Assembly (NCBI GenBank): GCA_963785755.1
Contig: CAWAXG010000002.1
Location: 817,128 to 881,127, forward strand
Direction: 5' to 3'
DNA: 64,000 nucleotides
Origin: an uncultured Acidobacteriota bacterium
GTDB taxonomy: Bacteria > Acidobacteriota > Vicinamibacteria > Vicinamibacterales > 2-12-FULL-66-21
In this document: piece after piece, positions 1-64,000 of the stretch
How positions within the stretch are numbered: the stretch's first letter is position 1
Layout of the letters: every line of letters begins with the position of its first letter
Notes under the pieces: generated by a model
What the model saw: only the letters and a program-made list of their open reading frames with translations
Database searches by the model: none
What the model was told of the DNA's origin: nothing
Translations under genes and position numbers: made by a program

Positions 1-155
1 AGCTCCTTGCCGACGCGATTCAACCGTTCCTGAACCGGCTGTTTCGCGACGCCGCCCTGCACCGCGGCCGATGACGGCATCGGATCGAACGCCCGGCACG
101 CGAAGCCTGCGGCCAGAACGAACACGAGCGTGGTGCGCAACCGGGTGAGCCTCAT
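1..155 (-). CDS. 5' fragment of a secreted/lipoprotein-like protein (runs off the window start)
   Basis: Minus-strand ATG at 155-153 followed by MRLTRLRTTLVFVLAAGFACRAFDP... (basic n-region, hydrophobic core, lipobox-like LAAGFAC). Frame stays open to nt 1. Absent from the ORF track because it is truncated. Confidence 0.3.
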   Translation of the reverse strand, partial: MRLTRLRTTLVFVLAAGFACRAFDPMPSSAAVQGGVAKQPVQERLNRVGKE

Positions 156-210
156 GGATCGATGGCCGGAACGATCATGATTCGTCGCGCGCTTGTGACG
201 TGTCAAGGCA

Positions 211-427
211 GGCGCTATCGCAGACGGCACGACGGCACGACGGCACGACGGCACGACGAAAATCGATGCCATAAGTGATTCCTCGTGACTTCGCAATCTC
301 CCGTCCTCCCGTCCTCCTTGTGAAGTGCCCCTGTCCTGGCGCTCGAGAAGCGTCGTCCCAGTGACTTCGTGGCCTTCGTTGCGGCGCGAAGCGCAAAGGC
401 GTCGTAGTCACTTCGTCGTGACGTCGT
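211..427 (-). repeat. Type I intergenic mosaic element, copy 1 (degenerate, with internal insertion)
   Basis: GGCGCTATCGC, then (GACGGCAC)x4.5 at 223-258, a degenerate CTTCGTG-type opposing arm, and GCGGCGCGAAGCGCAA at 381-396. An internal insertion carries (CTCCCGTC)x2.5 at 298-318. The right end overlaps the stop and last codons of CDS 408..1370. Strand is the reading TTGCGCTTCGCGC -> (CACGACGG)n. Confidence 0.75.
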
Positions 428-1370
428 ACACATAGATAGTGGACTTGTCGTCCTCGGGCATGAAATAGCCCCTGAGGCCCGACGCGCTCGGCTCGATCCA
501 TACCGGGTTGTGCATCATGTCCAACCCGGTCGCGGTCCAGAGCAGCACCGGCACCTGGTGTATCGGGCGGCCGTCACGGAGGTCGACGAGATCGAGACCG
601 CCCAGCCTGAACGGGGCCGCGGTCGGACTCTGACGCATCTCCGTGACCCCGGAGCACAACATGCGATGGCTGCCCGCATACTTGCAGTCCTGGTAGTCGA
701 CGTAGTGCGAACGGTTGAGCGTGCGCAGCTTCTCGGGGGCCGTCCCCGCATTCGTCACCTTCCCGCTGCGATCGAGCGTCCACCGGTAGAAACGCCGCGA
801 GCCCCAGCTGACACCGTGCAGCGTGTTGTCATCGGTGTTGCGGGCGACCCCGCCGATCGAATCGGCGAAGCGGAACACTTCCACCGCCTTCATGCTGCCG
901 GGATCGACGCGGTAGAACATCGAGCGGCTGTTCGGCCGGTACTCCGAGACTGGCACCCAGATGTGCGTCCCGTCGAAATCGATCCCGCCGGGGTGATACA
1001 TCGTCCCTTCCCCGAGCGCGAGATCCGCGATCAGCTTTCCGTCCTTGTCGATCTTGAAGAGATGGCCGGCGCCCTCACCCGTGTCGCGATCGTAGCCGCC
1101 GGCAGGCTCCGCAAACCGGCGGGTGCGCACCCTGACCTCGACTGACGACACGAAATACGTGTCGCCGATCTTCACCATGCCCTGCGGGTGATGTGCCGGG
1201 AAGCCCACCGGCACCGACGCGACGAGCTTCCACGGGGATTCGCGGGTCAACTGCATCACTCGATCCGCGACCATCGACCTGGTCCCGGCTGGAGCGGACT
1301 GCAGGACCAGGGCAGCGGCCAGCCCGGCCGCGGATTTCAGCATCAAGTGCAAGGCTCTCCTGCCTTTCAT
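408..1370 (-). CDS. secreted protein of unknown function (signal peptide + ~300-aa globular, possibly beta-propeller-like body)
   Basis: ORF 408..1397. In-frame ATG at 1370 gives [28 protein letters not shown] (signal-peptide-like). Long ORF with ordinary amino-acid composition; I do not recognise the family. Confidence 0.6.
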
Positions 1371-1472
1371 CGGCCCGAACGTCCCACCCGGGCCCACCGT
1401 CTAACCAACCGGTTCTACAAGGAACAAGGGGAGCCCTGTTCCTTCAGGCTGCGTCTTTCAGCAGCCTGCCTA

Positions 1473-1507
1473 GTCCCGAATCCCGAATCCCGAGTCCCGA
1501 GTCCCGA
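1473..1507 (+). repeat. tandem heptamer array (G/A)TCCCGA x5, ending 4 nt before the permease ATG
   Basis: gtcccga atcccga atcccga gtcccga gtcccga read directly. It is the reverse complement of the TCGGGAC/GGGACTC units at 3984-4090. Confidence 0.9.
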
Positions 1508-1511
1508 CGCT

Positions 1512-3983
1512 ATGCGACTACTCCCTACCCGAATTAGCCGTATTCTCCGCCGTTTCCTGCGCGCGCCCGGGTTTACATTCGTGGCCGTGCTCACGCTTGC
1601 GGCCGGGATTGGCGCCAACGCGGCCATTTTCGCGGTCGTTCGTGGCGTGCTCCTCAAGCCGCTGCCCTACCAGGAACCGGAGCGGCTGGTCTCGGTCTGG
1701 CACTCCGCCCCCGGCATGAACGTGCCGATGCTCAACCAGTCGCCCGCCACCTATTTCATCTACAAGGACGAGGGGCGGGTGTTCGAGCACATCGGCATCT
1801 GGAACGACACGGCGGTCACGGTGACCGGCGTCGGCGAGCCGGAGCGAATTGTCGCGATGCAGGTCACACAGGGGGTGCTCGACGCGCTCCGCGTCGAGCC
1901 GCTCATCGGCCGCCGGTTCACGGCTGACGACGATTCGCCGCGAACGCCGCGGCGCGTGATTCTCACGCATGCCTACTGGCAGCAGAAGTTCGGCAGCGAT
2001 TCGATGGTGGTCGGCCGCAACGTGACAATTGACGGCACACCCAGGGAGATCGTCGGCGTGCTGCCAGCCGATTTCCGCTTTCTCGACAGGCAGCTGCAGG
2101 TCGTGCTGCCGCTCCGATTCGACCGCGCGAAGCTCTTCGTCGGCAACTTCAGCTTCCAGGGGATTGCCCGCCTCCGGCCCGGCGTCACGATCGAGCAGGC
2201 GAACGCCGACGTCGCGCGCATGATTCCGCTCGTGATCGAACGGTTCCCGCTGCCCGGCGGCTTCACGAAAAAGATGTTCGAAGAGATCCGGATGGCACCG
2301 AACACCCGTCCTCTCTCGGCTGACGTGATCGGCGACGTCGGCCGCATCCTCTGGGTGCTCCTGGGAACGGTCGGCCTCGTTCTCCTCATCGCCTGTGCGA
2401 ACGTCGCGAATCTGTTTCTCGTTCGCGCGGAGTCACGGCAGCAGGAGCTCGCAATTCACGCCGCGCTCGGCGCCAGCTGGCGGCAGGTCGCGTGGGAGCT
2501 GCTTTCCGAGAGCCTCGCCCTCTCGCTTGCAGGCGGCGCTGCGGGCGTGCTGCTCGCGTATGCGGGTGTCCGCGGGCTCGTCGCGATGGCGCCACAGGGG
2601 CTGCCCCGGCTGGCCGACATCTCGATCGATCCGCTCGTGCTCCTCTTCACCGCAGGGATCTCGCTCCTCGCCGGCCTGCTGTTCGGGTTGATCCCGGTCG
2701 TGAAGTTCGCGACGCCGCACCTGGCCGGAGCGCTGAAGGAAGGCGGCCGCCTGTCGAGCGCCGGGCGGACGCGGCACCGCGCGCGGAATGCCCTGGTGGT
2801 CGCCGAAATCGCGCTCGCCGTCGTGCTGCTCGTCGCCTCGGGCTTGATGATCCGCACGTTCCAGGCCATGCGCCAGGTCCATCCCGGGTTCGCAAGTCCC
2901 GCCGACGTGCTGACCTTCCGGGTCTCGATTCCGTCGTCTCTCGTGTCCGATCCGGAGGCCACGACGCGGATGCATCAGCAGATCGCGGAGCGCCTCGAAC
3001 AGCTTCCCGGCGTGACGTCGGTGGGCGTGACGTCCTCGATCACGATGGACGGATCGAATTCCAACGATCCGATCTTCGTCGAAGATTTTCCGGGACCGGG
3101 CGGACGGATCCCACCGCTCCGCCGGTTCAAATCGATCGGGGCCCGCTACTTCGAGACGATGGGCAATCCGGTGGTGGCGGGACGGGCGCTGACCTGGAAC
3201 GACAGCCTGGAGCGCGCGACGGTCGTGATGGTCAGCGAGAACTTTGCCCGCGAGTTCTGGAAGGAGCCGTCGGCCGCGATCGGCCGCCGCATCAGGCAGA
3301 ACACGACCGATCCGTGGCGCACGATCGTCGGCGTCGCCGCGGATGAACGCGACAACGGTGTCGCCCAAGCTGCGCCGGCAATCGTCTACTGGCCGATGCT
3401 GCTCAAGGACTTCTGGGGCACTCCGCTGGAGGTGCGGCGGGAAATGGCTTATGCGGTGCGAAGCGGCCGTCCGGAGTCGGCGACGCTGCTCGAGGAGATT
3501 CAGCAGGCGGTGTGGTCGGTCAACTCCAATCTGCCCGTCGCCCGCGTCCGCACGCTGACCGAGATCCAATCGCGATCGATGGCCCAGACCTCGTTCGCGC
3601 TCGTCATGCTCGGCATCGCTGCCGCGGTCGCGCTGCTCCTCGGCGTCGTCGGCATCTACGGCGTGATCTCTTACGTCGCCACGCAGCGCACCCGCGAAAT
3701 CGGCATCCGGATGGCGCTCGGCGCCGCCGCCCGCGACGTCGGCAGCCTGTTCCTGCGGCATGGCCTGATCCTCGTCACCATCGGGGTCGTCCTCGGCACG
3801 ATCGCGGCGGCGCTGCTGACGCGAGTGATGAGTACGCTGCTGTTCGGCGTCAGCTCGATGGATCCCGCGACGTACGCCATCGTGGCCATCGGCCTGGCGG
3901 CGACGGCCCTGCTCGCAAGCTACCTGCCGGCGCGCCGCGCCGCCCGCATCGATCCCGCTACGGCGCTTCGGTGGGAGGCTTAG
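1512..3983 (+). CDS. ABC transporter permease, MacB-like / ADOP family (FtsX domains)
   Basis: ORF 1188..3983. In-frame ATG 1512 gives [40 protein letters not shown], the usual N-terminus of this family. Two FtsX-type TM clusters flank a large periplasmic region. C-terminus ...[13 protein letters not shown]. Confidence 0.85.
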
Positions 3984-4225
3984 GATCGGGACTCGGGGGT
4001 CGGGGCTCGGGACTGGGTCGTTCGGGACTCGGGACTCGGGGCTGGGGATCGGGATCGGTGATCGGGGTCGGGGACTCGCGGGTCTGGGTGGTTACGGGTC
4101 GGCTCCCCCGGGACGTGGGACTCCGGTCACAGCCTGCCGCGTCACAGCCTGCGCGCGATCGAAGGCCTGCGCGGAGCGCGAAGGCGGGCGCAGCGCGAAG
4201 GCGCGAAGCGCGAAGGCGGGGTGTC
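3984..4225 (+). repeat. Type II composite intergenic element, copy A
   Basis: Starts directly after the TAG at 3981-3983. About 15 degenerate GGGACTC/NNTCGGG heptamers (3984-4090), then core GGTGGTTACGGGTCGGCTCCCC..GGGACTCCGGTCACAGCCTGCCGCG, then GTCACAGCCTGC x2, then a GCGCGAAGG-type array (~4155-4221). The core aligns with the reverse complement of 38281-38400. Confidence 0.8.
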
Positions 4226-4242
4226 TTGCGCTGTCCGGGGAA

Positions 4243-5511
4243 GTGATGCTCAGATCAACTGTTGTGCCTGCCGCCGATCCCGTTCATGAAGCGGTAAATG
4301 CCGTCTATCTCTCCGATTCGCGGCGTGTTCTCGCGACACTGATCCGGCTGCTCGGCGATTTCGACGTCGCCGAGGAGGCGCTGCACGACGCCTTCAGGGC
4401 GGCGCTGGAGCAGTGGCCGCGAGACGGGGTACCTGCCAATCCGCGCGCCTGGCTGGTGTCGACCGGCCGCTTCAAGGCTATCGACGGTTTGCGGCGGCGC
4501 GCGCGGTTCGACGCGCTCGACGAGAGCGGCAGCGGCATGGACATCGCCGTCGAGGACACTGCCGCCTGGGCCGACGAAGAGAGCGTGGGGGATGACCGGC
4601 TGCGGCTCATCTTCACGTGCTGCCATCCCGCGCTGGCGCCGGATGCGCAGGTCGCGTTGACCCTGCGCGAGGTGTGCGGACTGACGACCGAGGAGATCGC
4701 GCAGGCCTTTCTGACCCCGGCGCCGACCGTGGCGCAGCGCATCGTCCGGGCGAAGGCGAAGATTCGGGACGCGCGTATTCCGTATCAGGTGCCGACGCCC
4801 GCCGAGCTGCCAGAGCGGCTGGACGCGGTGCTGCGCGTCATCTACCTGGTGTTCAACGAGGGCTACTCGGCCTCCTCGGGGACCTCGCTGACGCGGCACG
4901 ACCTCTCCGCCGAGGCGATTCGTCTCGGCCGGCTGCTCGTCGATCTGCTGCCGGAGCCGGAGGCGATCGGCCTGCTCGCCTTGATGCTGCTCCACGAATC
5001 GCGGCGCCGGACGCGATCGAGCCCGTCGGGCGAGGTCGTCCTGCTCAGCGAACAGGACCGCTCGCTGTGGGATCGCGATCAGATCGCCGAGGGCTCCCGG
5101 CTCGTGGAGCGATCGCTGTCGACGCAGCGCTTCGGCCCGTACACGCTCCAGGCGGCGATTGCGGCAGTGCACGCGGAAGCACCGAGCGCGGAAGAAACCG
5201 ACTGGGAAGAAATCGTCGGTCTGTACGGCCTGCTGCTTCGGGCCGAGCCTTCACCCGTGATCGAGCTGAACCGGGCGGTCGCCGTGGCCATGAAAGACGG
5301 GCCAGGCGCGGGGTTGGACCTCATCGACGCGATTCTCCGGCGCGGCGACCTGGTGACCTACCGCCTCGCCCATGCCGCGCGTGCGGACATGTGCCGTCGC
5401 CTGGGACGAACGGCTGACGCGCGCGCCGCCTACGAACGGGCCCTCGAGCTCACGAAGCAGGACCCGGAACGGCGATTCCTCGAGCGGCGGCTGGCTGAAC
5501 TGGGGAATTAG
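4243..5511 (+). CDS. ECF-type RNA polymerase sigma factor with long C-terminal helical/TPR-like extension (COG4941 type)
   Basis: 422-aa ORF (GTG 4243 or ATG 4246). Region-2-like [38 protein letters not shown] and region-4-like [36 protein letters not shown], then a ~200-aa extension. Confidence 0.85.
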
Positions 5512-5585
5512 CGAAGGGTGTGTCGAATCAGGGGGTCGCCGACCGACAACTACGTAGTGCGGCAAATCTCGGAGGCAGGTCTACG

Positions 5586-5700
5586 AATTGCGCTTCGCGC
5601 TGCACGACGGCGACGACGGCACGACGTCACAAAGGCCCCGGGTGAAATTTTTCACGTCGTGCCGTCGTGCCGTCGTGCCTTCGTGCGGCGCGATAGCGCC
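5586..5700 (+). repeat. Type I intergenic mosaic element, copy 2 (long near-perfect hairpin)
   Basis: TTGCGCTTCGCGC (5588-5600). Arm CACGACGGCGACGACGGCACGACGT (5603-5627) is complementary to ACGTCGTGCCGTCGTGCCGTCGTG (5654-5677) apart from one bulge. The loop holds an inner palindrome GTGAAA-TT-TTTCAC. Ends with GCGGCGCGATAGCGCC (5685-5700). Confidence 0.85.
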
Positions 5701-5733
5701 TCGTCAGCCGATTCGGACGATTAGAGAAACGTT

Positions 5734-6069
5734 ATGAAATATCTGTGCCTGGTCTACATCGAAGAAGCGAAGCTGCACAACCTGCGGGACAGCGAGTGCG
5801 CGGCGTACAGCAGCGGGCTGAAGAACAAGGGGGTGCTGCTCGGCGCCGAACCGCTTCAGCCGGTCGAAACCGCGACCACGGTGCGAGTCCGGAATGGCAA
5901 GGTTTCCATCACCGACGGTCCCTTCGCCGAAACCAAAGAGCAGCTCGCGGGTTTCTATCTCATCGACGCGCGCGATCTGAACGACGCAATTCAGGTCGCG
6001 TCGAAGATCCCGCCCGCCCGTGAGGGGAGCATCGAGGTTCGCCCGGTCAGAGAGCTGATGGTGGACTAG
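5734..6069 (+). CDS. YCII-related (DGPF) domain protein
   Basis: 111 aa. ...NGKVSITDGPFAETKEQLAGFYLIDARDLNDAIQVA... is the DGPF/YCII signature. It lies downstream of a COG4941-type sigma factor, a pairing I know as recurrent. Confidence 0.85.
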   Translation: MKYLCLVYIEEAKLHNLRDSECAAYSSGLKNKGVLLGAEPLQPVETATTVRVRNGKVSITDGPFAETKEQLAGFYLIDARDLNDAIQVASKIPPAREGSIEVRPVRELMVD

Positions 6070-6075
6070 TAGACC

Positions 6076-6098
6076 GAGCAGGCGGCTTCCTCCTGCTC
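6076..6098. terminator. hairpin between convergent genes (possible bidirectional terminator)
   Basis: GAGCAGG (6076-6082) / CCTGCTC (6092-6098), 7-bp stem with a 9-nt loop, between stop 6069 (+) and stop 6103 (-). No T-tract. Confidence 0.4.
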
Positions 6099-6102
6099 CT
6101 TG

Positions 6103-7395
6103 CTACTTGCTAAGCGACACGTCCTTCGTCTCGCCGATGGCCAGCAGACCCACGAGCGTGAGCGCAGCGGCGGCTGAAAGGTAGTAGCCGACGTAGTGGA
6201 GCCCGTAGCGCTGCGCGAGCCAGGTCGCGACGTACGGCGCGAGCGACGCACCGAAGATGCCCGCCAGGTTGAACGTCACCGAGCTCCCGGTGTAGCGCAC
6301 TCTGGTCGGAAACAGCTCCGACAATGCGGTCCCCAGGGGTCCATAGGTGAGCCCCATCAACGACAGGCCGATCACCGTCGCCAGGGTCGCACCCGCGAGG
6401 CCCGCCGACAACATCGGACCCATCACGAGTCCGAACACACCGATCGCGATGGTGACCCCGATCAACGTCCGCCGGCGGCCGCGCTCGGCGAGGACGGCGC
6501 TGAGCGGAATCGTCGCCGCGAAGAACACGATCCCGACGAGCTGAATCAGCAGGAACGTCGTCCGGCTGTAGCCGAGTGCCGTCGTGGCCCACGACAGCGC
6601 GAAGACCGTGACGAGATAGAAAAGCACGAACGTCGCCAGCGAGACGAGAATGCCGAGCACCAGCGTTCGCGGGTACTCCCGGAATACCACCAGGATGGGC
6701 ACCTTGGCGCGATCCTCACGGGTGACCGCTTCGCGGAAGACCGGGGTCTCGGTGATCGTCAGCCGGACGTACAGCCCGACGACCACGAGCGCCGCGCTCG
6801 CGAGGAACGGGAACCGCCATCCGTACGCGAAGAACTGATCGTTGGTCAGCCAGCGCGACAGCGCGAGAAACACGGCGCCCGAAAGGAAGAACCCGATCGG
6901 GGCGCCCAGCTGCGGAAACATTCCGTACCATGCGCGTTTCCCGGGCGGCGCGTTCTCCACCGCCAGGAGCACGGCGCCGCCCCACTCGCCGCCAAGTCCA
7001 AGGCCCTGACCGAAACGGCACAGCGCGAGCAGGGCCGGCGCGGCGATGCCGATCGTCTCGTAGGTCGGGAGCAGCCCGATGACCACGGTCGAAAACCCCA
7101 TCGTGAGCAGTGCCGCGACGAGTGTGGTCTTGCGTCCGATGCGATCGCCGAAATGTCCGAACAGCGCCGACCCGATCGGCCGCGCCAGGAACGCGATCGC
7201 GAACGTCGCCAGAGACGCCAGAATGGCCGAGCCCGGATCCGACGCGGGAAAGAACAGCCGCGGAAACACGAGCACCGCCGCCGTCGCATAGATGTAGAAG
7301 TCGAAGAATTCGATCGTCGTCCCGACCAGGCTCGCGAACAGGACCTGCGCAGGAGTGTTGACCCTGTGGCCGGCGGTGGAGTGCGGAGCGGTCAT
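6103..7395 (-). CDS. MFS transporter (metabolite:H+ symporter type)
   Basis: ORF 6103..7461. ATG at 7395 gives MTAPHSTAGHRVNTPAQVLFASLVGTTIEFFDFYIY... MFS loop motif GHFGDRIGRKTTL and about 12 hydrophobic segments. Confidence 0.85.
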   Translation of the reverse strand: MTAPHSTAGHRVNTPAQVLFASLVGTTIEFFDFYIYATAAVLVFPRLFFPASDPGSAILASLATFAIAFLARPIGSALFGHFGDRIGRKTTLVAALLTMGFSTVVIGLLPTYETIGIAAPALLALCRFGQGLGLGGEWGGAVLLAVENAPPGKRAWYGMFPQLGAPIGFFLSGAVFLALSRWLTNDQFFAYGWRFPFLASAALVVVGLYVRLTITETPVFREAVTREDRAKVPILVVFREYPRTLVLGILVSLATFVLFYLVTVFALSWATTALGYSRTTFLLIQLVGIVFFAATIPLSAVLAERGRRRTLIGVTIAIGVFGLVMGPMLSAGLAGATLATVIGLSLMGLTYGPLGTALSELFPTRVRYTGSSVTFNLAGIFGASLAPYVATWLAQRYGLHYVGYYLSAAAALTLVGLLAIGETKDVSLSK

Positions 7396-7519
7396 CGTTG
7401 GCGGGTCGCAAGGGTACCACGGCGTACGCACGGCCCACGGACTCAACCACGAAGACCACAAAGATCACCAAGCTCACAAAGGATTTGTTTCCTTAGCGCG
7501 TTAACGCGTTGTCCGTTGA

Positions 7520-7717
7520 CTACGCCTCATGACTTGGCAGCGGCTCTGGTGGCCGCTCCTTCAAACACTGCCGGCAGAGCGCCTCGGCTCCGCGGATGAC
7601 CAGATGGCGACTGCAGAGCAGGCGATGACAGCGGATGCAGATTCCCCCGTCGAGCTCGTGGAACTCGGAGGAACACTCGGAACAGATGAACGGCACGATC
7701 CGCATGGGCTCACTCAT
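7520..7717 (-). CDS. small Cys/His-rich (zinc-ribbon-like) protein, translationally coupled to the kinase gene
   Basis: 65 codons starting MSEPMRIVPFICSEC... Its ATG (7717-7715) overlaps the TGA of ORF 7714..8448 (ATGA). Ligand pattern C12,C15 / C27,C30,H31 / C35,H38 / C48,C51. Confidence 0.45.
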   Translation of the reverse strand: MSEPMRIVPFICSECSSEFHELDGGICIRCHRLLCSRHLVIRGAEALCRQCLKERPPEPLPSHEA

Positions 7718-10362
7718 TTCAGCGTGGCCATCCAGATATCCGCCTGGCGCGAGCGGCGGAGCAGATACAGGGAACGCCCGTCGTGCGACACCGCGGCGAG
7801 CATGAAATCTTCTCCGGGTCGCGAGAAGATGTCTCGAACGGCGCCCGTCTGCGAGTCTGCGACGGAGAGCACACCCAGCGCCTTGGAGAAGATCATACGG
7901 CGGCTGTCCGGAAGCCAATACGGCTCGTACCTGGCGTCGGACAGTCTCTTGAAAGAACGCGACTCGAGCGAATACGTGACCACCGCGATCGGTTCGTTGC
8001 CTCTGGTTTCGACGCCGGCGAGCTGCCGCCCATCAGGTGCCCACGCCGTCGCACGCCAGACAGCGCCGGGGGGATTCGGCAATCGCTCCGGCGTCTGATC
8101 CTGCCAGGGTTTGCGCGAGTCGAACATCGACACGCCACGCTGCTCGACGACGTCGGTGAACACCATTTTCGAACCGTCAGGCGACCATAGCGGGTAGTGA
8201 GCGCCGCTCTGCCTGGTCAGCTGCGACAGGCCGCTGCCATCCACGTTGATCGTCCAGGCTTCCCAGCCGCCAGCTCGATTCGAATAGAACGCAATCCGCC
8301 GGCCATCCGGCGACCATTTTGGAAAGCGGTCGTTCGCGGCATCATTCGTGAGCTGACGCAGTCCGGTTCCATCCGCTCTTGCGACGAAGATGTCTTCCTG
8401 CGAACGGATTGAGATACAGCACGATCGACTGACCGTCTGGCGCGACATCGACTCCGCCCCAGCCCTGCGAACCGCTCGTCACCCATTGGGGCTCTGGCAG
8501 GACCTTCTCGCTCGCGGGATCCACGGTGAGCCGCTGAACGTTCTGTTCGAACTCGTTGGAGCAGTACGCGATGCGACTACCGTCGGCCGACACGCTGATG
8601 TGACCGACGAACCGGGAGGGCACGGTGAGGGGCTCCGGCTGCCCGAGCGGCCGCCCGGACCCTTCGTCGATCGGGACGCGCCAGAGATTCATGCTGCCGC
8701 CGCGGTTGCTCGCAAAAAAGAGAGACTTGCCGTCAGGCGCCCACACCGGATTCCAGTCCAGCGCCGCATCGTCGGTCACCAGGACCGCATCGCCGCCAGC
8801 CGCGGCTGATAGTGAGGATGTCCCGCTGCCGCTGCGGGCCGCGCGCCGCCCAGAACGCGATGCGCGATCCAGCGGGTGACCAGCTCGGCTGCACCGAGTC
8901 CTCGGTGGCGATCTGCCGCTTCTCCCCGCTGTCGACGTTCACGACCCAGAGCCCGCTGCGGGGACCCCGGCCGGCAGGGTTGAACAGCACGTTCTCGGTT
9001 GCGTAGACGACCTCCTTGCCGCTTGGCGACCATGCCGGGTTGTAGCCGCTGTCCGTCAACCGCCGCACCGACTCGCCCGTGCGCCCCATGACGAAGATGC
9101 CGCCGCCGTCGCGGTTGGACTGGAAGACGATTCGCTCGCCGTCCGGCGAGAAGGCAGGCTGCTGATCGTCGGCCGTCGCGTCCTTCGTCAGATTGATCGC
9201 TGTCTGGCCGCCGACGCTCTGGAGGTAGATGTCCGCGTTGCCCGAGGCGCCGCTCGTGTAGATGATCCACTTGCCGTCCGGCGACAGGCTTGGAAACTCC
9301 TCGGCGCCACTCTGGACCGTGAGCTGCGCGAACGTCGCCGACGTTGGTGCTGACGCTGGACTGCTGAAGCCAGGTCCGAAGCGGTACATCGCGAAGGCAG
9401 CGACAGCTGCGGCCGTCACCGCGGTGGCCGTGACGCCGAGCCACGGGAGACTGCTGCGCTTCGCGGCAGCCGAAGCCGCAATCGGGGCGCCGAGCGCGAG
9501 CTCGCCCGAATCCAGCGACTGCTTCAGCTCCTGAAGATCGTTCCTGATGTCCTTGGCGCTCTGATACCGCTCCTCCGGATCCTTCATCAGGCAGCGTCGG
9601 ATGATTCGCGCCAGATCGCGCGGCAGGGCGTGATTGATCTCCGTCACGTTCTGCGGCGTGTCCTTGAGGATCGATGACAGCACGGAGACGCTCGTGTCGC
9701 CTTTGAACGGCCGCTCTCCGGTCGCCATCTCGTAGCAGCACGATGCCGAGCGAGAAGATGTCGGATCGGTAATCAATCGGCCGCCCTTCCGCCTGTTCGG
9801 GGGACATGTACGCGACCGTCCCGATAATCCGTCCTTCTCCTGTGAGCGACTGGGTCGGAAGAACGGTTGCCGCCGACGACGAGGCCTGCTCTTCCTTCAG
9901 CTTGGCGAGGCCGAAATCCAGCACCTTGAGCCGACCGTCGTCGCCGACCATCACGTTCTGCGGTTTCAGATCGCGGTGGGTGATGCCCCGGTGATGCGCG
10001 GCGCTGACCGCGTCGGTCAGCGGAATCGCCAGCTTGAGCAGACGGTCGAGCGGCAGGCCGCCATGCGGAATCAGCATGGACAGCGGCTTGCCCTCGACGA
10101 TCTCCATCGTCAGGAAGTGCGTGGACCCGGAAAGCTCGACCGAGTAGATGGTGACGATGTTGGGGTGGTTGAGGGCGGCGACGGCCTGCGCCTCGCGCTC
10201 GAAGCGTTGGCGGCGTTCGTCATCCACGCCGAGCGGCGCCGACAGCACCTTGAGCGCGACCTGACGGTGCAGCTTCTGGTCCTCGGCGGCATAGACCTCG
10301 CCCATGCCGCCGCTGCCGAGCTCCCGTACGATGCGGTAATGGCCGAGGGTGGTGCCGATCAT
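7714..10362 (-). pseudogene. Ser/Thr protein kinase - TM - TolB-like beta-propeller protein, reading frame interrupted three times
   Basis: ORF pieces 8776..10488, 8733..9776, 8342..8779 and 7714..8448 read as one protein. Kinase core (GSGGMGEVY, HRDLKPQNVM, DFGLAK, TVAYMSPEQ), a TM-like LPWLGVTATAVTAAAVAAFAMY, then repeated (W)SPDG propeller blades. Frame changes near ~9755, ~8806 and ~8400. Confidence 0.8.
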
Positions 10363-10478
10363 CGGTGGGTGTCGGGATTCTAGCAGGCTGTCGAACAACA
10401 TCCAGCTGATGTTGCGTCCGGCCGAGGCCCCGGACGACAATGCGGCCGTTCGATCGCCAAAGGATCGAGGGGTCCAGC

Positions 10479-12365
10479 ATGAAGCCAATCATCACTGTTC
10501 TCGTAGGGCTGGCGTGGGGCGTGTTGGCGATGAAAGCACCCGCAACGCTGCCAGTGCGCGTCACCTTCACGGGTGAACGTTCGGAGCATGCCTGGACGCT
10601 CGGAGACCTGAATCGAGAGCTGCCCACCGACTGGACGCCGTACGACTTTCTCGTGCTCGAGTTCAAGGCGTCGTCGTCGCAGCGGTTCGAGCTCGGCATC
10701 GACACGGCGGCGGCCCGCATCACCAAGCGCATCGGACCGTTCGCGGGCGTGTGGGTCAGGGCGTCGATTCCGCTTCGCTTCTATCGTCAGCCTCCGGGCA
10801 GCGCGGTCGACATGGCTGCGACCTACAACCAGCCGCGCGGTTCGTACTGGATCAACCTCGGCGGGCGCGGCGGCCATGGTCCGACGACGGACGTGCGTGG
10901 GCTGAGCGCGATCATGGACTATCCGATCGGCAGTCCGACACTCGAGATCCGGTCCGTCACACTCGTCAAGACCGATCCTGGCGACGCCGTCCTCGAGGGA
11001 AAGCCGCTGATCGATCAGTTCGGCCAGTACGCGCACGCCGACTGGCCGGGCAAAGCGCGCTCGATCGGCGACCTGCGCAAAGCCTGGGAGACCGAAGATC
11101 GCGCGCTGAACAGCGAGCCGGCCACGGCCTGTCCGTACGGCGGGTTCCCGAACACTCGAGCCAAAGGGACGGGCTTCTTCCGCGTCGAGCAAATCGATGG
11201 GCGCTGGTGGTTCGTCGATCCGGACGGACACCTCTTCTTCTCGAGCGGTGTGAACGGTGTCGGCAACGCGGCCGCCACGCGCGTGCAGGGACGCGAGGAC
11301 CTGTTCGCCGCGATGCCCCCGAATCCCCTGCCGGGCGCCGCCGGCAACTTCTATGCGTGGAATCTGCAGCGCCGCTACGGCGCCGACTGGCGGCCGAAGT
11401 GGGCCGAGGCGACGCGGCAGCGGCTCAGCGCGTGGGGATTCAATTCCATTCACTACTGGGGAGCGCGGCAGCTGGAGGCCGCCGCCGAGCCGCGCGTTCC
11501 GTACGCGCAGATGCTCCGCGGCTGGCAGACGGGCCAGTCGATCATGGGCCTGCCCGATGTCTACTCGGATGATTTCGCGCGACGGGTCGAGGAGGCCGCC
11601 GCGAATCAGCTCGGGCCGCGCAAGGACGATCCCTGGATGCTCGGCTACTTCATCGGCAACGAGCCGCCGTGGCCGGGCCGGGAGAGCCAGCTCGTCGATC
11701 TGATTCTCGCCGGACCTCCGGGCGAGATGCAGAAGCGCCTGAAGGATCATCTCGCCGGCGGCGACACGCCCGAGCGACGGACCGCCTTCGTGCACGGCGC
11801 CTTCGAGCGCTACCTTCAGGTCATCAACGCCGCCGTCCGCAAGCACGCGCCGAACCATCTCAACCTCGGCATCCGGTTCGGCGGCAGCCCGCACGACGAT
11901 CTGATCAAGCTGACGCGCGGCTTCGACGTGTTCAGCATCAACATCTACCGCTATGCGCCGCCGCGCGCGACGCTCGATCGCGCCCACGAGCTCACCGGCC
12001 GGCCGATGCTGATCGGCGAGTTCCACATCGGCGTGAACGATCGCGGCCTCTCGTCCGGCCTCGTGCAGGCCATGAATCAGGCCGAACGCGGCGTCGCGTA
12101 TCGTTACTACGTCGAGCAGAGCGCCGCGCATCCCGCAATGGTCGGCACGCATTGGTTCCAGTGGCTCGATCAGCCGGTGACCGGCCGCAGCGACGGCGAG
12201 AACTACAACATCGGCTTCATCGACGCCACCGACCGGCCCTACGCCGAGCTCGCCGCGGCCGCCAGAGAGACGCACGCGCGCCTGCTCGAGGTCCACGGCG
12301 GGAAGGTCGCGCCGTTCGATCGAATGCCGAAGGCGTCCGAGGCGGGCACGCCGCGGCCGCGGTGA
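10479..12365 (+). CDS. secreted glycoside-hydrolase-like protein (clan GH-A TIM-barrel look; family not assigned)
   Basis: ORF 10440..12365. ATG 10479 gives signal-like MKPIITVLVGLAWGVLAMKAPA. Motifs GYFIGNEPPW (acid/base NEP) and MLIGEFHIG (candidate nucleophile Glu). Confidence 0.6.
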   Translation: MKPIITVLVGLAWGVLAMKAPATLPVRVTFTGERSEHAWTLGDLNRELPTDWTPYDFLVLEFKASSSQRFELGIDTAAARITKRIGPFAGVWVRASIPLRFYRQPPGSAVDMAATYNQPRGSYWINLGGRGGHGPTTDVRGLSAIMDYPIGSPTLEIRSVTLVKTDPGDAVLEGKPLIDQFGQYAHADWPGKARSIGDLRKAWETEDRALNSEPATACPYGGFPNTRAKGTGFFRVEQIDGRWWFVDPDGHLFFSSGVNGVGNAAATRVQGREDLFAAMPPNPLPGAAGNFYAWNLQRRYGADWRPKWAEATRQRLSAWGFNSIHYWGARQLEAAAEPRVPYAQMLRGWQTGQSIMGLPDVYSDDFARRVEEAAANQLGPRKDDPWMLGYFIGNEPPWPGRESQLVDLILAGPPGEMQKRLKDHLAGGDTPERRTAFVHGAFERYLQVINAAVRKHAPNHLNLGIRFGGSPHDDLIKLTRGFDVFSINIYRYAPPRATLDRAHELTGRPMLIGEFHIGVNDRGLSSGLVQAMNQAERGVAYRYYVEQSAAHPAMVGTHWFQWLDQPVTGRSDGENYNIGFIDATDRPYAELAAAARETHARLLEVHGGKVAPFDRMPKASEAGTPRPR

Positions 12366-12430
12366 GTCGGTGCTGAAAACGCGGCAGTGACGGCCCAACT
12401 CCTCCGGCGCACGGGATTCAGGCGCGCTAC

Positions 12431-12556
12431 GGCGAGGCTCGCAGAGCTTCGGCTGCGACCGAGCCGACGAGCGGCGGCGGGCAACTCCAAGGAGCACAGA
12501 ATCCATCGACCGAGAGTGTTTTGGGAGTTGGAAGTTGGAGGTTGGAGGTTGACAGA
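12431..12556 (+). repeat. Type IV intergenic element, copy 1
   Basis: GGCTCGCAGAGCTTCGGCTGCGACCGAGCCGACGAGCGGCGGCGGGCAACTCC ... GTGTTTTGGGAGTTGGAAGTTGGAGGTTGGAGGTTGACAG. It aligns with the reverse complement of 61951-62060. Contains a C(TTCG)G tetraloop hairpin and a CAACTCC/GGGAGTTG inverted pair. Confidence 0.75.
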
Positions 12557-12645
12557 TTCCCTGGACCGTTCGCGTGCGCCCTATCGTGCCTCTTTCTTTG
12601 GATTGGGACTGCCGCCGTGGTCGGCGCCGGTCGCGATCCGCGGTT

Positions 12646-13830
12646 ATGCTGATGGGCGTGCGTGCAGCTCACGATCAGTCGCGGCGTCTGGCCGCGGTAC
12701 AACCACCGGTCATCCCCATCGTCGGCCGCTGGACGGCGGAAACGCCCGGCACGATTTCACTCGGGCAGGGCATCGTGTCGTACGGCCCTCCCCCGGACGT
12801 GCTCGAGGCGGTCCGGTGTTTCGGCACCACGCTCGCCGAGCACCGCTACGGACCGGTCGAGGGCGTTCCCGATCTGCTCCGGGCACTCGAAGCGAAACTC
12901 GCGACCGAGAACGGCATCGTCGTCCGCCCGGCGAGCCGGCTGCTCGTGACGGCCGGAGGCAACCAGGCCTTCGTGAACGCGGTCCTGGCCGTCACCGATC
13001 CGGGCGACGAGGTGATCCTGCCGGCGCCGTACTACTTCAACCACGAGATGGCGGTGGTGATCGCCGGCGCGGTACCGATCGGCGCGCCGACCGGCACGGA
13101 CTATCAGCTCGACGTGCAGAGGATCGCGGACGCGATCACGCCACGGACCCGCGCCATCGTCACCGTCTCGCCGAACAATCCAACCGGCGCCGTCTACCCC
13201 GAGGCGGTGCTGCGCACGGTGAATGCACTCTGCCGCGATCGCGGACTGTTCCACATCCACGACGAGGCCTACGAGTACTTCACCTACGAGTCCGTGGGTC
13301 ATTTTTCACCAGGGTCGATCCCGGGCGCTGCCGGCCACACGATCTCGCTCTATTCGTTGTCGAAGGCGTACGGCATGGCAAGCTGGCGCGTCGGCTACAT
13401 GGTGATTCCGGAACGGCTGGCCGACGCGATCAACAAGATCCAGGACACGCTGCTCATCTGCCCTCCGGCCGTGTCGCAGCGCGCCGCGCTCGCGGCGCTG
13501 CTGGTCGGCCGCGACTATCCGGGTCAGTATCTCGAGCGCCTTGACCGGATGCGGCGCGCCATCTTCGAAGCCCTGAGCGATCCGGCCGTTCCCTGCGACG
13601 TCCCCTCGGTGACCGGCGCCTTCTACTATCTGGTCCGCGTGCACTCGACGATGGATTCGATGACGCTGGTCGAACGGTTGATTCGACAGCATCGCGTCGC
13701 GACGATTCCAGGATCGGCGTTCGCCGACCCGGCCCCCTGCTCGATTCGGATTTCCTATGGCGCGCTCGAGCCCGATGCGATCGCCGAGGGTCTCGAGCGG
13801 CTGGTCGGGGGGTTGCGGGCGCTGGCGTGA
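12646..13830 (+). CDS. PLP-dependent aminotransferase, class I/II
   Basis: ORF 12574..13830; ATG 12646. Motifs VSPNNPTG and SLSKAYGMASWRVGY (PLP-lysine motif). Confidence 0.85.
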   Translation: MLMGVRAAHDQSRRLAAVQPPVIPIVGRWTAETPGTISLGQGIVSYGPPPDVLEAVRCFGTTLAEHRYGPVEGVPDLLRALEAKLATENGIVVRPASRLLVTAGGNQAFVNAVLAVTDPGDEVILPAPYYFNHEMAVVIAGAVPIGAPTGTDYQLDVQRIADAITPRTRAIVTVSPNNPTGAVYPEAVLRTVNALCRDRGLFHIHDEAYEYFTYESVGHFSPGSIPGAAGHTISLYSLSKAYGMASWRVGYMVIPERLADAINKIQDTLLICPPAVSQRAALAALLVGRDYPGQYLERLDRMRRAIFEALSDPAVPCDVPSVTGAFYYLVRVHSTMDSMTLVERLIRQHRVATIPGSAFADPAPCSIRISYGALEPDAIAEGLERLVGGLRALA

Positions 13831-13870
13831 CTCGCGATTCGCATCAACTCCCAGAAGAGTTCGTGCTGGA

Positions 13871-15022
13871 CTAGAAGCTCTTGAGCCATTTCGACATCTC
13901 TTTCACCGTGCTCTCGGCGCTTTTGTGCAGGGGGAAGTCGTGCGAGGTGTCCTCTATGACGTAGACCGACAACTTACACTTGCAGTTTGCTCTCCAATGC
14001 GCGATCTCCGGCGTCATGACGTCCACGTCCTCGCCGCCCAAGCCGCCCCACGCCGGGCCAGGCACCATGTTGTCCTGCCTTCCGAACATGAAGAGCACGG
14101 GAATAGCCCCAACTTTGCTTATGTTCGCGGTGATCTCTTTTGTCATCGGCTGCACCCCGATGAGCTCCCCAACGGGTATCCGATTGTGAAGGCCGTTGGC
14201 GCAAGCCTGCGTGAGAATGTCCGGATCCACGCCTGGCACATGGTAGACGGCCTGTTCACAGTACTTCGAGTAATTGTTTTTTTCTGGTGGGAAAAAGTAG
14301 ATGTAGTCAGCGCCCGCGTTTAGTTGCGGAGTCACCACCTCATTGAGCATCTTGACAAACATCGAAGCCGACGCGCCGGGCAACATTTGGTTGCTCCAGC
14401 CGAAGGGCATGAGCCCATCGATATCCTGATGACGCGTCGCGTATAGCTCGATTAGGGCAGCTCCGAAGCTCTGACCGCCAAGAACAACCCCTGCCGCTCC
14501 CTGTGGAGGCACGGGCCCGTCGAGCACTTCATAGGAGCCCTTGCGAATCTGCGCGACAATCTCGTGGATGGTCTCAACATTGGTGTCTGGCGTCACCTTG
14601 AAACCGGAGCCAGGGCCGCGATCGTAAGGGCTCTCGCCGTAACCGAGTCGATCGACAGTGAAGACGGCCGTATCGCTCTGACGGGCGAGCTCGGCCGCGA
14701 ACCGAAGAGCGCCTGGAATCTTGAAGCCGTCCCAAAAGCGCCGATCGAGCGTACCGCCGTGAAGAAGGAGAACGGCTCCGTGCTTGTGGGGATCGAATCT
14801 CTGTGTGTAGAAAACAGTGCCTCGCACTCTTGCAGGAACCGGATCACCCGGCTTGTGTACGGTGAACGCCACTTCCGTTTCGCTGATATGCATCGAGGAC
14901 TCCCCCGGTCGACTGGGTTCGATCGGCTTGGGCGCTGAAGCGCATCCTTCAACCAGCACGAGCGAGAGCAGCGTAATCAAGACCAGCACGAGGCGTGGAG
15001 GTGCCACTATCATTCGAATCAT
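13871..15022 (-). CDS. secreted alpha/beta-hydrolase lipoprotein
   Basis: 383 aa. Lipoprotein-type signal (LLSLVLVEGCAS), LLLHGG, nucleophile elbow GGQSFG. G+C is visibly lower than in the neighbours. Confidence 0.7.
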   Translation of the reverse strand: MIRMIVAPPRLVLVLITLLSLVLVEGCASAPKPIEPSRPGESSMHISETEVAFTVHKPGDPVPARVRGTVFYTQRFDPHKHGAVLLLHGGTLDRRFWDGFKIPGALRFAAELARQSDTAVFTVDRLGYGESPYDRGPGSGFKVTPDTNVETIHEIVAQIRKGSYEVLDGPVPPQGAAGVVLGGQSFGAALIELYATRHQDIDGLMPFGWSNQMLPGASASMFVKMLNEVVTPQLNAGADYIYFFPPEKNNYSKYCEQAVYHVPGVDPDILTQACANGLHNRIPVGELIGVQPMTKEITANISKVGAIPVLFMFGRQDNMVPGPAWGGLGGEDVDVMTPEIAHWRANCKCKLSVYVIEDTSHDFPLHKSAESTVKEMSKWLKSF

Positions 15023-15103
15023 CTCGGTCCTCCAGGATAAGTCAGGCGACCAGGCGCCTGGAAGTTGACCTCGCTCCAGCGACGGTGATCTGCGCTGAAC
15101 GGC

Positions 15104-15948
15104 TCAGACCGGCACGGGCATGGGGTGGCGCGCAAGGAACGGCGCCATGGCCTCGGCGACGCCGCGGGGGTCCCTCTCCTCGAGCGCGTGGTTCGCGCCG
15201 GCGAGCACGAACGGCTCGGTCTGCGGCAGCCACTCACGCAGCCGATCCTGAACCTCGTTCCAGCCGGGCCAAATCGAGGCGCTCTCGGCGCCCAAGCACG
15301 CCGAGGACCGGCTGGGTGATCCGCCGGGCGTCCTCCCGCGTGAAACGCCACTCCTGCAGGACGGAAGCTCGACGCCGAAGAAGGTGTCGGCGTCGGCGAC
15401 CAACTGCTGGAACGCGCCCGGGATCAGCCGATCGAGCCAGCTCGGTAGTCCGGCCCGATCGCCCAGCGAAGGAAGCTGTCGGCCGCACCCTCCTTCTTGC
15501 CGGCGCCGTGACCGCTCCAGCATCGGCTCCGAACGCCTGGACGAGCAGGGCTCCGCTTGGGACGTCGAGCAGCGCCGGCTCGAGCAGGATGAGCGAGTGG
15601 ACGACCTCGGGCGCGTCGAGCGCCAGCTGCAGGGCGATGACGCCGCCGCCGGAGTGGCCGACGACGTGGGCGCGCTCGATGCCGAGGTGCTCGCAATAGC
15701 GCGCGGCAGTCGGCGGCCTGCTGGCCGATACTGAACGGCGCTCTGACCGGGCTGCTCCCGGCGTAGCCTCGCCGGTGGTAGCGCACCAGCTGGTATCGGC
15801 TGTTCAGCGCCGGCTCGCGGCAGAGCGGCGCGTAGGCCTCGGCGATTAAGGCACCGTGGATCAGCACCACCGGTTCGCCGGTGCCCGTGATTTCGAACTC
15901 GAGCTCCGCTCCGTCGACGCGCGCCCGCCGCATGGGTTTGCTGCTCAT
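15104..15948 (-). pseudogene. alpha/beta hydrolase, heavily frame-disrupted
   Basis: Recognisable pieces occur in all three minus frames: VVLIHGALIAEAYAPL (15424..15948), unlisted-frame HVVGHSGGGVIALQLALDAPE, LQEWRFTREDARRITQPVLGVLG (15234..15488), WLPQTEPFVLAGANHALEERDP (15104..15523). At least 4-5 frame changes in ~850 nt. Confidence 0.65.
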
Positions 15949-16143
15949 TGCTGCCGTCCTTTCCGGATGAATTTCCGTTTCGCTATCGTTGGTCGCCGAG
16001 AATCTTGGCCTTTCGCCGCGGTCCGGTGGAAGTGACCGCGAGGTGACATCGAGGTGAAAACGAGCCCGACGCCCCGGGTGTCTGGTGGCGTGAAGTGCTG
16101 GAGGAGGCTATAGTTTGAGCCTTCTGACACGACTGGAGGCGAG

Positions 16144-18858
16144 TTGACCAGCGGTCCCCGCGTAGACGACGAGGCCCTCATCGCCGAGGAGCCCGTGTGG
16201 ACCCCACGAAGCTCGGCCGTTCAAGCGCAACTCGCGCGCGTGCTACGGAGCCGGACGTTCGTCCAGGCGACCGCGCTCAGCCGACTGCTGCGGCATGTGG
16301 TGCAGCGCACACTCGAGGGGCGGCGGGACGAGTTGAAGGAGTACGCGCTGGGCGTCGACGTGTTCAATCGCGGCGCCGACTTCGACCCGCGAACCGACAC
16401 GATCGTGCGCGTGCAGGCGCGGCGTCTGCGCGCCAAGCTGCAGGAGTACTACGAGACCGAGGGCCGGGCCGATCCGCTCGTGATCGCGCTGCCCCGCGGC
16501 GGGTACGTGCCGGAATTTCTCGCGCCCGAGCGCCGCATGCCGCTGCCCGCCCCCGCAGCAGGGGCCCTGAGGCTGCTTCACGAGCCGCTGCAACTCGATC
16601 CGATCGACAGCCGCGGCGCCGGCGCATTCTCGCTGCCGGCGCCACGAACCTCGCTGATCGGCCGCGCCCGCGAGTTGAAGGCGATCGAGGCGCTGCTGCG
16701 GCGTCCAGAAGTGCGGCTGATCACGCTCACCGGCGCCGGCGGCAGCGGCAAGACGCGGCTCGCCCAGGAGGCGGCCGCTCGCGCCGTGACCGACTGCCCG
16801 GGTGGGGTCGCCTTCATCAGCCTGGCTTCGCTGAACAGTGCCGACGCGGTGGCTTCGACGCTCGCGCAGGTCCTCGGGCTTCGGCAGACGGACGGCCGCT
16901 CGCTTGCCGAAGCGTTGCCGGCGCACGTGCAGCAGTCGATTCGCGAACCGATGTTGCTCGCCCTCGACAACTTCGAGCACCTGCTCGACGCGGCGCCGCT
17001 GCTGGTCAGCCTGCTCGATGCCTGCGCCCCGCTGAACATCCTCGTCACCAGCCGCTTCCGGCTGCGGCTGTACGGCGAACACGATTACCCGGTCCCGCCG
17101 CTCACGCTGCCCGAGAGTTCGCAGCTGTCGGATCTCGCGGCGCTCGGCGAGAATCCGGCGGTCGCGCTGTTCGTCGAGCGGGCGACCGCGGCGGATCCCG
17201 CGTTCGAGCTGACCGCCGCGAACGCAGCCGATGTCGCGCGGATCTGCCGCCGCGTGGACGGGTTGCCGCTCGCCATCGAGCTCGCGGCGGCGGGCATCAA
17301 GCTGCTGACCCCGGAAGCGATTCTGGCACGTCTGCACAACCCGCTCGACACACTGAGCAGCAGTAGCCGCGACGTACCGGCCCGCCAGCAGACGCTTCGC
17401 AAGACACTCGACTGGAGCTTCAGCCTGCTCGACGCCGCCGAGCAGCAGCTGTTCCGCCGTTTCTCAGTATTCGCCGGCGGCTGCACGCTCGAAGGCGCCG
17501 GGGCGGTGTGCAACGCACGCCGCGACCTGCAGCTGGACGTCGCCGCGGGTATGGCCTCGCTCCTGGACAAGAGTCTCGTGCAACGCGCCGGAGGGACCCA
17601 GGCCGAGCCCCGCTTCGCGATGATCGAAACGGTGCGCGAGTACGCGCTCGAGCTGCTGACCCAGAGCGAGGACGGCCCGCTCACGCGTCGCGCGCATGCC
17701 GCCTACTGCCTGGTGTTGGCCGAGGAGGGGACGGTCCCGCTGACTGAATCGCAGCGCGACGAGTGGTTCACGCGATGCGACGCCGAGCACGCGAACTTCC
17801 GAGCGGCGCTCGACTTCGTGATTCGCACGGGCGACGCGGAATGGGCGCATCGCCTCGGCGCCGCGCTCTACGTGTTTTGGGAGCGGCGGGACCATCTCGC
17901 CGAGGGCCGCGCCTGGCTCGAAGCCGTCCTCGCGACAGGGAGCGACGAGGCGCGCCGGACCGGCCGGTGGGCGAAAGCCTCCTGCTTCGCAGGCGGTCTG
18001 TGCTCGCTGCAGGGCGACTTCGACGCCTCGGACGACTTCAGCCGCGCCGCTCTCGAGGTGTACCGTCGAGTGGGCGACCAGCGGGGCGTCATCACCATAC
18101 TCACCGCCCTCGGCCTCAACGAGCGGATGCGCGGCAGCTATGCCTCTTCCCGCGCGTGGTTCGAGCAGTGCCTGGACACGTGCCGGCAGATCCGGGACGA
18201 GCTGGCCACGGCCGCCGCCCTGACGAACCTCGCGAGCGCAGTGAGCAAGCTGGGGGAGCACGACCTGGCGCGCGGACTGCTCGAAGAAGCGCTCGAGGGA
18301 TTCCGGGCGACCGGGAGCCACAACAACGTCGCGTGGGTGCTGAACAGCCTGGGCGACGTCGCCCGCGACCGGAAGGAGCACGCCGAAGCGCTGCGGCTCT
18401 ACCGGGAGGCGCTCGAGGGCTTCCGCCGGGTCGGGGATCGCTGGGGCAAGGCGCGCGCGTGCGCCGACCTCGGCGAGCTCGCGTGCGGCACACAGGATTT
18501 TGCCGCGGCGCGCGCGTGGCTGGAGGAGTCGCTGGCGCTCTTCACGGCCCTGCGGCATCGGCGCGGCATTCTGAACGTGCTCGAAAGTTTCGCGGGGCTC
18601 GCCGCGGCCGAGGGCCACACCGAGCGAGCGCTGACCCTGGCCGGAGCGGTGGGCGCGCTTCGTGCCGCCCTGAAGTTTCCGGCGCGGCCGCACGCGGAAG
18701 CCACCTTCCGGCAGTCGATCGAGTCCGCCTGGCGCGCGCACGACCCCGCAGCGGCCGAGTGCCTCCGAGCGGGCGGCGCCCGGCTGAACCTCGAGCAGGC
18801 TGCCGCCCTCGCGCTCGGCGCCGACCTGCCGCCCGCGGAATCAGCTACGCGAAATTGA
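16144..18858 (+). CDS. signal-transduction ATPase: N-terminal winged-helix-like module + STAND/NB-ARC-like NTPase + TPR repeats
   Basis: 904 aa, TTG start 16144. N-terminus KEYALGVDVFNRGADFDPRTDTIVRVQARRLRAKLQEYYETEGRADPLVIALPRGGYVPEF, Walker A LTGAGGSGKTRLA, and a C-terminal ~350 aa of TPR-like repeats. No frame disruption. Confidence 0.8.
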   Translation: MTSGPRVDDEALIAEEPVWTPRSSAVQAQLARVLRSRTFVQATALSRLLRHVVQRTLEGRRDELKEYALGVDVFNRGADFDPRTDTIVRVQARRLRAKLQEYYETEGRADPLVIALPRGGYVPEFLAPERRMPLPAPAAGALRLLHEPLQLDPIDSRGAGAFSLPAPRTSLIGRARELKAIEALLRRPEVRLITLTGAGGSGKTRLAQEAAARAVTDCPGGVAFISLASLNSADAVASTLAQVLGLRQTDGRSLAEALPAHVQQSIREPMLLALDNFEHLLDAAPLLVSLLDACAPLNILVTSRFRLRLYGEHDYPVPPLTLPESSQLSDLAALGENPAVALFVERATAADPAFELTAANAADVARICRRVDGLPLAIELAAAGIKLLTPEAILARLHNPLDTLSSSSRDVPARQQTLRKTLDWSFSLLDAAEQQLFRRFSVFAGGCTLEGAGAVCNARRDLQLDVAAGMASLLDKSLVQRAGGTQAEPRFAMIETVREYALELLTQSEDGPLTRRAHAAYCLVLAEEGTVPLTESQRDEWFTRCDAEHANFRAALDFVIRTGDAEWAHRLGAALYVFWERRDHLAEGRAWLEAVLATGSDEARRTGRWAKASCFAGGLCSLQGDFDASDDFSRAALEVYRRVGDQRGVITILTALGLNERMRGSYASSRAWFEQCLDTCRQIRDELATAAALTNLASAVSKLGEHDLARGLLEEALEGFRATGSHNNVAWVLNSLGDVARDRKEHAEALRLYREALEGFRRVGDRWGKARACADLGELACGTQDFAAARAWLEESLALFTALRHRRGILNVLESFAGLAAAEGHTERALTLAGAVGALRAALKFPARPHAEATFRQSIESAWRAHDPAAAECLRAGGARLNLEQAAALALGADLPPAESATRN

Positions 18859-19117
18859 CCGGATCCAGCAGCTGCCGGACGGCCGCGATGCGGTCGAGCG
18901 GGAAGCCGCCGAGTCTCGCATGCTCGCGGATCAGCGACTCGTCCGGCGCGTAGTAGATGCAGTAGATCTTGTCGTCGGTGACGAAGCTGTGGATCCAATG
19001 GATGTCGGGGCCCAGCTGGCGCAGCACCTCGAGCGATCGCAGCGAATCCTCGCGGAGCTGCTCCGACGTGAGCTTCGTGCCGGGTGGCAGGTTCCGCTCG
19101 ATGACGAACTTCGGCAT
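18845..19117 (-). CDS. DUF4242-like small protein
   Basis: 90 aa MPKFVIERNLPPG...DDKIYCIYYAPDESLIREHARLGGFP, a pattern I recognise as DUF4242. Its 3' end overlaps the convergent 16144..18858 by 14 nt. Confidence 0.75.
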   Translation of the reverse strand: MPKFVIERNLPPGTKLTSEQLREDSLRSLEVLRQLGPDIHWIHSFVTDDKIYCIYYAPDESLIREHARLGGFPLDRIAAVRQLLDPVNFA

Positions 19118-19606
19118 GCCTTACCTCCCGGACCGCCACCGGTCCTTCCTCCGAGCGCCTTTGAAAGGCCCATTCTACACCCCAGTCATCCCCTTCCACC
19201 GCGTCGATGTGCAGACCCGCGGGCCCGGTTCGACCCGCCGAGCGCGTGTCTCTCAGCTCGGACGGTCGCCATTTCTTGATGCTCAAAGGCAGCGAACAAC
19301 TCGCTGCTGCCACAATACGTTGTGCTCAACTTGCATGAAGAGCTGAAACGTCTTGTCCCGACGCGCTGACGGCCCGTGGCGCCGGCGGTTGGCCGACTAG
19401 AACGTCGGCCAAGGTATCGAGCAAGAGGTACGATGGCGATATTGCTTCACGTGGCGACTTATCGAAACCGACCGACATGGCAATGGTCGTTCTGGAGCTG
19501 CTCGTCAGCCACGGCGATTAGGATGGTCTTGGGCTAAGATGTGGCCTTTTTTCGAGACCACCAGACCACCATTGGTGGACGAACGCCGACACTCACGGAG
19601 GCGACC

Positions 19607-20992
19607 ATGACCGAACAGGCGATTGCAGCGTTTCAGCAAAATCTTCGCGGACGAGTGATTCAACCGACTGATGCCGACTACGACGCTGTGCGCGCCCTGT
19701 ACAACGGCATGATCGACAAGCGGCCGCGCTTGATCGCACGCTGCATCGACACGGCCGATGTCATCGCCGCTGTTAACTTCGCGCGGGACCAAAACGTGCT
19801 CGTGGCCATTCGTGGCGGCGGCCACAACGGACCGGGCTTGGGCAGCTGTAACGACGGGCTCGTGATCGATCTGTCGATGATGAAGAGCGTTCGAGTGGAT
19901 CCGGCCACGAAGACCGTCCGTGTTGACCCTGGCTGCACGTCGGGAGATCTCGATCACGCGACTCATGCGTTCGGTCTCGCCGTCCCTCTCGGCATCGTGT
20001 CGTCAACAGGCGTTGCGGGATTCACGCTCGGCGGCGGGACGGGCTATCTCACGCGCAAGCACGGTCTGACGGTCGACAATCTCCTGGAAGCGGATGTCGT
20101 CCTCGCCAATGGCAGTGTCGCGACCGCCAGCGAGCGCGCACACCCGGATTTGTTCTGGGCTATTCGGGGCGGTGGTGGCAACTTCGGCGTGGTGACCAGC
20201 TTCCTCTTTCGGGCCCATCCCGTGAAGACAGTCTACGCGGGTCCCATCTTCTGGGATGCGGTTCACGCCAGGCAGGTAATGCGTGCCTATCGCGACTTCC
20301 TGCCAACCGCACCGGAAGACCTTGGCATCTTCGTCGGTTTGAAGACCGTTCCCTCGATCGAGCCGTTCCCCAAGGAAGGATGGGGAAAGCGCGCGTGCGC
20401 GATCATCGGCAGCTACAACGGACTGGCCGAGGCCGGGCAGCGCGTGCTGGCGCCGCTGCTCGACACATTGCCCCCTCCGATCTTCAACTGGATGGGAGAA
20501 ATGCCGTTCCCTGCGATCAACGCACTGTTCGATCCCTTCTTTCCCAAGGGGCTGCAGTGGTACTGGAAAGGCGATTTCGTGAAATCCCTCTCAGACGAGG
20601 CGATTGACATGCACATCGCCGAAGCGGCCAAAGCGCCGACTGAATTGTGCCTGATGCACCTCTATCCCATCGATGGCGCCGTCAGACGTGTGGCGCGCGA
20701 CGCCACTCCGTGGGGTGCGCGCGACGCATCGTTCTCGATGGTCATTGCCGGCATCTCTCCTGAACCCCGAGACGCCGAAGCACTGAAATCGTGGGGGCGC
20801 GCCTATTGGAAGGCCGTGCATCCCTATAACATGGGCGGCGGCTACGTGAATTTCATGTTCGACGACGAGGCCGATGGCCGCGTGCAGGCCGCGTACGGAG
20901 ACAATTACGGGCGGTTGGCGGTGGCGAAGATGAAGTACGACCCGAACAACCTGTTCAGGGTCAATCAGAATATCCCGCCGGCCTCTGCGTGA
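19607..20992 (+). CDS. FAD-binding oxidoreductase (FAD_binding_4/PCMH with BBE-like C-terminus)
   Basis: ORF 19541..20992. ATG 19607 is preceded by GGAGG. Motif VAIRGGGHN and C-terminal ...YVNFMFDDE...NLFRVNQNI. G+C is lower than the window average. Confidence 0.85.
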   Translation: MTEQAIAAFQQNLRGRVIQPTDADYDAVRALYNGMIDKRPRLIARCIDTADVIAAVNFARDQNVLVAIRGGGHNGPGLGSCNDGLVIDLSMMKSVRVDPATKTVRVDPGCTSGDLDHATHAFGLAVPLGIVSSTGVAGFTLGGGTGYLTRKHGLTVDNLLEADVVLANGSVATASERAHPDLFWAIRGGGGNFGVVTSFLFRAHPVKTVYAGPIFWDAVHARQVMRAYRDFLPTAPEDLGIFVGLKTVPSIEPFPKEGWGKRACAIIGSYNGLAEAGQRVLAPLLDTLPPPIFNWMGEMPFPAINALFDPFFPKGLQWYWKGDFVKSLSDEAIDMHIAEAAKAPTELCLMHLYPIDGAVRRVARDATPWGARDASFSMVIAGISPEPRDAEALKSWGRAYWKAVHPYNMGGGYVNFMFDDEADGRVQAAYGDNYGRLAVAKMKYDPNNLFRVNQNIPPASA

Positions 20993-21265
20993 ACCACCGC
21001 CGTCGGCTGCGGCGTTGATGGGAATCGCAGCTGTGTCCTGGGGGATTTACACGTTGCGCGGACGAGGCATGCCAAACCCTCTTGCCCAAACGACGAACAA
21101 TTTTGTGCGTGCTTAGCCTCCGGTGGACGGTCACCCGGGTAGCTCACGACAAACGCGATCTGGTGACCGACTCGACCCCATCGTCGGTCGCCACAAGGTC
21201 CGACGGATCTCCTGCGGTTTTCAGCCTTGCAACATCCGACCGCCACTCCAGCCGGCACAGCGAGC

Positions 21266-23204
21266 TCATCGGACCCGGAAACGGAGCGCCCGCTCTGCGG
21301 TCTTGCCGTCGGCTGCGATTTCCACGCTGAAGAGGTACTCCCCCGCCGCGAGATTGCGCGGCAGATCGAATCGATGATCGAACGCGCGGCCCTTCGCGAA
21401 GAGCGACGGGATCGAGCTCCCGCGTGCTCTTCGTGATCTGCTCGTTCCTGGCGTCCACGATGCGGGTGGTCAGCGTGGTCGGAACGAGCGCGTGCGATCC
21501 ACCCTGATAGACGCGGACGAACGCTGACACGCGGTCGCTCGCGCCGAACTCGCGACGCGCTGTGGGAACGACCGGCAGGAGATCCGCGTACGCGTCGGGC
21601 GGCGCTGCCGCAAATGCAGGCGTGGCTTCGAGGACGATCCCTGAGAGCGATACTCCGCTGCGCGAAAAGTCCGGGACGTCCACGAACGTATAGACGCTGC
21701 CGCTGCGCGCGTCTTCGGTTCGGACCGCGACGCGGATTTCGTACTTGCCCGGCGATACCGTCAGGCGCGGGAGGATCTCGTAGCTGACCGATCCGCGATT
21801 GCCAGCGTTGAGCCCGAGCTTGACGGAGAGCTTCCGCGTGCCCCACACCCGGCCCTCGGCGTCGAACGCGCTGGCGAGGACGTCGACCTTTGTCGTCGGC
21901 TTCGTGCCGGCCGCGGGTTCTTCGGGTGCCGCGTTTCGCGGCTGCCTGACCGTCAGCGCAATCGCCACCATGGATCTTCGATTCGCCTCCGAGAACGCGG
22001 CGGCGCTGATCTGCAGGGGGAGATCGGCCTTGGGAAGATGTCCGCCAATCGCGGCCTCGAGCGAGCCGGACGCCGGCTGCGCCGCGGCCGCCGCGTTCAT
22101 CTCCTTGCGTGTCGGCGCGAAGTACCCGACGCGCGAGCGCACCTCGAGGTCCCGGCCGGGCACCTTGACCGCGATTTATGGAAGGCGCCGTCGGCCGAGC
22201 GGCTGGCCGACTCGAATCCGAGCAGGTAGGTACGAGCTGCTCTCGAGCAGCAGCGCGGGCACCTGGCGTTCCGGGTCGTTGTCGTGGGTGACGGCCCGGC
22301 CGCCCGTGTTCTCGGCGATCGTCCGGAGGAACTCCGGGTAGGAACGGCCGCCACCGAGACCATTGGGATCGATTGCCGAGATCGTGACGTTCGCGAGCGC
22401 CGCCTGCCGGAACACGTCGAGCATCGCGTCGTGCTTCCGCTGCTCGCAGCCGTCGTGAAACGTCGACATTGGGGACGGCAGCTGCTGGAACTCCGGCAGG
22501 GTGATGTCCACGCTGACGCCCGGGCTGATGTAGAGGATCGTTTTGCGCTGTTGCGGCAGGCTCCTGAGGCTCTGCGCGACACGCTGTAGGCCCTCGACCG
22601 AGCACAGGCCGCAGATACAACTCGCCCGCCAGTTCTGTTTCTGATCCCTCGGGTCCGGGTTGTCGGTGCCCGGAAACAACGGCGTGTTATCGATAGCCGC
22701 CAGAAGGCGCGCGCGATCGTTCGTGAAGTTCTGCGCGGTCCGCCCATGCTCGGTGAGGACCAGCGCGGCGACGTCGTCTGGTCCGAGCTCCTTCACGGCG
22801 GCGCGCGCCGCAGCCCTCGCCTTCTGCACGCCCCACAACCCCCCATTCGTGCTGAGCGCCCCATCGTCAATCGCGATCACGACGAGGCGGCCCGGCGGAT
22901 GGGTGTTCGTCGTCACGTCGGGGGCGATGTCCGTTACCCAGCCCGCGGTGGGCGCGGCGGGAGGCGGCACGTGAACCTCGGTGAACGACACGATCGGGCG
23001 CGGCCGGCCGTCCTCCATCAGGGTGAAGTCCGCGGCCGTCAGCCCCGACACCGGACGCCGATCGCGGTCGAGCACGGAGACGTCCACCTGAATCAGATCG
23101 ACGCGCGCGCGCAATGGCGCCTGAGGTGCCTGCGGGTTCTGCGCGCGCACGACGACGCTGAGACCGAGGAGAAATCCGAGAGCCTGAAAAATGGCGCGAC
23201 TCAC
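21266..23204 (-). pseudogene. VWA-domain protein (acidobacterial TIGR03436-like), reading frame interrupted three times
   Basis: 22176..23204 (signal, VDVSVLDRDRRPVSGLTAADF, VWA core) joins a short piece in the 22097..22747 frame (YLLGFESASRSADGAFHK) and then 21144..22163. The canonical end ...DLPRNLAAGEYLFSVEIAADGKTAERALRFRVR* appears only after a frame change near ~21410; the others are at ~22215 and ~22165. Confidence 0.75.
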
Positions 23205-23230
23205 CCGGCGAGTCTAATCGATCACCCGTA

Positions 23231-23252
23231 GCGCGGCGCTTCAGCGCCGCGT
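23231..23252 (-). terminator. GC-rich hairpin downstream of the lyase gene
   Basis: CGCGGCGC-TTCA-GCGCCGCG between stop 23260 (-) and the start of the next minus gene at 23204. No U-tract. Confidence 0.4.
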
Positions 23253-23259
23253 TAGCGGT

Positions 23260-24205
23260 TCAGGGGGCGAGACGGCTTCCATTGCTTCGGCGACCCCACT
23301 CCCCAAACCCAAGCTCGGTGAGCCGCGCGAACACGGCCTCGAACTGCTCGGGCGTCGGGTTGGTCAGGGGCGGACGGGCGGGACCGACGGGGACGCCGAG
23401 ACGCTCCAGCAATGCCTTGGCCGTGCCGATGAAGCCAGGGCCATCGAGCGCCTCGACCATGGCGATCGACAACGACTGCAGGCGGCGCGCTTCGGCCAGG
23501 TCGCCGCGACTCACGGCATTCTTCAGGTTCACGTACAGCTTCGGCGCGAAGTTGTAGGTCGAGCCGACGCCCGCTCGGGCGCCGGTCGCGATTCCGGCCA
23601 GCAGCGCCTCATCGATGCCCCACGGGAGATCGAACCGCTCGCCCGCGACGTCGAGACTGCGACGGTACGAGATCGAGATCGAGGTTGGTGAACTTCGCGC
23701 CGGCGAGATTGGGAATGCGGGGGGCGGCGCCGGCGAGAAACTCCTCGATCGGCAGCGACACGCCCGTCAGCATCGGAATGTCGTAGTAGTAGAACGGCAG
23801 CCCTGGCGCGGCGGCCGCAATCGCGGCACACCACTCGATCAGCGCCTCGAGGTTGCCGGGCTTGAAGTACGAGGGCGCCAGCGCGCTGATGGCCGCGAGC
23901 TGGAGCTGGCTGGCGCGGCGGGCGAGCGTCTTGGCGTCCTCGATCGAGTTCCCGCCGACGTGCGCAATCACCGCGATGCCGCGTGCCTGTCCTGCCTGCG
24001 CCCACGCGTCGTAGAACGCGAGCTTCTCGTCACAGGTCAGCGAATGGCATTCGCCCGTCGTGCCGGTGATGAAAACCGTCTTGATCCCCTGCGCGGCGAG
24101 AAAGGACGCCTGAGCGGGAACGACTTCCGGCGCGATCGATCCGTCGGCATGGAGCGGCGAGAACGTGGCGGCAATGAATTCCTCGAGCGGGCGGGTCAGT
24201 TTCAT
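23260..24205 (-). CDS. DHDPS / N-acetylneuraminate-lyase family protein (one frame change)
   Basis: 23609..24205 (MKLTRPLEEF...ITGTTGECHSLT...) continues in the 23260..23532 frame (...YRRSLDVAGERFDLPWGIDEALLAGIATGARAGVGSTYNFAPKLYVNLKNAVS...). The switch lies inside a GATCTC-GATCTC duplication near ~23672. Confidence 0.75.
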
Positions 24206-24233
24206 CGATCGGTCATTACCTGAAAGACAACGG

Positions 24234-25505
24234 TCAGGCCGTCGGGCTCGGCGCGGCGGCTGGCTCCGTGACGCGCGGCCGAATCATGAGCACGAGAAAG
24301 ATCGACACGATCGCCACGCTTGCGAAGATGCCGAAGATGCCGAACAGCGGCACGTGTCGATCGCGCAGTATCCCGAACCCCCAGTCGGCAAAGCCGCCAC
24401 AGCTGATGCTGACGAGGTTCATGATGCCGTAGCCCGTCGCACGCAGCTCGGGGCGCGCGATCTGACAGAGGATCGGCATGTTGTTCGAGTCGAAGAATCC
24501 CCATCCCAGCCCGAACAGGACCAGGAACGCGACCGCGACCCAGAGCAGGCCGGTCGTCGGCGCGTACCCGACGCCGAACATCGCCGGCACGATCAGCGAC
24601 ATGCCCAGGGCGCTGACGTAGATCCGGCCGCGCGGCGTCTTCTGCATCCAGCGGTCGGCCAGATATCCGCCCACGACCGCGCCGACGATCGCCGCGGTCT
24701 GCCAGTACACCGTGGCCGAGACCCCGGCCAGCCCCTGCCCGATGCCGAACTCCGCTTTGAGAATCGCCGGCATCCAGTCGCGGACGACCCAGCCGGCCAG
24801 GGCCGGCAGCGTGAAATAGAGCACGAGCAGAATGAATGATCCGTTGCTCAGAAGCTCGCGGACGGCCGCCGCCGGCGACGGCCGCGGCGCCGCGTGCCCG
24901 GACGGCCGCGATGGATTCCTCAGCAGCAGGAAAATCGGGACCGCATAGACGATGCCGACGATGCCGCAGGCTTCGAAGGCCCATCGCCATCCGAGCGACG
25001 GATCGTCGGCCGCGTACCCGCCGAAGCCGCCGATGATCACACCGAGATAGATCCCCATCTGATGGAGACCCACGGCCCGCGAGCGGGTGGGGCCGGTGTG
25101 AAAGTCCGCGATCAGCGCCAGCGCCGCGGGAATATAGAACGCCTCGCTGATCCCCATCAGCGCGCGGGTGACCAGCAGCTGCTCGTAGGAATGGACCTGT
25201 CCGGTCGCCCAGGTCACCGCCGACCACACGAGCAGGCTGCCCGCGATCACGTGACGGCGGCTGTAGCGATCCGCGATGTAGCCGCCGACCGGACTGAGAA
25301 TCGCGTACACCCACTTGAAGAGCGCGAGGATCGTTCCCCAGTTCGCCTCGAGGCCGATGTCCGGGATGTCCCGCATCACGGAGAACTTCATCGCCGCGAG
25401 CATCTGGCGATCGAGATAGTTGAGGAGCGCGACCGGCAAGAGCAGGCCGACGACGAGCCAGGCGTAGCGGGAGGAGGACGAAAGCGAAGACAAGGGGCGC
25501 ACCAT
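24234..25505 (-). CDS. MFS transporter (anion:cation symporter-like)
   Basis: 423 aa with about 12 hydrophobic segments and YLDRQMLAAMK / ADRYSRRHV-type MFS motifs. It lies directly upstream of the lyase gene on the same strand. Confidence 0.85.
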   Translation of the reverse strand: MVRPLSSLSSSSRYAWLVVGLLLPVALLNYLDRQMLAAMKFSVMRDIPDIGLEANWGTILALFKWVYAILSPVGGYIADRYSRRHVIAGSLLVWSAVTWATGQVHSYEQLLVTRALMGISEAFYIPAALALIADFHTGPTRSRAVGLHQMGIYLGVIIGGFGGYAADDPSLGWRWAFEACGIVGIVYAVPIFLLLRNPSRPSGHAAPRPSPAAAVRELLSNGSFILLVLYFTLPALAGWVVRDWMPAILKAEFGIGQGLAGVSATVYWQTAAIVGAVVGGYLADRWMQKTPRGRIYVSALGMSLIVPAMFGVGYAPTTGLLWVAVAFLVLFGLGWGFFDSNNMPILCQIARPELRATGYGIMNLVSISCGGFADWGFGILRDRHVPLFGIFGIFASVAIVSIFLVLMIRPRVTEPAAAPSPTA

Positions 25506-25635
25506 TGCTCAACGCGGGCGACGACTTACGGATCCGTCGCGCCACCGAGCCGTCGTGCCGGCCTGATGCATAAAGCGCAAGTCGTGGCTTCTGTGAAACG
25601 AGGTGATCATTTCAAAAAAACATTGACCTCTCCTC

Positions 25636-25822
25636 ACCCCGTGGAATGAAAATTCCGAGCATCCCTCGAACCCGGCCGACGACGGCGCTGCCGCGCTCAC
25701 GATGACGGCACGACGGCACGACGGTTTCAGACAATGCTTCGTGCCTTCGTGACGTCGTGTCTTCGTGCGGGCGCGAAGCGCAACTCGTGTTTTCTGAGCA
25801 GTTGGAGGTTGGAAGTTGACCT
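25636..25822 (-). repeat. Type I intergenic mosaic element, copy 3
   Basis: GTGGAATGAAAATTCCGAGCATCCCTCGAACCCGGCCGACGACGGCGCTGCCGCGCT, CACGATGACGGCACGACGGCACGACGG, loop, CTTCGTGCCTTCGTGACGTCGTGTCTTCGTGCGGGCGCGAAGCGCAACTCGTGTTTTCTGAGCAGTTGGAGGTTGGAAGTTGACC. It aligns along its whole length with 50106-50295. Confidence 0.85.
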
Positions 25823-25824
25823 GG

Positions 25825-26448
25825 TTAATGTCTCTTCTTTCGTTGAACGATCAGTAACCCGGCGAGACCGGCCGCAATGAGCGATGACCACATCTTCACC
25901 GGCCATCCCGGCTCGACGGTGTACTCGATTGTGAAGTCGCGCTGGCGCGGATCGCGGCTCTGGCTCACGATGCGCACATCGGCGGTATCGGGAACGAGCG
26001 CGTTTGCGAGGTACACGCTTTTCTCCGGCTGATGATCGTTCTGGAGGTGCAGGTTCCGCCGGCCGGCGACCGATCCATCGATGGAGGCCGTCGCCTGCAG
26101 CCGGATCGCGCCCATTCCATCGCGCATCTCGCCGATGGTCGGGACCTCCACACGCGTCAGCGTCAGGGAAACCGGGCGACCATCGAGCTCCATGGCAAGG
26201 TCGGTCAAGACCGACTGGCCGTATGACTGCGCCTCGATCGGCGAGATGGCGGCATCGCCGTCGCGATCGAGGCTCGCGATCACCTCGGATGCGATGTTCG
26301 CGCCTGGTGTGAGATCGACTTCCAGCGCGATGCGATCGCGGGCGACGGACACGCGTGAGGCCTGCAGGTACTCGTCGAGCCGGTGGGCCCCTGGCGTCGC
26401 GGGCATCGCCGCGAGCGCGAGTACCGCCGCACAGGCAGCACGTCTCAC
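25825..26448 (-). CDS. membrane-anchored secreted protein with EF-hand-like loop
   Basis: In-frame GTG 26448 overlaps the TGA of ORF 26445..27587 (GTGA). Signal-like (M)RRAACAAVLALAAMPATPGA, DRDGDAAISPIE (DxDxDG-type loop), C-terminal TM WSSLIAAGLAGLLIV + QRKKRH. Confidence 0.5.
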   Translation of the reverse strand: MRRAACAAVLALAAMPATPGAHRLDEYLQASRVSVARDRIALEVDLTPGANIASEVIASLDRDGDAAISPIEAQSYGQSVLTDLAMELDGRPVSLTLTRVEVPTIGEMRDGMGAIRLQATASIDGSVAGRRNLHLQNDHQPEKSVYLANALVPDTADVRIVSQSRDPRQRDFTIEYTVEPGWPVKMWSSLIAAGLAGLLIVQRKKRH

Positions 26449-27509
26449 CTGGCAGCCGCCTTCGCCGCGTAATCGTTCGTCGGATCGCGGTAGATCGTGT
26501 GGATGTGATCGGTATTGTTCGGCGCCTGCCCTTGCGGGGCGTATTCGATCAGCAGGGTCGGGCCCTGGATTCGGAAGTAGGCGCCGCTGCCATTGGTGGT
26601 CGAGCCCGCCCACGCGAAGTAGGTTTCGTCGAGTCCGGCCTGCACTTCCTTCATCTTCGCGGCGGCGGCCTCGTCGCCGATGATGTCGACCCACTCGCGG
26701 ACCAGGTCCCCGAGCATGGTCCGCTGGGCGGGCGTGAACGTCGAGACGCGGGCGCCCTCGGGCGCGATCGTCTTGCCGTCGACGCCCGGACCCAGAACGA
26801 GGTTCCGGACCTCGACGCTCAGAATCGCCTGCTTCTGTTGCTCGGCGTTCAGGGCGTTGATCAGGGCGAAGGCCTTGTCGTTCTCATCACCGAGCGGGCG
26901 CACGGTCCGGCCGTCCAGGGTGAAGGTTGCGGGCTGCGTCCCCGTGTGCGTCGGCGCCAGGATGTTCTGCCGTCCCGCGAACGTGACATTGATTGCCAGA
27001 TGATGGCCGCCGAACTGCATCATCCACTTGCTCGTCGGCGAGGGCTTCCCGAGGATCGCGACGTAGTACTCGCCGCGTCCGAAGCGGACGGGGGAGCCGG
27101 GCTTCCGGGTCGCCGCGCTCCGTGTCTCGAGGTCCTGATCGGCATCGACGACCGCCATCGCCTTCTGGTACCCGTCCTTGCTCAACGTGACCGCAAGCAG
27201 CGCGAGCGCCGCTTTCTCCTGCGGCGGCGTCATGTCGGCAATCTTGAGGCCGTTCCGCTCCATCGCGCCGACCTGCAGCTTGCTCCCGCTGGGCAGGTTC
27301 GACCAGATCGTCCGGGTCGTGTCATTGAGATCGCCGTTCGCCTTCAGACGCTGTTTCTCATCGAGCGTGGCGAGAAACGCTTCCGCGGCAGCAACCGCGC
27401 GAGTGGTGGCGTCGGCCGCCGGGGCCGGACGCTGCCGCGAGGTCACACCAATCGTCCCGAAGACAAGAACGGCCGCGAGCGCGAGGCCCAGGCGCCAGGA
27501 GGAAGACAT
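26445..27509 (-). CDS. DUF3500-like secreted protein
   Basis: ORF 26445..27587. ATG 27509 gives MSSSWRLGLALAAVLVF. Motifs FGGHHLAINVTF and GPTLLIEYAPQG...DHIHTIYRDPTNDY, which I recognise as DUF3500. Confidence 0.75.
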   Translation of the reverse strand: MSSSWRLGLALAAVLVFGTIGVTSRQRPAPAADATTRAVAAAEAFLATLDEKQRLKANGDLNDTTRTIWSNLPSGSKLQVGAMERNGLKIADMTPPQEKAALALLAVTLSKDGYQKAMAVVDADQDLETRSAATRKPGSPVRFGRGEYYVAILGKPSPTSKWMMQFGGHHLAINVTFAGRQNILAPTHTGTQPATFTLDGRTVRPLGDENDKAFALINALNAEQQKQAILSVEVRNLVLGPGVDGKTIAPEGARVSTFTPAQRTMLGDLVREWVDIIGDEAAAAKMKEVQAGLDETYFAWAGSTTNGSGAYFRIQGPTLLIEYAPQGQAPNNTDHIHTIYRDPTNDYAAKAAAR

Positions 27510-27588
27510 GCGGACTCCTCTCGAAAACAACTGAGCAGTGAGTATCAGATCTGGCGGCGGGACGCCAGCCGAAACGGGGACAGGCAAG

Positions 27589-27614
27589 GGGGACAGGCAC
27601 GGATGCCTGTCCCC
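27589..27614 (-). terminator. perfect 11-bp hairpin downstream of the GntR gene
   Basis: GGGGACAGGCA-CGGA-TGCCTGTCCCC. The left arm is also present as a direct repeat just upstream (27576-27586). No U-tract. Confidence 0.45.
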
Positions 27615-27670
27615 GGGACTCGGGACTCGGGACTAGGGACTGGAAACTGGGAACCGGGGACTGGTATCGG
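27615..27670 (+). repeat. tandem heptamer array GGGACTC-type x8 (G-rich on + strand)
   Basis: gggactc gggactc gggacta gggactg gaaactg ggaaccg gggactg gtatcgg. The first four units form a canonical G3N4G3N4G3N4G3 motif. Confidence 0.9.
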
Positions 27671-27680
27671 CAGGACAGGC

Positions 27681-28445
27681 CTAGCCGCCGGCGCTCGAGG
27701 TCTTGGTCTCGCCGGTCGAGTCTTCGGGGCTCTCGACCGGCTTCGAAATACCGAAGCGGAGGATATCTTCGAGCGCACTCAGAATGTGCCGCTCCATGAG
27801 CGCCTGCGCCGCCTTGTCATCCCGCGCGGCGATGAGCTCGATCAGATCGCGGTGCTCTTCGATGGCGCGCGACGGCCGCCCGACGAGCCGGATCGTCTTG
27901 GCCATGAGCACCTGGCTCTGAAGCGTCAGCTGGCCCATCGCCGACGACAGATAGGCGTTCCTGGCGGACTCCATGACCGCGGCGTGCAAATCACGGTTGT
28001 AGATCCGGTACTCCTCCATGTCGCCGGTCTTCAGCGCGGCTTCGCCGAGACTCTGATGTTCCCGGAGCCACGCCAGCTCCTCGTCCGTGATGCGCTGGCA
28101 CGCGAGCTTGACGCTGAAGGATTCCAGGGCCGCGCGCATCTCGTACAGCTCGCGCACTTCCTGCTCGCTGAACTCACGCACGAACCAGCCGCGATACGGC
28201 AGCTTCACGATGAGCCCGTCGGTCTCCATCCGGTGGAGCGCCTCACGCACCGGCGTCGTGCTGATGTCGAGCTGTTCGGCGATGGTGTCCGGCCGCAGCT
28301 GGGCGCCGAACTCGATGCGGCCGCGAACGATGTCGTTCCACAGCGCGCGGTAGGCACGCGCGCCGAGCAGCGTCTCGGACAGCGGCTCGAGGTCCGGCTT
28401 CAGCCGCCGGGGAGGCCTACCACCTGAGGTAAATGGCTTTGGCAT
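27681..28445 (-). CDS. GntR-family transcriptional regulator (FCD/FadR-type C-terminal domain)
   Basis: 254 aa. wHTH ...IAEQLDISTTPVREALHRMETDGLI... followed by a helical effector domain. It is the last gene of the minus-strand block and overlaps the ALDH 3' end by 29 nt. Confidence 0.85.
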   Translation of the reverse strand: MPKPFTSGGRPPRRLKPDLEPLSETLLGARAYRALWNDIVRGRIEFGAQLRPDTIAEQLDISTTPVREALHRMETDGLIVKLPYRGWFVREFSEQEVRELYEMRAALESFSVKLACQRITDEELAWLREHQSLGEAALKTGDMEEYRIYNRDLHAAVMESARNAYLSSAMGQLTLQSQVLMAKTIRLVGRPSRAIEEHRDLIELIAARDDKAAQALMERHILSALEDILRFGISKPVESPEDSTGETKTSSAGG

Positions 28446-29883
28446 TGGTATAGAACTCTCTGGCGGTTGGCCCGATCGAGTACGCGCCCTGCCCGGAATC
28501 CTTGACGCCGCCGAACGGCACGTGCGCCTGGCTGGCCGTCCCGTGGTTGACGTGGATCATGCCGGCCAGCACGCGGCTCGTGAATGCATGGATGGCGCCC
28601 AGATTCGCCGTGAACACCGACGCGGCGAGGCCGTACCGCGTGCTGTTCGCGATCGCGATCGCTTCGTCGAGATCCTGGACCCTCAGCACCGGCAGGACGG
28701 GGCCGAAGACTTCCTCTGTCGCGAGCGGAGAGTCGTGCGGGACGCGATCGAACACGGTCGGAGCATAGTAATAGCCCTGCCGCTCCGGGTGCTCGACGAT
28801 CGGCCTGCCGCCGGTCAGCAGGGCGCATCCGGAGCGCACCCCGTCTTGAACGTAGCGATCGACGCTCCGCAGCTGCCCTTCGCTCACCAGCGGCCCCATC
28901 GTCGTCGCGGGATCGAGGCCGTCGCCGACCTTGATCCGGCTCACGTGGGCGAGGATTCGCTCCACGAGCGCGTTCGCCTGTCGTTCCACGACCACGACAC
29001 GGCTGATGGCGGTGCAGCGCTGGCCGCTGCACAGGAAGGCGGCAGCGACGATCTCGCGCGCGGCGCCGTCGAGATCCTCACACTCGAGCACGGCTGCCGG
29101 GTTTTTTCCTCCCAGCTCCAGTTGCACTCGCGAAAGCCGCCGCGCCGCTTCTTCGTAGATCTGCCTGCCGACATCCGTCGATCCCGTGAACGTGATCCCT
29201 GACACCCTCGGGTCACGAATCAGCGCATTGCCGACGACGGATCCGCGGCCGGTCACCAGATTGACGACGCCTGGCGGCAAGCCGGCCTTGATCAGCAGTT
29301 CCATCAGAAACACCGCGGACCACGGCGTCAGAGATGATGGCTTGAAGACCACGGTATTTCCGAAGGCGAGCGCCGGTGCGATCTTGCGCACCGGCGTCAC
29401 GACCGGAAAATTCCACGGACAGATCGCGGCCACGACGCCGAGCGGCTCCGCGATCGTGTGGCAGGACACGCCCGGCCGCTCGCTCGGAAACGTCTGGCCA
29501 CCCGCGCGGCTCGCTTCGCCCGCCATGAAGCGGGCTTCGGCGGCGGCCCGTCCCACCTCACCGGTCGCTTCAGCGAGCGCCTTGCCCTGTTCGAGCGTGA
29601 TGATGCGCCCGAGCTCGTTCTTGGCATCGTCGAGGAGCTGCGCCAACCGGAAGAGGACTGCCCCACGTTGCGGACCCGGCGTGTCTCCCCACGACCGGGC
29701 AGCGCCCGACGCGCTGTCAACGGCAGCCGCTGCATCCGCTTCCGTCGAATCGGCGAACTCACCGAGACTCTCGCCGGGCCGCGCGGGGTTTCGAATCGCA
29801 TAGCTGGCGCCGCCGGACGACGGGGTCCAGCTGCCTCGAATGAAGTTCACGTGCCGGACGGCCGCAGGCTGGTCGGCGCGCAC
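28417..29883 (-). CDS. NAD(P)-dependent aldehyde dehydrogenase
   Basis: 488 aa. Catalytic motifs ELGGKNP and FLCSGQRCTA. GTG start shares 1 nt with the upstream stop. Confidence 0.9.
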   Translation of the reverse strand: MRADQPAAVRHVNFIRGSWTPSSGGASYAIRNPARPGESLGEFADSTEADAAAAVDSASGAARSWGDTPGPQRGAVLFRLAQLLDDAKNELGRIITLEQGKALAEATGEVGRAAAEARFMAGEASRAGGQTFPSERPGVSCHTIAEPLGVVAAICPWNFPVVTPVRKIAPALAFGNTVVFKPSSLTPWSAVFLMELLIKAGLPPGVVNLVTGRGSVVGNALIRDPRVSGITFTGSTDVGRQIYEEAARRLSRVQLELGGKNPAAVLECEDLDGAAREIVAAAFLCSGQRCTAISRVVVVERQANALVERILAHVSRIKVGDGLDPATTMGPLVSEGQLRSVDRYVQDGVRSGCALLTGGRPIVEHPERQGYYYAPTVFDRVPHDSPLATEEVFGPVLPVLRVQDLDEAIAIANSTRYGLAASVFTANLGAIHAFTSRVLAGMIHVNHGTASQAHVPFGGVKDSGQGAYSIGPTAREFYTNAKAIYLRW

Positions 29884-31055
29884 TACAAGGCCCTCCTGAG
29901 AATCCCGGCGAGCTGCTCCGGACTCGTCTCACGCGGGTTCACCACGACGTTGCCGCTCTTCATCGCCTCGTCGACGACTCTCCCGACGTGATCCTCGCGC
30001 AGGCCGAACCCGGCGAGGCCTTTCGGAATGCCGATGGCATCAGCGAGACCGCTGACTGCCCACGCCGCGCGGCTCGCCGCGTCGAGCCGGGCGCAGCCGT
30101 CCACGAACTCGCCGAGCGCGCGGGCCACGTCGATGAAGCGTTCGGGCGCGGCGGAGGCATTGAACTGCATCACCAGCGGCAGCGTCACGGCAATCGCGAC
30201 GCTGTGAGGAATCTTGAGATCCCAGCTGCCGAGCGGCATGGCCAGGGCGTGGGCCAGGCCGAGCCGCGTCGGATTCATCGCCATGCCGGCCATCGTGCTT
30301 GCGAGCATCATCGCGTAGCGCGCCTCGCGGTCGGTCGGCTCCGTCACTGCACGGCGCAGGTGCCTGCCGATGAGCGAGATGGCCTTCAACGCCAGCGCCG
30401 CGGAGATCGGCTGACAGGCCTTGTTGGTGTAGCACTCAATCGCGTGCGCGAGCGCGTCCATCCCGGTCGATGCCGTCAACGCAGGAGGCAGCTTTTCGGT
30501 GAGCTCCGGATCGCACAGCGCCACCGCCGGATACATCGGCACGCCGCCGATCGCGACCTTCAGCCTCCGCTCGTCGTCGGTGAAGACCGACCAGAGCGTC
30601 ACCTCGCTGCCGGTCCCGGCGGTCGTCGGAATCGCCACGGTCGGAAGCGGCTTGTTCCTGATCTTGTGCAGGCCGACGTAGTCGAGCGGCGACCCGGGAC
30701 TCGTCGCCAGCGCGGCGACGGCCTTCGCGGTGTCCAGCGCGCTTCCGCCGCCGACGCCGACAACGACGTCCCCGGAAGCGGATTTGAGCCGGTCCACGGC
30801 CTCGCAGATCAGCCTCGAGCCCGAGTCGGCCGTGACCTGGTCGTAGATCTCGAATTCGATCGCGTCCCGCTCGAGGACCTCGGTCACCTTGCCGACAATC
30901 CCTGAACATCGGACGCCGGGATCGGTCACGACGAACGCCTTGCCGCCGCCGAGCGCTCGCACGTGGCTGCCGAGCGAGCCCGCCGCTCCGAACCCGAAGT
31001 GCACGTCGGTCGGGATGGGGAGAAAATTGAAGGTCTGGCTGGCGTCGGCGTTCAT
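29883..31055 (-). CDS. iron-containing (group III) alcohol dehydrogenase
   Basis: 390 aa. GGGSALDTAKAVA plus His-rich metal-site regions (LAHAIECYT, LAHALAMPLG). ATGA overlap with the upstream gene. Confidence 0.9.
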   Translation of the reverse strand: MNADASQTFNFLPIPTDVHFGFGAAGSLGSHVRALGGGKAFVVTDPGVRCSGIVGKVTEVLERDAIEFEIYDQVTADSGSRLICEAVDRLKSASGDVVVGVGGGSALDTAKAVAALATSPGSPLDYVGLHKIRNKPLPTVAIPTTAGTGSEVTLWSVFTDDERRLKVAIGGVPMYPAVALCDPELTEKLPPALTASTGMDALAHAIECYTNKACQPISAALALKAISLIGRHLRRAVTEPTDREARYAMMLASTMAGMAMNPTRLGLAHALAMPLGSWDLKIPHSVAIAVTLPLVMQFNASAAPERFIDVARALGEFVDGCARLDAASRAAWAVSGLADAIGIPKGLAGFGLREDHVGRVVDEAMKSGNVVVNPRETSPEQLAGILRRAL

Positions 31056-32170
31056 GATCGAGCGGACGCGGCGGCGGACTCGCCGGCCACGAAGGCGGGA
31101 AACGGCACGTCCAGCGAATCGCCGCAGGCAGTCAGCTGCGAGACGATCGCGGCCGGCAGCGGGATACCGTGCTCGCGAAGCCGGGACTCGTGCGCCAGTT
31201 CGATTTCACCCGGCACCAGCACACGGTCGATTCCCGGACCCGGCGGCGATGCCTTGAGCATCGCCAGAATCTCGTCCATCCGCTGTCTGAATTCGCCGTC
31301 GCTGACGAAAAGATCGGTTCGGACCGCGGCCAGGACGTGTCCGACGTTCTGCACGGTCGTCAGATCCTCGAGCGTGTTCAGGTGCGACGCGAACGCCGCG
31401 CCGGTCAGCACGCCGCACAGGATATCGATGATGAACGAAATCGCGGAGCCCTTCGGTCCGCCGAACGGCAGCACCGCCCCCGCGAGCGCGAGGTTCGCGT
31501 CGGTCGTCGGATGACCCTCGGGATCCACGGCCCATCCCGCCGGAATCGATTGCCCGGTATGGGCGGCGACGATGATCTTTCCGCGCGCGACGACGCTGGT
31601 CGACGCATCGAAAATCAGCGGTCGTTCGCGCCCCGCGGGGATGCCGATGGCGACCGGATTGGTGCCGAGGAATCTGATCTTGCCTCCGTGCGGCGCCATG
31701 TTCGGCGGCGCGTTCGAGATCGCCACGCCGATGTGCCCGGCCTCAATCGCCTTCTCGACGTAGTAGGCCGCGGGCCCGAAATGATTGCTGTGCCTGACGC
31801 CCGCGAAGCCGATCCCATCCGACGCCGCGAGATCGAGCGCAGCTTCCATCGCCCGCGCGCCCACGACGGGACCGAGACCGTTGCCACCGTCGACCAGGAC
31901 GGTCGCGCTCGACGTCTTCGTGATCCGGATCTCCGGCTGCGCATTCACGACGCCGGCCTTGATCCGCTGCGCGTACACCGGCAGGCGAACCATCCCGTGC
32001 GAATCGACGCCGCGCAGCTCCGCCTTGACCAGACACGCGGCGGTTTCGCGCGCGTGGTCCGCCGGGACGCCGAGCCGCTCCAGCACGCGACAGCCGAACG
32101 TCAACAGATCGCCGTGATGGTAGCGGTGTGCAGGCATGGCCTGGGGAGCGGTGGTCCGGGCACCTGGCAA
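31052..32170 (-). CDS. Ldh_2 family (malate/L-lactate dehydrogenase type 2) oxidoreductase
   Basis: 372 aa; ...AELRGVDSHGMVRLPVYAQRIKAG... and the overall pattern of the Ldh_2 family. Confidence 0.85.
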   Translation of the reverse strand: MPGARTTAPQAMPAHRYHHGDLLTFGCRVLERLGVPADHARETAACLVKAELRGVDSHGMVRLPVYAQRIKAGVVNAQPEIRITKTSSATVLVDGGNGLGPVVGARAMEAALDLAASDGIGFAGVRHSNHFGPAAYYVEKAIEAGHIGVAISNAPPNMAPHGGKIRFLGTNPVAIGIPAGRERPLIFDASTSVVARGKIIVAAHTGQSIPAGWAVDPEGHPTTDANLALAGAVLPFGGPKGSAISFIIDILCGVLTGAAFASHLNTLEDLTTVQNVGHVLAAVRTDLFVSDGEFRQRMDEILAMLKASPPGPGIDRVLVPGEIELAHESRLREHGIPLPAAIVSQLTACGDSLDVPFPAFVAGESAAASARS

Positions 32171-32171
32171 G

Positions 32172-32813
32172 CTACGGCTTCCGCGGATCGCTCAGACCGA
32201 GCAGCTCCATCGTCGTCCGGCCCTCGCGAAGCTTGCCGATGATCTCCGATTCTTTCTTCTGGCGGGTGATCGCCGCCGCGTAGACTTCGTCGATCCGGTC
32301 CTGTTCGATGATGACGATGCCGTCCGAGTTGCCGAACACGAGATCCCCGGACCGGACGGTGACGGCGCCGAACTGAACCGGCGCCTGCAGCGTGCCCGCC
32401 TTCTCTTTCGTACAGGCGCCGATGGCGAGGCCGCGGCTGAAGACGGGGAACCGCAACGCCTCGATCGCGTCGATGTCGCGAACCGCGCCGTCGATGATGA
32501 GACCGGCGACACCTCGCGCCCGGGCCGCCTCGGTCAGGATTTCACCCCAGGCGCCGGCCATGAGATAGCCGCCGACCGTCGCCACGATCACGACCCCGGG
32601 CTGGGCGTGGGCGACGGCCACGTGCAGCATCAGGTTGTCGGACGGTGGACACTCGACCGTGAGCGCGGGACCGCAGACCTTGGCGCCTGGCCAGGCTGGA
32701 CGGATCGCCGGATCGACCATGCCCGTCCGGCCGGCGGCTTCGTACAGCGTCGCCGGATCGAAGTCGGCGAACCGGTCGGCGGGATCGCTTGCCCTGGCAA
32801 TGCTCGGTTTCAT
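32172..32813 (-). CDS. RraA-family protein (HMG/CHA-aldolase / oxaloacetate-decarboxylase type)
   Basis: 213 aa; ...GAWGEILTEAARARGVAGLIIDGAVRD...FPVFSRG... Confidence 0.85.
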   Translation of the reverse strand: MKPSIARASDPADRFADFDPATLYEAAGRTGMVDPAIRPAWPGAKVCGPALTVECPPSDNLMLHVAVAHAQPGVVIVATVGGYLMAGAWGEILTEAARARGVAGLIIDGAVRDIDAIEALRFPVFSRGLAIGACTKEKAGTLQAPVQFGAVTVRSGDLVFGNSDGIVIIEQDRIDEVYAAAITRQKKESEIIGKLREGRTTMELLGLSDPRKP

Positions 32814-32937
32814 TTCTCTCCGGGGGACTTCGTCCCCCGGACCCCCTTACACGCTCGCTCGCAGGGGCCCCTTACGCCCCGCTCCGCTCGCGTGGCTTCG
32901 TTCGCTCCGCTCTCTCGCACTCTCCACCTGCTCGGTT
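32814..32937 (-). repeat. Type III intercistronic element, copy 1
   Basis: Fills the entire spacer between stop 32938 and start 32813. Perfect hairpin CCGGGGGAC-TTC-GTCCCCCGG at 32820-32840, then CCCCTTACACGCTCGCTCGCAGGGGCCCCTTACGCCCCGCTCCGCTCGCGTGGCTTCGTTCGCTCCGCTC... It aligns with 33847-33960. Confidence 0.75.
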
Positions 32938-33846
32938 TCATTCGGGACCTACCGCTGTTCTTCCGCCCAGACGCACGCCTGCCAGATCCGCCACATACTG
33001 TGCCGCCGCGGAAAAATCGGCGTCCCCCTTCCCCGCGGCGCTTGCCGCCGAAAAGAGCTGGCCGACGGCGGACGTGACGAGCAGCGGAACGTTCATCGCC
33101 CGGCCCGAGTCCACCGCAAGATTGACGTCCTTCTTCATCAGGTCGAGCCGGAATCCGGGCCGGAAGGTTCCCTCGAGCAGAAACCCCGGCAACCGCAAGT
33201 CCATCATCTTCGAATAACCGGACGACGACTTGATTACGTCGTACATCGTCTTCGGATCGGCGCCGCAACGCACGCCAAGCGCAAACGCCTCGCCGATCAT
33301 CAGCACATGGGCGGCCGCCATCATCTGATTGACCATCTTGACGACCTTGCCCTGTCCGACCGGCCCGACATGGATGATCTGCGTGCCCATCGTTTCGAGC
33401 AAGGGCCGGCACTTGTCCAGGAGGGCGGCCTCGCCGCCAACCATGATGGTCAGCGTACCCTGCGCGGCAGCCGGCGTCCCGCCGCTGACCGGCGCGTCGA
33501 GCACCTCGACGCCAGCGGCCGCGGCCGCGCGCGCCACTTCCTCCATGCACATCGCCGTCGCCGTCGTCATGTCGATGAGCACTTTGCCCGGCGACAGCCC
33601 CTGAAGGACGCCGTGCTCTCCCAACACGGTTTCCCGCAGCTCCCGGTCGGCTGGCACGATGGTGATCACGACGTCGGCTGCCTGCGCGACGTCGGCCGGC
33701 TTCGGCAGTACCTTCGCGCCGAGGCTCGCGAGCTCATCGGCCGGCGCGCGACGGGTGTGAAACGTGGTGAACGTCTCGTGCCCGCCGCCGATGACACGCT
33801 TCGCCATCGGCAGCCCCATCGCGCCGGCCGATGAACCCGATTTCAC
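32938..33846 (-). CDS. 3-hydroxyisobutyrate / tartronate-semialdehyde reductase family NAD(P) oxidoreductase
   Basis: 302 aa. DAPVSGGTPAAAQGTLTIMVGG and VGQGKVVKMVNQM. The expected Rossmann IGFIG is readable only in a neighbouring frame at ~33825-33840, so the 5' end may carry compensating indels. Confidence 0.75.
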   Translation of the reverse strand: MKSGSSAGAMGLPMAKRVIGGGHETFTTFHTRRAPADELASLGAKVLPKPADVAQAADVVITIVPADRELRETVLGEHGVLQGLSPGKVLIDMTTATAMCMEEVARAAAAAGVEVLDAPVSGGTPAAAQGTLTIMVGGEAALLDKCRPLLETMGTQIIHVGPVGQGKVVKMVNQMMAAAHVLMIGEAFALGVRCGADPKTMYDVIKSSSGYSKMMDLRLPGFLLEGTFRPGFRLDLMKKDVNLAVDSGRAMNVPLLVTSAVGQLFSAASAAGKGDADFSAAAQYVADLAGVRLGGRTAVGPE

Positions 33847-33960
33847 TTCCGGGGACTCGACCCCCGACTCTCACGCCTCTCGCGGGGGCCCTCTCGCCCC
33901 GTCCTTCGCGTGGCTCGGTCGCTGCGCTCGCTCGCAGCCCGCGGTTCCATTCCAGGCTCT
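33847..33960 (-). repeat. Type III intercistronic element, copy 2
   Basis: CCGGGGACTCGACCCCCGACTCTCACGCCTCTCGCGGGGGCCCTCTCGCCCCGTCCTTCGCGTGGCTCGGTCGCTGCGCTCGCTCGCAGC. Colinear with copy 1; overlaps the last ~30 codons of ORF 33871..34827. Confidence 0.7.
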
Positions 33961-34809
33961 CAGTTCCCGCCGCGGGCTTCTTGGCCCAGGATTCTGCCCG
34001 GTCTCCTTGATGTATCGCTCACGCGTGATGTTATCGAGGAATGGCAGGGACGCCTTGGCGACCTCCTCGGCCCGCTCACGCGGCACGACGACGACGCCGT
34101 CGCCATCGGCCACGACGACATCGCCGGGACGCACGAGCACGCCGCCGATCGTGACCGGACGGTTGACCGACTCGAGCTCGTTCCGGCCCGGGCGGAAGCC
34201 GCGGGCGTAGCGGCGGAACCACACCGGCACCTTGTGATAGATGATTTCGTCGGTGTCGGCGAGCCCGCCGCTCGTGACCAGGCCCACCATCCCGAGTTTC
34301 TTCCAGCTCAGGATGTTCGACGACCCGATGCTCCGGCTCTCACCGTCCTCCATCGCATCGATCACCAGGACCGATCCGGGCTGCAGCACCTTCATGAACG
34401 CTTCGGTCGTGATCGTGCCGTACCAGCGGCTGACGGTCTTGCTGTCCATCTGGGGCTCGCGGCGATTCGACGGCACGTAGCGCGCCGTCACCGCGATGCC
34501 CACCGTGCGGTGCGTGAACTTCTCGGTGTCCTTCCACAGCGCGCGAATCTGCTCGTCGACGATCCCGATGTCCTGAAGGCCCACGACATCCATCCCGTCG
34601 GAGACGTCGGCGACGCGAAGCCACTTGTACATCTCGAGAATGCGCTTGTTATCCTCCGCCGAGTAGTCCTTGTATGGAATGAACAGCCTCACCTTGTCGG
34701 GGATCGCGGTTTCCGCCGGCTGCTGTGCCATGGCGGAGGCGGCCGCGAGGCCCGACATGATCAGGACGGCTGTGGCCGACAACACTCGAGCCCTGGTTCG
34801 CGCAAACAT
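33871..34809 (-). CDS. RraA-like protein with N-terminal signal peptide (predicted exported)
   Basis: ORF 33871..34827. ATG 34809 gives MFARTRARVLSATAVLIMSGLAAASAMAQQ. RraA-like core ...LGMVGLVTSGGLADTDE... and ...VRPGDVVVADGDGVVVVPRERAEEV. The C-terminal tail is encoded by the Type III repeat. Confidence 0.7.
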   Translation of the reverse strand: MFARTRARVLSATAVLIMSGLAAASAMAQQPAETAIPDKVRLFIPYKDYSAEDNKRILEMYKWLRVADVSDGMDVVGLQDIGIVDEQIRALWKDTEKFTHRTVGIAVTARYVPSNRREPQMDSKTVSRWYGTITTEAFMKVLQPGSVLVIDAMEDGESRSIGSSNILSWKKLGMVGLVTSGGLADTDEIIYHKVPVWFRRYARGFRPGRNELESVNRPVTIGGVLVRPGDVVVADGDGVVVVPRERAEEVAKASLPFLDNITRERYIKETGQNPGPRSPRRELRAWNGTAGCERAQRPSHAKDGARGPPREA

Positions 34810-34840
34810 AAGCGTCTCTGCCTCCACAGGTGAGAAGGAA

Positions 34841-37800
34841 TCACCAAATCAGCTTCGCCGCCAGCTGAATGACCCTGCCGGCGCCGGCGCCGGTGATGCG
34901 TCCGAACGTCGTCGACGAGACCGTGGTATTCGGATTGCCGAAGTTTACCTGGTTGAACGCGTTGAAGAACTCGCCCCGCACCTGCACGCGCACGTCGGAC
35001 CAGAGGCCGACATAACGCATGATCGCGAAGTCGGTGTTCACGTCGCCGGGACCGTAGATGAGACCGCGCTCGGCGTCGCCGTAGATGCCGCGCGGCACGC
35101 TGTTCACCGGCACGAACGCCGCGGTGTTGAAGTACGCGGCGATCATGTCCGAGCGGTTCGAATGATCGCGCCTTACGTCGTCGGCGGTCATTCCCGGCAC
35201 CAGCAACGCGTACTGACCGTTCGGCTGCAGGATGCCGTTCTGGGCCACGTCGGTCCCCATCGTGAAGACGAGCGGGCTGCCGGACTGGATGCGGTGCAGG
35301 CCGGTGAGCGTCCAGCCATTCAGCACGGCGGCAACGAACCGGTTGCCGAACGCGTGCTGCGGGCTCCAGACCCAGGACGCTGCCACGACGTGACGCCGAT
35401 CGAGGAACGACGGGCCCCACAGCGAATCGAGGTCGAAGGGATTCGGAATGCTGCTGATCAGGCCGGTGGTGTTCTCCGGCTGATTGGTCAGGTTCTTCGA
35501 CAGCGAGTAGGAAGCCGAGAACGAGAACGTCCGGGCCATGCGGCGGTCGACCCTCAGCTGCAGGGCGTGGTACTCGCTGCGGAAGAAGTTCCCGAGCACG
35601 CGTGACTGCGCGCTGATGATGCCGGGGCTGAAGGGCACGCGCTGTTCCACGTTCTGCAGGGTCGGCGGCTGGCCGGTGATCGGCGAGTTGATGAACGGCG
35701 CCGCGTTGAAGTAGTTGTGCCCCACGAGGTCGTCCCCGAGCTTGCCGACGTAGCCTGCCTCCACCACGAGATAGGAGCCGACCTGGCGCTGGAGCGACGC
35801 GCTGAAGTGCTGCGTGTAACTCGTGCGCAGATTCTGATCGGTGTAGACAATGCGAATCGGCACCGGGTACTGCGTGCAGCGGAGACCGGGATACTCCGAG
35901 ATCGGCGAGCAGCCGAACTGTCCGGGAGACTCGGGCGGCGGCTCGGTCTGGCCGAGCGAACCGAACGGATCCTCGATCCGGCCTTGACGCAGCTGCGTCG
36001 TCCCGCGCCAGGGGGCCTCGGCCGCATGCGTCGTCTCGCCGTTGATCTGCTGATAGAAGATGCCGTAGCCGCCGCGGATGACCGTCTTCGCGTCGCCATT
36101 GACGTCCCAGGCCGCTCCCAGCCGCGGCGCGAAGTTGTTCAGATCGCTGTTCGTGAGCCTCTTGCGGCAATCCGGGATCGCCGGGGAAGAGAATGCCTGT
36201 CGGCGCATCAGGCACCACGGTCGACTGCACGCCTGGCACCCACGTCGTGTGGCGGCCGCCCTTCTGGTCGAAGGGCACGAACGGTTCGTAGCGAAGCCCG
36301 TAGTTCACCGTCAGCCGTGGGTGCATCCTGTACGAGTCTTCGATGAACGCCTGATGCTTGACCGTGCTCGGGCTGTGATCGGCGATCCCGAACTCAATCG
36401 TCGAATTCTCGAACGCCCCGATCATGAAGTCCGCGGTCGGGTTGCCGGTGCGCGTGCCCTGGAAGTTCGCCGACCGGGTCAGCGCCAGGTTGAACTCGAA
36501 AACGGGGCGGATGAACTCGTATCCCCACTTCAACGTGTGGTTGCCGGCGTTGAACGTCATCGTGTCCTTGAACTGCCAGCTCGTGTAGTCCTGGGTGTTG
36601 ATTCCCGGATAGGCCAGATTGATCGAGCCGGAGACCGAGTAGGTCATGCCACGCCCGTCGTTGCCCACGTCGACGTTGACGCCCTGATCCCTCGGAGCGA
36701 TGTGCGTCACCGCGCCACCGCCGGACCGTGACGTCAGGTAGGAGAACGTGGCCTCGTTGAGCAGCCGCGGGCTGAAGATGTGCGCGTCGCTGATCCCGAA
36801 CTGGTTGACGTCGCTGAACACCGACTGCTGCAGGTAGTTCACGTTGCCCGGCCATGACGAGCTGTCGCTCCGGTCGGCGAAGAAATGCGCGTTCAGCTGA
36901 TTCCGTCCCGAGATGTGGTAGTCACCTCGAGCCATGTACACGGAGTGATCGCGCGGCGAGGGGGACAACGTGACCACCGTTCCGGTCGCCGACACCGGCA
37001 CGTGGGTTTGAAGCAGGCCCGTGGCGACGGGACTGATGCATCCCGGCTTGATGATGTTTCCCTCAATGCAGGGAGCGCCGGTGCTGTCGGTGAATGGCGC
37101 GTTAGTGATCGGATTGACCGGATTTCGCAGCGCCGTGCTGAGGCCGGTGAAATTCCCCGCGCGCTGCGCCGGCGTCGGCACGACCGTCTGGCTCGATCCC
37201 GCCTCGCCGCGATCCCACAAACGCTGGTACGAGCCGAACCAGAACAGCTTGTTGCGGATGATGGCGCCGCCGGCGCTCGCGCCCGCCTGATTCTGCTCCT
37301 GTTCGGGCTTGCGCGTCTGGAAGAAGCTTCGCGCGTTCAGCTCGGAGTTGCGATGGAACTCCCACGCCGTGCCACGGAACGTGTTCGTGCCCGCCTTGGA
37401 GACGATGCTCACCTGGCTGCCGGCGGTGTGGCCGTACTCGGCGGTGAAGTTGTGGGTTTGAATCCGGACTTCCTGAATGGCGTCAGGCGGCGGGGGATTG
37501 AAACCCGTCGTCTGATTGAAGTGCGTGAACACCGAGCCGTTCAGCGTGAAGAGATTGTGGTTCGTGTTTCCGCCGTTGACCGACATGATCGGGCCCTGAC
37601 GGCCATCGGAAGTGTCCTGGTTCGCGCGGATCGAGGTAACACCCGCATAGGTGCCGGCCAGGGCGACCACATTGCGGCCGTTCATCGGCAGGTCCTGGAC
37701 GCGCTGATCGTCAATCAGATTCGACTGCGTCGCGTTGCGCGTCTCGACGATGCTGGTGCGGCCGGAGACGATGACTTCTTCGGCGAGGCCACCGACGCGG

Positions 37801-38125
37801 AGCGCGAAATCCAGCCGGACGTTCGCGCCGGCGGTTACCTCGACGTTCTTCTCAGCTCAGTCTCGAACCCGGTCAGCTCGACTTTGACCTGATAGGTGCC
37901 CCTCGGCAGCGACTGCAGATCGAAAAAGCCCGTGGCATTGGTCGTCGTCGTCCGCGACAGCTGCTGCTGCGCGGATTCGGCGGTCACCGTTGCGCCGGGT
38001 ACCGCGGCGCCAGCCGGGTCATGCACGTAACCGCTGATGGTGCCTGCGACTTGAGCCTGGAGCGGTGTGGGACCCAGGAGCACCGCCAGGCCCAGCATCA
38101 ATCCGCCTGACCGAACCTTCCACAT
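34841..38125 (-). CDS. TonB-dependent receptor with CarboxypepD_reg-like N-domain (two frame changes)
   Basis: Three pieces: 37835..38227 (ATG 38125; signal + GTISGYVHDPAGAAVPGATVTAES...GFFDLQSLPRGTYQV), the 34761..37685 frame from ~37845 down to ~36185, and 34841..36208 (barrel end ...GRVIQLAAKLIW). Frame changes at ~37848 and ~36185. Confidence 0.8.
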
Positions 38126-38215
38126 ACTCCCCTTCCTTCCTCGCCTCACTCGAGGGGCCGCGACCGGGCGCATCGAGGGGGTAGACCGTTCGAACGCGTG
38201 AGCCGAGTCTTCTGA

Positions 38216-38240
38216 AATCAAATACAAAATATATTTGATT
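38216..38240. promoter_or_regulatory. AT-rich perfect inverted repeat AATCAAATA-N7-TATTTGATT upstream of the TonB receptor gene
   Basis: The only strongly AT-rich patch in this part of the window, ~90 nt upstream of start 38125. 9-bp arms are perfectly complementary, so it looks operator-like. Confidence 0.35.
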
Positions 38241-38280
38241 CAATTGGCGTGGTTTTAGCGCTGTACTGGACGGTTGTCAA

Positions 38281-38460
38281 GCGTCCCGCCTACGCGCTGC
38301 GCGCTTCGGCGCGGCAGGCTGCGATCGGAGTCCCCAGTCAGGGGAGCCCCCGAGCCCCGTAACCACCCCTGACCCATGATCCCCGATCCCCGATCTACAA
38401 AACCCGCCCCGAGTCCCGAGTCCCGAGACAAGCCCGAGCCCCCAGTCCCGAGTCCCGTGC
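38281..38460 (-). repeat. Type II composite intergenic element, copy B
   Basis: The reverse complement reads GGGACTCGGGACTGGGGGCTCGGGC...GATCGGGGATCGGGGATC...GGGGTGGTTACGGGGCTCGGGGGCTCCCC..GGGGACTCCGATCGCAGCCTGCCGCGCCGAAGCGCGCAGCGCG, colinear with 3984-4225. It ends 1 nt from stop codon 38462-38464. Confidence 0.8.
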
Positions 38461-38461
38461 C

Positions 38462-39412
38462 TCAGTCCTTCTTGATAACGCCGAGCGGCACGCGGGTGCC
38501 GTGCGGCGAGGTCCTCGCGACCTGCGCGAAGTAGCGGTACGCGATGGCTGAGATCTCGCGCACGGTCGCGTCCATGTCATCGGGGCCGTAGTTGACCATC
38601 ACCGCGATCGCGTAGGGCGCGCCAGGAACGTCGACCAGCCCCCACGCCGTCTGCACGCCTTCGATCCCGCCGGGCTTCCAGGCGACCGCGACACCGCCAG
38701 GAATCGGCTCGCGGAACGGGCCGCCCTTGGGGATCTCGAGAATCTTCTTCACCCTGGCGCAGGACGCCGCGCCCATCGGCAGTTCACATTTCGCCAGCCG
38801 CACCATCACGTCCGCCGCTTCGCGCGGCGTCGAGATGTTCTCGTTCCCTTTCGCGCTCTCCTCCGGGCGGATCATCTTGCGCTGCAGACGCGTCTGCGGC
38901 GCGCCGAGATCGGCCATCGTCTTCGACACGCGCTCCATGCCGAGACGGTCGATCAACATGTTCGTCGCGGTGTTGTCGGAGAGGACGATCATCGGGATCG
39001 CGAGATCGTCCAGCGAGAGCTCGGATCCCCGATCCGTGAAGTGCTGGAGGAGACCGCTGCCGCCGACCTGGTCGGCCGCCCGCAGCGGCATCCGCTCCGT
39101 GAGCTTCAGATCACCGCTGTCGGCGCGCCGAAACAGCTCGATCAGGATTGGAATCTTGATCGCGCTGCCCTGGGGAAACACCAGCGTCTCGTTGACGCCG
39201 AACCGCTCGCCGCTCGTGATATCGACGACCGCCAGCCCCACGACCCCAGGCGCGGCGTCCGCGACACGCTGAAGATCACGCTGCAGCTTCCCGGCGAGCT
39301 GCTTCCGGTGCGGAGGCTGCGACAGGGCCGCGCCCGCGCCGCAGGCGATCGCGAGCACGACGGCCATCAGAGATCGACAACCACTTCGGCATGGCCGGGG
39401 AGTGTATCGCAC
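38462..39412 (-). CDS. class A beta-lactamase-like serine hydrolase
   Basis: 316 aa. SxxK (GSAIK), SDN (VLSDNTA) and KxG-like (WKPGG) motifs; N-terminal signal/lipobox-like LAIAC. Confidence 0.8.
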   Translation of the reverse strand: MRYTPRPCRSGCRSLMAVVLAIACGAGAALSQPPHRKQLAGKLQRDLQRVADAAPGVVGLAVVDITSGERFGVNETLVFPQGSAIKIPILIELFRRADSGDLKLTERMPLRAADQVGGSGLLQHFTDRGSELSLDDLAIPMIVLSDNTATNMLIDRLGMERVSKTMADLGAPQTRLQRKMIRPEESAKGNENISTPREAADVMVRLAKCELPMGAASCARVKKILEIPKGGPFREPIPGGVAVAWKPGGIEGVQTAWGLVDVPGAPYAIAVMVNYGPDDMDATVREISAIAYRYFAQVARTSPHGTRVPLGVIKKD

Positions 39413-39438
39413 GCCCCTGACCTGCCCTCACCTGCGGA

Positions 39439-42400
39439 TCAGAATTCGAATCTCAACCCGAGCTGCATCTGGCGTGGGAGGTTGGCGAGATCGATGATCT
39501 TGCCGAAGTTCGCGCTCGTGATCGTCGAATCTGGCGACCCCCAGATCTTGCGATCGAGCAGATTGAACACCTCGAGCCGGAACTCCAGACGTGTCCGCGC
39601 GATGCCGAACGTACGCGCCACGGAGATGTTCTCGCTCAGGAACCACGGGCCGCGCGCGTTCGGGTTGCGCACGGTCGCGTTGCCGAACTCCGCCCGCAGC
39701 ACGCCGCCCTTGTAGCCCTGGAGCTGCTCGATGCTGTCCACCGGATCCTTCCGGAACGCGTTCGGATCCCACCACAGGTCGACGAGCGGATCGAAGTTGT
39801 CGCCGCGCGTCGGCGCCCGCCAGCCGTTGTAGTCGAGCACCGTGATGCGGTTGTCGCCGCCGTTCAAGGGAAGACCATAGCCCGGGCACACCGAGCGCGG
39901 ATACCCCGACGCGTAGGAATGCACGCCGGAGACACGCCACCCCCCGCGATCTTCGAGAGCGCGCCAGTGGTCAGGAATGGTTTGCCGGGACCGAACGGGA
40001 GCTCGTAGCTGTAGTTCAGCTTGATGATGTGCGTCTGATCGAACGCGGACAGGGCCTTCTCCGCGTCGCGATTGAAATGGTTCATGGCGCGTCCGTCGCC
40101 GGCGTTGGCGCGATCCGATCGGAGCGTGAACGTCTTCGAGAAGACGTACGAGCTGAGGAACGTCAGACCGGAGTCGTACCGCTTCTCGCCCTTGAGGACC
40201 AGCGCGTGATAGCTCGATCGTCCGCTGCGGTCGCCGCCGTCAGCGCCGGTGGCGATATCCGGGTACTGGGGATACGGGCGGAGCGCCTGCCGGACCGACT
40301 GTGAGCCCGGGAAGCTCGGATAGGGAAACGGAATGTTGGCCTGTCGTGCCAGCGTCGAATTCATTGCCGAGTTCATCAGCGTGACCGCCCCCGCCGGGCC
40401 GTACTGCTGGACGAACTCGGAGAAGATCGAGGGATCGACCTGATTGAGGCTGAGCAGGTTCGTGGTCAGATGCCGCCCCAGTTGTGTGTTGTACCCGGCC
40501 TCGACCATGAAGCGGCCAGGCAACTGCCGCTGCAGGTTCAACGCCCCCGTGTAGTACTCGGGAAGACGGCCGGAGTCGTACGGCTGCCAGTACGGGATGT
40601 TGCTGCCGTTCAGCGTGTTGGGGACGAGGAACGGCGGCTCCGGCCAGGCGGGCCAGCCCTGGTCCCAGTTGAAGGCGGAGCTGGCCGGGAGCCCCGGCGC
40701 CGTCACGTTGTATCCGCCGATGAAGCCGTTCCAGTGCGAGCTGCCGCCGGTGTTCTTCACCGAGCCGAACGTGCGCGCCGCGCTGACCCGGGCGACCGTT
40801 TCGCTGTTCACGGTGTAGACCGCGCCGAACCGGGGGCTGAACCCCCACGGCCACGCGTCGTACATCGTCCGCTTGCCGGTGCGGCCCGGACCGTCACCGG
40901 CGAACTCCGAGGCGCCGAGCCGGCCGTCGGCGGCAGGATTCGGCAGGTTCGGGTTGAAGTTCGAGTAGCCGTCGGGGTAGTAGCCCTCGAAGGTCGGCGG
41001 GGTGTACTCGTAGCGCAGGCCGTAGTTGAGGGTCAGCTTGTTGTTGACGCGCCAGTCGTCCTGCGCGTAGGCGGAGTAGTAATGCCACCGGTCCGAGACG
41101 TACCGATTGGTCGTAATCTCCGAGGACTGCACCTCGCCAAGCAGGAAGGTCGCAAACGCGTTGCCCGACGCGCCGGTCGTGTCGAGCGTGCCGTTCGGCA
41201 GGAAGCCGGCGGTCGCCCCGCGGTTGAAGTTGTAGGTGCCCGCTGCCGTGTGCCAGCCGTACCCGTCGTAGTGATCCTGCTGGAAGATGAACCCGAACTT
41301 ATAGGAGTGGCTTCCCTTGACCCATGTCAAATCGTCCGTGAACGCCCACAGGTAGTTGCCCGAGCCGCCAAACTCCGACCGTCCCCAGTCCAGGTAGTCG
41401 TGCGAGAAGTCGAGGACTGGAAACAGCTTGTCCGGTCCCGGCACGTTCTGCAGTCCGATCTTCGTGCCCCACCCTTTGTCGCTGTTGAACGAGACCCGCG
41501 CCTGGAACCAGTCGTTGTGCCCGAAGCTCACCCGGTTGACAGCGTCGATGAGATGACACGATCCCAGGTCAACCGGTAGACGCGGGTGTTCGAATCCTCG
41601 TCGCGGAAGTTGTTGAGGGGCACGGGCAGTCCGCCCGCCGGGCCATCCGCCGGCGGGATGACGAGCACCTCGCCCCAGTGGAACAGGAATCCAAGCCGGT
41701 CCTTGCTCGACAGGTTGTGATCGAGCTTGATGCTGAACTTGTTCCAGGGGTTGGTATTGATTTCGGCGCCTGGCGTGTAGGTGAAGTTGTTGCGCACACC
41801 CGGAAGATCCGGCCGCATCGTCGCGAGCGCGATGACGTTGCGCGGCGATCTGGCTGAAGCGCGAAAGCGGAATCTGGTTGTTCGGAAACGGATCGCGCAC
41901 GAGGCCCGGTCCGTTCGGGTTCGACGCGGGTCGTCGCCGGATCGTAGATGGGAATCAGGTTACCGTTGGCGTCCCGCCAGTTCGAGAAGTTGCCGTTGTA
42001 CATCCCGGCGGTCGGAATGGTCGATCACCATCGGCGCGGCGGAGGTCTTGTTGCGGTAGGCTTCGTAGGAACTGAAGAAGAACGACTTGTTCTTGCCGTT
42101 GTACAGCCCGGGGAACCAGAATCGGGCCGCCGAACACGCCGCCGAAGTCATGCTGCTCGAGGGGCGGTTTCGGACGGCCGGCCGCCTTGGTGAAGTAGTC
42201 GTTCGCGTCGAGCTTTTCGTCGCGGTAGAACTCGAACGCCTTCCCCCGCCAGTCGTTCGTGCCCGAGCGCGACACGAAGCTCACCGCCCCGCCGCCGGCG
42301 TGGCCGAACTCCGCCTTGAACCCGTTGGTATCGACCGCGAACTCGTTGATTGCCTCGACCGACGGCGAATTGAGCGTCGTCCACAGCCGCTGCTCGAACG

Positions 42401-43019
42401 GGGCGCCCGGCGTGGCCGACACGCCATCGACTGTGAGATCCCAGCCGCCCTCCTGGCCGCCGCCGATGACAATATTGCCGCGGCCGCCGTCGCCGCTGTT
42501 CCCGGCTTTCGCTTCCGGCGCGATCAGGCTGAGGTCGAGCGGCGATCGCAGCGCCCCGCCAACGACGAGCGGCAGATCCTGGATGAACTTACTGCTGATT
42601 GCGGTCGTCACCTTGACGCTGTCGTTCTGAATCTGCTTGCTGTCGGCCGACACCGTCACGGCATCCTGCAGGCCGCCCACGGCCAGCGCCCCGTCCACGC
42701 GCACCGTCGCTCCAGCCGTCACCTCGATGTTCTCCAGCGTGGTGGTCTGGAAGCCCGTCGCGGTGATGGTTACGACGTAGGCGCCGACCGGAAGCTGCGT
42801 AATCGTGTAGGTGCCCTGGGGCGAGGTCGTCACCGGGCGCTCGAAGTTGGTGCCGACGTGGATGGCCTTTACCGAGGCACCGGCTACCACGCCGCCGGAG
42901 CTGTCGACGACGACGCCGGTGATAGTGCCGCGGTCCGTCTGGGCACGGGTGGGGGTGGCCGCTAAACTCACCATCGATACGATCAGCGCCACTCGAACTG
43001 CACGCGTCCGACTCAACAT
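39439..43019 (-). pseudogene. TonB-dependent receptor with CarboxypepD_reg-like N-domain, about six frame changes
   Basis: 41955..43019 (signal, TITGVVVDSSGGVVAGASVKA, plug), then pieces in the 41960..42151, 41569..42003, 41528..41818, 39864..41900 and 39439..39924 frames, ending ...RQMQLGLRFEF. Switches near ~42120, ~42025, ~41905, ~41830, ~41545 and ~39935. Confidence 0.8.
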
Positions 43020-43523
43020 GGCCTTTCCTCCTGCCCAAGCGGGCTGCGAACGGCGGTGTCGCCGACAATGATCGCCGGGCGCGCGCTACGACCGTCGAGG
43101 CATACGGTGCGGATCATCTATCAAAGAACGGAATCTGGTTGCCGGTCGACAGCCGCGCGCCGCCGCCCATCCTCGACATGCGAGGAAGTATAGAGGGAAA
43201 GTCCCCAGCGGTGTTGTGAGATCCACGGCCGCCGTCGCGGACTTCGTGCCGCCGTTCGAGGGATCCGGAAACGTCTCGGTCGTCCGACGAGCGCAGACCG
43301 CCGACGTTCAGTTGGAACGCTGGTCGCCGTTGGCTCCGCACGGTCGACTATCCGACTTGTCGAAGGTGAATGGCTTGTCGCCAGAGAACGCGCGGTTTGC
43401 CTTCGACTGGCGGACATACGCCGACGTGCCAGAGTGTTTCGCACCACCAAACGCGCGCGTGCTCGCCCGCGCCGAGTCATCAGTCCACCCAGCCCTCGGA
43501 CTGAGAATTCTCCTGCTTGTCTT

Positions 43524-43553
43524 CCTCCCGTCCTCCCGTCCTCCCGTCCTCCC
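43524..43553. repeat. tandem octamer array (CCTCCCGT)x3.5
   Basis: cctcccgt cctcccgt cctcccgt cctccc followed by TGTGAA. The same unit and the same 3' flank (CTCC.TGTGAA) occur at 298-326. The complement is a G3N5G3N5G3N5G3 motif. Confidence 0.85.
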
Positions 43554-43612
43554 TGTGAATACCCCATACGCCATTTCTCAGGCCGAAACGCGCGCACTGG
43601 CGCGGTCCGCAT

Positions 43613-43641
43613 TTGACAGCGCGGCGACGCCAGCGTAGGGT
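43613..43641 (+). promoter_or_regulatory. candidate sigma-70-type promoter of the third TonB receptor gene
   Basis: TTGACA (43613-43618), a 17-nt spacer, then TAGGGT (43636-43641). AAGGAG at 43662-43667 and ATG at 43675. Confidence 0.4.
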
Positions 43642-43674
43642 CGGCATCGGACCCCGGTCCGAAGGAGTGTGCCT

Positions 43675-46600
43675 ATGCGGAGAAGTGCTGGTCGAATCGC
43701 GCAGGTTGCCCTCTCAATCCTGCTGATGGGGGGCGTCAGCGCCTCGGCCCAGATTGGCGGCAACGGATCCATTCAGGGCACCGTGCTCGACACGAGCAAG
43801 GCCGCGCTGCCCGGCGTCACGGTCACCGCCACGAACATCGCCACCGGAATCGAGACTGTCAGAGTAACGACAGAGGCGGGCGTCTATACGCTGGCGCCGC
43901 TGCCTCCGGGTGAGTACCGTGTCACCGCGGCGCTCAATGGGTTCGAGACGTTCGCCCGCGAAGGCGTCATCGTCGACGGGCTCGGCGTCGTCGGCCTCAA
44001 CGTCATGCTGCAGGTCGCCGGAGTCAAACAGGAGGTGCTCGTCACCGCCGCTCCGCTCGCCCTGTCGACCGCGGATGCCAGGCTCGGCCAGACGATCCGC
44101 AACGACGTGTACACGGCGCTGCCGCTGGTGATGAACACTGGCGGTCCGCGCGATCCGACGGCCTTCATGTTCCTGATGCCCGGCGTGCAGTCGATCGGCC
44201 GCTGGGGCAACGTCATGGGCGGCCAGGACTTCACGACCGACATGTACGTCGAAGGCATTCCGATCACGAACGCCGTGGTCCAGGGCGAAGGACGGAACCT
44301 GTCGTTCGGGTTCTCGGTGGAGGCGGTCGAACAGTTCCAGGTCGAGACGAGCGGCACCGCGGTGACGTTCAGCGGCCAGGGCGCGTCGAACTACGTCGTC
44401 AAATCGGGAACGAACACGTTTCGCGGCAGCGGCTTCGAGTTCTTCCGCCACAAGTCGCTCGACTCGAAAGCGTTCTTCGCAACGACCAAGCCGGACGACA
44501 ACCAGCACGAATACGGCGTTACGGCCGGCGGGCCGATTCGGCGCAACCAGATGTTCTTCTTCGCCGCGTACGACGGTTACCGGGATCGGCGTCAGACCCC
44601 CTCCGTGCTGACCTCGGTCCCGACGCTTGCCGCCCGCAATGGCGACTTCAGCGCATTGCCGGTGCAGATTTTCGATCCGCGAACGACCAGGCCGAACCCG
44701 AGCGGGACGGGATTCGTGCGCGACCCGTTTCTCAACAACATCATTCCGTCCGATCGCATTTCGCCGATCTCGCGTTACTTCCAGTCGTTCCTGCCTGACC
44801 CGACCAACGCCGGGCTGCAGAACAACTATCTCGGCGGGTCCCTGCCGGTCGGCTTCAACAACCAGAACTTCACGGGAAAGCTCGACCTCAAACTGAGCGA
44901 TCGAAGCAGCAGGCGTCGGTGCTCTACTGGTACGGCAAGCGAAGCCAGGCGACGCCCTATCGTGGCGGCGGGGGCGCTTCCACGGCGCTGCCGCTGCCCT
45001 ACACGGAAACGCGGCTGGTCGAAGAGGTCCCCACGACCGCGCAGATCAAGCACACGTGGGTGCTCGGCCCGCGGTGGGTCAATCAGGCCAGCCTGGGATT
45101 CTCCCGGCTGTCCGTCCCGATCTTCAACGCGACCATCGAAGGCCAGTATCCGATCAACGCGGGTCTGCGCGGCCTTCCCGCCGGCGAAGCGGATTCGTCG
45201 TTCCCGGAGGTTGCGTTCGCGGGCCCGAACGCGCCGACGCAGTGGCGGGGAACGGACGCGCGCGCGTTCACCGAGTACCTGAACAACTACACGCTGCAGA
45301 ACAACCTGAACTGGACATTCGGCAAGCACGCGATGACGTTCGGCCTCCAGGCGCAGCGGATGGACGCGAACGAGCGCGAGCGCGCGTACGGCAGCGTCGC
45401 GACCTTCGGCTTCAGCAACGCCCAGACCGCCGGTTTCAATGCCGCCGGTACGCTGCAGACGGGGACGGGCAATGCGTACGCGAGCTTTCTGCTCGGTGAA
45501 CTGAACGCGACCAACGTCATCGAGGATTCGGAGGTCGCGACGAGCGGCCGCTTCTACACCTACGCGTTCTGGGCCCAGGACGACTTCAAGCTGACGCCGG
45601 ACCTGACGCTGAATCTGGGCCTGCGCTACGACATCATGAAGCCGTACACCGAGGTCTACGACCGGTGGTCCTTCATGGACCCGAACGCGCCGAATCCGGC
45701 GGTCGGCGGCTTTCGCGGCGCGATGGTGTTCGCGGGCGAGGGCGAGAACAGCTGCCAGTGCCGCACGCCGATCGCGACCTACTACGGTGCGGTCGGACCG
45801 CGCCTCGGCCTCGCCTACAGCCTCAACGAACGGACGGTGCTGCGATCGGCCTACGGCATCAACTACTCCCGGCGCGGCGCCGTCGGCGGACGCGCCGGTG
45901 CCCGCAACGGGACGGGAACGCTCGGATTCTCGGCCAACGCGAGCTTTCCGAGCCCGAACACTTTCGATCCCTCATACAACTGGAACAATGGCGTGCCGGC
46001 GTACGCTCCGCCGCCGTTCTTCGATCCCTCGTTGAACACCGGATTCGTCACCGGCCGCGGCACTGGCGGCGGCGTCACCTATGGCGATCCGGAGATCGGC
46101 GGACGGCCACCGCGGTATCAGAACTGGAACGCGGGCTTCCAATACGCGCTCGCGCGCACGATGACCGTCGGCGCCACGTATGCCGGCAGCCGCGGCGACT
46201 TCCTTGGCGGCAGCGGCCGCGGCTTCTACGCCAATCAACTCGATCCGCGGTTCCTCGTCCTCGGCAACCTGCTGACCGAGCAGGCGACGGCCGCCAACAT
46301 CGCCGCCGCGCAGGCAATCGTCTCCGGCGTCGCGCTCCCCTACCCGAACTTCTCGGGCACGATCGCGCAGATGCTGCGGCCGTTTCCGCAGTACTCGGGC
46401 GTGACCGACGTGTACGGCAACGTCGCGTGGTCCGACTATCACTCGCTGCAGCTGACACTCGAGAAGCGCCGCTCGGAAGAGGGGCTGACGCTGAACTTCA
46501 ACTACACGTTCAGCCGCACCGAGGACAACCTCGCCGCCCGCACCGGCTATGACTTCGGTCAGGACTGGGCCATCGGGGTCAACGATCAGCCGCACGTGCT

Positions 46601-47162
46601 CAACGCGATGGTCGTCTACGACATGCCGTTCGGCGCGCCGGGCAAACCGGGCAGCGGCAACAGCGTCGTGCGCGCGATCGTGCGGAACTGGCAGATTTCC
46701 GGCATCACGCAGTTTCGATCCGGACGCCCGCTGGGATCGATCGGCGCGACGTGCAACCTGCCGAACGCGGGAACGTGCTACGCGGACTACAACCCGACCT
46801 TCACCGGCCCCGTCCGCATCAACGGCGACTACGGTGACGGCGATGTGCTCGGGACCAACCCCCCGTCCTACATCGATCGCGCGGCGTTCCAGGTGCCAGC
46901 TGCGTTCACCTACGGCAATACGCCGCGAACGCTCGCGCACGACCTCCGGAATCCGAACTACTTCAACCAGGACCTCAGCATCCGGCGCGACTTCCCCATG
47001 TCGCGGCTGAAGCTCGGACTTGGCATAGACGTGTTCAACCTGTTCAACACCGTGGTGTTCGGCGGAATCCAGACGAACATCACGAATGCAGCCTTCGGGC
47101 GGGTCAGCTCGCAGGCGAATACGCCACGCGTCGGACAGATCAAGGTGAGGCTCGATTTCTAA
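43675..47162 (+). CDS. TonB-dependent receptor with CarboxypepD_reg-like N-domain (one frame change)
   Basis: 43669..45282 joins 44919..47162 after a frame change near ~44900. Signal peptide, GSIQGTVLDTSKAALPGVTVTAT, and barrel end ...PRVGQIKVRLDF. Confidence 0.8.
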
Positions 47163-48061
47163 TGTCCTCAGTGACCCGACGCGAACTGCTTGCCGCCGCC
47201 GGCGCCGCGCCGCTGGCGCTGGCCGGCGCACCGTGGGAACGTCAGGCGCCGCAGCTCTCGGGCACGCCTCCGCCGCCCCGCTACACGCTCTCGGCGAACA
47301 TCGAGCTGATGTTCACGAAGAACGTGCCGCACGCCGAACGCATCGAGCGCATCGCCGCCGCCGGCATCAAGGCCTTCAGCTTCTGGGGCTCCGCCGGGAA
47401 GGACATCAAGGCGATGCTGCAGGCGCAGCAGAAGACCGGTCTCGCGTGCGGCAGCATCACCGGCAACGGCGGCACCGGCTGGAAGACGGGGCTGACCGCG
47501 ACCGGACACGAGGACGCCTTCTTCAAGGACTTCCTCACCCACATCGAAGTCGCGAAGCAGTTCAACGTCAAGAATCTGATCTGCTTTCTCGGTCAGCGGC
47601 AGCCCGACATCCCGCTCGAGGTTCAGCACAAGCAGATCATCGAGGGCCTGCGCAAGACCGGCGACATCGCCGCGAAGCACGACGTCTACTTCTGCCTCGA
47701 GCCGCTGAACAGCGTCGAGAGCCCGCAGATGAGCGTGCTCAGCGCGAAGCACGGCTTCCAGATCATCGAAGAGGTGAACCACCCTCACGTCAGGCTGGAC
47801 TTCGACATGTACCATCTGCAGCTCAGCGAAGGAAATCTGATCAACAACCTTCGCCGCGGGCTTCGCAGCAAGTGGATTCGCTTCGTCGAGATCGGCGACG
47901 TGCCCGGACGCAAGGAGCCCGGCACCGGCGAAACGAACTACGACAACATCTTCAAGGTGCTGCGCGAGGAGGGCTTCGCCGAGTACGTCGGCATGGAGCA
48001 CGGCACATCATCCACACCCGAGCACGCGATGCAGGTCGTGCGGAAGGTCGCGGGCGTCTGA
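47162..48061 (+). CDS. Tat-exported xylose-isomerase-like TIM-barrel protein (hydroxypyruvate-isomerase-like)
   Basis: The ATG overlaps the receptor stop (TAATG). Twin-arginine signal MSSVTRRELLAAAGAAPLALAGA. The body resembles sugar-phosphate isomerase/epimerase (AP-endonuclease 2 fold) proteins. Confidence 0.75.
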   Translation: MSSVTRRELLAAAGAAPLALAGAPWERQAPQLSGTPPPPRYTLSANIELMFTKNVPHAERIERIAAAGIKAFSFWGSAGKDIKAMLQAQQKTGLACGSITGNGGTGWKTGLTATGHEDAFFKDFLTHIEVAKQFNVKNLICFLGQRQPDIPLEVQHKQIIEGLRKTGDIAAKHDVYFCLEPLNSVESPQMSVLSAKHGFQIIEEVNHPHVRLDFDMYHLQLSEGNLINNLRRGLRSKWIRFVEIGDVPGRKEPGTGETNYDNIFKVLREEGFAEYVGMEHGTSSTPEHAMQVVRKVAGV

Positions 48062-48112
48062 GTTCCAGGATCGATATCGCGCCTCGCGAGGACGTCGTGT
48101 GTCGCGGCGGCC

Positions 48113-49243
48113 TCAGGATCGTCCGCCGGCACCGAAGACCCTGACGACGGCGTTGCGCAACACGTCGCGCCGGGGGTTCGTCACGAACGCCCAGGCGAGG
48201 AACCTCACCGCTGGCGGCAGGTTCGATCGGTCGCGCTGAGTGGAACCGGAGAACCACTGCGCCAGCGCGGCCTCGGGGTTCTGCCGCAGCTCGTCGACCT
48301 GCGCGACCCGGTGGACGCAGCCAATCGTGCAATGCGGTGCGCAGCTCTTCACGACGTGATACTCGCGCTGGAGGTCGGCCGGACCATACCGATCGAGCGG
48401 GATGCCCGGTTGGCCGCGCTGCTGCGAGCACCAGTGCACGAGCCCGTCTTCACAGATGTAGAGATAGCGGCCGCCGGCGCCGCAGTGCCAGTCGTTCGGC
48501 TGGCCGTCCGCAAGTCTCCGCTGGAACCGGTTGTAGTTCGCGAAGTCGAACACGCCTCTTCCCAGCGCCGCGACCTGTTCGAGGATCGCGCGCTGCCGAT
48601 CGTCGAGCCGCCGCAGCTGGCCGCTGTGGTCGTGGATGATGCCGACGGTCGTCGAAAAACCGAGCGCACGCGCCCGTTCGGCAATGACCAGCGCGTCGTC
48701 CGGGTTGCGGATGCCGCCGCCGACGACGGAGTTGATCGTCACGTCGAACGCGGCGTCCTCCGCGAGCCACCGCAGCTTCTGGTCGAGCACCTTGAGGCTC
48801 TTCTTCGACACGTCGTCTGGCAGGACGTTGTCGATGCTGATCTGCAGGTGGTCGAGCCCGGCGCGGTTCAGTCCCCGGATGCGGGCGCGGCTCAGGAGGT
48901 AGCCGTTCGTGATCAGCGTCGCGATCCGGCCGTGATGGCGAATCCGCGAGATGATCGCGTCGAGATCGGGATGGAGCAGCGGTTCACCGCCGCTGAGGGT
49001 GATGATCCCGGTACCGAGCTCCGCGAGCCGATCGACGCGGCCGAGCATCTCGGCGATCGGAACCGGCGCGGAATGATCGTCGAACTCGTTGCAGTACGTG
49101 CAGGACAGGTTGCAGCGCCGGACCGGGATGATGTGGGCGGCGACCGGCCGATACGGGTGCTTCAGGGCCCGGATGAACATCCGGGCCTCCCGGTATCGTT
49201 TGCGCGCTTTCCGAACCGTCCGCGTCAGCGGAACCAGATTCAC
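48113..49243 (-). CDS. radical SAM protein with C-terminal Cys-rich (SPASM/twitch-like) region
   Basis: GTG 49243 with GAGGGGG just upstream. CNLSCTYC (CxxxCxxC) and SGGEPLL. C-terminal CGAGGRYLYICEDGLVHWC (CX12GX4C) and CAPHCTIGC. Confidence 0.85.
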   Translation of the reverse strand: MNLVPLTRTVRKARKRYREARMFIRALKHPYRPVAAHIIPVRRCNLSCTYCNEFDDHSAPVPIAEMLGRVDRLAELGTGIITLSGGEPLLHPDLDAIISRIRHHGRIATLITNGYLLSRARIRGLNRAGLDHLQISIDNVLPDDVSKKSLKVLDQKLRWLAEDAAFDVTINSVVGGGIRNPDDALVIAERARALGFSTTVGIIHDHSGQLRRLDDRQRAILEQVAALGRGVFDFANYNRFQRRLADGQPNDWHCGAGGRYLYICEDGLVHWCSQQRGQPGIPLDRYGPADLQREYHVVKSCAPHCTIGCVHRVAQVDELRQNPEAALAQWFSGSTQRDRSNLPPAVRFLAWAFVTNPRRDVLRNAVVRVFGAGGRS

Positions 49244-49258
49244 GATTCCCCCTCGCTA

Positions 49259-50080
49259 TCATCCTCCAACTACCCCGGGCGAGGCGCGAGTCTTCCTGGC
49301 GAGCTGCCGGGTAACGGCAGGGCTGGTGAGCTCCTTGAGCGACTCCTTTCCGATCCAGCGCGCGGCGGCCTCGGGAGATTCCGACAGCCGCCGGGCGAGC
49401 GTCACGGCTTTCGCGTTGAGCGCCGCGTTCCGCCTTCCGACCGCGCGGAGCGCCCAGCTGACCCCTTTCTTGACGAAGTTGCGCTCGTCCGCAGCCGCGC
49501 GCTCGATGAGCGCCAGGCTCTCGACGAATGGCGCGTTATTCCCGCCCTTGTCGTGCAGGGCAAGGCTGGCCAGGAGCGCGAACGCCGCGCGCTTCTGGTA
49601 CTCGTCGCGCCTCCGGCTCCACTGCTCGACCTTGCCCCAGGCGTGGGGCGTTCTGTCGAACAAGTAGAAGCAGAGGGTGTCGGGGACGGCCCAGTTGTCG
49701 AAGTCGCGGCACCACCGGTCCATCTGGGCCGGTGTCACTCGCGAGGGCTCCTCCACGAACGATGTCAGCATGCGCGCCTCGTACCAGCCGGTGTCCCAGA
49801 GCGCGGCGGCGAGATCGTGATTCTTTCCCAGGCGCTTGCCCAGGGCCTGCATGTTGGTCATCGAGACGCCGAACGCCTTGTCCGCCGTAATGCCGAAGCG
49901 TGCCAGGTTCTCGAAGTCGCGTTTGGTCTTCATCTGCTCGAACGATGCGAGGACGAAATTCACCTGGTCCTCGATCGTCGATCGATCAGCGCCAGCCGTC
50001 CGGGTGCTCGCCGGTTTCGAGACCGGCTTTCTCGCCGTCTTCGCCTTCCCTGTCGCCTTCTTCGTCGTCTTCAACGGCAC
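49259..50080 (-). CDS. DNA alkylation repair enzyme family (AlkC/AlkD-type HEAT-like) protein with Lys-rich N-terminal tail
   Basis: 273 aa, GTG start. The body has WYEARMLTSF and RNFVKKGVSWALR-type repeats as I remember this family. N-terminal tail (M)PLKTTKKATGKAKTARKPVSKPASTRTAG. Confidence 0.75.
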   Translation of the reverse strand: MPLKTTKKATGKAKTARKPVSKPASTRTAGADRSTIEDQVNFVLASFEQMKTKRDFENLARFGITADKAFGVSMTNMQALGKRLGKNHDLAAALWDTGWYEARMLTSFVEEPSRVTPAQMDRWCRDFDNWAVPDTLCFYLFDRTPHAWGKVEQWSRRRDEYQKRAAFALLASLALHDKGGNNAPFVESLALIERAAADERNFVKKGVSWALRAVGRRNAALNAKAVTLARRLSESPEAAARWIGKESLKELTSPAVTRQLARKTRASPGVVGG

Positions 50081-50105
50081 ATTGGGAGTCCTCCTGACCT
50101 CCGCT

Positions 50106-50295
50106 CACCCGTGGGATAAGAATTCCGAGCATCTCCAGAACCCGGCCGACGACGGCGCTGCCGCGCTGCACGACGGCACGACGGCACGATGTAGAGGTTT
50201 TCAACAGATCCTTCGTGAACTTCGTGACGTCGTGCCGTCGTGCGGCGCGAAGCGCAACTCGTATTTTCTGGGCAGTTGGGAGTTTTCACTGCTGG
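50106..50295 (-). repeat. Type I intergenic mosaic element, copy 4
   Basis: Colinear with 25636-25822. Arms GCACGACGGCACGACGGCACGA (50168-50189) and TCGTGACGTCGTGCCGTCGTGC (50222-50243) are complementary except at two positions. GCGGCGCGAAGCGCAACTCGTATTTTCTGGGCAGTTGGGAG tail. Confidence 0.85.
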
Positions 50296-50303
50296 GATTT
50301 CTG

Positions 50304-51773
50304 CTATTGTCGGCGCAGGCGCAACGCGATATCCGACGTGAAGGTGGGCGCCTCCACGGTGCGAATGCCGCCGCCGTCCACCCGAGCCTGTCGAACGACC
50401 GTTCCCAGCTTCGTGTCGACCCATTCGCCCTGCCACGCTCCGTCCGCGAGATCGACCTGCAAGACCGCCGGACCGATCGGATCGCCGCCAGTTCCGCGCA
50501 GGTAGATGGCGATCGCGCGGCCACGCTCGACCAGCGCGCGTGCCGTGACACCGGCCGGAACGCCTCCCTTGATCACGGCGTTGTCGGGCGACATCCGGAT
50601 GAAATCGAACCCGTTGATGAAGTCGCTCAGAATCTTCAGCTGCCGCCGCAGCGCGCGGCTGCCGCCGCCGGGCTGCGAAGCGGGATAGGCAAAGGTCCCC
50701 GCCTCTTCCCCTGCGGCAAACGAGTAATCGAGATTGTTGTAGAGACCGCCGCCCGCGAGGATGAAATCCCAGGCCTCGGTCCGATACGGCTCGTCAGCCA
50801 CGCCGCGGAACCCGGTCTCATCGTCGCCGATCACGCGGTTGAGGCCGTAATTGATCCCCACGGTGTCCGGCGGCGTCGCGTAATGGAAGTTGAAGATCGA
50901 GACCGCGGGATGAGGATTCTCGATTCTCGCGGACTTGTTGGCGATGTTCTGCGCGATGAGATGCTTTACCGGCAGGCCGCGCTCGGTGTCGACGATGACG
51001 TCGGCGATGCGGTGTTGCCAGGCGAGCGTCACGCCGCCGAAATACGGCTCGTTGCAGATCTCGAAGAAGAGATTCGCGAACCCATTCAGCTCGGTGACGA
51101 GCTTGCGCGTCAGCGATTCCTGTACGGCGAGCAATCCGCCATGCCGATCGAGCGTATAGACGTCGGTCCTGACAACTGTGCCCACGCCATTGACGTTGTT
51201 CGCGGCATTCATCGGACTGAGCTTCCACTGCATGTCCTCGTACATCGGACAGAACAGCGTCAGCTCGACGATCACGTTCTTGCTCGCCGCGTAAGCGATG
51301 AAATCCTTGAGCCTTGCGAAGTAGGCGTCATCCCAGCGGGTGAGATCGAACTTGTTGCCGCCGTTCGCATACCCTGGCTGTGTGCTGCGCGCCCAGGGCG
51401 CGATGAACCGGCCCGCCGCCGGCGCCAGGGTGTTGCGGGCAATCTTGAAGGCGCCTTCGGGCTCGACGTAGGCGCCGCTGAAGACCCGCGTGTAGTTCAT
51501 GCCGTCAGCGGCCAGCGTGTCGAGATACCGGCGATAGTCGAAGTCCAGGTTCATCACGGCGCCATAGTGCTCGGCCGAGGTGATGAGGATGGTGGGGCGC
51601 CCCTGCCACAGAAAGTAGTGGGGGTTCTCGGGATGGAGTGCGAGCGGCGCGGCCGCCACCAACTGCGCCTCGGCGGCTCGAGCCGCGCCATGACCGGCGG
51701 GGAGGCCGCCGATCGCTCCGAGTGCGACCATCGCCGAGATGGCGAGGATGGGCCGCACGAACGAGTGCTTCAT
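50304..51773 (-). CDS. secreted glycoside-hydrolase-like protein (clan GH-A / GH5-like look)
   Basis: ORF 50304..51812. ATG 51773 gives signal-like MKHSFVRPILAISAMVALGAIG. FFEICNEPYFG (NEP motif). Confidence 0.6.
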   Translation of the reverse strand: MKHSFVRPILAISAMVALGAIGGLPAGHGAARAAEAQLVAAAPLALHPENPHYFLWQGRPTILITSAEHYGAVMNLDFDYRRYLDTLAADGMNYTRVFSGAYVEPEGAFKIARNTLAPAAGRFIAPWARSTQPGYANGGNKFDLTRWDDAYFARLKDFIAYAASKNVIVELTLFCPMYEDMQWKLSPMNAANNVNGVGTVVRTDVYTLDRHGGLLAVQESLTRKLVTELNGFANLFFEICNEPYFGGVTLAWQHRIADVIVDTERGLPVKHLIAQNIANKSARIENPHPAVSIFNFHYATPPDTVGINYGLNRVIGDDETGFRGVADEPYRTEAWDFILAGGGLYNNLDYSFAAGEEAGTFAYPASQPGGGSRALRRQLKILSDFINGFDFIRMSPDNAVIKGGVPAGVTARALVERGRAIAIYLRGTGGDPIGPAVLQVDLADGAWQGEWVDTKLGTVVRQARVDGGGIRTVEAPTFTSDIALRLRRQ

Positions 51774-51900
51774 GCCGTCGCGGATCCTTTGAGGCATCCA
51801 GTCGAGGCACATGGTAACTCTCTTTGGAACAGCGGAGAGTTCGCCTTCCCGCTGTAAGCCGGTGTCATCTTCCGGCTAAAGGGCCCGGACCACGGATAGG

Positions 51901-53475
51901 TCACGTCTTTCGATCGACCCCCCGCAGTTTATAGCGCTGTACTTTTCCCGTAGCCGTCCTGGGCAGCGCGTCGATGAACTCTACCCAGCGCGGATACTTA
52001 TGGGGGGCGAGACGCGCCTTCACCCATCCTTTGAGCTCCGCCTCTAGTTCGATCGACCCCTGCTGGCCATTTCGCAGCACCACGAATGCCTTCGGCTTTA
52101 CGAGGTGGTCGTCGTCCTCGCGAGCCACGACCGCCGCTTCCAGCACGAGCCTATGGGCAACGAGGCAAGCCTCGACCTCGAACGGCGAGACCCAGATGCC
52201 GCTCACCTTCAACATGTCGTCAGTGCGGCCAGCGTAATGAAAATAGCCCGCTTCGTCGACGAAGTACTTGTCACCCGTGCGCGTCCACGGCCCATGGAAC
52301 GTCGACAGCGTGCGTTGCCTTTGATTCCAATAGGCAACCGCCGCCGACGGTCCGCTGACGAGCAGCTCGCCAAGCTCGCCTTGTTGAACGTCGCGTCCGG
52401 ACTCGTCGACGACTCGAAGCTCGTAACCGGTGACCGGCTTTCCGGAAGTGCCATAGCGAACGTCGCCGGGACGGTTGCTCAGAAAAATGTGGAGCATCTC
52501 CGTCGAACCGAGACCGTCGAGAATATCGATGCCGAAGCACGCTCTCCAGCGCTCGCCGATATCGGCGGGCAGCGCCTCGCCCGCGGATATGCAGGCCCGG
52601 AGCCGATTCCCCTCGCGTAAAGGGTCGAGCGCGGGGTCGGCGAGCAGGGATGCGTAGAGCGTGGGGACGCCTCCAAACAGTGTCGGAGAATGCTCGCGCA
52701 AGACGGCGCGCACCAACGCCGGCGTTGGCCGGTCGGGAACAAGGACGGTCGTCGCGCCCACTTGCATCGGAAATGTCATTCCATTTCCAAGGCCGTACGC
52801 AAAAAAGAGCTTCGCTGCCGAGAAGATGACGTCGTCCTCACGAATTCCGAGGATGCCCTGCCCGTACAGCGCAGCCGTTTGCACCAGACTCGAGTGTAGG
52901 TGCATCGCGGCTTTGGGCGCGCCCGTCGATCCCGAGGAATACAGCCAGAACCCGACGTCGTCGCACGTGGTGTCGGCTGCCGCGAGCTCCGTCGGTTGCT
53001 CGTCGAGTACGTCATCGAGCCGCACGTGGCCGTGCCGTTCGCCAGCACCGGCGACGAGCACACATTGGAGAGAGTCGAGCCCTTCGAGCGCAGGAGCAAT
53101 CTTTGGATGAAGGTCGGCCGTCACGACCAGAACACGCGCGCGGCTGTCGCGCAGCATGTAGGCATAGTCTTCCGTCGTCAACAGGGTGTTGAGCGGAACC
53201 GGCACGGCCCCGATTTTGATCGCGCCCCAAAAGACCGTCGGGAAATCGATCGTGTCTTTCAAGCAAAGCGCGACACGCTGCTCCTGCTCGACGCCGCGCG
53301 ATCGGAGCGCGTGGCCGGCGCGGGCGACGCCGGAGGCCAGCTCTCCGTACGTCGTGCGACCTCGATCGTGAATGAACGCCACCTTCGACCCACGCCCTTC
53401 ACGCACGTGACGATCGACGAAATGCTGGGCCGCGTTGTACTTGCGCGGGATCTCGAAAGGCAGGAGGGACGTCAT
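51901..53475 (-). CDS. AMP-dependent aryl-CoA ligase (benzoate / hydroxybenzoate-CoA ligase-like)
   Basis: 524 aa. AMP-binding motif LYSSGSTGAPKA; N-terminus FEIPRKYNAAQHFVDRH and a layout like benzoate-CoA ligases. Confidence 0.8.
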   Translation of the reverse strand: MTSLLPFEIPRKYNAAQHFVDRHVREGRGSKVAFIHDRGRTTYGELASGVARAGHALRSRGVEQEQRVALCLKDTIDFPTVFWGAIKIGAVPVPLNTLLTTEDYAYMLRDSRARVLVVTADLHPKIAPALEGLDSLQCVLVAGAGERHGHVRLDDVLDEQPTELAAADTTCDDVGFWLYSSGSTGAPKAAMHLHSSLVQTAALYGQGILGIREDDVIFSAAKLFFAYGLGNGMTFPMQVGATTVLVPDRPTPALVRAVLREHSPTLFGGVPTLYASLLADPALDPLREGNRLRACISAGEALPADIGERWRACFGIDILDGLGSTEMLHIFLSNRPGDVRYGTSGKPVTGYELRVVDESGRDVQQGELGELLVSGPSAAVAYWNQRQRTLSTFHGPWTRTGDKYFVDEAGYFHYAGRTDDMLKVSGIWVSPFEVEACLVAHRLVLEAAVVAREDDDHLVKPKAFVVLRNGQQGSIELEAELKGWVKARLAPHKYPRWVEFIDALPRTATGKVQRYKLRGVDRKT

Positions 53476-53500
53476 ACTTGCTACTTGTTACATGCCTTCT

Positions 53501-54784
53501 TCAAAAAAACAGATAGCAGATAACCGCGCCGACGACCGCCATCGACAGGCCCCAGGCAAGGAGCTTGTTGAACAAGGTGCGGCTGTCGTCGGCCGTCGTG
53601 CCGACCAGGCACAGCGCCCCCATTGTCGACAACGGCGACACATCGACGAGATGACCGCCAACGTTCATCGAGGTGGCAATGGCAATGGGGCTGGCGCCGG
53701 GGAGCGCTGCCGCGAGGCCGGGAACCATCGGAAGGAACGCGGGCAGCACGACTGCCGACGTGCTGCTGTACACGGAGACGAGCCCGGTGAGAAACGCAAT
53801 GACGCCCGTGACCGTGCTCGGGGACGCGATCTTCGTGACCAGCGAGACCATCAGGTCGATACCTTGCGCACGCTCGACGAGTGAGACGAGCACCGTCACG
53901 CCGCACACCATGACGATCACCCGCCACGGCATGCGCTTGATCGCTTCCCCGTCATCCGCCGATCTGGTCAGCACGAGCAGCACGGACCCGGCGAACGCGG
54001 CCATGCCGACGTTGGCCTTGCCGATCACCACGCCCAGAATCACCGCGCCGATGATGCCGATCGTGATCCAGTGACGCCGGTCGAAACCAGGCGGAGTACC
54101 GTCACCCGCTGCCGCTGACGCAATGCGCGATGACGCAGGAGTCAGCGACTCGGCCTCCACCGGCGGCGCGGTCCCCCCTCGAAACAGCTTCAGGCCTCCG
54201 AAGAGCACGTAGCCGGCGAACGCGACAAACGCGTGCGCAAGCAGGTTGTAGACGTATGTCTGCCATTCGAATCCGGGCATCCCGTTGCGCGCCATGATCC
54301 CGTTCACGATGATGCCGGTCGGCGCAAACGGCGACAGCCCCCCCGAGTTCGCGCCGTTGCCAACCATGATGGCCATCAGGAACAGCGGAATACCGACTCG
54401 CGCGGCAGTCGCCATGGCCAACGGCGCGAGGAGCGCGGCGGTGGCGATGTTGCCCGGTCCCATCGACGCCAGGGCCGCCCCGAGCAGAAAGAACATCACC
54501 GGAATGGTGCCGAGATTGCCGCGACAGACGCGGATGGCCTGGCGAGTGATGCGCTCGAGCGTGCCGTTGGTGTCCGCGAGCGCGAACAGCAGCGTGACGC
54601 CAGTCAGCGTGAGGAAGAGCTGACTCGGAAAGCCGCTCATGACGGTGTTGACCGGCATTCCGCCGATGTAGACCCCGACAATCCAGGCGAGCGCCAGAGC
54701 GAGGACACCGACATTCAACCGGCTGAAGCAGCTGACGATGACGGCGAGCGCGAGCGCGCACACCGAGATGATGGCGAGATTCAC
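53501..54784 (-). CDS. anion permease (ArsB/NhaD/CitMHS-type superfamily)
   Basis: In-frame GTG 54784 overlaps the TGA of ORF 54781..57702 (GTGA). About 427 aa, two clusters of hydrophobic segments separated by a hydrophilic loop, ends ...VVGAVICYLFF. Confidence 0.75.
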   Translation of the reverse strand: MNLAIISVCALALAVIVSCFSRLNVGVLALALAWIVGVYIGGMPVNTVMSGFPSQLFLTLTGVTLLFALADTNGTLERITRQAIRVCRGNLGTIPVMFFLLGAALASMGPGNIATAALLAPLAMATAARVGIPLFLMAIMVGNGANSGGLSPFAPTGIIVNGIMARNGMPGFEWQTYVYNLLAHAFVAFAGYVLFGGLKLFRGGTAPPVEAESLTPASSRIASAAAGDGTPPGFDRRHWITIGIIGAVILGVVIGKANVGMAAFAGSVLLVLTRSADDGEAIKRMPWRVIVMVCGVTVLVSLVERAQGIDLMVSLVTKIASPSTVTGVIAFLTGLVSVYSSTSAVVLPAFLPMVPGLAAALPGASPIAIATSMNVGGHLVDVSPLSTMGALCLVGTTADDSRTLFNKLLAWGLSMAVVGAVICYLFF

Positions 54785-57721
54785 GCTGGCTCCTGAACGA
54801 GTGACCGGATCAATTCGGCCGGATGCATCGCGCGCACCTCGGTGAAGTCGGCAATCTGGTGCCGGCATGAAGTACCGCCCGCGGCAAGGATCGAATTCGC
54901 GTCGAGCTGACGCGCGGCGGGAAGCAGTCGGCGCTCTCCGATCGCGCGGGACACCTCGAAATGGTCGCGGCCGTAGCCGAACGATCCAGCCATCCCGCAG
55001 CATCCCGCGTCCAGATCGACGACCGTCGCTCCTGGAACTCGAGCGAGCAGCGCCCTGGCCGGGCCGACGCGGCCCATGGCTTTCTGGTGGCAATGACCGT
55101 GGAGAAGAATGCGGGACGGCCCGGTGCGCAGTTCGAGCATCGCCGGCGCGGCCTGCCACTCGCTTTCGAGAAACTCTTCGAACAGCACCGACCGTTCGGC
55201 AACACGCTGCGCCCGCCGCTGGTCGTCGCCCCGGAGCAGTGACGGGATGTCCTCGCGAACGGCGGAGAGACAGCTGGGTTCGAAGAACACGATCGGCACT
55301 CCATGCTCGGCCAGCGGATAGAGCTCGCTGGTCGTGAATCCGGCCTGGCGGCGCGCGGCTCCGAGGAGGCCCTGCGAAATGAAGGGCCGCCCGCAGCATG
55401 AGGACGGGGCGAGCTCGACGGTGAATCCCGCCATTTCGAGCACTTCCAGGCCGGCCATCCCGATCGATGGCGAGTAGAAGTTCGTGAACGTGTCGTTGAA
55501 GATTGCCACCCGGCGATCCGCACTCGTGCTCCGGCCTCGCCGGCGGCGTGGCCCGCGCCCGGGCCGTCCCTGCGCGACGCGCGCAAACGTTCGCGATGCC
55601 CACGCCGGCGGCATGCGGCGGCTGTCAATCCCGAGGAGTCGTTCGTTCAGCCAGCGCATCGGTCCGCTGCGCGCCACGACGTTCGACAGCGGCGCAAAAC
55701 GGCTGCCCCATCGGGACAGATCGTGGATGTGTCCGAGCATGTGGGCACGCAACGACGTGCCATGACGGCGCCAGTAGTCGGCGAGGAACTCGCTCTTGAA
55801 ACGGGCGACGTCGACGCCCACCGGACACTCGGCCTTGCACGCGCGGCATTCGAGACAGAGATCGAGCACCGCGCGAACACCCTCGTCGCCGAGGCCGGCC
55901 TCGTCGATTCGGCCGGCCATCGCCAGCCGCAGGACGTTCGCCCGCCCGCGCGTCGAGTGCGCTTCCTCACGCGTCGCCATATACGACGGGCACATCGTCC
56001 CGTCCAGCGTCTTGCGGCAAGCGCCGAGCCCGCTGCACATCTCGATGGCCCCGGGCAGCCCGCCGTGCTCCGAATAGTCGAAGAACGTGACCGGCTGGAG
56101 GGTGCGATACGCAGGCCCATACCTCAGATTGGCGGTCAGCGGCGGCGCGTCCACGATCTTGCCGGGATTGAAGATGCCGTCGGGATCGAACGTCTTCTTG
56201 ACGCGGCGGAAGGCGTCATAGAGGACGGGCCCGAACATCTTCTCCATGAAGGGACTGCGAACCAGACCGTCGCCGTGCTCACCGGACAGCGCGCCGCCGA
56301 ACGCCAGCACCAGATCGGCACTGGCCGACGCGATCGACTCGAACTGCCGGACACCCGCCTCTGTCTTCAGGTTGACGACCGGCCGTACGTGCAGACATCC
56401 GACCGATGCGTGCGCGTAGACGCCTGCAGAGGTGCCGTGCCGCTGCACCATCGCGAGAAACTGGTCGATGTAGTCGCGCAGCTTGTCCGGCGCGACGGCG
56501 GTATCCTCGACGAACGAGAGCGACTTGGCATCACCTTTCATCGCCATCGAGAGGCCGAGCGCGGCTTCTCGAACCGACCAGATGGCGCTCTGTGCCGACC
56601 CGTCCACCGCGCGATGGTAGCGATACCCGAATCGCCGCGCGGCGAGATCGTGCTCGAGCGCGTCGAGACGGCGCGGCAGATCGTCGGCGGTGTCCGCGTA
56701 GAACTCCACGCAGAGGAGCGCCGCCGGCTCCCCTTCGATGAACGTCCGCCGCAGCCGGTCGAGCGCCGGACTCTGCTTCGTGTGATCGAGGATGAACCGA
56801 TCCATGACTTCGACGGCCGACGGTCCATGCCCGAGGATGGCCGGCGTCGCCGCGAGCGCGTCGAGCAGATCGGCGAACTGAATCGCCAGCACTGCCTTGA
56901 ATTTCGGCAGCGGCACGAGCCCGATCTTGGCTTCCAGGACGACGCCGAGGGTGCCTTCGGAGCCGACCATCAGCTTCGTCATGTTGAACGGCCGGTCGCG
57001 GGAGACGAACGCATCCAGGTTGTATCCGCCAACTCGGCGCAGCACCTTCGGATAGTGGCGTTCGATCTCCCCGACGCACGCGCTCACCGTGGCGCGGACC
57101 TCGCGGTAACACGCGCCCTCGAGCGTGTCCCTGGCGCACACATCATCGAGCTCGTTCGCGTCGAGCGGGCGAAAATGGGCCAGCGATCCGTCCGACAGCA
57201 CGACCTGCTGTTCGATTACGTGATCGATGGTCTTCCCATAAAGCACCGAGCGGGCGCCCGCCGAGTTGTTGGCCATCATCCCGCCGATCGTGGCGCGGCT
57301 GGCGGTCGAGATGTCCGGCGCGAAGCGAAGGCCGTCCTGCCGGAGCATCGCGTTCAGCTCGTCGAGCACGATGCCGGGCTCGACGCGCGCCCAGCGCTCC
57401 GACCTGTTCACCTCGAGCACGCGGTTGAAGTACTTCGAGGTGTCGACGATGAGGCCGCTGCCGATCGCTTGACCCGCCTGCGAGGTGCCGCCGCCTCTCA
57501 TCGTGATCGGACACCGGTGTCTGCTGCAGGCCTGCACGACGCGAATGACGTCTTCGCGGGATTTCACGACCACGACGCCCAGCGGTTCGATCTGATAGAC
57601 GCTGGCGTCGGTGGAGTGACAGCGCCCGCGTAATCTCGTCGAAGCGCACTTCGCCTTCGATCTCGTGTTCGAGGTCGCGGCGGAGGGCGCCGACGTCGAC
57701 ATGTGTGAGCGCTGCGGTCAT
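54781..57721 (-). CDS. FAD-binding (GlcD-like) oxidase fused to Fe-S / CCG-domain (GlcF-like) module (one frame change near the 5' end)
   Basis: 54781..57702 plus the first ~34 codons in the 57143..57754 frame (MTAALTHVDVGALRRDLEHEIEGEVRFDEITRAL then (Y)STDASVYQIEPLG); switch at ~57617. MRGGGTSQAGQ, CLECRACKAECP, and C-terminal Cys-rich CCG-type repeats. Confidence 0.8.
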
Positions 57722-57733
57722 GCAGGACGGCCG

Positions 57734-57762
57734 ATTATGGGCGCTGACGCTCATCGGTTCAA
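57734..57762 (-). promoter_or_regulatory. candidate promoter of the FAD/Fe-S oxidase gene (short leader)
   Basis: The minus strand reads TTGAAC (57762-57757), a 17-nt spacer, then CATAAT (57739-57734). The ATG at 57721 is only ~12 nt after the -10. The -35 is the outermost repeat unit of the palindrome. Confidence 0.35.
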
Positions 57763-57931
57763 GGGTTCAGGGGTTCAAGGGTTCAGGGGTTCGGGTTCAA
57801 GGGTTCAGAGGTTCAGGAGGTTCAGCGAGCCGTTCGAAGATTCGAAGAATTCAGCCGCTCGCTGAACCTCCGAACCTCTGAACTCTTGAACCCGAACCTC
57901 TGAACCCTCTGAACCCTTGAACTCTTGAACC
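57756..57931. repeat. ~175-bp near-perfect palindrome built from GGTTCA(A/G)G units
   Basis: Left arm 57756-57830 (ggttcaa gggttcag gggttcaa gggttcag gggttcg ggttcaa gggttcag aggttcag gaggttcag cgagc). Centre CGTTCGAAGATTCGAAGAATTCAGCC. Right arm 57857-57931 is its reverse complement apart from a few substitutions and 1-nt indels. Confidence 0.9.
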
Positions 57932-57945
57932 GACGAGCGTAAGTT
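57917..57945 (+). promoter_or_regulatory. candidate promoter of the class V aminotransferase gene (short leader)
   Basis: TTGAAC (57917-57922), a 17-nt spacer, then TAAGTT (57940-57945); ATG at 57956. Mirror image of the arrangement on the other side of the palindrome. Confidence 0.35.
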
Positions 57946-57955
57946 ACGATCGTGC

Positions 57956-59209
57956 ATGCCGAGCGGCCGCCACTTCCTCCAGATTCCTGGTCCGACCAAC
58001 ACCCCCGACCGCGTGCTGCGCGCGCTGGCGCAGCCGACGATCGATCATCGCAGCGCCGAGTTCGCGGCGCTCGGGCGTGAGGTGCTCGCCGGCATCAAGC
58101 GGATCTTCCAGACTTCGGCGCCGGTGGTGATCTTCCCCGCCTCCGGCAGCGGCGCATGGGAGGCGGCCCTCGTCAACACCCTGTCGCCGGGCGATCGGGT
58201 CCTGGCCTTCGACATCGGAGAATTCGCCAGGGGCTGGACGGATGTGGCGCGCAGGCTCGGGCTCGACGTCGAAGTGACGCCCGGAGACTGGCGGCACGGC
58301 GTCGATCCGGCGGCGCTCGAAACGAGGCTCGGCGAAGATCGCGAGCATCGCATTCGAGCGGTGCTCGTCGTTCACAACGAAACGTCCACCGGAGTGACGA
58401 GCCGACTGCCGGAGATTCGAAAGGCCATCGACCGCGCCGGCCATCCGGCGCTGCTGCTCGTCGATGCGGTGTCGTCGCTCGGGTCCATCGAGCTCCGCCA
58501 CGACGACTGGGGGCTCGACGTGACGCTGTGCGGATCGCAGAAGGGGCTGATGCTGCCGCCGGGCCTCGGCTTCACCGCGCTCAGCGAGCGGGCGCTGACG
58601 GCGTCACGGTCCGCCCGCCTGCCGCGGTCGTATTTCGCGTGGGAGCAGATGCTGCCCGCCAACGCGAACGGTTTCTTTCCGTACACGCCAGCCACCAACC
58701 TGCTGTTCGGGCTGCGCGAAGCCCTCGCGATGCTGGAAGAGGAGGGCCTCGATCACGTCTTCGCGCGTCATCGCCGGCTCGCCGAAGCCGCACGGGCTGC
58801 CGTCCACGCCTGGGGCCTCGACATCGCCTGTCAGCGTGAGGACGAGTACAGCCCGTCAGTGACGGCCGTCATGATGCCTGACGGGTATGATGCCGATCGA
58901 CTTCGCTCGACCATCCTCGAACGGCTCAACATGTCGCTCGGCGCCGGCCTCGGCCGATTCAAGGGGACGGCGTTCCGGATCGGCCATCTCGGCGACTTCA
59001 ACGAGCTGATGTTGATGGGCACGCTCTGTGGCGTCGAGATGGGGCTCGCCCTCGCCGGCATCCCGTCGTCGCCTGGCGGTGTAGATGCGGCGATGAAGGT
59101 GCTCGTCGCTACGTGCTACGTGCCACGTGCTACGTGCCACGTGCTCTTCGTGCTACGTGCTACGTGCTACGTGCTCACGTGCTCGTGCGACGTGCTCAGC
59201 TGCACGTGA
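57956..59209 (+). CDS. class V aminotransferase (serine-glyoxylate / alanine-glyoxylate type)
   Basis: 417 aa. ...LCGSQKGLMLPPGLGF (PLP-lysine motif). The last 33 aa (ATCYVPRATCHVLFVLRATCYVLTCSCDVLSCT) are a translation of the ACGTGCT repeat. Confidence 0.85.
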   Translation: MPSGRHFLQIPGPTNTPDRVLRALAQPTIDHRSAEFAALGREVLAGIKRIFQTSAPVVIFPASGSGAWEAALVNTLSPGDRVLAFDIGEFARGWTDVARRLGLDVEVTPGDWRHGVDPAALETRLGEDREHRIRAVLVVHNETSTGVTSRLPEIRKAIDRAGHPALLLVDAVSSLGSIELRHDDWGLDVTLCGSQKGLMLPPGLGFTALSERALTASRSARLPRSYFAWEQMLPANANGFFPYTPATNLLFGLREALAMLEEEGLDHVFARHRRLAEAARAAVHAWGLDIACQREDEYSPSVTAVMMPDGYDADRLRSTILERLNMSLGAGLGRFKGTAFRIGHLGDFNELMLMGTLCGVEMGLALAGIPSSPGGVDAAMKVLVATCYVPRATCHVLFVLRATCYVLTCSCDVLSCT

Positions 59210-59278
59210 GCACGTGAGCACGTAGGACGTAGCACGAAAAGCACGTGAGGACGTAGCGCGTTGCACGTAGCACGTGGC
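59105..59278. repeat. ~175-bp imperfect palindrome built from ACGTGCT-type heptamers, centred on CAGCTG
   Basis: gctacgt gctacgt gccacgt gctacgt gccacgt gctcttc gtgctacgt... up to CAGCTG at ~59197-59202, then the complementary series (cacgtgag cacgtgag cacgtagg acgtagc...). At least six CACGTG hexamers. Lies between convergent genes. Confidence 0.9.
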
Positions 59279-60062
59279 TCAGCGCCCGGCAAACCGCGGC
59301 GGGCGCTTCGCCTACGAACGCCGCGACGCCCTCGCGGAAATCGTCGCTGGCGTAACACGACGCCACGAGATCGTCGAGGTCGGGATGGTCGGCGCGCCGC
59401 CCGAGACCGATCCGGCGAATGGCTTCCTTCGTCGCGCGCAGGGTCAACGGCGCCTTGTCTGCCAGCGCCTCCGCCAGCTCCCGGACCGCGGCATCGATGG
59501 TGGACGCCTCCGCGAGGCGGGTGATCAGCCCCAGCGCGCCGGCTTCCGTGGCGTCGAGAAATCGCGCGGTAAAGATCAGGTCCTTGGTTCGCGCCGGCCC
59601 GATCAGATCCACGAGACGCGCATAATTCGCGGCTGATAGACAATTACCCAGTGTCCGGGCGATCGGGACGCCGAATCGCGCGTCGGGCGTGCACACGCGC
59701 AGATCGCATGAGAGCGCAAGGATGCAGCCGCCCCCTGCCGCGACGCCGCGCACCTGGGCGATGGTCGGCACCGACACCCGTTCGAGGCGCTCGATCACCT
59801 GTTCCATCCGCCGCTCGTAGGCGAGGCCATCGCCGGCCGTCGTGAACGCGGTGAATTGACTGATGTCGGTGCCGGCCACGAACGCCTCGCCGGCGCCGCG
59901 CAGCACCAGGACGCGGACGCGGTCGTCGGCGTCGACCTCGTCGCAGGCGGCGGCGAGGGCGTCGTACATTGGCCAGGTCATCGCGTTGCGCGCCTCGGGA
60001 CGATTGAACGTCAGGAACGCGATGCGCCCGTCGATTGCGAACAACGCCTCGGAAGTGGACAC
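59279..60062 (-). CDS. enoyl-CoA hydratase/isomerase (crotonase) family protein (frame change near the 3' end)
   Basis: ORF-track version 59196..60173. In-frame GTG 60062 gives (M)STSEALFAIDGRIAFLTFNRPEARNAM. LVLRGAGEAFVAGTDI. The canonical end (K)RPPRFAGR* with TGA at 59281-59279 appears only after a frame change near ~59308; otherwise the ORF reads into the repeat. Confidence 0.75.
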
Positions 60063-60089
60063 GGTGAACGACCTCGCAGGGAGAGAGAC

Positions 60090-61280
60090 ATGAGCTCGAG
60101 CCGGACGGCGCTCGAAGGGATTCGCGTGCTGGACGTCACACAGGTGATGGCCGGCCCGTTCTGCGCGATGCAACTATGCGATATGGGCGCGGACGTGATC
60201 AAGGTGGAGCCGCCCGGCGGCGACTCGACGCGCCGCATGGTCGGCAGCACCGGCCAGGACAGCGCCGGATTCAACGCCGTCAATCGCGGCAAGCGCGGCA
60301 TCGTCCTCGATCTCGCGACGACGCGCGGTCAGGACGCGTTCCGGCGGCTTCTCTCCCGCACCGACATCCTGATCGAAAACTACCGGCCCGGCGTGATGCG
60401 CCGATTCGGCCTGGACTATGAAACCCTGGCCGCGCGCCATCCATCGCTGATCTATGCCTCGATTTCGGGGTCCGGCCAGACCGGCCCCGAGGCATCGAAG
60501 GGCGGATTCGATCTGATCGCGCAGGGTGAGTCAGGACTGATGTCGGTCACCGGAGAAGCCGGCGGTCCTCCGATCAAGATTGGCGTTCCGGTTACCGACC
60601 TCGGCGCCGCGATGTTCGCGCTCGCGGCAATCCTCGCGGCCCTTCATTACCGCACGCGAACCGGCATCGGCCAGCACATCGACACATCGCTGCTCGAAGC
60701 CGGGATCGCGTTCTCGGTCTGGGAGTCGGCCGAGTACTTTTCCGAGGGGAAACCGCCGGCGCCTCTCGGATCGGCGCATCGAATGCTCGCGCCCTACCAG
60801 GCCATCCGCTGTGCCGACGGCTACATCACCCTGGGAGCAGGCACCGATCGGTTGTTTCAACGCCTGTGTGAGGTCCTCGGGCATCCGGAGTGGACGGCGG
60901 ATCCGGATTTTGCCAACGACACCCTTCGAGTCCGGAATCGTGCCCCTCTCATCGAGCGAATCGAGCAGATCACGATCGGGGAACCCTGCGATCGCTGGCT
61001 CGCGCAGCTCTCCGCCGCGGGCGTGCCCTGCGGCCGCATCAACAGCTACGCGGACACCTTCGCCGATCCGCAGGTCCGCGCCCGGGGAATGATCGTCGAT
61101 GTCGACCACCCGACGCTCGGGCGGCTGCGAACGCTCGGCTCGCCGATCAAGATGTCCGAGACACCGCCGACAGTGGGACGGCGTGCGCCGCTGCTCGGCG
61201 AGCACACCGCAGAGGTCTTGAGGGAAGCCGGCTGCGACGAGAGCGAGATCGCCGCGATCGTGGCCGACGCCGTCATTTGA
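60090..61280 (+). CDS. family III CoA-transferase (CaiB/BaiF type)
   Basis: ORF 59856..61280. ATG 60090 gives MSSSRTALEGIRVLDVTQVMAGPFCAMQLCDMGADVIKVEPPGGD. Confidence 0.9.
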   Translation: MSSSRTALEGIRVLDVTQVMAGPFCAMQLCDMGADVIKVEPPGGDSTRRMVGSTGQDSAGFNAVNRGKRGIVLDLATTRGQDAFRRLLSRTDILIENYRPGVMRRFGLDYETLAARHPSLIYASISGSGQTGPEASKGGFDLIAQGESGLMSVTGEAGGPPIKIGVPVTDLGAAMFALAAILAALHYRTRTGIGQHIDTSLLEAGIAFSVWESAEYFSEGKPPAPLGSAHRMLAPYQAIRCADGYITLGAGTDRLFQRLCEVLGHPEWTADPDFANDTLRVRNRAPLIERIEQITIGEPCDRWLAQLSAAGVPCGRINSYADTFADPQVRARGMIVDVDHPTLGRLRTLGSPIKMSETPPTVGRRAPLLGEHTAEVLREAGCDESEIAAIVADAVI

Positions 61281-61818
61281 GAACGATCCGTTCGCTCACC
61301 CTGCCGTCTGCAATCGGCCGCACCGAGAACGCGGGATTACGCCGCATCTCGGCCGTCACGAACGGGTCGCCTTCGAACACGATCTCGAAGACCTTCGCTG
61401 CCCGGCCAGGCGCCGACACCTCGAAGTGGATGTGCGCCGGCGCGCGGCTGTTCGGATAGGAGCCCGGCTTGACCGTCTCGAACGACCAGTTGCCTTTCGC
61501 GTCCGATCGAAGGAACAGCTTGAGTCGCGGATTCCGATTGTCACTCGCCGGCTTGACGCCGTAATAACCCTCGTGGTCCGTCTGATAGATGTAGAGCGAC
61601 GCGCCACTGATGGGCGCGTTGTCCGCACCGACCACGACTCCACTCACGGTCACCCGCTCACCAGCCTCGCCCTGCGGCGCGACGCGTCCGGTCGACGGTG
61701 CTGACGCGGGCGCCTCGTGAATCGACTGCGCGGCGGCGGCAACCGCGGCGGATACGACGAACAGCGCGAGTGCAATGCGGAACCGCTGAGGATCCGTCGC
61801 AGAGAATGACTGGCGCAT
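61273..61818 (-). CDS. secreted intradiol-dioxygenase-like protein
   Basis: ORF 61273..61830; ATG 61818. Signal-like N-terminus, then ...HEGYYGVKP... and ...RAPAHIHFEV... as in the protocatechuate-dioxygenase-like fold. 8-nt convergent overlap with 60090..61280. Confidence 0.65.
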   Translation of the reverse strand: MRQSFSATDPQRFRIALALFVVSAAVAAAAQSIHEAPASAPSTGRVAPQGEAGERVTVSGVVVGADNAPISGASLYIYQTDHEGYYGVKPASDNRNPRLKLFLRSDAKGNWSFETVKPGSYPNSRAPAHIHFEVSAPGRAAKVFEIVFEGDPFVTAEMRRNPAFSVRPIADGRVSERIVLK

Positions 61819-61950
61819 CAGGCCCTCCATCCCCGCATGGTCTCATGGCTGGTGGGTGTTCGCTCGGTACCGGACTTGTTTTGCAGGGACAAGACGGGGG
61901 ATGAATGCTTCGGCGCCTTCAGGCAAGGAGGGTGCAAGAACACGCCACGG

Positions 61951-62060
61951 CGAAAACTCCCAACTTCCAACCACCAACTCCCAAGGCGCCCACAGCGATC
62001 GACCAAGGCGCGAGTTGCCCGCCGCCGCTCGGAACGGTCGCAGGCGACCTCTGGCGAGCC
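61951..62060 (-). repeat. Type IV intergenic element, copy 2
   Basis: The reverse complement reads GGCTCGCCAGAGGTCGCCTGCGACCGTTCCGAGCGGCGGCGGGCAACTCGCGCC...CCTTGGGAGTTGGTGGTTGGAAGTTGGGAGTTTTCG, colinear with 12431-12556. Confidence 0.75.
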
Positions 62061-62137
62061 TGTGGCGCGTATCGTGCGTGCGAGGCGGGAGGTTGATTGT
62101 CGCGCTGCGTTTTTCAACAACCTGCTAAAAGCGGACC

Positions 62138-64000
62138 TCATTCGGACCGCAGCGCATTGGCGCCGGTGTCGAGCACGCGCCGCGCCGGGACCAGCGACGC
62201 GAGCGCCGACGTCATCACAATCAGGACCGCGATGGCCACGAAGGTCTGCGGCTCGCGCGCGACCGTGTTGAACAGGAATCGTGTCAGGACGGTTGCCGCG
62301 GCGTACGCCGAAATCAGGCCGACGAACGTTCCGGCGAGGACCGGCCGTACCCCTTCTCCAACAATCGCGCGGATCAGCCGGCCCGGCGTCGCGCCGAGCG
62401 CGCTCCGAATCGCAAGCTCCTTGTGGCGCTCGACGACCGTTCTGGCGACGACGATGGTCATCCCGATGACGGTCAGCAACAGCGCGAGTGACGCGAATGC
62501 GGTGGTCGCCGTCGTGTAGAAGCGGCGGTCGGCGATCGATTCGTGGATGATGCGATCGATAGTCGTCAGATTCATCGCCGGTTGCGCAGGGTCGACCTCA
62601 CGGATCGCCTGCCGGATCGCCGCGCCAGGGTTCGGCGAGTTCGGAGCAGTCCTCGCGACGACGCAGAACAGGTTGGTATTCCACTGCGCGTCGGGGCGAT
62701 AGAACGCCGGATAGGGTTCCTTGTCGAGGCTCACATAGCGCACGTCACCGACGATCCCGACGATCTCGGTGGGCGCATCGACGTCGATGTACTGGCCAAG
62801 CGCCTCTTCCCCGCCGAACACCGTGCGCGCAAAGGACTCCGACACCACCATGACGGGTGGACCTGTCGCGACGTCGGCTGCCGAGAACAATCGGCCCCGA
62901 ATCAATGGAATGCGCAGGATCTGGAAGTAGGACGGATCGACAGCGCGGCCATTGGCATTGAAGGGACTCTTGTCGCCGGTCCGGTTCAACCGGTGCATGA
63001 AATCGGTGCCGCGGAACGGCACCGCCGACGACAGTCCCGCCTCGAGCACGCCGGGGATGCCGCGAATGCGCGAGAGCACGCCCTCCCGGAACAACGTCAC
63101 GTTGTGCGGCTGGCGGTACTTCGGATCCTGGAGACGGATCTCGATGGTCCAGACGCGGTCGCCATCGAAACCGAGCGGCATGTGCGACAGCCGCCAGAAA
63201 CTCGTCAACAGGAGCGCTGCCGAGATGAGCAGCGCCGATGCGATCGCCGCCTGGAGCGCCACGAGTGCCTGCCGCCAGCGCGCTGCCGATCGATCCGTGG
63301 ATGCCGCCGCTGAAACACGCTTGAGCGCCGTCATGACGTCGAAGTTGGCGCCACGCCAGGCCGGCGCCAGCCCGGACAGGATCGTCGTGAGCCCAGCCGT
63401 CGCGGCCGCAAACAGCAGCAGCGGAAAGCTGACGCCGATCTCGTCCCCGCGCGGAACGATCGGCGGCACGAGGGCTCGCAGAACCGGGTGCAGCACGATC
63501 GCGAGGAGCGTGCCCGCGATGGCTCCGGCCCCCGCGAGCACCGCGCCTTCGGTCAGCAGCTGCGTCAGGAGCCGCCGCCGATCGGCGCCGAGAGCGGCGC
63601 GCAACGCCATCTCGCGCTGTCGTCGAGTGACCCGGACGAGAAGGGCCCCCGAAACCGTGGCGCACGTAATCAACAGGAGCAGCACGGCCACGCCGCCGAG
63701 GAGAAGCAATGACGGCCGCGTTTCGCCGACGACCCAGTCGTAGGACGGCTCGAGCCTCGACACCTGACGCTGCTCGGCGGGCGCGTTCGGCCGCGCGGGA
63801 AAGATCCGATCGCTCAGCGCGCTCAGCCTTGCCTGCGCGGTCTCTACGGTGACCCCCGGCTTCAACCGCGCGATCGCGCCATCATGGGTGACCGCGCGCG
63901 TCGCGGCGTCCTGCCGCACCTCGCGCCACCGCTGCATGATCCAGACCTGAGTCTCGAGCGGATAGGTGAACCGGAACTCGGGTGGCAACACGGCCACGAT
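62138..64000 (-). CDS. ABC transporter permease, MacB-like / ADOP family (5' end outside the window)
   Basis: ORF 62138..63997 is open to the window edge. Same architecture as 1512..3983 (two FtsX-like TM clusters, large periplasmic domain) and ends ...VLDTGANALRSE. Confidence 0.85.
   Translation of the reverse strand: MVAVLPPEFRFTYPLETQVWIMQRWREVRQDAATRAVTHDGAIARLKPGVTVETAQARLSALSDRIFPARPNAPAEQRQVSRLEPSYDWVVGETRPSLLLLGGVAVLLLLITCATVSGALLVRVTRRQREMALRAALGADRRRLLTQLLTEGAVLAGAGAIAGTLLAIVLHPVLRALVPPIVPRGDEIGVSFPLLLFAAATAGLTTILSGLAPAWRGANFDVMTALKRVSAAASTDRSAARWRQALVALQAAIASALLISAALLLTSFWRLSHMPLGFDGDRVWTIEIRLQDPKYRQPHNVTLFREGVLSRIRGIPGVLEAGLSSAVPFRGTDFMHRLNRTGDKSPFNANGRAVDPSYFQILRIPLIRGRLFSAADVATGPPVMVVSESFARTVFGGEEALGQYIDVDAPTEIVGIVGDVRYVSLDKEPYPAFYRPDAQWNTNLFCVVARTAPNSPNPGAAIRQAIREVDPAQPAMNLTTIDRIIHESIADRRFYTTATTAFASLALLLTVIGMTIVVARTVVERHKELAIRSALGATPGRLIRAIVGEGVRPVLAGTFVGLISAYAAATVLTRFLFNTVAREPQTFVAIAVLIVMTSALASLVPARRVLDTGANALRSE

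Follow-up and report, generated by a model that had tools for sequence, protein, structure and literature searches.

Modular, hairpin-prone repeats resembling REP/BIME elements in the intergenic spacers of a soil Vicinamibacterales bacterium

Analysis of a 64-kb stretch of DNA (hereafter, the window) from a soil bacterium of the Vicinamibacterales (Acidobacteriota) supports the presence of a system of modular, nesting, hairpin-prone and strictly extragenic repeats, which behave much like REP/BIME. In appearance, these elements are akin to REP/BIME/MITE-type repeats, of which they would be an undescribed relative, and do not resemble the strictly transcription-polar RNA system proposed in the first-pass annotation. 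The explanation that we favour, with about an even chance of being correct, is that they are foldback/REP-like elements that move, nest and are prone to slippage; they would be tolerated nowhere but between genes and would probably exert terminator or ribosome-binding-site side effects. Several families of small non-coding hairpin elements, mobile or at least copy-and-paste and with a fast turnover, would thus have colonised the spacers. They would be of two kinds: (a) foldback elements, with arms made of mirror-image arrays of a family-specific 7–8-nt unit (GCACGACG, GGGACTC/GGGGATC, CAACTCC with the termini GTCAAC...GTTGAC, GGTTCAG, ACGTGCT or GCCAGTA), and (b) compact structured elements, namely, the ~103-nt Type III and the REP-like GTAG-tagged hairpin representing the Type IV core.

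Intergenic arrays and dispersed elements

The repeats first described in the larger spacers are real, and their coordinates and units were recovered by TRF (arrays at 223–258, 298–317, 1474–1507, 3986–4078, 5602–5686, 12521–12551, 25704–25818, 27614–27641, 38378–38457, 43523–43553, 50168–50243, 57756–57931, 59099–59275 and 61955–61984). Among the arrays of period 7–8 with at least 2.5 copies in the window, 21 out of 22 are intergenic, for an intergenic fraction of 10.1% (binomial p = 2.5e-20), an enrichment far beyond chance; the tandem arrays found inside genes have periods divisible by 3. An inverted partner is located within 400 nt of 76 arrays, and eight have only a direct partner. Self-BLAST of the window matched the copies of Types I, II and IV, as well as two large palindromes of about 180–200 bp (initially estimated at ~175 bp). 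The modules said to be common to several types were also retrieved: GCGCGAAGCGC is present in Types I and II (at 384, 4201, 25771 and 50245, and reverse-complemented at 5590), and the CTCCCGTC array of the first Type I copy recurs at 43533 (298–324 vs 43533–43559, 96% identity in self-BLAST). As for the tail attributed to both Types I and IV, GGAGTTG is indeed shared, but it is antisense in Type I and sense in Type IV.

With regard to Type I, copy I-1 (205–430, minus strand) starts at the DUF6454 stop codon and harbours a (CGTCGTGC)4.5 arm, the CTCCCGTC array, a GCGCTTCGCGC mini-hairpin and CACGAAG-type units; in strain L002, a Type IV-like element takes its place. I-2 (5575–5712, plus) is a near-perfect foldback of ~120 nt, (GCACGACG)n-loop-(CGTCGTGC)n, capped off by GCGCTTCGCGC / GCGCGATAGCGC mini-hairpins, and strain L004 carries at this site a different hairpin with TCACAAAG units. 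I-3 (25624–25824, minus), whose (CAACYTC)n tail is located at the stop codon, has, besides a foldback of GCACGACG/CACGAAG units, a 3' part of its own as well as an SD-like GGTGAGGAGAGG, and its spacer has other content in L007. I-4 (50095–50300, minus) has the same architecture as I-3. In self-BLAST, I-3 and I-4 share 84% identity over 190 nt, unique sequence included, I-2 matches both, and I-1 shares 90% with I-2 over 49 nt.

Copy II-1 (3984–4242, plus) starts with a G-rich (GGGACTC/GGGGATC)n array from the stop codon onward, followed by a unique core and GCGAAGG/GCGAAGC repeats, with other unit numbers in L001 and L002. II-2 (38275–38461, minus), 75% identical to II-1 over 170 nt and inverted in window coordinates (self-BLAST), starts after the beta-lactamase stop codon and ends at a TTGACA-17-TAAAAC promoter-like site; its L007 counterpart is palindromic throughout, (GGGACTC)n...(GAGTCCC)n. 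Three arrays stand free. A direct (TCCCGAA)4.9 array (1474–1507, plus), one unit shorter in L001 and L002, ends 4 nt upstream of a permease gene start codon, with no SD visible in between. The (GGGACTC)n array at 27614–27670 (plus) adjoins a GGGGACAGGCA hairpin; its sense strand is C-rich, an orientation opposite to that of Type II, and L007 has GGGGATC units in its stead. Finally, a (TCCTCCCG)3.9 array (43523–43553), with the same unit as 298–324, lies upstream of a TonB-dependent receptor gene.

In copy IV-1 (12366–12560, plus), a REP-like core (CTAC plus the GGCGAGGCTCGC hairpin, and GAGCGGCGGCGGGC) lies between a short CAACTCC arm and a (GGAGTTG)n arm terminating in GTTGAC; in L001, GGGACT/GGATC arrays are found instead. 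IV-2 (61945–62137, minus) shares 73% identity with IV-1 over 112 nt (self-BLAST), and its counterpart in L114 is devoid of the 58-nt core, the CAACTCC/GGAGTTG arms matching perfectly. CAACTCC-armed elements occupy at least seven sites. Palindrome P1 (57744–57943), in a divergent spacer, is made of mirror-image GGTTCA(A/G)G unit arrays, with irregular units in identical order on both sides; at this site, L114, with 99.6% identical flanks, has a (CAACTCC)n...(GGAGTTG)n hairpin instead. Palindrome P2 (59099–59278), composed of ACGTGCT units, is situated between the convergent aminotransferase (plus) and enoyl-CoA hydratase (minus) genes, the aminotransferase ORF extending into it, and in L114 its arms have gained and lost units independently. 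Arm identity in the palindromes (57744–57943 and 59108–59278) is 85% by self-BLAST. Also between convergent genes, the element at 6070–6112 is a short hairpin with CTTGCTA repeats. Every strain has another hairpin in this spacer, among them (GCCAGTA)n...(TACTGGC)n with 2–3 units in L002 and 5 in L004, and L003 displays there a canonical terminator, GGGGGTCGGATCGACCCCCCTTTT.

The Type III family

The two Type III copies gave no match in self-BLAST of the window, but both were recovered by a profile (32818–32919, score 76; 33851–33936, score 23). III-A (32814–32937, minus), a member of a structured ~103-nt family, is flanked by a 14-bp direct repeat, AATGAAACCGAGCA, so that the earlier statement that target duplications are lacking is wrong for at least this copy. 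Its 3' end, GGAGAGAAATG, comprises the SD and the start codon of the next gene, and the site is empty in L007, with an ATGA stop/start overlap. III-B (33847–33960, minus) is diverged and missing in L007; in L006, which has one extra Type III copy, the III-B locus spans 279 nt with a Type IV-like core nested inside. The core is inverted there, as in many metagenome copies.

The family counts at least 120 loci in soil metagenomes, shows no match to Rfam, and has sharp ends and conservation above 90%. Its core measures 102–105 nt with no mod-3 constraint, tandem arrays reach up to 4 copies, and a REP-like core with the GTAG tag is nested in metagenomic copies. In the stem, 99.2% of cells are paired, and double-change cells number 52 vs 16.6 in shuffles (0 out of 500 shuffles as high); 12 G-U pairs vs 0 A-C pairs indicate that one defined strand folds. 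Flanking duplications of 14–31 nt are restricted to a minority of copies, most having none above control, and being few and variable, they fit a replication/recombination-based insertion better than a classical cut-and-paste enzyme. In 55 of 115 copies, the end lies 0–44 nt (mode 6–7 nt) upstream of the start codon of a gene on the same strand and carries an SD-like GGWGAGA, and 35 of the 115 adjoin an opposite-strand stop codon, the hairpin end being 3–6 nt away. Such precise distances hint at target specificity or function, beyond a selfish-element model. Type III resembles the mycobacterial interspersed repetitive units (MIRU), which are also ~100-nt, intercistronic, orientation-biased and arranged in short head-to-tail arrays; however, the small ORFs with overlapping stop/start that define MIRU are not conserved, and polarity is only 34:20 (sense to antisense) where the flanking genes are co-directional, among 124 metagenomic copies. 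Pneumococcal BOX elements, for their part, are comparable to the repeats of the window in being modular and in having internal subunits of variable number.

Turnover between strains and comparison with known systems

Presence/absence polymorphism between strains, a check proposed at the outset, was found: strains with 97–100% identical flanks have in the same spacer another element, none (empty sites), or changed arm unit numbers. At 10384–10439, insertions are longer by 138 nt in L003 and 74 nt in L002, and whole-element replacement occurred at 57744–57943, ~12.4 kb, ~0.2 kb and ~5.6 kb. Besides the Type III loci, copies outside the window include the unit families GGTTCAG, GCACGT, CAACTCC and GCACGACG, which recur in other species at unrelated loci (GGTTCAG palindrome in L117, GCACGT arrays in L116, and an AGGGTTC palindrome in L115), and AACTCCC and AACCCTG units, which recur across 500 kb of metagenome contigs. 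These comparisons show that elements are copied into new spacers, nest in one another's loops, hence the mosaic appearance, form short tandem arrays, and are deleted or replaced, and that arms lengthen or shorten through unit slippage.

We consider it unlikely that purely local mutation, in which replication slippage and quasi-palindrome template switching build tandem-armed hairpins de novo without mobility, accounts for the data. Unit-number polymorphism in both arms, the stepwise arm growth at the 6070 spacer (L002 vs L004) and the (GCACGACG)n arrays of many unrelated high-GC phyla are as expected from it, and the long tail of unit types seen only once suggests that some arrays may arise locally. 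Yet, dispersed copies have in common 100–190 nt of non-repetitive sequence (the 190 nt of I-3/I-4 with its unique part, II-1/II-2 and the Type IV cores), which argues for copying and not local slippage alone, and the same unit families and GTCAAC...GTTGAC termini are present at many unrelated loci, in other species too. Together with the clean insertions facing empty sites in sister strains, and at least 120 near-identical Type III copies, the dispersed unique sequence largely refutes local mutation as the sole process. An artefact of sequencing or assembly in long-read metagenome bins, suggested by frameshifts in the window relative to sister strains and by contig names typical of long-read assemblies, has a negligible probability and is refuted by the occurrence of the same elements in assemblies that different projects produced independently and with different technologies (ENA long-read contigs, the ENA farmland scaffold L004, the k141_-prefixed contig L005, and the JGI contigs L003 and L114).

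To our knowledge, no REP family has been described in this phylum (Acidobacteriota, order Vicinamibacterales). The REP/BIME/REPIN elements of Proteobacteria are mobilised by RAYT tyrosine-HUH transposases, and for other Acidobacteria only TIR-flanked RAYT-like genes are listed (PMC3733652). Like REP/BIME/REPIN, the present elements are extragenic, GC-rich and palindromic, often in inverted pairs folding into a larger hairpin; they form mosaic clusters, contribute strongly to the differences in spacers from strain to strain, and lie mostly downstream of genes, most copies without an adjoining transposase. GTAG beside the hairpin of the Type IV core is a further REP-like trait (PMC3733652, PMC3116915). 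In contrast to the single 20–40-nt palindrome of REP, arms here are unit arrays of up to ~90 nt, many unit families coexist, and no RAYT was seen in the window and fragments. Long inverted termini of short tandem repeats, with repeat numbers varying between arms, are likewise known from Foldback transposons (Drosophila FB, Galileo, Tetris; PMC4079207, PMC3573991), but these are eukaryotic and kilobase-scale, with known or suspected transposases, and the likeness does not go beyond structure. Short heptamer repeats preceding start codons, such as Beggiatoaceae TAACTGA and the cyanobacterial STRR (PMC4679880), are paralleled by direct arrays a few nt before a start with no obvious SD (1474–1507; L116 20972–21017), although units differ, the lineage is high-GC, and most arrays here are hairpin-paired at 3' ends.

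The same architecture is known from Geobacter metallireducens, where paired tandem hepta-/octanucleotides were catalogued only, as 'global regulator binding sites' of classes 1–3 read as IHF/HU sites (Aklujkar et al. 2009, PMC2700814). There too, runs of 3–5 units of 7–8 nt form pairs, one on each strand and separated by a varying distance; they are intergenic (e.g., the proB/proA gap) and species-specific, a sister species having another sequence in the same spacer, and the unit TCTCCGTS resembles CTCCCGTC; the phylum is another one, and strain-level turnover, nesting and structure are analysed only here. By analogy, the units could be iterated DNA sites for a nucleoid-associated or global regulator (IHF/HU-type or other), which we regard as improbable. 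Different species have conserved unit sequences at loci that are not orthologous, and some arrays occupy promoter regions, P1 containing a TTGAAC-17-CATAAT match. However, orthologous promoters lack positional conservation, one strain may have units unrelated to those of another at the same place, gene 3' ends hold most copies, the G-U asymmetry and the covariation suggest that a single strand folds, and no candidate protein was found.

Orientation, folding and a possible RNA-level role

The strict polarity initially claimed holds for the ten copies of the window, all of which follow gene direction, but amounts to a bias only, given the antisense copies outside it. Orientation of the ten flips together with the local gene strand, which suggests a correlation with transcription and not with replication, and in seven, as first reported, our count from the sequence places the upstream stop codon within about 5 nt of the start. 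Whole spacers fold better than shuffles only for P1 (z = -18), P2 (z = -16), I-2 (z = -4.2/-5.0), I-4 (z = -5.4) and III-A, and at 6070 and 27.6 kb; Types II, IV and I-1 remain at the level of composition-matched shuffles. The sense strand folds better in 9 out of 11 elements downstream of a same-strand gene, and canonical terminators show no excess over shuffle expectation in this genome sequence.

These features would also fit host-selected RNA elements, i.e., factor-independent ('I-shaped') terminators, 3'-end stabilisers or intercistronic attenuators, with Type III as a cis-regulatory or processing RNA before start codons and polarity reflecting function. The hairpin always present in the convergent 6070–6102 spacer, with a canonical terminator in one strain, the covariation of Type III with G-U pairs on the given strand only, and its position before start codons speak for this reading, which we nevertheless hold to be unlikely. 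Type III is antisense in 20 of 54 co-directional copies and often abuts opposite-strand stop codons; Type IV exists in both orientations, a sister strain having it antisense between two minus-strand genes, as do the GGGACTC and CAACTCC units. Divergent, promoter-side spacers are also occupied (57744–57943 and 1474–1507), the 43523 array is likewise in a 5' region, and not all types exceed shuffles in structure. Moreover, absent or different elements in orthologous spacers of near-identical strains are hard to reconcile with a needed function. The elements may have an RNA-level role; mobile elements filtered by selection fit the data at least as well.

How such mobile elements would spread can be proposed. 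No transposase is encoded in the window, as noted at first reading, and the ~64 kb of genome plus fragments yielded neither a transposase or RAYT nor a parent IS; the inconsistent target duplication among Type III copies also counts against this explanation. Mobilisation might occur in trans, by an enzyme encoded elsewhere and recognising one folded strand, an HUH/RAYT-like single-strand transposase being the obvious candidate, and inverted duplication or hairpin-templated copying could keep or restore arm symmetry. Insertions harming genes would be removed by selection, so that survivors would fill spacers from the stop codon to the next promoter or start codon, and the orientation giving the mRNA a stable 3' hairpin, or providing an SD-like 3' end as in Type III and Type I-3/4, may be favoured, resulting in the orientation bias. 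Effects on termination, mRNA stability and translation would then probably represent by-products, some of them perhaps exapted.

Placement and architecture of the repeats

The window (66% G+C) encodes MacB/FtsX "ADOP" permeases, OMP_b-brl_4 TonB-type receptors, an ECF sigma factor with DUF6596, and DUF6454 and DUF3500 proteins, a gene set typical of soil Acidobacteriota, and permease homologues sharing about 71% identity carry the NCBI label Vicinamibacterales. No tRNAs are present in it. With genes called from codon-position G+C and from the gene calls of related contigs, 10.1% of the window is intergenic; this fraction holds 21 of the 22 non-overlapping arrays of period 7 or 8 with at least 2.5 copies (binomial p = 2.5e-20), and the arrays found within genes have periods of 6, 9, 12 or 15. 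The extragenic placement claimed in the first-pass annotation is thereby borne out, the arrays not being equally common in coding DNA. Every array it listed was recovered by TRF, and its description proved accurate overall for a feature that is real and striking, with at least 14 elements in 64 kb. Compared with sister strains, frameshifts were noticed in an RraA-like gene, two TonB-type receptor genes and a Ser/Thr kinase gene (regions 33960-33990, 33850-33870, 34841-38100, 43669-47162 and 7714-10383), reflecting either sequencing indels of the long-read assembly or real pseudogenes; they also explain why ORFs 57956-59209 and 33871-34827 extend into repeats.

Self-BLAST confirmed that the elements form dispersed families, copied between loci: Types I-3 and I-4 share 84% identity over 190 nt, I-2 matches both, I-1 and I-2 share arms, and the two copies of Type II and of Type IV share 75% over 170 nt and 73% over 112 nt, respectively. 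The CTCCCGTC array is present twice, and the arms of the two palindromes, P1 (GGTTCAG unit, 57744-57943, divergent spacer) and P2 (ACGTGCT unit, 59099-59278, convergent genes), are 85% identical. Both Type III copies (III-A and III-B), too divergent for BLAST, were found by profile. Unit arrays of these families include (CAACTCC)n, (GCACGACG)n and (GGTTCAG)n. The modules shared between types, GCGCGAAGCGC and the GGAGTTG tail, were found where they had been reported, but the tail is antisense to genes in Type I and sense in Type IV.

In the whole body of sequence analysed, an inverted array of the same unit lies within 400 nt of 76 arrays, and 8 have a direct partner only, which shows that the hairpin layout is not due to chance; in P1, the arms are even mirror-ordered. 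When whole spacers were folded and compared with composition-matched shuffles, z reached -18 for P1, -16 for P2, -4 to -5 for I-2, -5 for I-4, and -3 for each of III-A, the 6070 spacer and the 27.6-kb spacer. Only these spacers stand out; Types II, IV and I-1 fold no better than shuffles. On the sense strand, Type II arrays form runs of 10-17 G3-5 tracts 3-4 nt apart (GGGACTCGGGACTCGGGGCTGGGGATCGGG...) directly 3' of stop codons (window 3984-4110; window 38360-38460, minus strand; 16630-16740 in the sister-strain contig L001), and their sequence would qualify as a textbook G-quadruplex motif. In two hairpins, namely, the mini-hairpin GCGC-GAA-GCGC (384, 4201, 25771, 50245 and, reverse-complemented, 5590) and the Type III hairpin GGGGGAC-GAA-GTCCCCC (32822-32842), a C-G pair closes a GAA triloop, as in the d(GCGAAGC) mini-hairpin, a DNA structure of exceptional stability; these triloops may hint at folding as single-stranded DNA.

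Sites resembling canonical intrinsic terminators numbered 10, 6 and 8 versus 10.1, 9.8 and 11.0 in shuffles, none of them at the main hairpins and with a canonical terminator only in the L003 allele of the 6070 spacer, and a sigma-70 promoter scan revealed no enrichment, so that no strong 3' structures besides the hairpins are left. Suggestive promoter matches are limited to TTGAAC-17-CATAAT at the edge of P1, whose outermost unit supplies the -35 box, and TTGACA-18-AATCAT beside Type I-1. A promoter-like TTGACA-17-TAAAAC site (window 38244-38283, minus strand), conserved in sister strains L006 and L007, starts exactly at the end of a variable Type II element, and the repeats respect this downstream promoter. 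Direct heptamer arrays, (TCCCGAA)n at window 1474-1511 and (TTCCGAT)n at 20972-21019 of L116, a contig of another species, end 2-4 nt before start codons and lack an SD sequence.

Turnover among sister strains

The same region was found by exact-protein look-ups in sister strains from three sequencing projects (L001-L007 and L114), with genes 94-99.6% identical to those of the window. Nearly every repeat-bearing spacer varies among strains whose flanking genes are 97-100% identical, and presence/absence polymorphism, a check proposed with the first-pass annotation, is among the differences found. Both Type III copies are missing from L007, where the upstream stop and downstream start codons overlap as ATGA at the III-A site and lie 12 nt apart at the III-B site; III-A is a clean 124-bp insertion between 14-bp direct repeats (AATGAAACCGAGCA). 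A third Type III copy occupies the 5' leader of a TonB receptor gene in L006. At 10384-10439, (CAACTCC)n...(GGAGTTG)n hairpins are present in L003 and L002, and absent from the window and L001.

Elements are also exchanged for one another. In L114, despite 99.6% identity over 4.5 kb of flank, a CAACTCC-armed hairpin stands in place of P1; L001 has GGGACT/GGATC arrays where the window has Type IV-1, L002 a Type IV-like element where it has Type I-1, and L004 a different hairpin where it has Type I-2. Nesting occurs in L006, where an inverted Type IV-like core lies inside III-B, while IV-2 in L114 has no core and its perfectly complementary arms abut. Further, arrays slip by units: the left arm of P2 is longer by three units in the window, and its right arm by about seven in L114, and the 1474 array and Type II arrays vary between strains by whole units. 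In the convergent spacer 6070-6102, L002 and L004 carry (GCCAGTA)n...(TACTGGC)n, with 2-3 and 5 units, respectively, and L003 has a textbook terminator in its place. In L006, inverted GGGACTC-type elements (2878-3125 and 4080-4158) bracket a class A beta-lactamase gene, the upstream one including the reverse complement of the last ~30 nt and stop codon of a beta-lactamase gene, which suggests repeat-mediated recombination or duplication.

The Type III family and the question of polarity

Type III is a large structured family, abundant and covarying. Its invariant hairpin, CCGGGGGACGAAGTCCCCCGG, was found at no fewer than 120 metagenome loci, so that copies exist outside the window, and had no matches in viral contigs; the Type III profile revealed no copies in named Vicinamibacterales genome fragments or in L115-L117, the loci of other species. 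The 49 aligned copies share a core of ~103 nt with sharp ends, consisting of GCGAGCGAGCGCAGCGAGCGAGCCACGCGAGCGGAGCGGGGCAnGGGGnCCCCGCGAGCGAGCGTGTAAGGGGGT and the hairpin. In the consensus structure, derived from 42 of them and in which the third helix is invariant by construction, 99.2% of cells are paired, and double-change cells number 52 versus 16.6 in shuffles (0/500), slid controls collapsing. Wobble pairs comprise 12 G-U and 0 A-C, so the folding strand is the one with the GAA loop, and structure is constrained on one strand. A GGCGAGGTCTCGCC-GTAG module related to the Type IV core is nested within the first hairpin of many copies.

Among 115 evaluable copies, the hairpin ends 0-44 nt (mode 6-7 nt) 5' of a same-strand start codon in 55, with an SD-like GGWGAGA before it, and 1-25 nt (mode 3-6 nt) 3' of the stop codon of an opposite-strand gene in 35. 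In three metagenome loci (L120, L143 and L151), its 3' side abuts apparent opposite-strand tRNA or tmRNA 3' ends (TGGTGCGCCC..., TGGAGGCGGCGGGAGTCGAACCC...). Head-to-tail arrays with ~103-nt spacing contain four copies in L131, three in L121 and two each in L138, L185 and L186, and head-to-head pairs also occur. Of 63 copies, 8 are flanked by long direct repeats (14, 14, 15 and 31 nt) that often take in the start codon downstream, versus 2% in controls, most copies being at control level; a 14-bp target duplication was therefore rejected as a general trait, since it concerns a minority only. III-A contains a 42-codon ORF with ATGA overlaps, but core lengths are spread over the three mod-3 classes (26/22/15), so this small ORF is incidental and a MIRU-like coupled small ORF is ruled out.

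With regard to orientation, the ten Type I-IV copies in the window all match the local gene strand, and since this strand flips within a single 64-kb stretch, the correlate is transcription and not replication. The first-pass annotation had deduced a strictly polar system acting at the RNA level. That reading is only partly right. The concordance in the window stands, but its strictness does not: with relatives included, about 8 placements are concordant and 2 discordant, some elements lie in divergent spacers, and Type III copies with genes called on both sides are found as >E> (34), <E< (20), <E> (9) and >E< (7). Of 11 elements downstream of a same-strand gene, 9 fold better on the sense strand, largely a composition effect for the G-rich Type II, and Type III and Type I-3/4 have an SD-like 3' end only when read in the sense orientation. 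Orientation is thus biased rather than strictly polar, and selection on tolerated insertions can explain it.

Distribution, relatives and significance

A scan of genome collections with (GACGGCAC)2.5 matched more than 106 contigs from many high-GC phyla, many of them in Streptomyces spacers, and did not bring back the window's own genome; matches being too unspecific, this unit alone was rejected as a family marker. In Vicinamibacterales, Gemmatimonadales and Planctomycetes, GACGGCAC arrays often form a hairpin with a degenerate inverted arm, and the 8-kb fragments around them hold many further inverted pairs of period-7/8 arrays, the unit differing from pair to pair. In contigs L008-L113 (e.g. 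L015, L028, L036 and L076), (GGCACGAC)n arrays reaching 14 copies were noticed in the spacers of Streptomyces, Acidimicrobiales and Rubricoccaceae, and even in those of a low-GC Bacteroidales bin, often adjoining other 7-8-nt arrays; intergenic minisatellites of short period may thus be widespread among soil bacteria. L115-L117, chosen by protein only, carry the unit families of the window at unrelated loci, namely, an AGGGTTC palindrome in L115, (GCACGTC/GCACGTA)n arrays in L116, and a (GGTTCAG)n...(CTGAACC)n palindrome directly 3' of a stop codon in L117, indicating that these families were inherited or spread rather than arising anew each time. A metagenome scan returned no match to the Type I mini-hairpin/array junction, though the JGI contig L003 (sample 3300086363), taken from a different assembly collection, has the pattern. 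Heptamer arrays of the GGAGTTG and GGTTGGGG types were found in 23 IMG/VR viral contigs (L238-L260), but being mostly GGTTGGGG-like repeats, they are uninformative as evidence; in L248, L249 and L255 they directly adjoin gene starts, and L249 has a short inverted partner.

None of the known systems fits fully. REP/BIME/REPIN elements come closest in behaviour, and the paired hepta/octanucleotide sites of Geobacter metallireducens in architecture. Like REP/REPIN, the present elements are extragenic, numerous and arranged as inverted hairpin doublets. A REP palindrome is imperfect, measures 20-40 nt and bears at one end a conserved unpaired GTAG or CGTC tag, which the tandem-armed hairpins (Types I and II, P1 and P2) lack. 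The nested GGCGAGGTCTCGCC-GTAG module of Type III may be a REP-like signature (PMC3733652): for it and the Type IV core, GGCGAGG(N)CTCGCC was followed by GTAG in 9 of 40 pattern matches, a total that takes in both palindrome strands and chance in-gene matches. The Geobacter sites share 3-5 tandem 7-8-nt units, opposite-strand pairing, intergenic location and multiple copies, and are a "family" in a descriptive sense only (PMC2700814). As in MITEs, the CAACTCC family has terminal inverted repeats, GTCAAC(C/T)TCC...GGA(G/A)GTTGAC, at seven or more sites, but a fixed-length target duplication is wanting, with none clear at the L003 insertion and 14-31 nt in a minority of Type III copies. Pfam detected no transposase-like domain in the 40 larger ORFs of the window, and the ~1.5 Mb of sequence analysed contained no inverted array pair around a transposase-like ORF of the kind an autonomous element would have. 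MIRU, BOX and TAACTGA repeats have single traits in common with our elements: Type III shares the intercistronic head-to-tail arrays of MIRU, but neither a coupled small ORF, given the absence of mod-3 constraint, nor strict polarity (34 sense, 20 antisense), and the TAACTGA repeats of Beggiatoaceae resemble the start-codon heptamer arrays at window 1474-1511 and L116 20972-21019. Eukaryotic Foldback elements are a structural analogue. At E<=1, Rfam returned nothing at Types I-IV and only sub-threshold miRNA-model matches to P1, and we found no description of such elements in Acidobacteria in the literature, in agreement with the initial failure to recognise a named family. The elements are best classed among extragenic palindromic/MITE-like repeats, as a new form marked by an unusual foldback design of tandem units and by one structured family that is abundant and covarying.

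As to mechanism, we propose that the elements are mobilised in trans by an enzyme recognising a folded single strand, that arm symmetry is kept by hairpin-templated copying or inverted duplication, and that selection would be the source of the position and orientation bias, terminator or SD effects being side effects. A more ambitious reading, which we hold to be rather unlikely, is that Vicinamibacterales, and probably Gemmatimonadales and Planctomycetes, harbour an undescribed prokaryotic class of foldback hairpins, with arms made of mirror arrays of 7-8-nt units specific to each family, which would serve as mobile gene-boundary cassettes (terminator, insulator, ribosome-binding site) swapped wholesale between strains. 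Type III would then be a new abundant structured RNA or ssDNA element, set 6-7 nt from start or 3-6 nt from stop codons by a dedicated machinery for its mobilisation or processing.

Few groups of soil bacteria are as abundant as the Acidobacteriota, yet, to our knowledge, almost nothing has been established about their non-coding DNA. The elements constitute the main sequence difference between strains otherwise 97-100% identical, and therefore represent ready-made strain-typing markers and a hazard for metagenome assembly and binning. Type III, given its covarying stems and its at least 120 metagenome copies, makes a clean candidate family of new structured elements, and in the tandem-unit foldbacks the joint growth of palindromes and minisatellites can be studied in bacteria. 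Since the elements lie precisely where genes meet, and the genome has no recognisable canonical terminators, they could, through their gain, loss or resizing, retune operon read-through and translation.

Follow-up and report, generated by a model that had tools for sequence, protein, structure and literature searches.

A palindrome of short tandem units lies between two divergent genes in a 64,000-nt stretch of DNA (the window) from a soil Vicinamibacterales acidobacterium. This raises the question of whether the palindrome is a regulatory device built into the promoters of these genes or a repeat element that occupies the space between them. Acidobacteria rank among the commonest bacteria in soil and, to our knowledge, almost nothing is known about their promoters and non-coding DNA. 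The locus offers a conservation-based view of a probably near-leaderless bidirectional promoter, with back-to-back -10 boxes and no conserved -35 sequence, and the DNA between these boxes is a hot spot at which palindromic arrays of short units arise, expand, and are swapped between otherwise identical strains. Should the alternative cassettes alter expression, they would provide uncultured soil populations with natural regulatory variation; neutral cassettes would instead caution against inferring function from striking palindromes and would also serve as strain-level markers.

Architecture of the palindrome

The start codon of the FAD-linked oxidase, in which a GlcD-like FAD domain is joined to Fe-S and CCG domains, is located at 57719-57721 on the minus strand, and that of the class-V aminotransferase, of the serine/alanine-glyoxylate transaminase type, at 57956-57958 on the plus strand. 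The gap between the two ATGs (57721 and 57956) is 234 nt, as given in an earlier sequence-only reading of this DNA. That reading correctly recognized a palindrome in the gap but made it 175 bp long, with arms of about 75 nt and nine to ten units; it spans 200 bp (57744-57943), and its repeat arms are 87 nt long and contain nine GGTTCARG units each, in identical order. The arms are 91% complementary (80 of 88 aligned columns paired; the others are 6 mismatches and 2 one-base gaps, and any single one-base difference is uncertain), and in the window strain the inner part of the left arm complements the right arm exactly.

The left arm (57744-57830) consists of the terminus CTGACGCTCATC, the units GGTTCAAG, GGTTCAGG, GGTTCAAG, GGTTCAGG, GGTTCG, GGTTCAAG, GGTTCAGA, GGTTCAGGA, and GGTTCAG, and a final CGAGC. 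The right arm (57857-57943) is its reverse complement with the same nine units, including the short unit GGTTCG, which occupies position 5 in both arms, and has the terminus GACGAGCGTAAG; the two termini (12-13 nt) are free of repeat units. The 26-nt centre (57831-57856; CGTTCGAAGATTCGAAGAATTCAGCC) harbors the duplication and the hexamer noted previously, namely, two copies of TTCGAAGA (57833-57848) and GAATTC (57847-57852). The left array (57756-57825) comprises 8.9 copies of GGTTCAGG with a period of 8, and the right array (57862-57931) 8.9 copies of the reverse complement. The units are contiguous and head-to-tail, and the two arrays converge on opposite strands with the G-rich arm first. 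In total, 11 matches to the repeat motif were observed, compared with 0.19 expected by chance. The arrays are non-coding, and the distance from their ends to the nearest ATG is 34 nt on the oxidase side and 24 nt on the aminotransferase side. A CRISPR array was excluded, since the units are contiguous and not separated by unique spacers.

As single-stranded DNA, the palindrome has a predicted folding energy of -97.1 kcal/mol, as compared to -30.5 ± 3.3 kcal/mol for shuffled sequences (z = -20). A search of the entire 64-kb window against Rfam retrieved nothing at the gathering score, and the matches at a permissive threshold were sub-threshold miRNA precursors on both strands, which points to a generic hairpin. 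The earlier statement that both arms carry regular G-runs, on opposite strands, held for the left arm only. This arm has six regular runs of at least three Gs and, with at least four G3 tracts on its plus strand, the only canonical G-quadruplex motif of the element (57763-57803; runs of G3-4 that are 4-5 nt apart), whereas the right arm has just three C3 runs and its minus strand lacks a canonical motif. As a long inverted repeat with a short spacer (87-nt arms, 91% paired, 26-nt centre), the element has the form of a cruciform-forming palindrome; a centre of 26 nt is, however, unfavourable to cruciform extrusion. Formation of a cruciform or a G-quadruplex is possible, and selection for either is not apparent.

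The predicted divergent promoters

An exact look-up retrieved no record for the aminotransferase of the window, and its relatives were gathered via a protein cluster. In the orthologous intergenic regions, two -10 boxes stand back to back beside the start codons and are conserved as GATTAT(A) and T(T)AnnAT. The oxidase box (57734-57739, minus strand) is CATAAT in the window and TATAAT or GATAAT in relatives, with the ATG 12 nt downstream. The aminotransferase box (57945-57950, plus strand) is TACGAT, corresponds to TAnnAT in relatives (TTACGAT, TTAGGAT, or CTACCAT), and precedes the ATG by 5 nt. Across more than 12 orthologous loci, the distance between conserved box and ATG is 5-13 nt. The distant orthologues P0004, P0007, and P0010 confirmed the pair of -10 boxes as AGTATC...TTACGAT; on the oxidase side, a different upstream neighbour (Lactamase_B) precludes a comparison. 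As had been proposed, the palindrome fills a divergent promoter region, and the mRNAs on both sides are probably near-leaderless. We regard the region as a probable compact bidirectional promoter, an assignment that is based on conservation and promoter consensus.

The spacer between the two -10 boxes varies from about 10 to 200 bp across relatives (around 10 bp in L017 and L004, around 30 bp in L011 and L012) and contains no conserved sequence; no -35-like sequence was found to be conserved among the orthologous intergenic regions. In a promoter scan, the only sigma-70-like match in the region was TTGAAC (57757-57762, minus strand), part of the outermost left unit and separated by 17 nt from CATAAT, with a score of 9/12. 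There was no match on the plus, that is the aminotransferase, side. The proposal that the terminal units supply -35 boxes at 17 nt thus finds support for the oxidase promoter but not for the aminotransferase promoter: the terminal TTGAAC on this side (57925-57930) is 9 nt from TAAGTT, the hexamer that had been taken as the -10 box, and a spacing of 17 nt corresponds to the penultimate unit (57917-57922). Moreover, the conserved box is TACGAT and not TAAGTT, and the TTGAAC hexamers nearest to it are 14 and 22 nt away, outside a spacing of 16-18 nt. The two promoters are therefore not mirror images, contrary to what had been suggested. In soil metatranscriptomes, the organism is represented by scattered contigs, one of which (155 nt) ends at 57705, inside the oxidase gene.

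The arrays are located upstream of the -35-like hexamer and neither between the -35 and -10 boxes nor inside an open reading frame (ORF). This distinguishes the locus from the divergent hifA/hifB promoters of Haemophilus influenzae, in which TA repeats lie between the -35 and -10 boxes and changes in the number of units alter the spacing and switch expression. Both systems have a repeat tract in a bidirectional promoter and a unit number that varies among strains. However, with arrays outside the -35/-10 interval and outer array ends that are fixed in all four strains, unit changes leave the spacing unaltered, and phase variation by promoter spacing was ruled out (phase variation by simple sequence repeats is reviewed in PMC12721329).

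Cassette replacement and related elements

Three other assemblies (L081-L083) retain the palindrome with unit-level differences, the kind of strain-to-strain variation in the arms that had been raised earlier, and arm complementarity decays across the strains, from -97 kcal/mol in the window to between -68 and -73 kcal/mol. In three further related strains (L084, L085, and L209), the flanks are 97.6-99.6% identical, but there is no GGTTCARG array; the exact place of 57744-57941 is taken by an unrelated 188-bp palindrome of CCAACTY units. The two intergenic alleles are similar in length (198 and 188 bp) and showed no homology, with a Smith-Waterman score of 17 compared to 16.4 ± 2.2 for shuffled sequences. 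One arm of the CCAACTY cassette together with 12 nt of flank is 92% identical to positions 12521-12559 of the window. A comparison of metagenome contigs at the oxidase flank revealed the GGTTCARG allele only (X1, X2, X5, and X8). Independent arrays of other units occur in the same intergenic region of L001, L009, and L013, that of L009 being a palindrome; a palindromic architecture is therefore seen in three independent fillings of the region (window, L084 type, and L009).

The presence of an unrelated palindrome at 99.6% flank identity speaks against both a specific operator and a designed promoter, and its location at the very same spot suggests that the element is a repeat with fast turnover, of a generally known kind, and not a purpose-built device. 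These three strains keep the genes with the array replaced by an unrelated cassette, whereas the sites of an operator or iteron array for a sequence-specific regulator would be kept along with the genes; this speaks against such an array and against an oligomerising regulator specific for GGTTCA.

The palindrome probably belongs to a population of elements with units of 7-9 nt, several of them inverted pairs of about 90-200 bp, at the gene boundaries of this Vicinamibacterales species. In the window, gene boundaries are occupied by about 15 arrays with units of 7-8 nt, several of which adjoin start or stop codons. At least five loci are inverted array pairs, namely, 57744-57943 and the pairs at 5602-5686, 25690-25775, 50162-50249, and 59099-59278, the last of which is a sister palindrome between convergent genes. 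Some arrays form dispersed families with common flanks, as illustrated by 25624-25805 and 50095-50279 (84% identity) and by 3979-4141 and the reverse complement of 38310-38465 (76%). In strain L084, a hairpin element of 195 bp, accompanied by a duplication of 5 bp (CGACG), is inserted at a point at which two genes of the window overlap; both the window and L085 lack it. A comparison with L081 revealed a hairpin nested within another palindrome (61950-62110). In the metagenome loci L107 and L178, GGTTCA hairpins occur in series, about every 330 bp, and a small ORF resembling a peptide precursor lies between two hairpins of L107. Arrays of GGTTCA units are also present in contigs from RNA runs. 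Several elements cluster at 180-200 bp. The polarity of the array pairs is largely uniform: the G-rich arm comes first in about 14 versus 0 of the GGTTCA pairs and in 9 versus 2 of the pairs with other skewed units.

Taken together, these data favour the view that 57744-57943 is a discrete, dispensable hairpin-type repeat cassette, formed by two inverted arrays of nine GGTTCARG units around a 26-nt centre, that is one of the short-unit array elements at gene boundaries and came to lie between back-to-back -10 boxes; we consider this account probable. The cassette structure, the conserved -10 boxes, the variable spacer, the replacement of the whole cassette, and the unit-level changes between strains are observed directly. 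The array may have grown by replication slippage and been converted into a palindrome by inverted duplication or template switching, as suggested by the order of variant units common to both arms, with template switching possibly continuing to edit it. Arrival as an inserted cassette is slightly favoured over growth in place because other elements of the class show insertion polymorphism. By separating the two core promoters by about 200 bp, the cassette would remove occlusion between RNA polymerases; the oxidase promoter would incidentally gain TTGAAC at 17 nt, and the aminotransferase promoter would gain no canonical -35 box. Three observations fit this account less well. The near-equal lengths of the alleles and the clustering at 180-200 bp could reflect a spacing constraint or a mechanism of mobilisation instead of neutral filler, the recurrence of palindromes in three fillings could reflect selection for hairpins, and the G-rich-first polarity is not explained by slippage alone.

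Arrays of this general kind are known from other phyla. Cyanobacterial STRRs, heptanucleotide repeats that Mazel and colleagues reportedly described in 1990, resemble the element in that they are intergenic tandem heptamers, form several unit families in a genome, and have no established function, but they are mostly direct arrays. We know of no description of STRRs in a palindromic arrangement between promoters. The closest known class are the intergenic arrays and inverted array pairs of G-rich heptamers (GGGAATC and GGGGAYT) in Xanthomonas and Nostoc (Rehm et al. 2015, PMC4692102). As in that class, the element has at least four head-to-tail units within the range of 6-9 nt (7-8 nt in both cases), is non-coding and lies tens of bp from ORF starts or stops (an ORF end within about 50 bp), forms one of many convergent, stem-loop-capable array pairs, and varies in unit number and sequence among close relatives. 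The neighbouring genes have ordinary functions and the G-rich strand points into the intergenic region in both cases; the G-tracts of the class can form G-quadruplexes, as those in the left arm of the element may. The GGGACTC/GGGATTC arrays of the window (1474-1507, 3986-4078, and 38408-38457) fit the published position rules of the class (PMC4692102). However, the element is found in Acidobacteriota and its unit is GGTTCARG with a period of 8, not of the GGGNATC type, and it thus represents the same kind of array in another sequence family. It further differs in having 9 + 9 units, compared with a class preference for 4, in its location between divergent ORFs, where the class is under-represented (PMC4692102), in arms that are homologous unit by unit, and in the coexistence of several unit families in one genome. 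Whole-cassette dimorphism within a species, as seen here, was not described for the class (PMC4692102). The TAACTGA repeats of marine Beggiatoaceae are similarly abundant heptamer arrays upstream of many unrelated genes, for which a regulatory role was proposed but not shown; in contrast to the element, they are AT-rich, belong to a single unit family, and are nearly all direct, with one indirect set (PMC4679880).

Alternative readings of the palindrome

It appears unlikely, although several findings point in this direction, that the palindrome is a non-autonomous mobile element (MITE- or REP-like) that transposed into the promoter spacer and was mobilised in trans by a hairpin-recognising transposase. 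The allelic difference stops exactly at the palindrome boundaries, and the polymorphic L084 hairpin with its CGACG duplication, the nested hairpin, the dispersed families with common flanks, and the size of 180-200 bp shared by at least five elements would all be consistent with transposition. However, 57744-57943 lacks a target-site duplication (its flanks are GGGCG and (A)GTTACG), and no empty site was seen at the locus, which is filled in two different ways. A 15-nt direct repeat (57719-57733 and 57955-57969, 12/15 identical) was rejected as a target duplication: the conserved -10 boxes lie between its two copies, and the right-hand copy belongs to conserved coding sequence. MITEs typically occur in many copies that share termini and interior, but the soil metagenomes and the 64 kb of genome yielded no second copy of the centre or termini; the status as an element is thus assigned by analogy. 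In four soil metagenomes, the centre had the depth of a single-copy sequence. The flanks of other GGTTCARG arrays are unrelated, with contigs diverging at the array edge, and the high-GC GGTTCARG pairs from metagenomes share neither centre nor termini. REPs and BIMEs are based on an imperfect palindrome of 20-40 nt with a conserved 5' tetranucleotide and an associated RAYT transposase. Like the element, enterobacterial REPs and Neisseria Correia elements are short extragenic hairpins at gene boundaries that can nest and are strain-polymorphic, and a Correia element can provide promoter hexamers for the genes next to it. Yet these families have conserved sequences and defined termini, with target duplications in the case of MITEs, whereas the element is made of tandem short units in 87-nt arms, its centre and termini are unique, and its ends lack a duplication.

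A broader reading, which we put forward as speculative and on balance improbable, is that, in the acidobacterium of the window, palindromes of about 90-200 bp made of short tandem units are undescribed insertional hairpin elements, with many unit families, insertion at gene boundaries with an occasional short duplication, nesting, and whole-cassette swaps between -10 boxes. If so, the G-rich-first polarity would record the mechanism of origin; repeats might have been added to the two 3' ends of a break that were then joined head to head, or a hairpin-recognising transposase might have been at work. The alternative cassettes would then be interchangeable spacer modules of the promoter and would determine the expression of the genes on either side.

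Quite doubtful is the model of the sequence-only reading, a built-in regulatory device in which the outer units act as the -35 boxes of mirror-image promoters and the inner 140 bp as a supercoil-driven cruciform, a G-quadruplex, or a platform for an oligomerising regulator. According to the established twin-domain model, transcription-driven negative supercoiling accumulates between divergent promoters, which is where the palindrome is located. This site, the unique TTGAAC-17 nt-CATAAT match, the very strong hairpin potential, the G-quadruplex motif of the left arm, and the repeated filling of the region by palindromes speak for such a device. Against it are the geometry of the aminotransferase side, with its conserved TACGAT at 14 or 22 nt from TTGAAC and the negative promoter scan, a -35-like sequence that is conserved in no relative, the replacement of the cassette by unrelated sequence at 99.6% flank identity, the decayed arm pairing of the sister strains, the missing canonical G-quadruplex motif in the right arm, and the 26-nt centre.

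A selected bidirectional transcription barrier or RNA hairpin, acting as insulator, terminator without U-tract, or protector of mRNA ends, is very improbable. The position of the sister palindrome (59099-59278) between convergent genes, the serial GGTTCA hairpins of L107 and L178, and the arrays in contigs from RNA runs would agree with such a role, but both genes point away from the element, so there is nothing to terminate, and pairing is not conserved from strain to strain. In addition, an intrinsic terminator was rejected, as there is no U-tract and the number of terminator-like sites was 0.

Finally, that the palindrome as a whole is an artefact of the long-read assembly was refuted by its presence in the three other assemblies (L081-L083), by an 858-nt short-read contig of run X8 that spans it, by short-read contigs of X1, X2, and X5 that go from the oxidase flank into the left arm, and by a contig of X5 that begins at the end of the right arm and continues into the aminotransferase gene. 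Compared with short-read contigs, the window does have an additional base in at least two places (57618 and 59311). The extra base at 57618 breaks the frame of the oxidase and is missing from all short-read DNA contigs that cover the position (X2, X5, and X8) as well as from one contig of an RNA run.

Architecture and authenticity of the GGTTCARG palindrome

The palindrome of GGTTCARG units at 57744-57943 lies in the 234 nt that separate the start codon of the oxidase gene (ATG at 57721, minus strand) from that of the aminotransferase gene (ATG at 57956, plus strand). Tandem Repeats Finder identified a left array of 8.9 copies of GGTTCAGG with a period of 8 (57756-57825), a right array of 8.9 copies of its reverse complement (57862-57931), and two copies of TTCGAAGA (57833-57848). 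The non-repeat termini are also symmetric, 57744-57777 pairing with 57910-57943, and global alignment gave arms of 87 nt each (57744-57830 and 57857-57943) around a 26-nt centre, with 80 of 88 columns paired, six mismatches and two one-base gaps. The palindrome that the sequence-only reading had placed in this divergent gap is thus real, and larger than stated there, since its arms include non-repeat termini. The single-strand DNA fold had an energy of -97.1 kcal/mol, as compared to -30.5 ± 3.3 kcal/mol for shuffled sequences (z = -19.9), and all 11 matches of a two-unit motif in the window (0.19 expected) were at this locus. Each arm contains nine units in identical order, including an odd 6-nt GGTTCG at position 5, and both share the inner end GGTTCAG-CGAGC. 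Because unit order, the GGTTCG unit and the inner end match between arms, the palindrome appears to have originated from an array that had already diversified and then underwent inverted duplication, or from conversion between arms, and not from two independent expansions.

An assembly artefact was rejected, as the palindrome is also present in three other assemblies (L081 to L083) and in short-read contigs of four soil metagenome runs. One 858-nt contig of run X8 crosses the entire palindrome. Contigs of X1, X2 and X5 join the oxidase flank to the left arm, and a contig of X5 connects the right-arm end with the aminotransferase gene. The oxidase frame is disrupted at its ALYSTDAS motif by an extra base at 57618, which all covering contigs (X2, X5, and X8) and one RNA-run contig lack; a second extra base, at 59311, disrupts the enoyl-CoA hydratase gene at its 3' end and is missing in all covering short-read metagenome contigs. 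These insertions are small errors or strain-specific indels, probably long-read assembly errors, and caution is therefore needed in interpreting single-base differences between the arms. The oxidase gene is also split in L081 and L083, and is intact (979 aa) in the contigs L084, L085 and L209.

Conserved putative -10 boxes and a variable spacer

Many Acidobacteriota share the divergent arrangement of the oxidase and aminotransferase genes. The aminotransferase is 81 to 84% identical to proteins of Vicinamibacterales and other Acidobacteriota metagenome-assembled genomes, and the locus is present in soil and rhizosphere metagenomes. On the oxidase side, a conserved motif GATTAT(A), corresponding to TATAAT, GATAAT or CATAAT on the gene strand, is located 9 to 13 nt from the ATG. 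The aminotransferase counterpart is TTACGAT, TTAGGAT or CTACCAT (TAnnAT), 5 to 9 nt before the ATG. From this conservation and the match to consensus, we infer that these motifs are the -10 boxes of near-leaderless mRNAs, namely, CATAAT (57739-57734, minus strand) for the oxidase and TACGAT (57945-57950, plus strand) for the aminotransferase. The near-leaderless divergent promoters proposed previously hence probably stand, with putative conserved -10 boxes adjoining both start codons in relatives.

It had also been proposed that the outermost units supply both -35 boxes. A consensus scan of 57600-58100 retrieved a single sigma-70-like site, TTGAAC (57762-57757)-17 nt-CATAAT on the minus strand (9/12), and an oxidase promoter with a unit-derived -35-like hexamer is plausible. 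The same scan found no sigma-70-like site on the plus strand. There, TAAGTT (57940-57945) agrees with TATAAT at 3/6 positions, and the unit located 17 nt from it is the penultimate, not the terminal one. The conserved TACGAT is separated from the terminal TTGAAC by 14 nt and from the penultimate TTGAAC by 22 nt. Given this spacing and the empty plus-strand scan, the proposal is plausible for the oxidase side and unsupported for the aminotransferase side. A conserved -35 box was not found in the orthologous intergenic region of any relative.

The spacer between the two -10 boxes has no conserved sequence among relatives, and its length varies largely: about 10 bp (L017 and L004), 30 bp (L011 and L012), 40 to 45 bp (L015 and L028), 60 bp (L001, with a degenerate array of four CCCAAGT at about 5930-5975), 85 bp (L006), and 110 bp (L009, with a palindrome of CACGAAGG / CCTTCGTG units at about 3190-3300). 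In L013, an array of 7.8 copies of CGAACGACT (5932-6001) is located between the -10 box and the ATG, which it reaches. Considering this lack of conservation, the variable length and the independent arrays in relatives, the spacer appears to be an unconstrained site that was filled independently several times with arrays of different units. G-quadruplex potential, previously assigned to both arms, was found in the left arm (canonical motif at 57763-57803, plus strand); the right arm contains no canonical motif on the minus strand, only three C3 runs. The inverted repeat could in principle extrude as a cruciform. A 26-nt centre and 9% mismatch make such extrusion less favourable.

Cassette dimorphism and its interpretation

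For the strain comparison, we fetched the contigs of the ten proteins in the 90%-identity cluster of the aminotransferase. L081 to L083 retain the GGTTCARG palindrome and differ from the window mostly in the inner left arm; GCTTC(AGT)CGGTTCAAGGGTTCAGCCG replaces GGGTTCAGAGGTTCAGGAGGTTCAGCGAGCCG of the window, and the right arm has only two point substitutions, common to all three. In addition, L081 has one change in the palindrome centre. Unit-number variation between strains, a point raised by the sequence-only reading, was found in L083, which contains one unit more than the window. The hairpins of L081 to L083 are weaker (-68 to -73 kcal/mol, as compared to -97.1 kcal/mol), indicating that pairing is not maintained by compensatory change. 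In the window, the inner left arm complements the right arm exactly, which looks like templated correction of a quasi-palindrome.

Contigs from three other samples (L084, L085, and L209) contain a different cassette. Identity to the window is 99.6% (L084) and 97.6% (L085) for the oxidase 5' region, and 99.65% and 97.7%, respectively, for the aminotransferase gene. In all three, homology ends exactly between 57743 and 57744 and restarts between 57941 and 57942. The enclosed 188 bp had no detectable similarity to the 198 bp of the window (score of 17, as compared to 16.4 ± 2.2 for shuffled sequences). The L084-type cassette is also palindromic, with CCAACTY and RAGTTGG heptamer arms and smaller hairpins inside, and window 12521-12559 shares 92% identity with one of its arms and 12 nt of adjoining flank. 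Near-identical flanks enclose unrelated palindromes; the species is thus dimorphic at this site, with two palindromic array cassettes that are unrelated in sequence and almost equal in size. Since the alleles do not track flank divergence, the data point either to an exchange of cassettes or to recombination that has reshuffled an old polymorphism.

The best reading is that the palindrome would be a hairpin repeat cassette, dispensable and fast-evolving, that lies between the two conserved -10 boxes. A GGTTCA-specific regulator or sequence-dependent device is hard to reconcile with an unrelated cassette between flanks 97.6 to 99.6% identical, and a dedicated regulatory role, as envisaged previously, is unsupported in view of that cassette in strains with near-identical flanks. 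A spacing-type contingency locus was rejected because the outer array ends are fixed relative to the -10 boxes, and a MITE because the tests applied found neither a duplication nor conserved copies. A CRISPR array and an intrinsic terminator were each rejected as the identity of the palindrome, and a REP appears unlikely.

As to origin, a hairpin element of 195 bp (6341-6535; arms CTTCCGCC / GGCGGAAG, -51 kcal/mol), accompanied by a duplication of 5 bp, CGACG, is present in L084 at what is a CoA-transferase/dioxygenase gene overlap in the window (61265-61269) and L085. This element alters the CoA-transferase C terminus (400 vs 396 aa). L081 contains a compact CCAACTY / RAGTTGG heptamer palindrome (6990-7110, corresponding to window 61950-62110), in the right arm of which the window, L082 and L083 have an extra nested hairpin of ~90 nt (CCGCC.../...GGCGG). 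Part of this region is similar to window 12435-12545. Element sizes cluster at 180 to 200 bp (200, 188, 195, about 185, and 180). The L084 insertion with its duplication, the nested hairpin and the size clustering suggest that elements of this hairpin-array class can arise at new locations. Evidence of insertion is weaker for the GGTTCARG palindrome than for the class, and both cassette arrival and growth in place are possible. No duplication flanks the palindrome. In four soil metagenomes its centre is at single-copy depth, and its left arm reaches a depth of 500-700x from contigs with unrelated flanks. The high-GC GGTTCARG pairs among the metagenome matches listed contain neither its centre nor its termini.

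Related arrays in the window and in metagenomes

The window (66% G+C) contains about 15 arrays of period 7 to 8, all at gene boundaries. An array of five TCCCGAR stops 4 nt short of the ATG (1512) of a MacB-type permease gene, and a GGGACTC-type array starts 2 nt past the stop codon of the same gene. A beta-lactamase-family gene has its stop codon 4 nt from the end of an array of 7.6 copies of CCCGAGT. Besides 57744-57943, there are four inverted-pair loci: 5602-5686, about 25690-25775 and 50162-50249 (GCACGACG / CGTCGTGC-type units), and 59099-59278 (about 180 bp; GTGCTAC / GCACGTA heptamers). Two dispersed elements were identified, an intergenic one of ~185 nt (25624-25805 vs 50095-50279, 84% over 190 nt) and one of ~160 nt (3979-4141 vs the reverse complement of 38310-38465, 76% over 170 nt). 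These boundary arrays, further inverted pairs and dispersed families with shared flanks suggest that the GGTTCARG palindrome is one instance of a genome-wide feature.

The ~185-nt element contains the GCACGACG / CGTCGTGC hairpin, has partial copies at 5582-5710 and 210-258, and ends in GGTTGGA-type units in one copy. Both copies of the ~160-nt element start, 2 to 4 nt past a stop codon, with an array of G-rich heptamers (GGGACTC / GGGGATC), the G-rich strand being the sense strand, which fits the published position rule for Xanthomonas arrays. Octamer arrays of TCCTCCCG at 298-324 and 43523-43553 (96% identity over 27 nt) are both intergenic, one in another divergent region. The 59099-59278 palindrome occupies all the space between the conserved aminotransferase end and the convergent enoyl-CoA hydratase stop codon. 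The aminotransferase reading frame runs into it, its last ~35 residues being repeat-encoded; protein length within the 90% cluster is 386/387 vs 417-424 aa. Unit number in this array differs in every strain, and the two genes are directly adjacent in L208, where no spacer separates them.

The palindrome belongs to a class that is already known but poorly understood. The closest described members are the intergenic heptamer simple sequence repeat arrays of Xanthomonas and Nostoc, whose unit numbers vary between species and whose function is not established (PMC4692102). The present element differs from these in phylum, unit, length, location between divergent genes, and whole-cassette dimorphism. 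Cassette dimorphism within the species, the size that several elements have in common, and the polarity of the arms are the points of greatest interest. In metagenomes, a scan for three GGTTCARG units retrieved contigs with 37 to 70% G+C among the matches listed, with GGTTCA-type arrays at L088, L092, L100, L107, L116, L126, L127, L130, L131, L138, L139, L147, L158, and L159. Among the matches listed, a GGTTCA array was followed by a TGAACC array in at least about 14 pairs within 600 bp, and the reverse order occurred in none. On these contigs, other inverted array pairs of skewed composition had the G-rich arm first in nine cases and the C-rich arm first in two, among the matches listed. This polarity matches the convergent-orientation pairs of Xanthomonas, of which there are 70 to 75 per genome, and their position rules (PMC4692102); the clear single arrays in the window follow the same rule as the reported Xanthomonas arrays. 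Speculatively, polarity might reflect counterselection of hairpins with the C-rich arm first, which would expose Rho-loading sites, or an origin mechanism that adds G-rich units to 3' ends.

Hairpins of GGTTCA arrays also occur in series, every ~330 bp (L107, 280-990 and 1540-1690; L178, 57-1475), and a small open reading frame between two of those in L107 resembles a putative ribosomal peptide precursor (MAENKKTWVTPELIVLVRSKPEE...). Low-GC GGTTCA pairs in L130 (96-291) and L141 (1225-1352) have centres of 130 to 200 nt with fragments that resemble, by eye, putative four-helix-bundle (23S rRNA intervening-sequence protein) genes.
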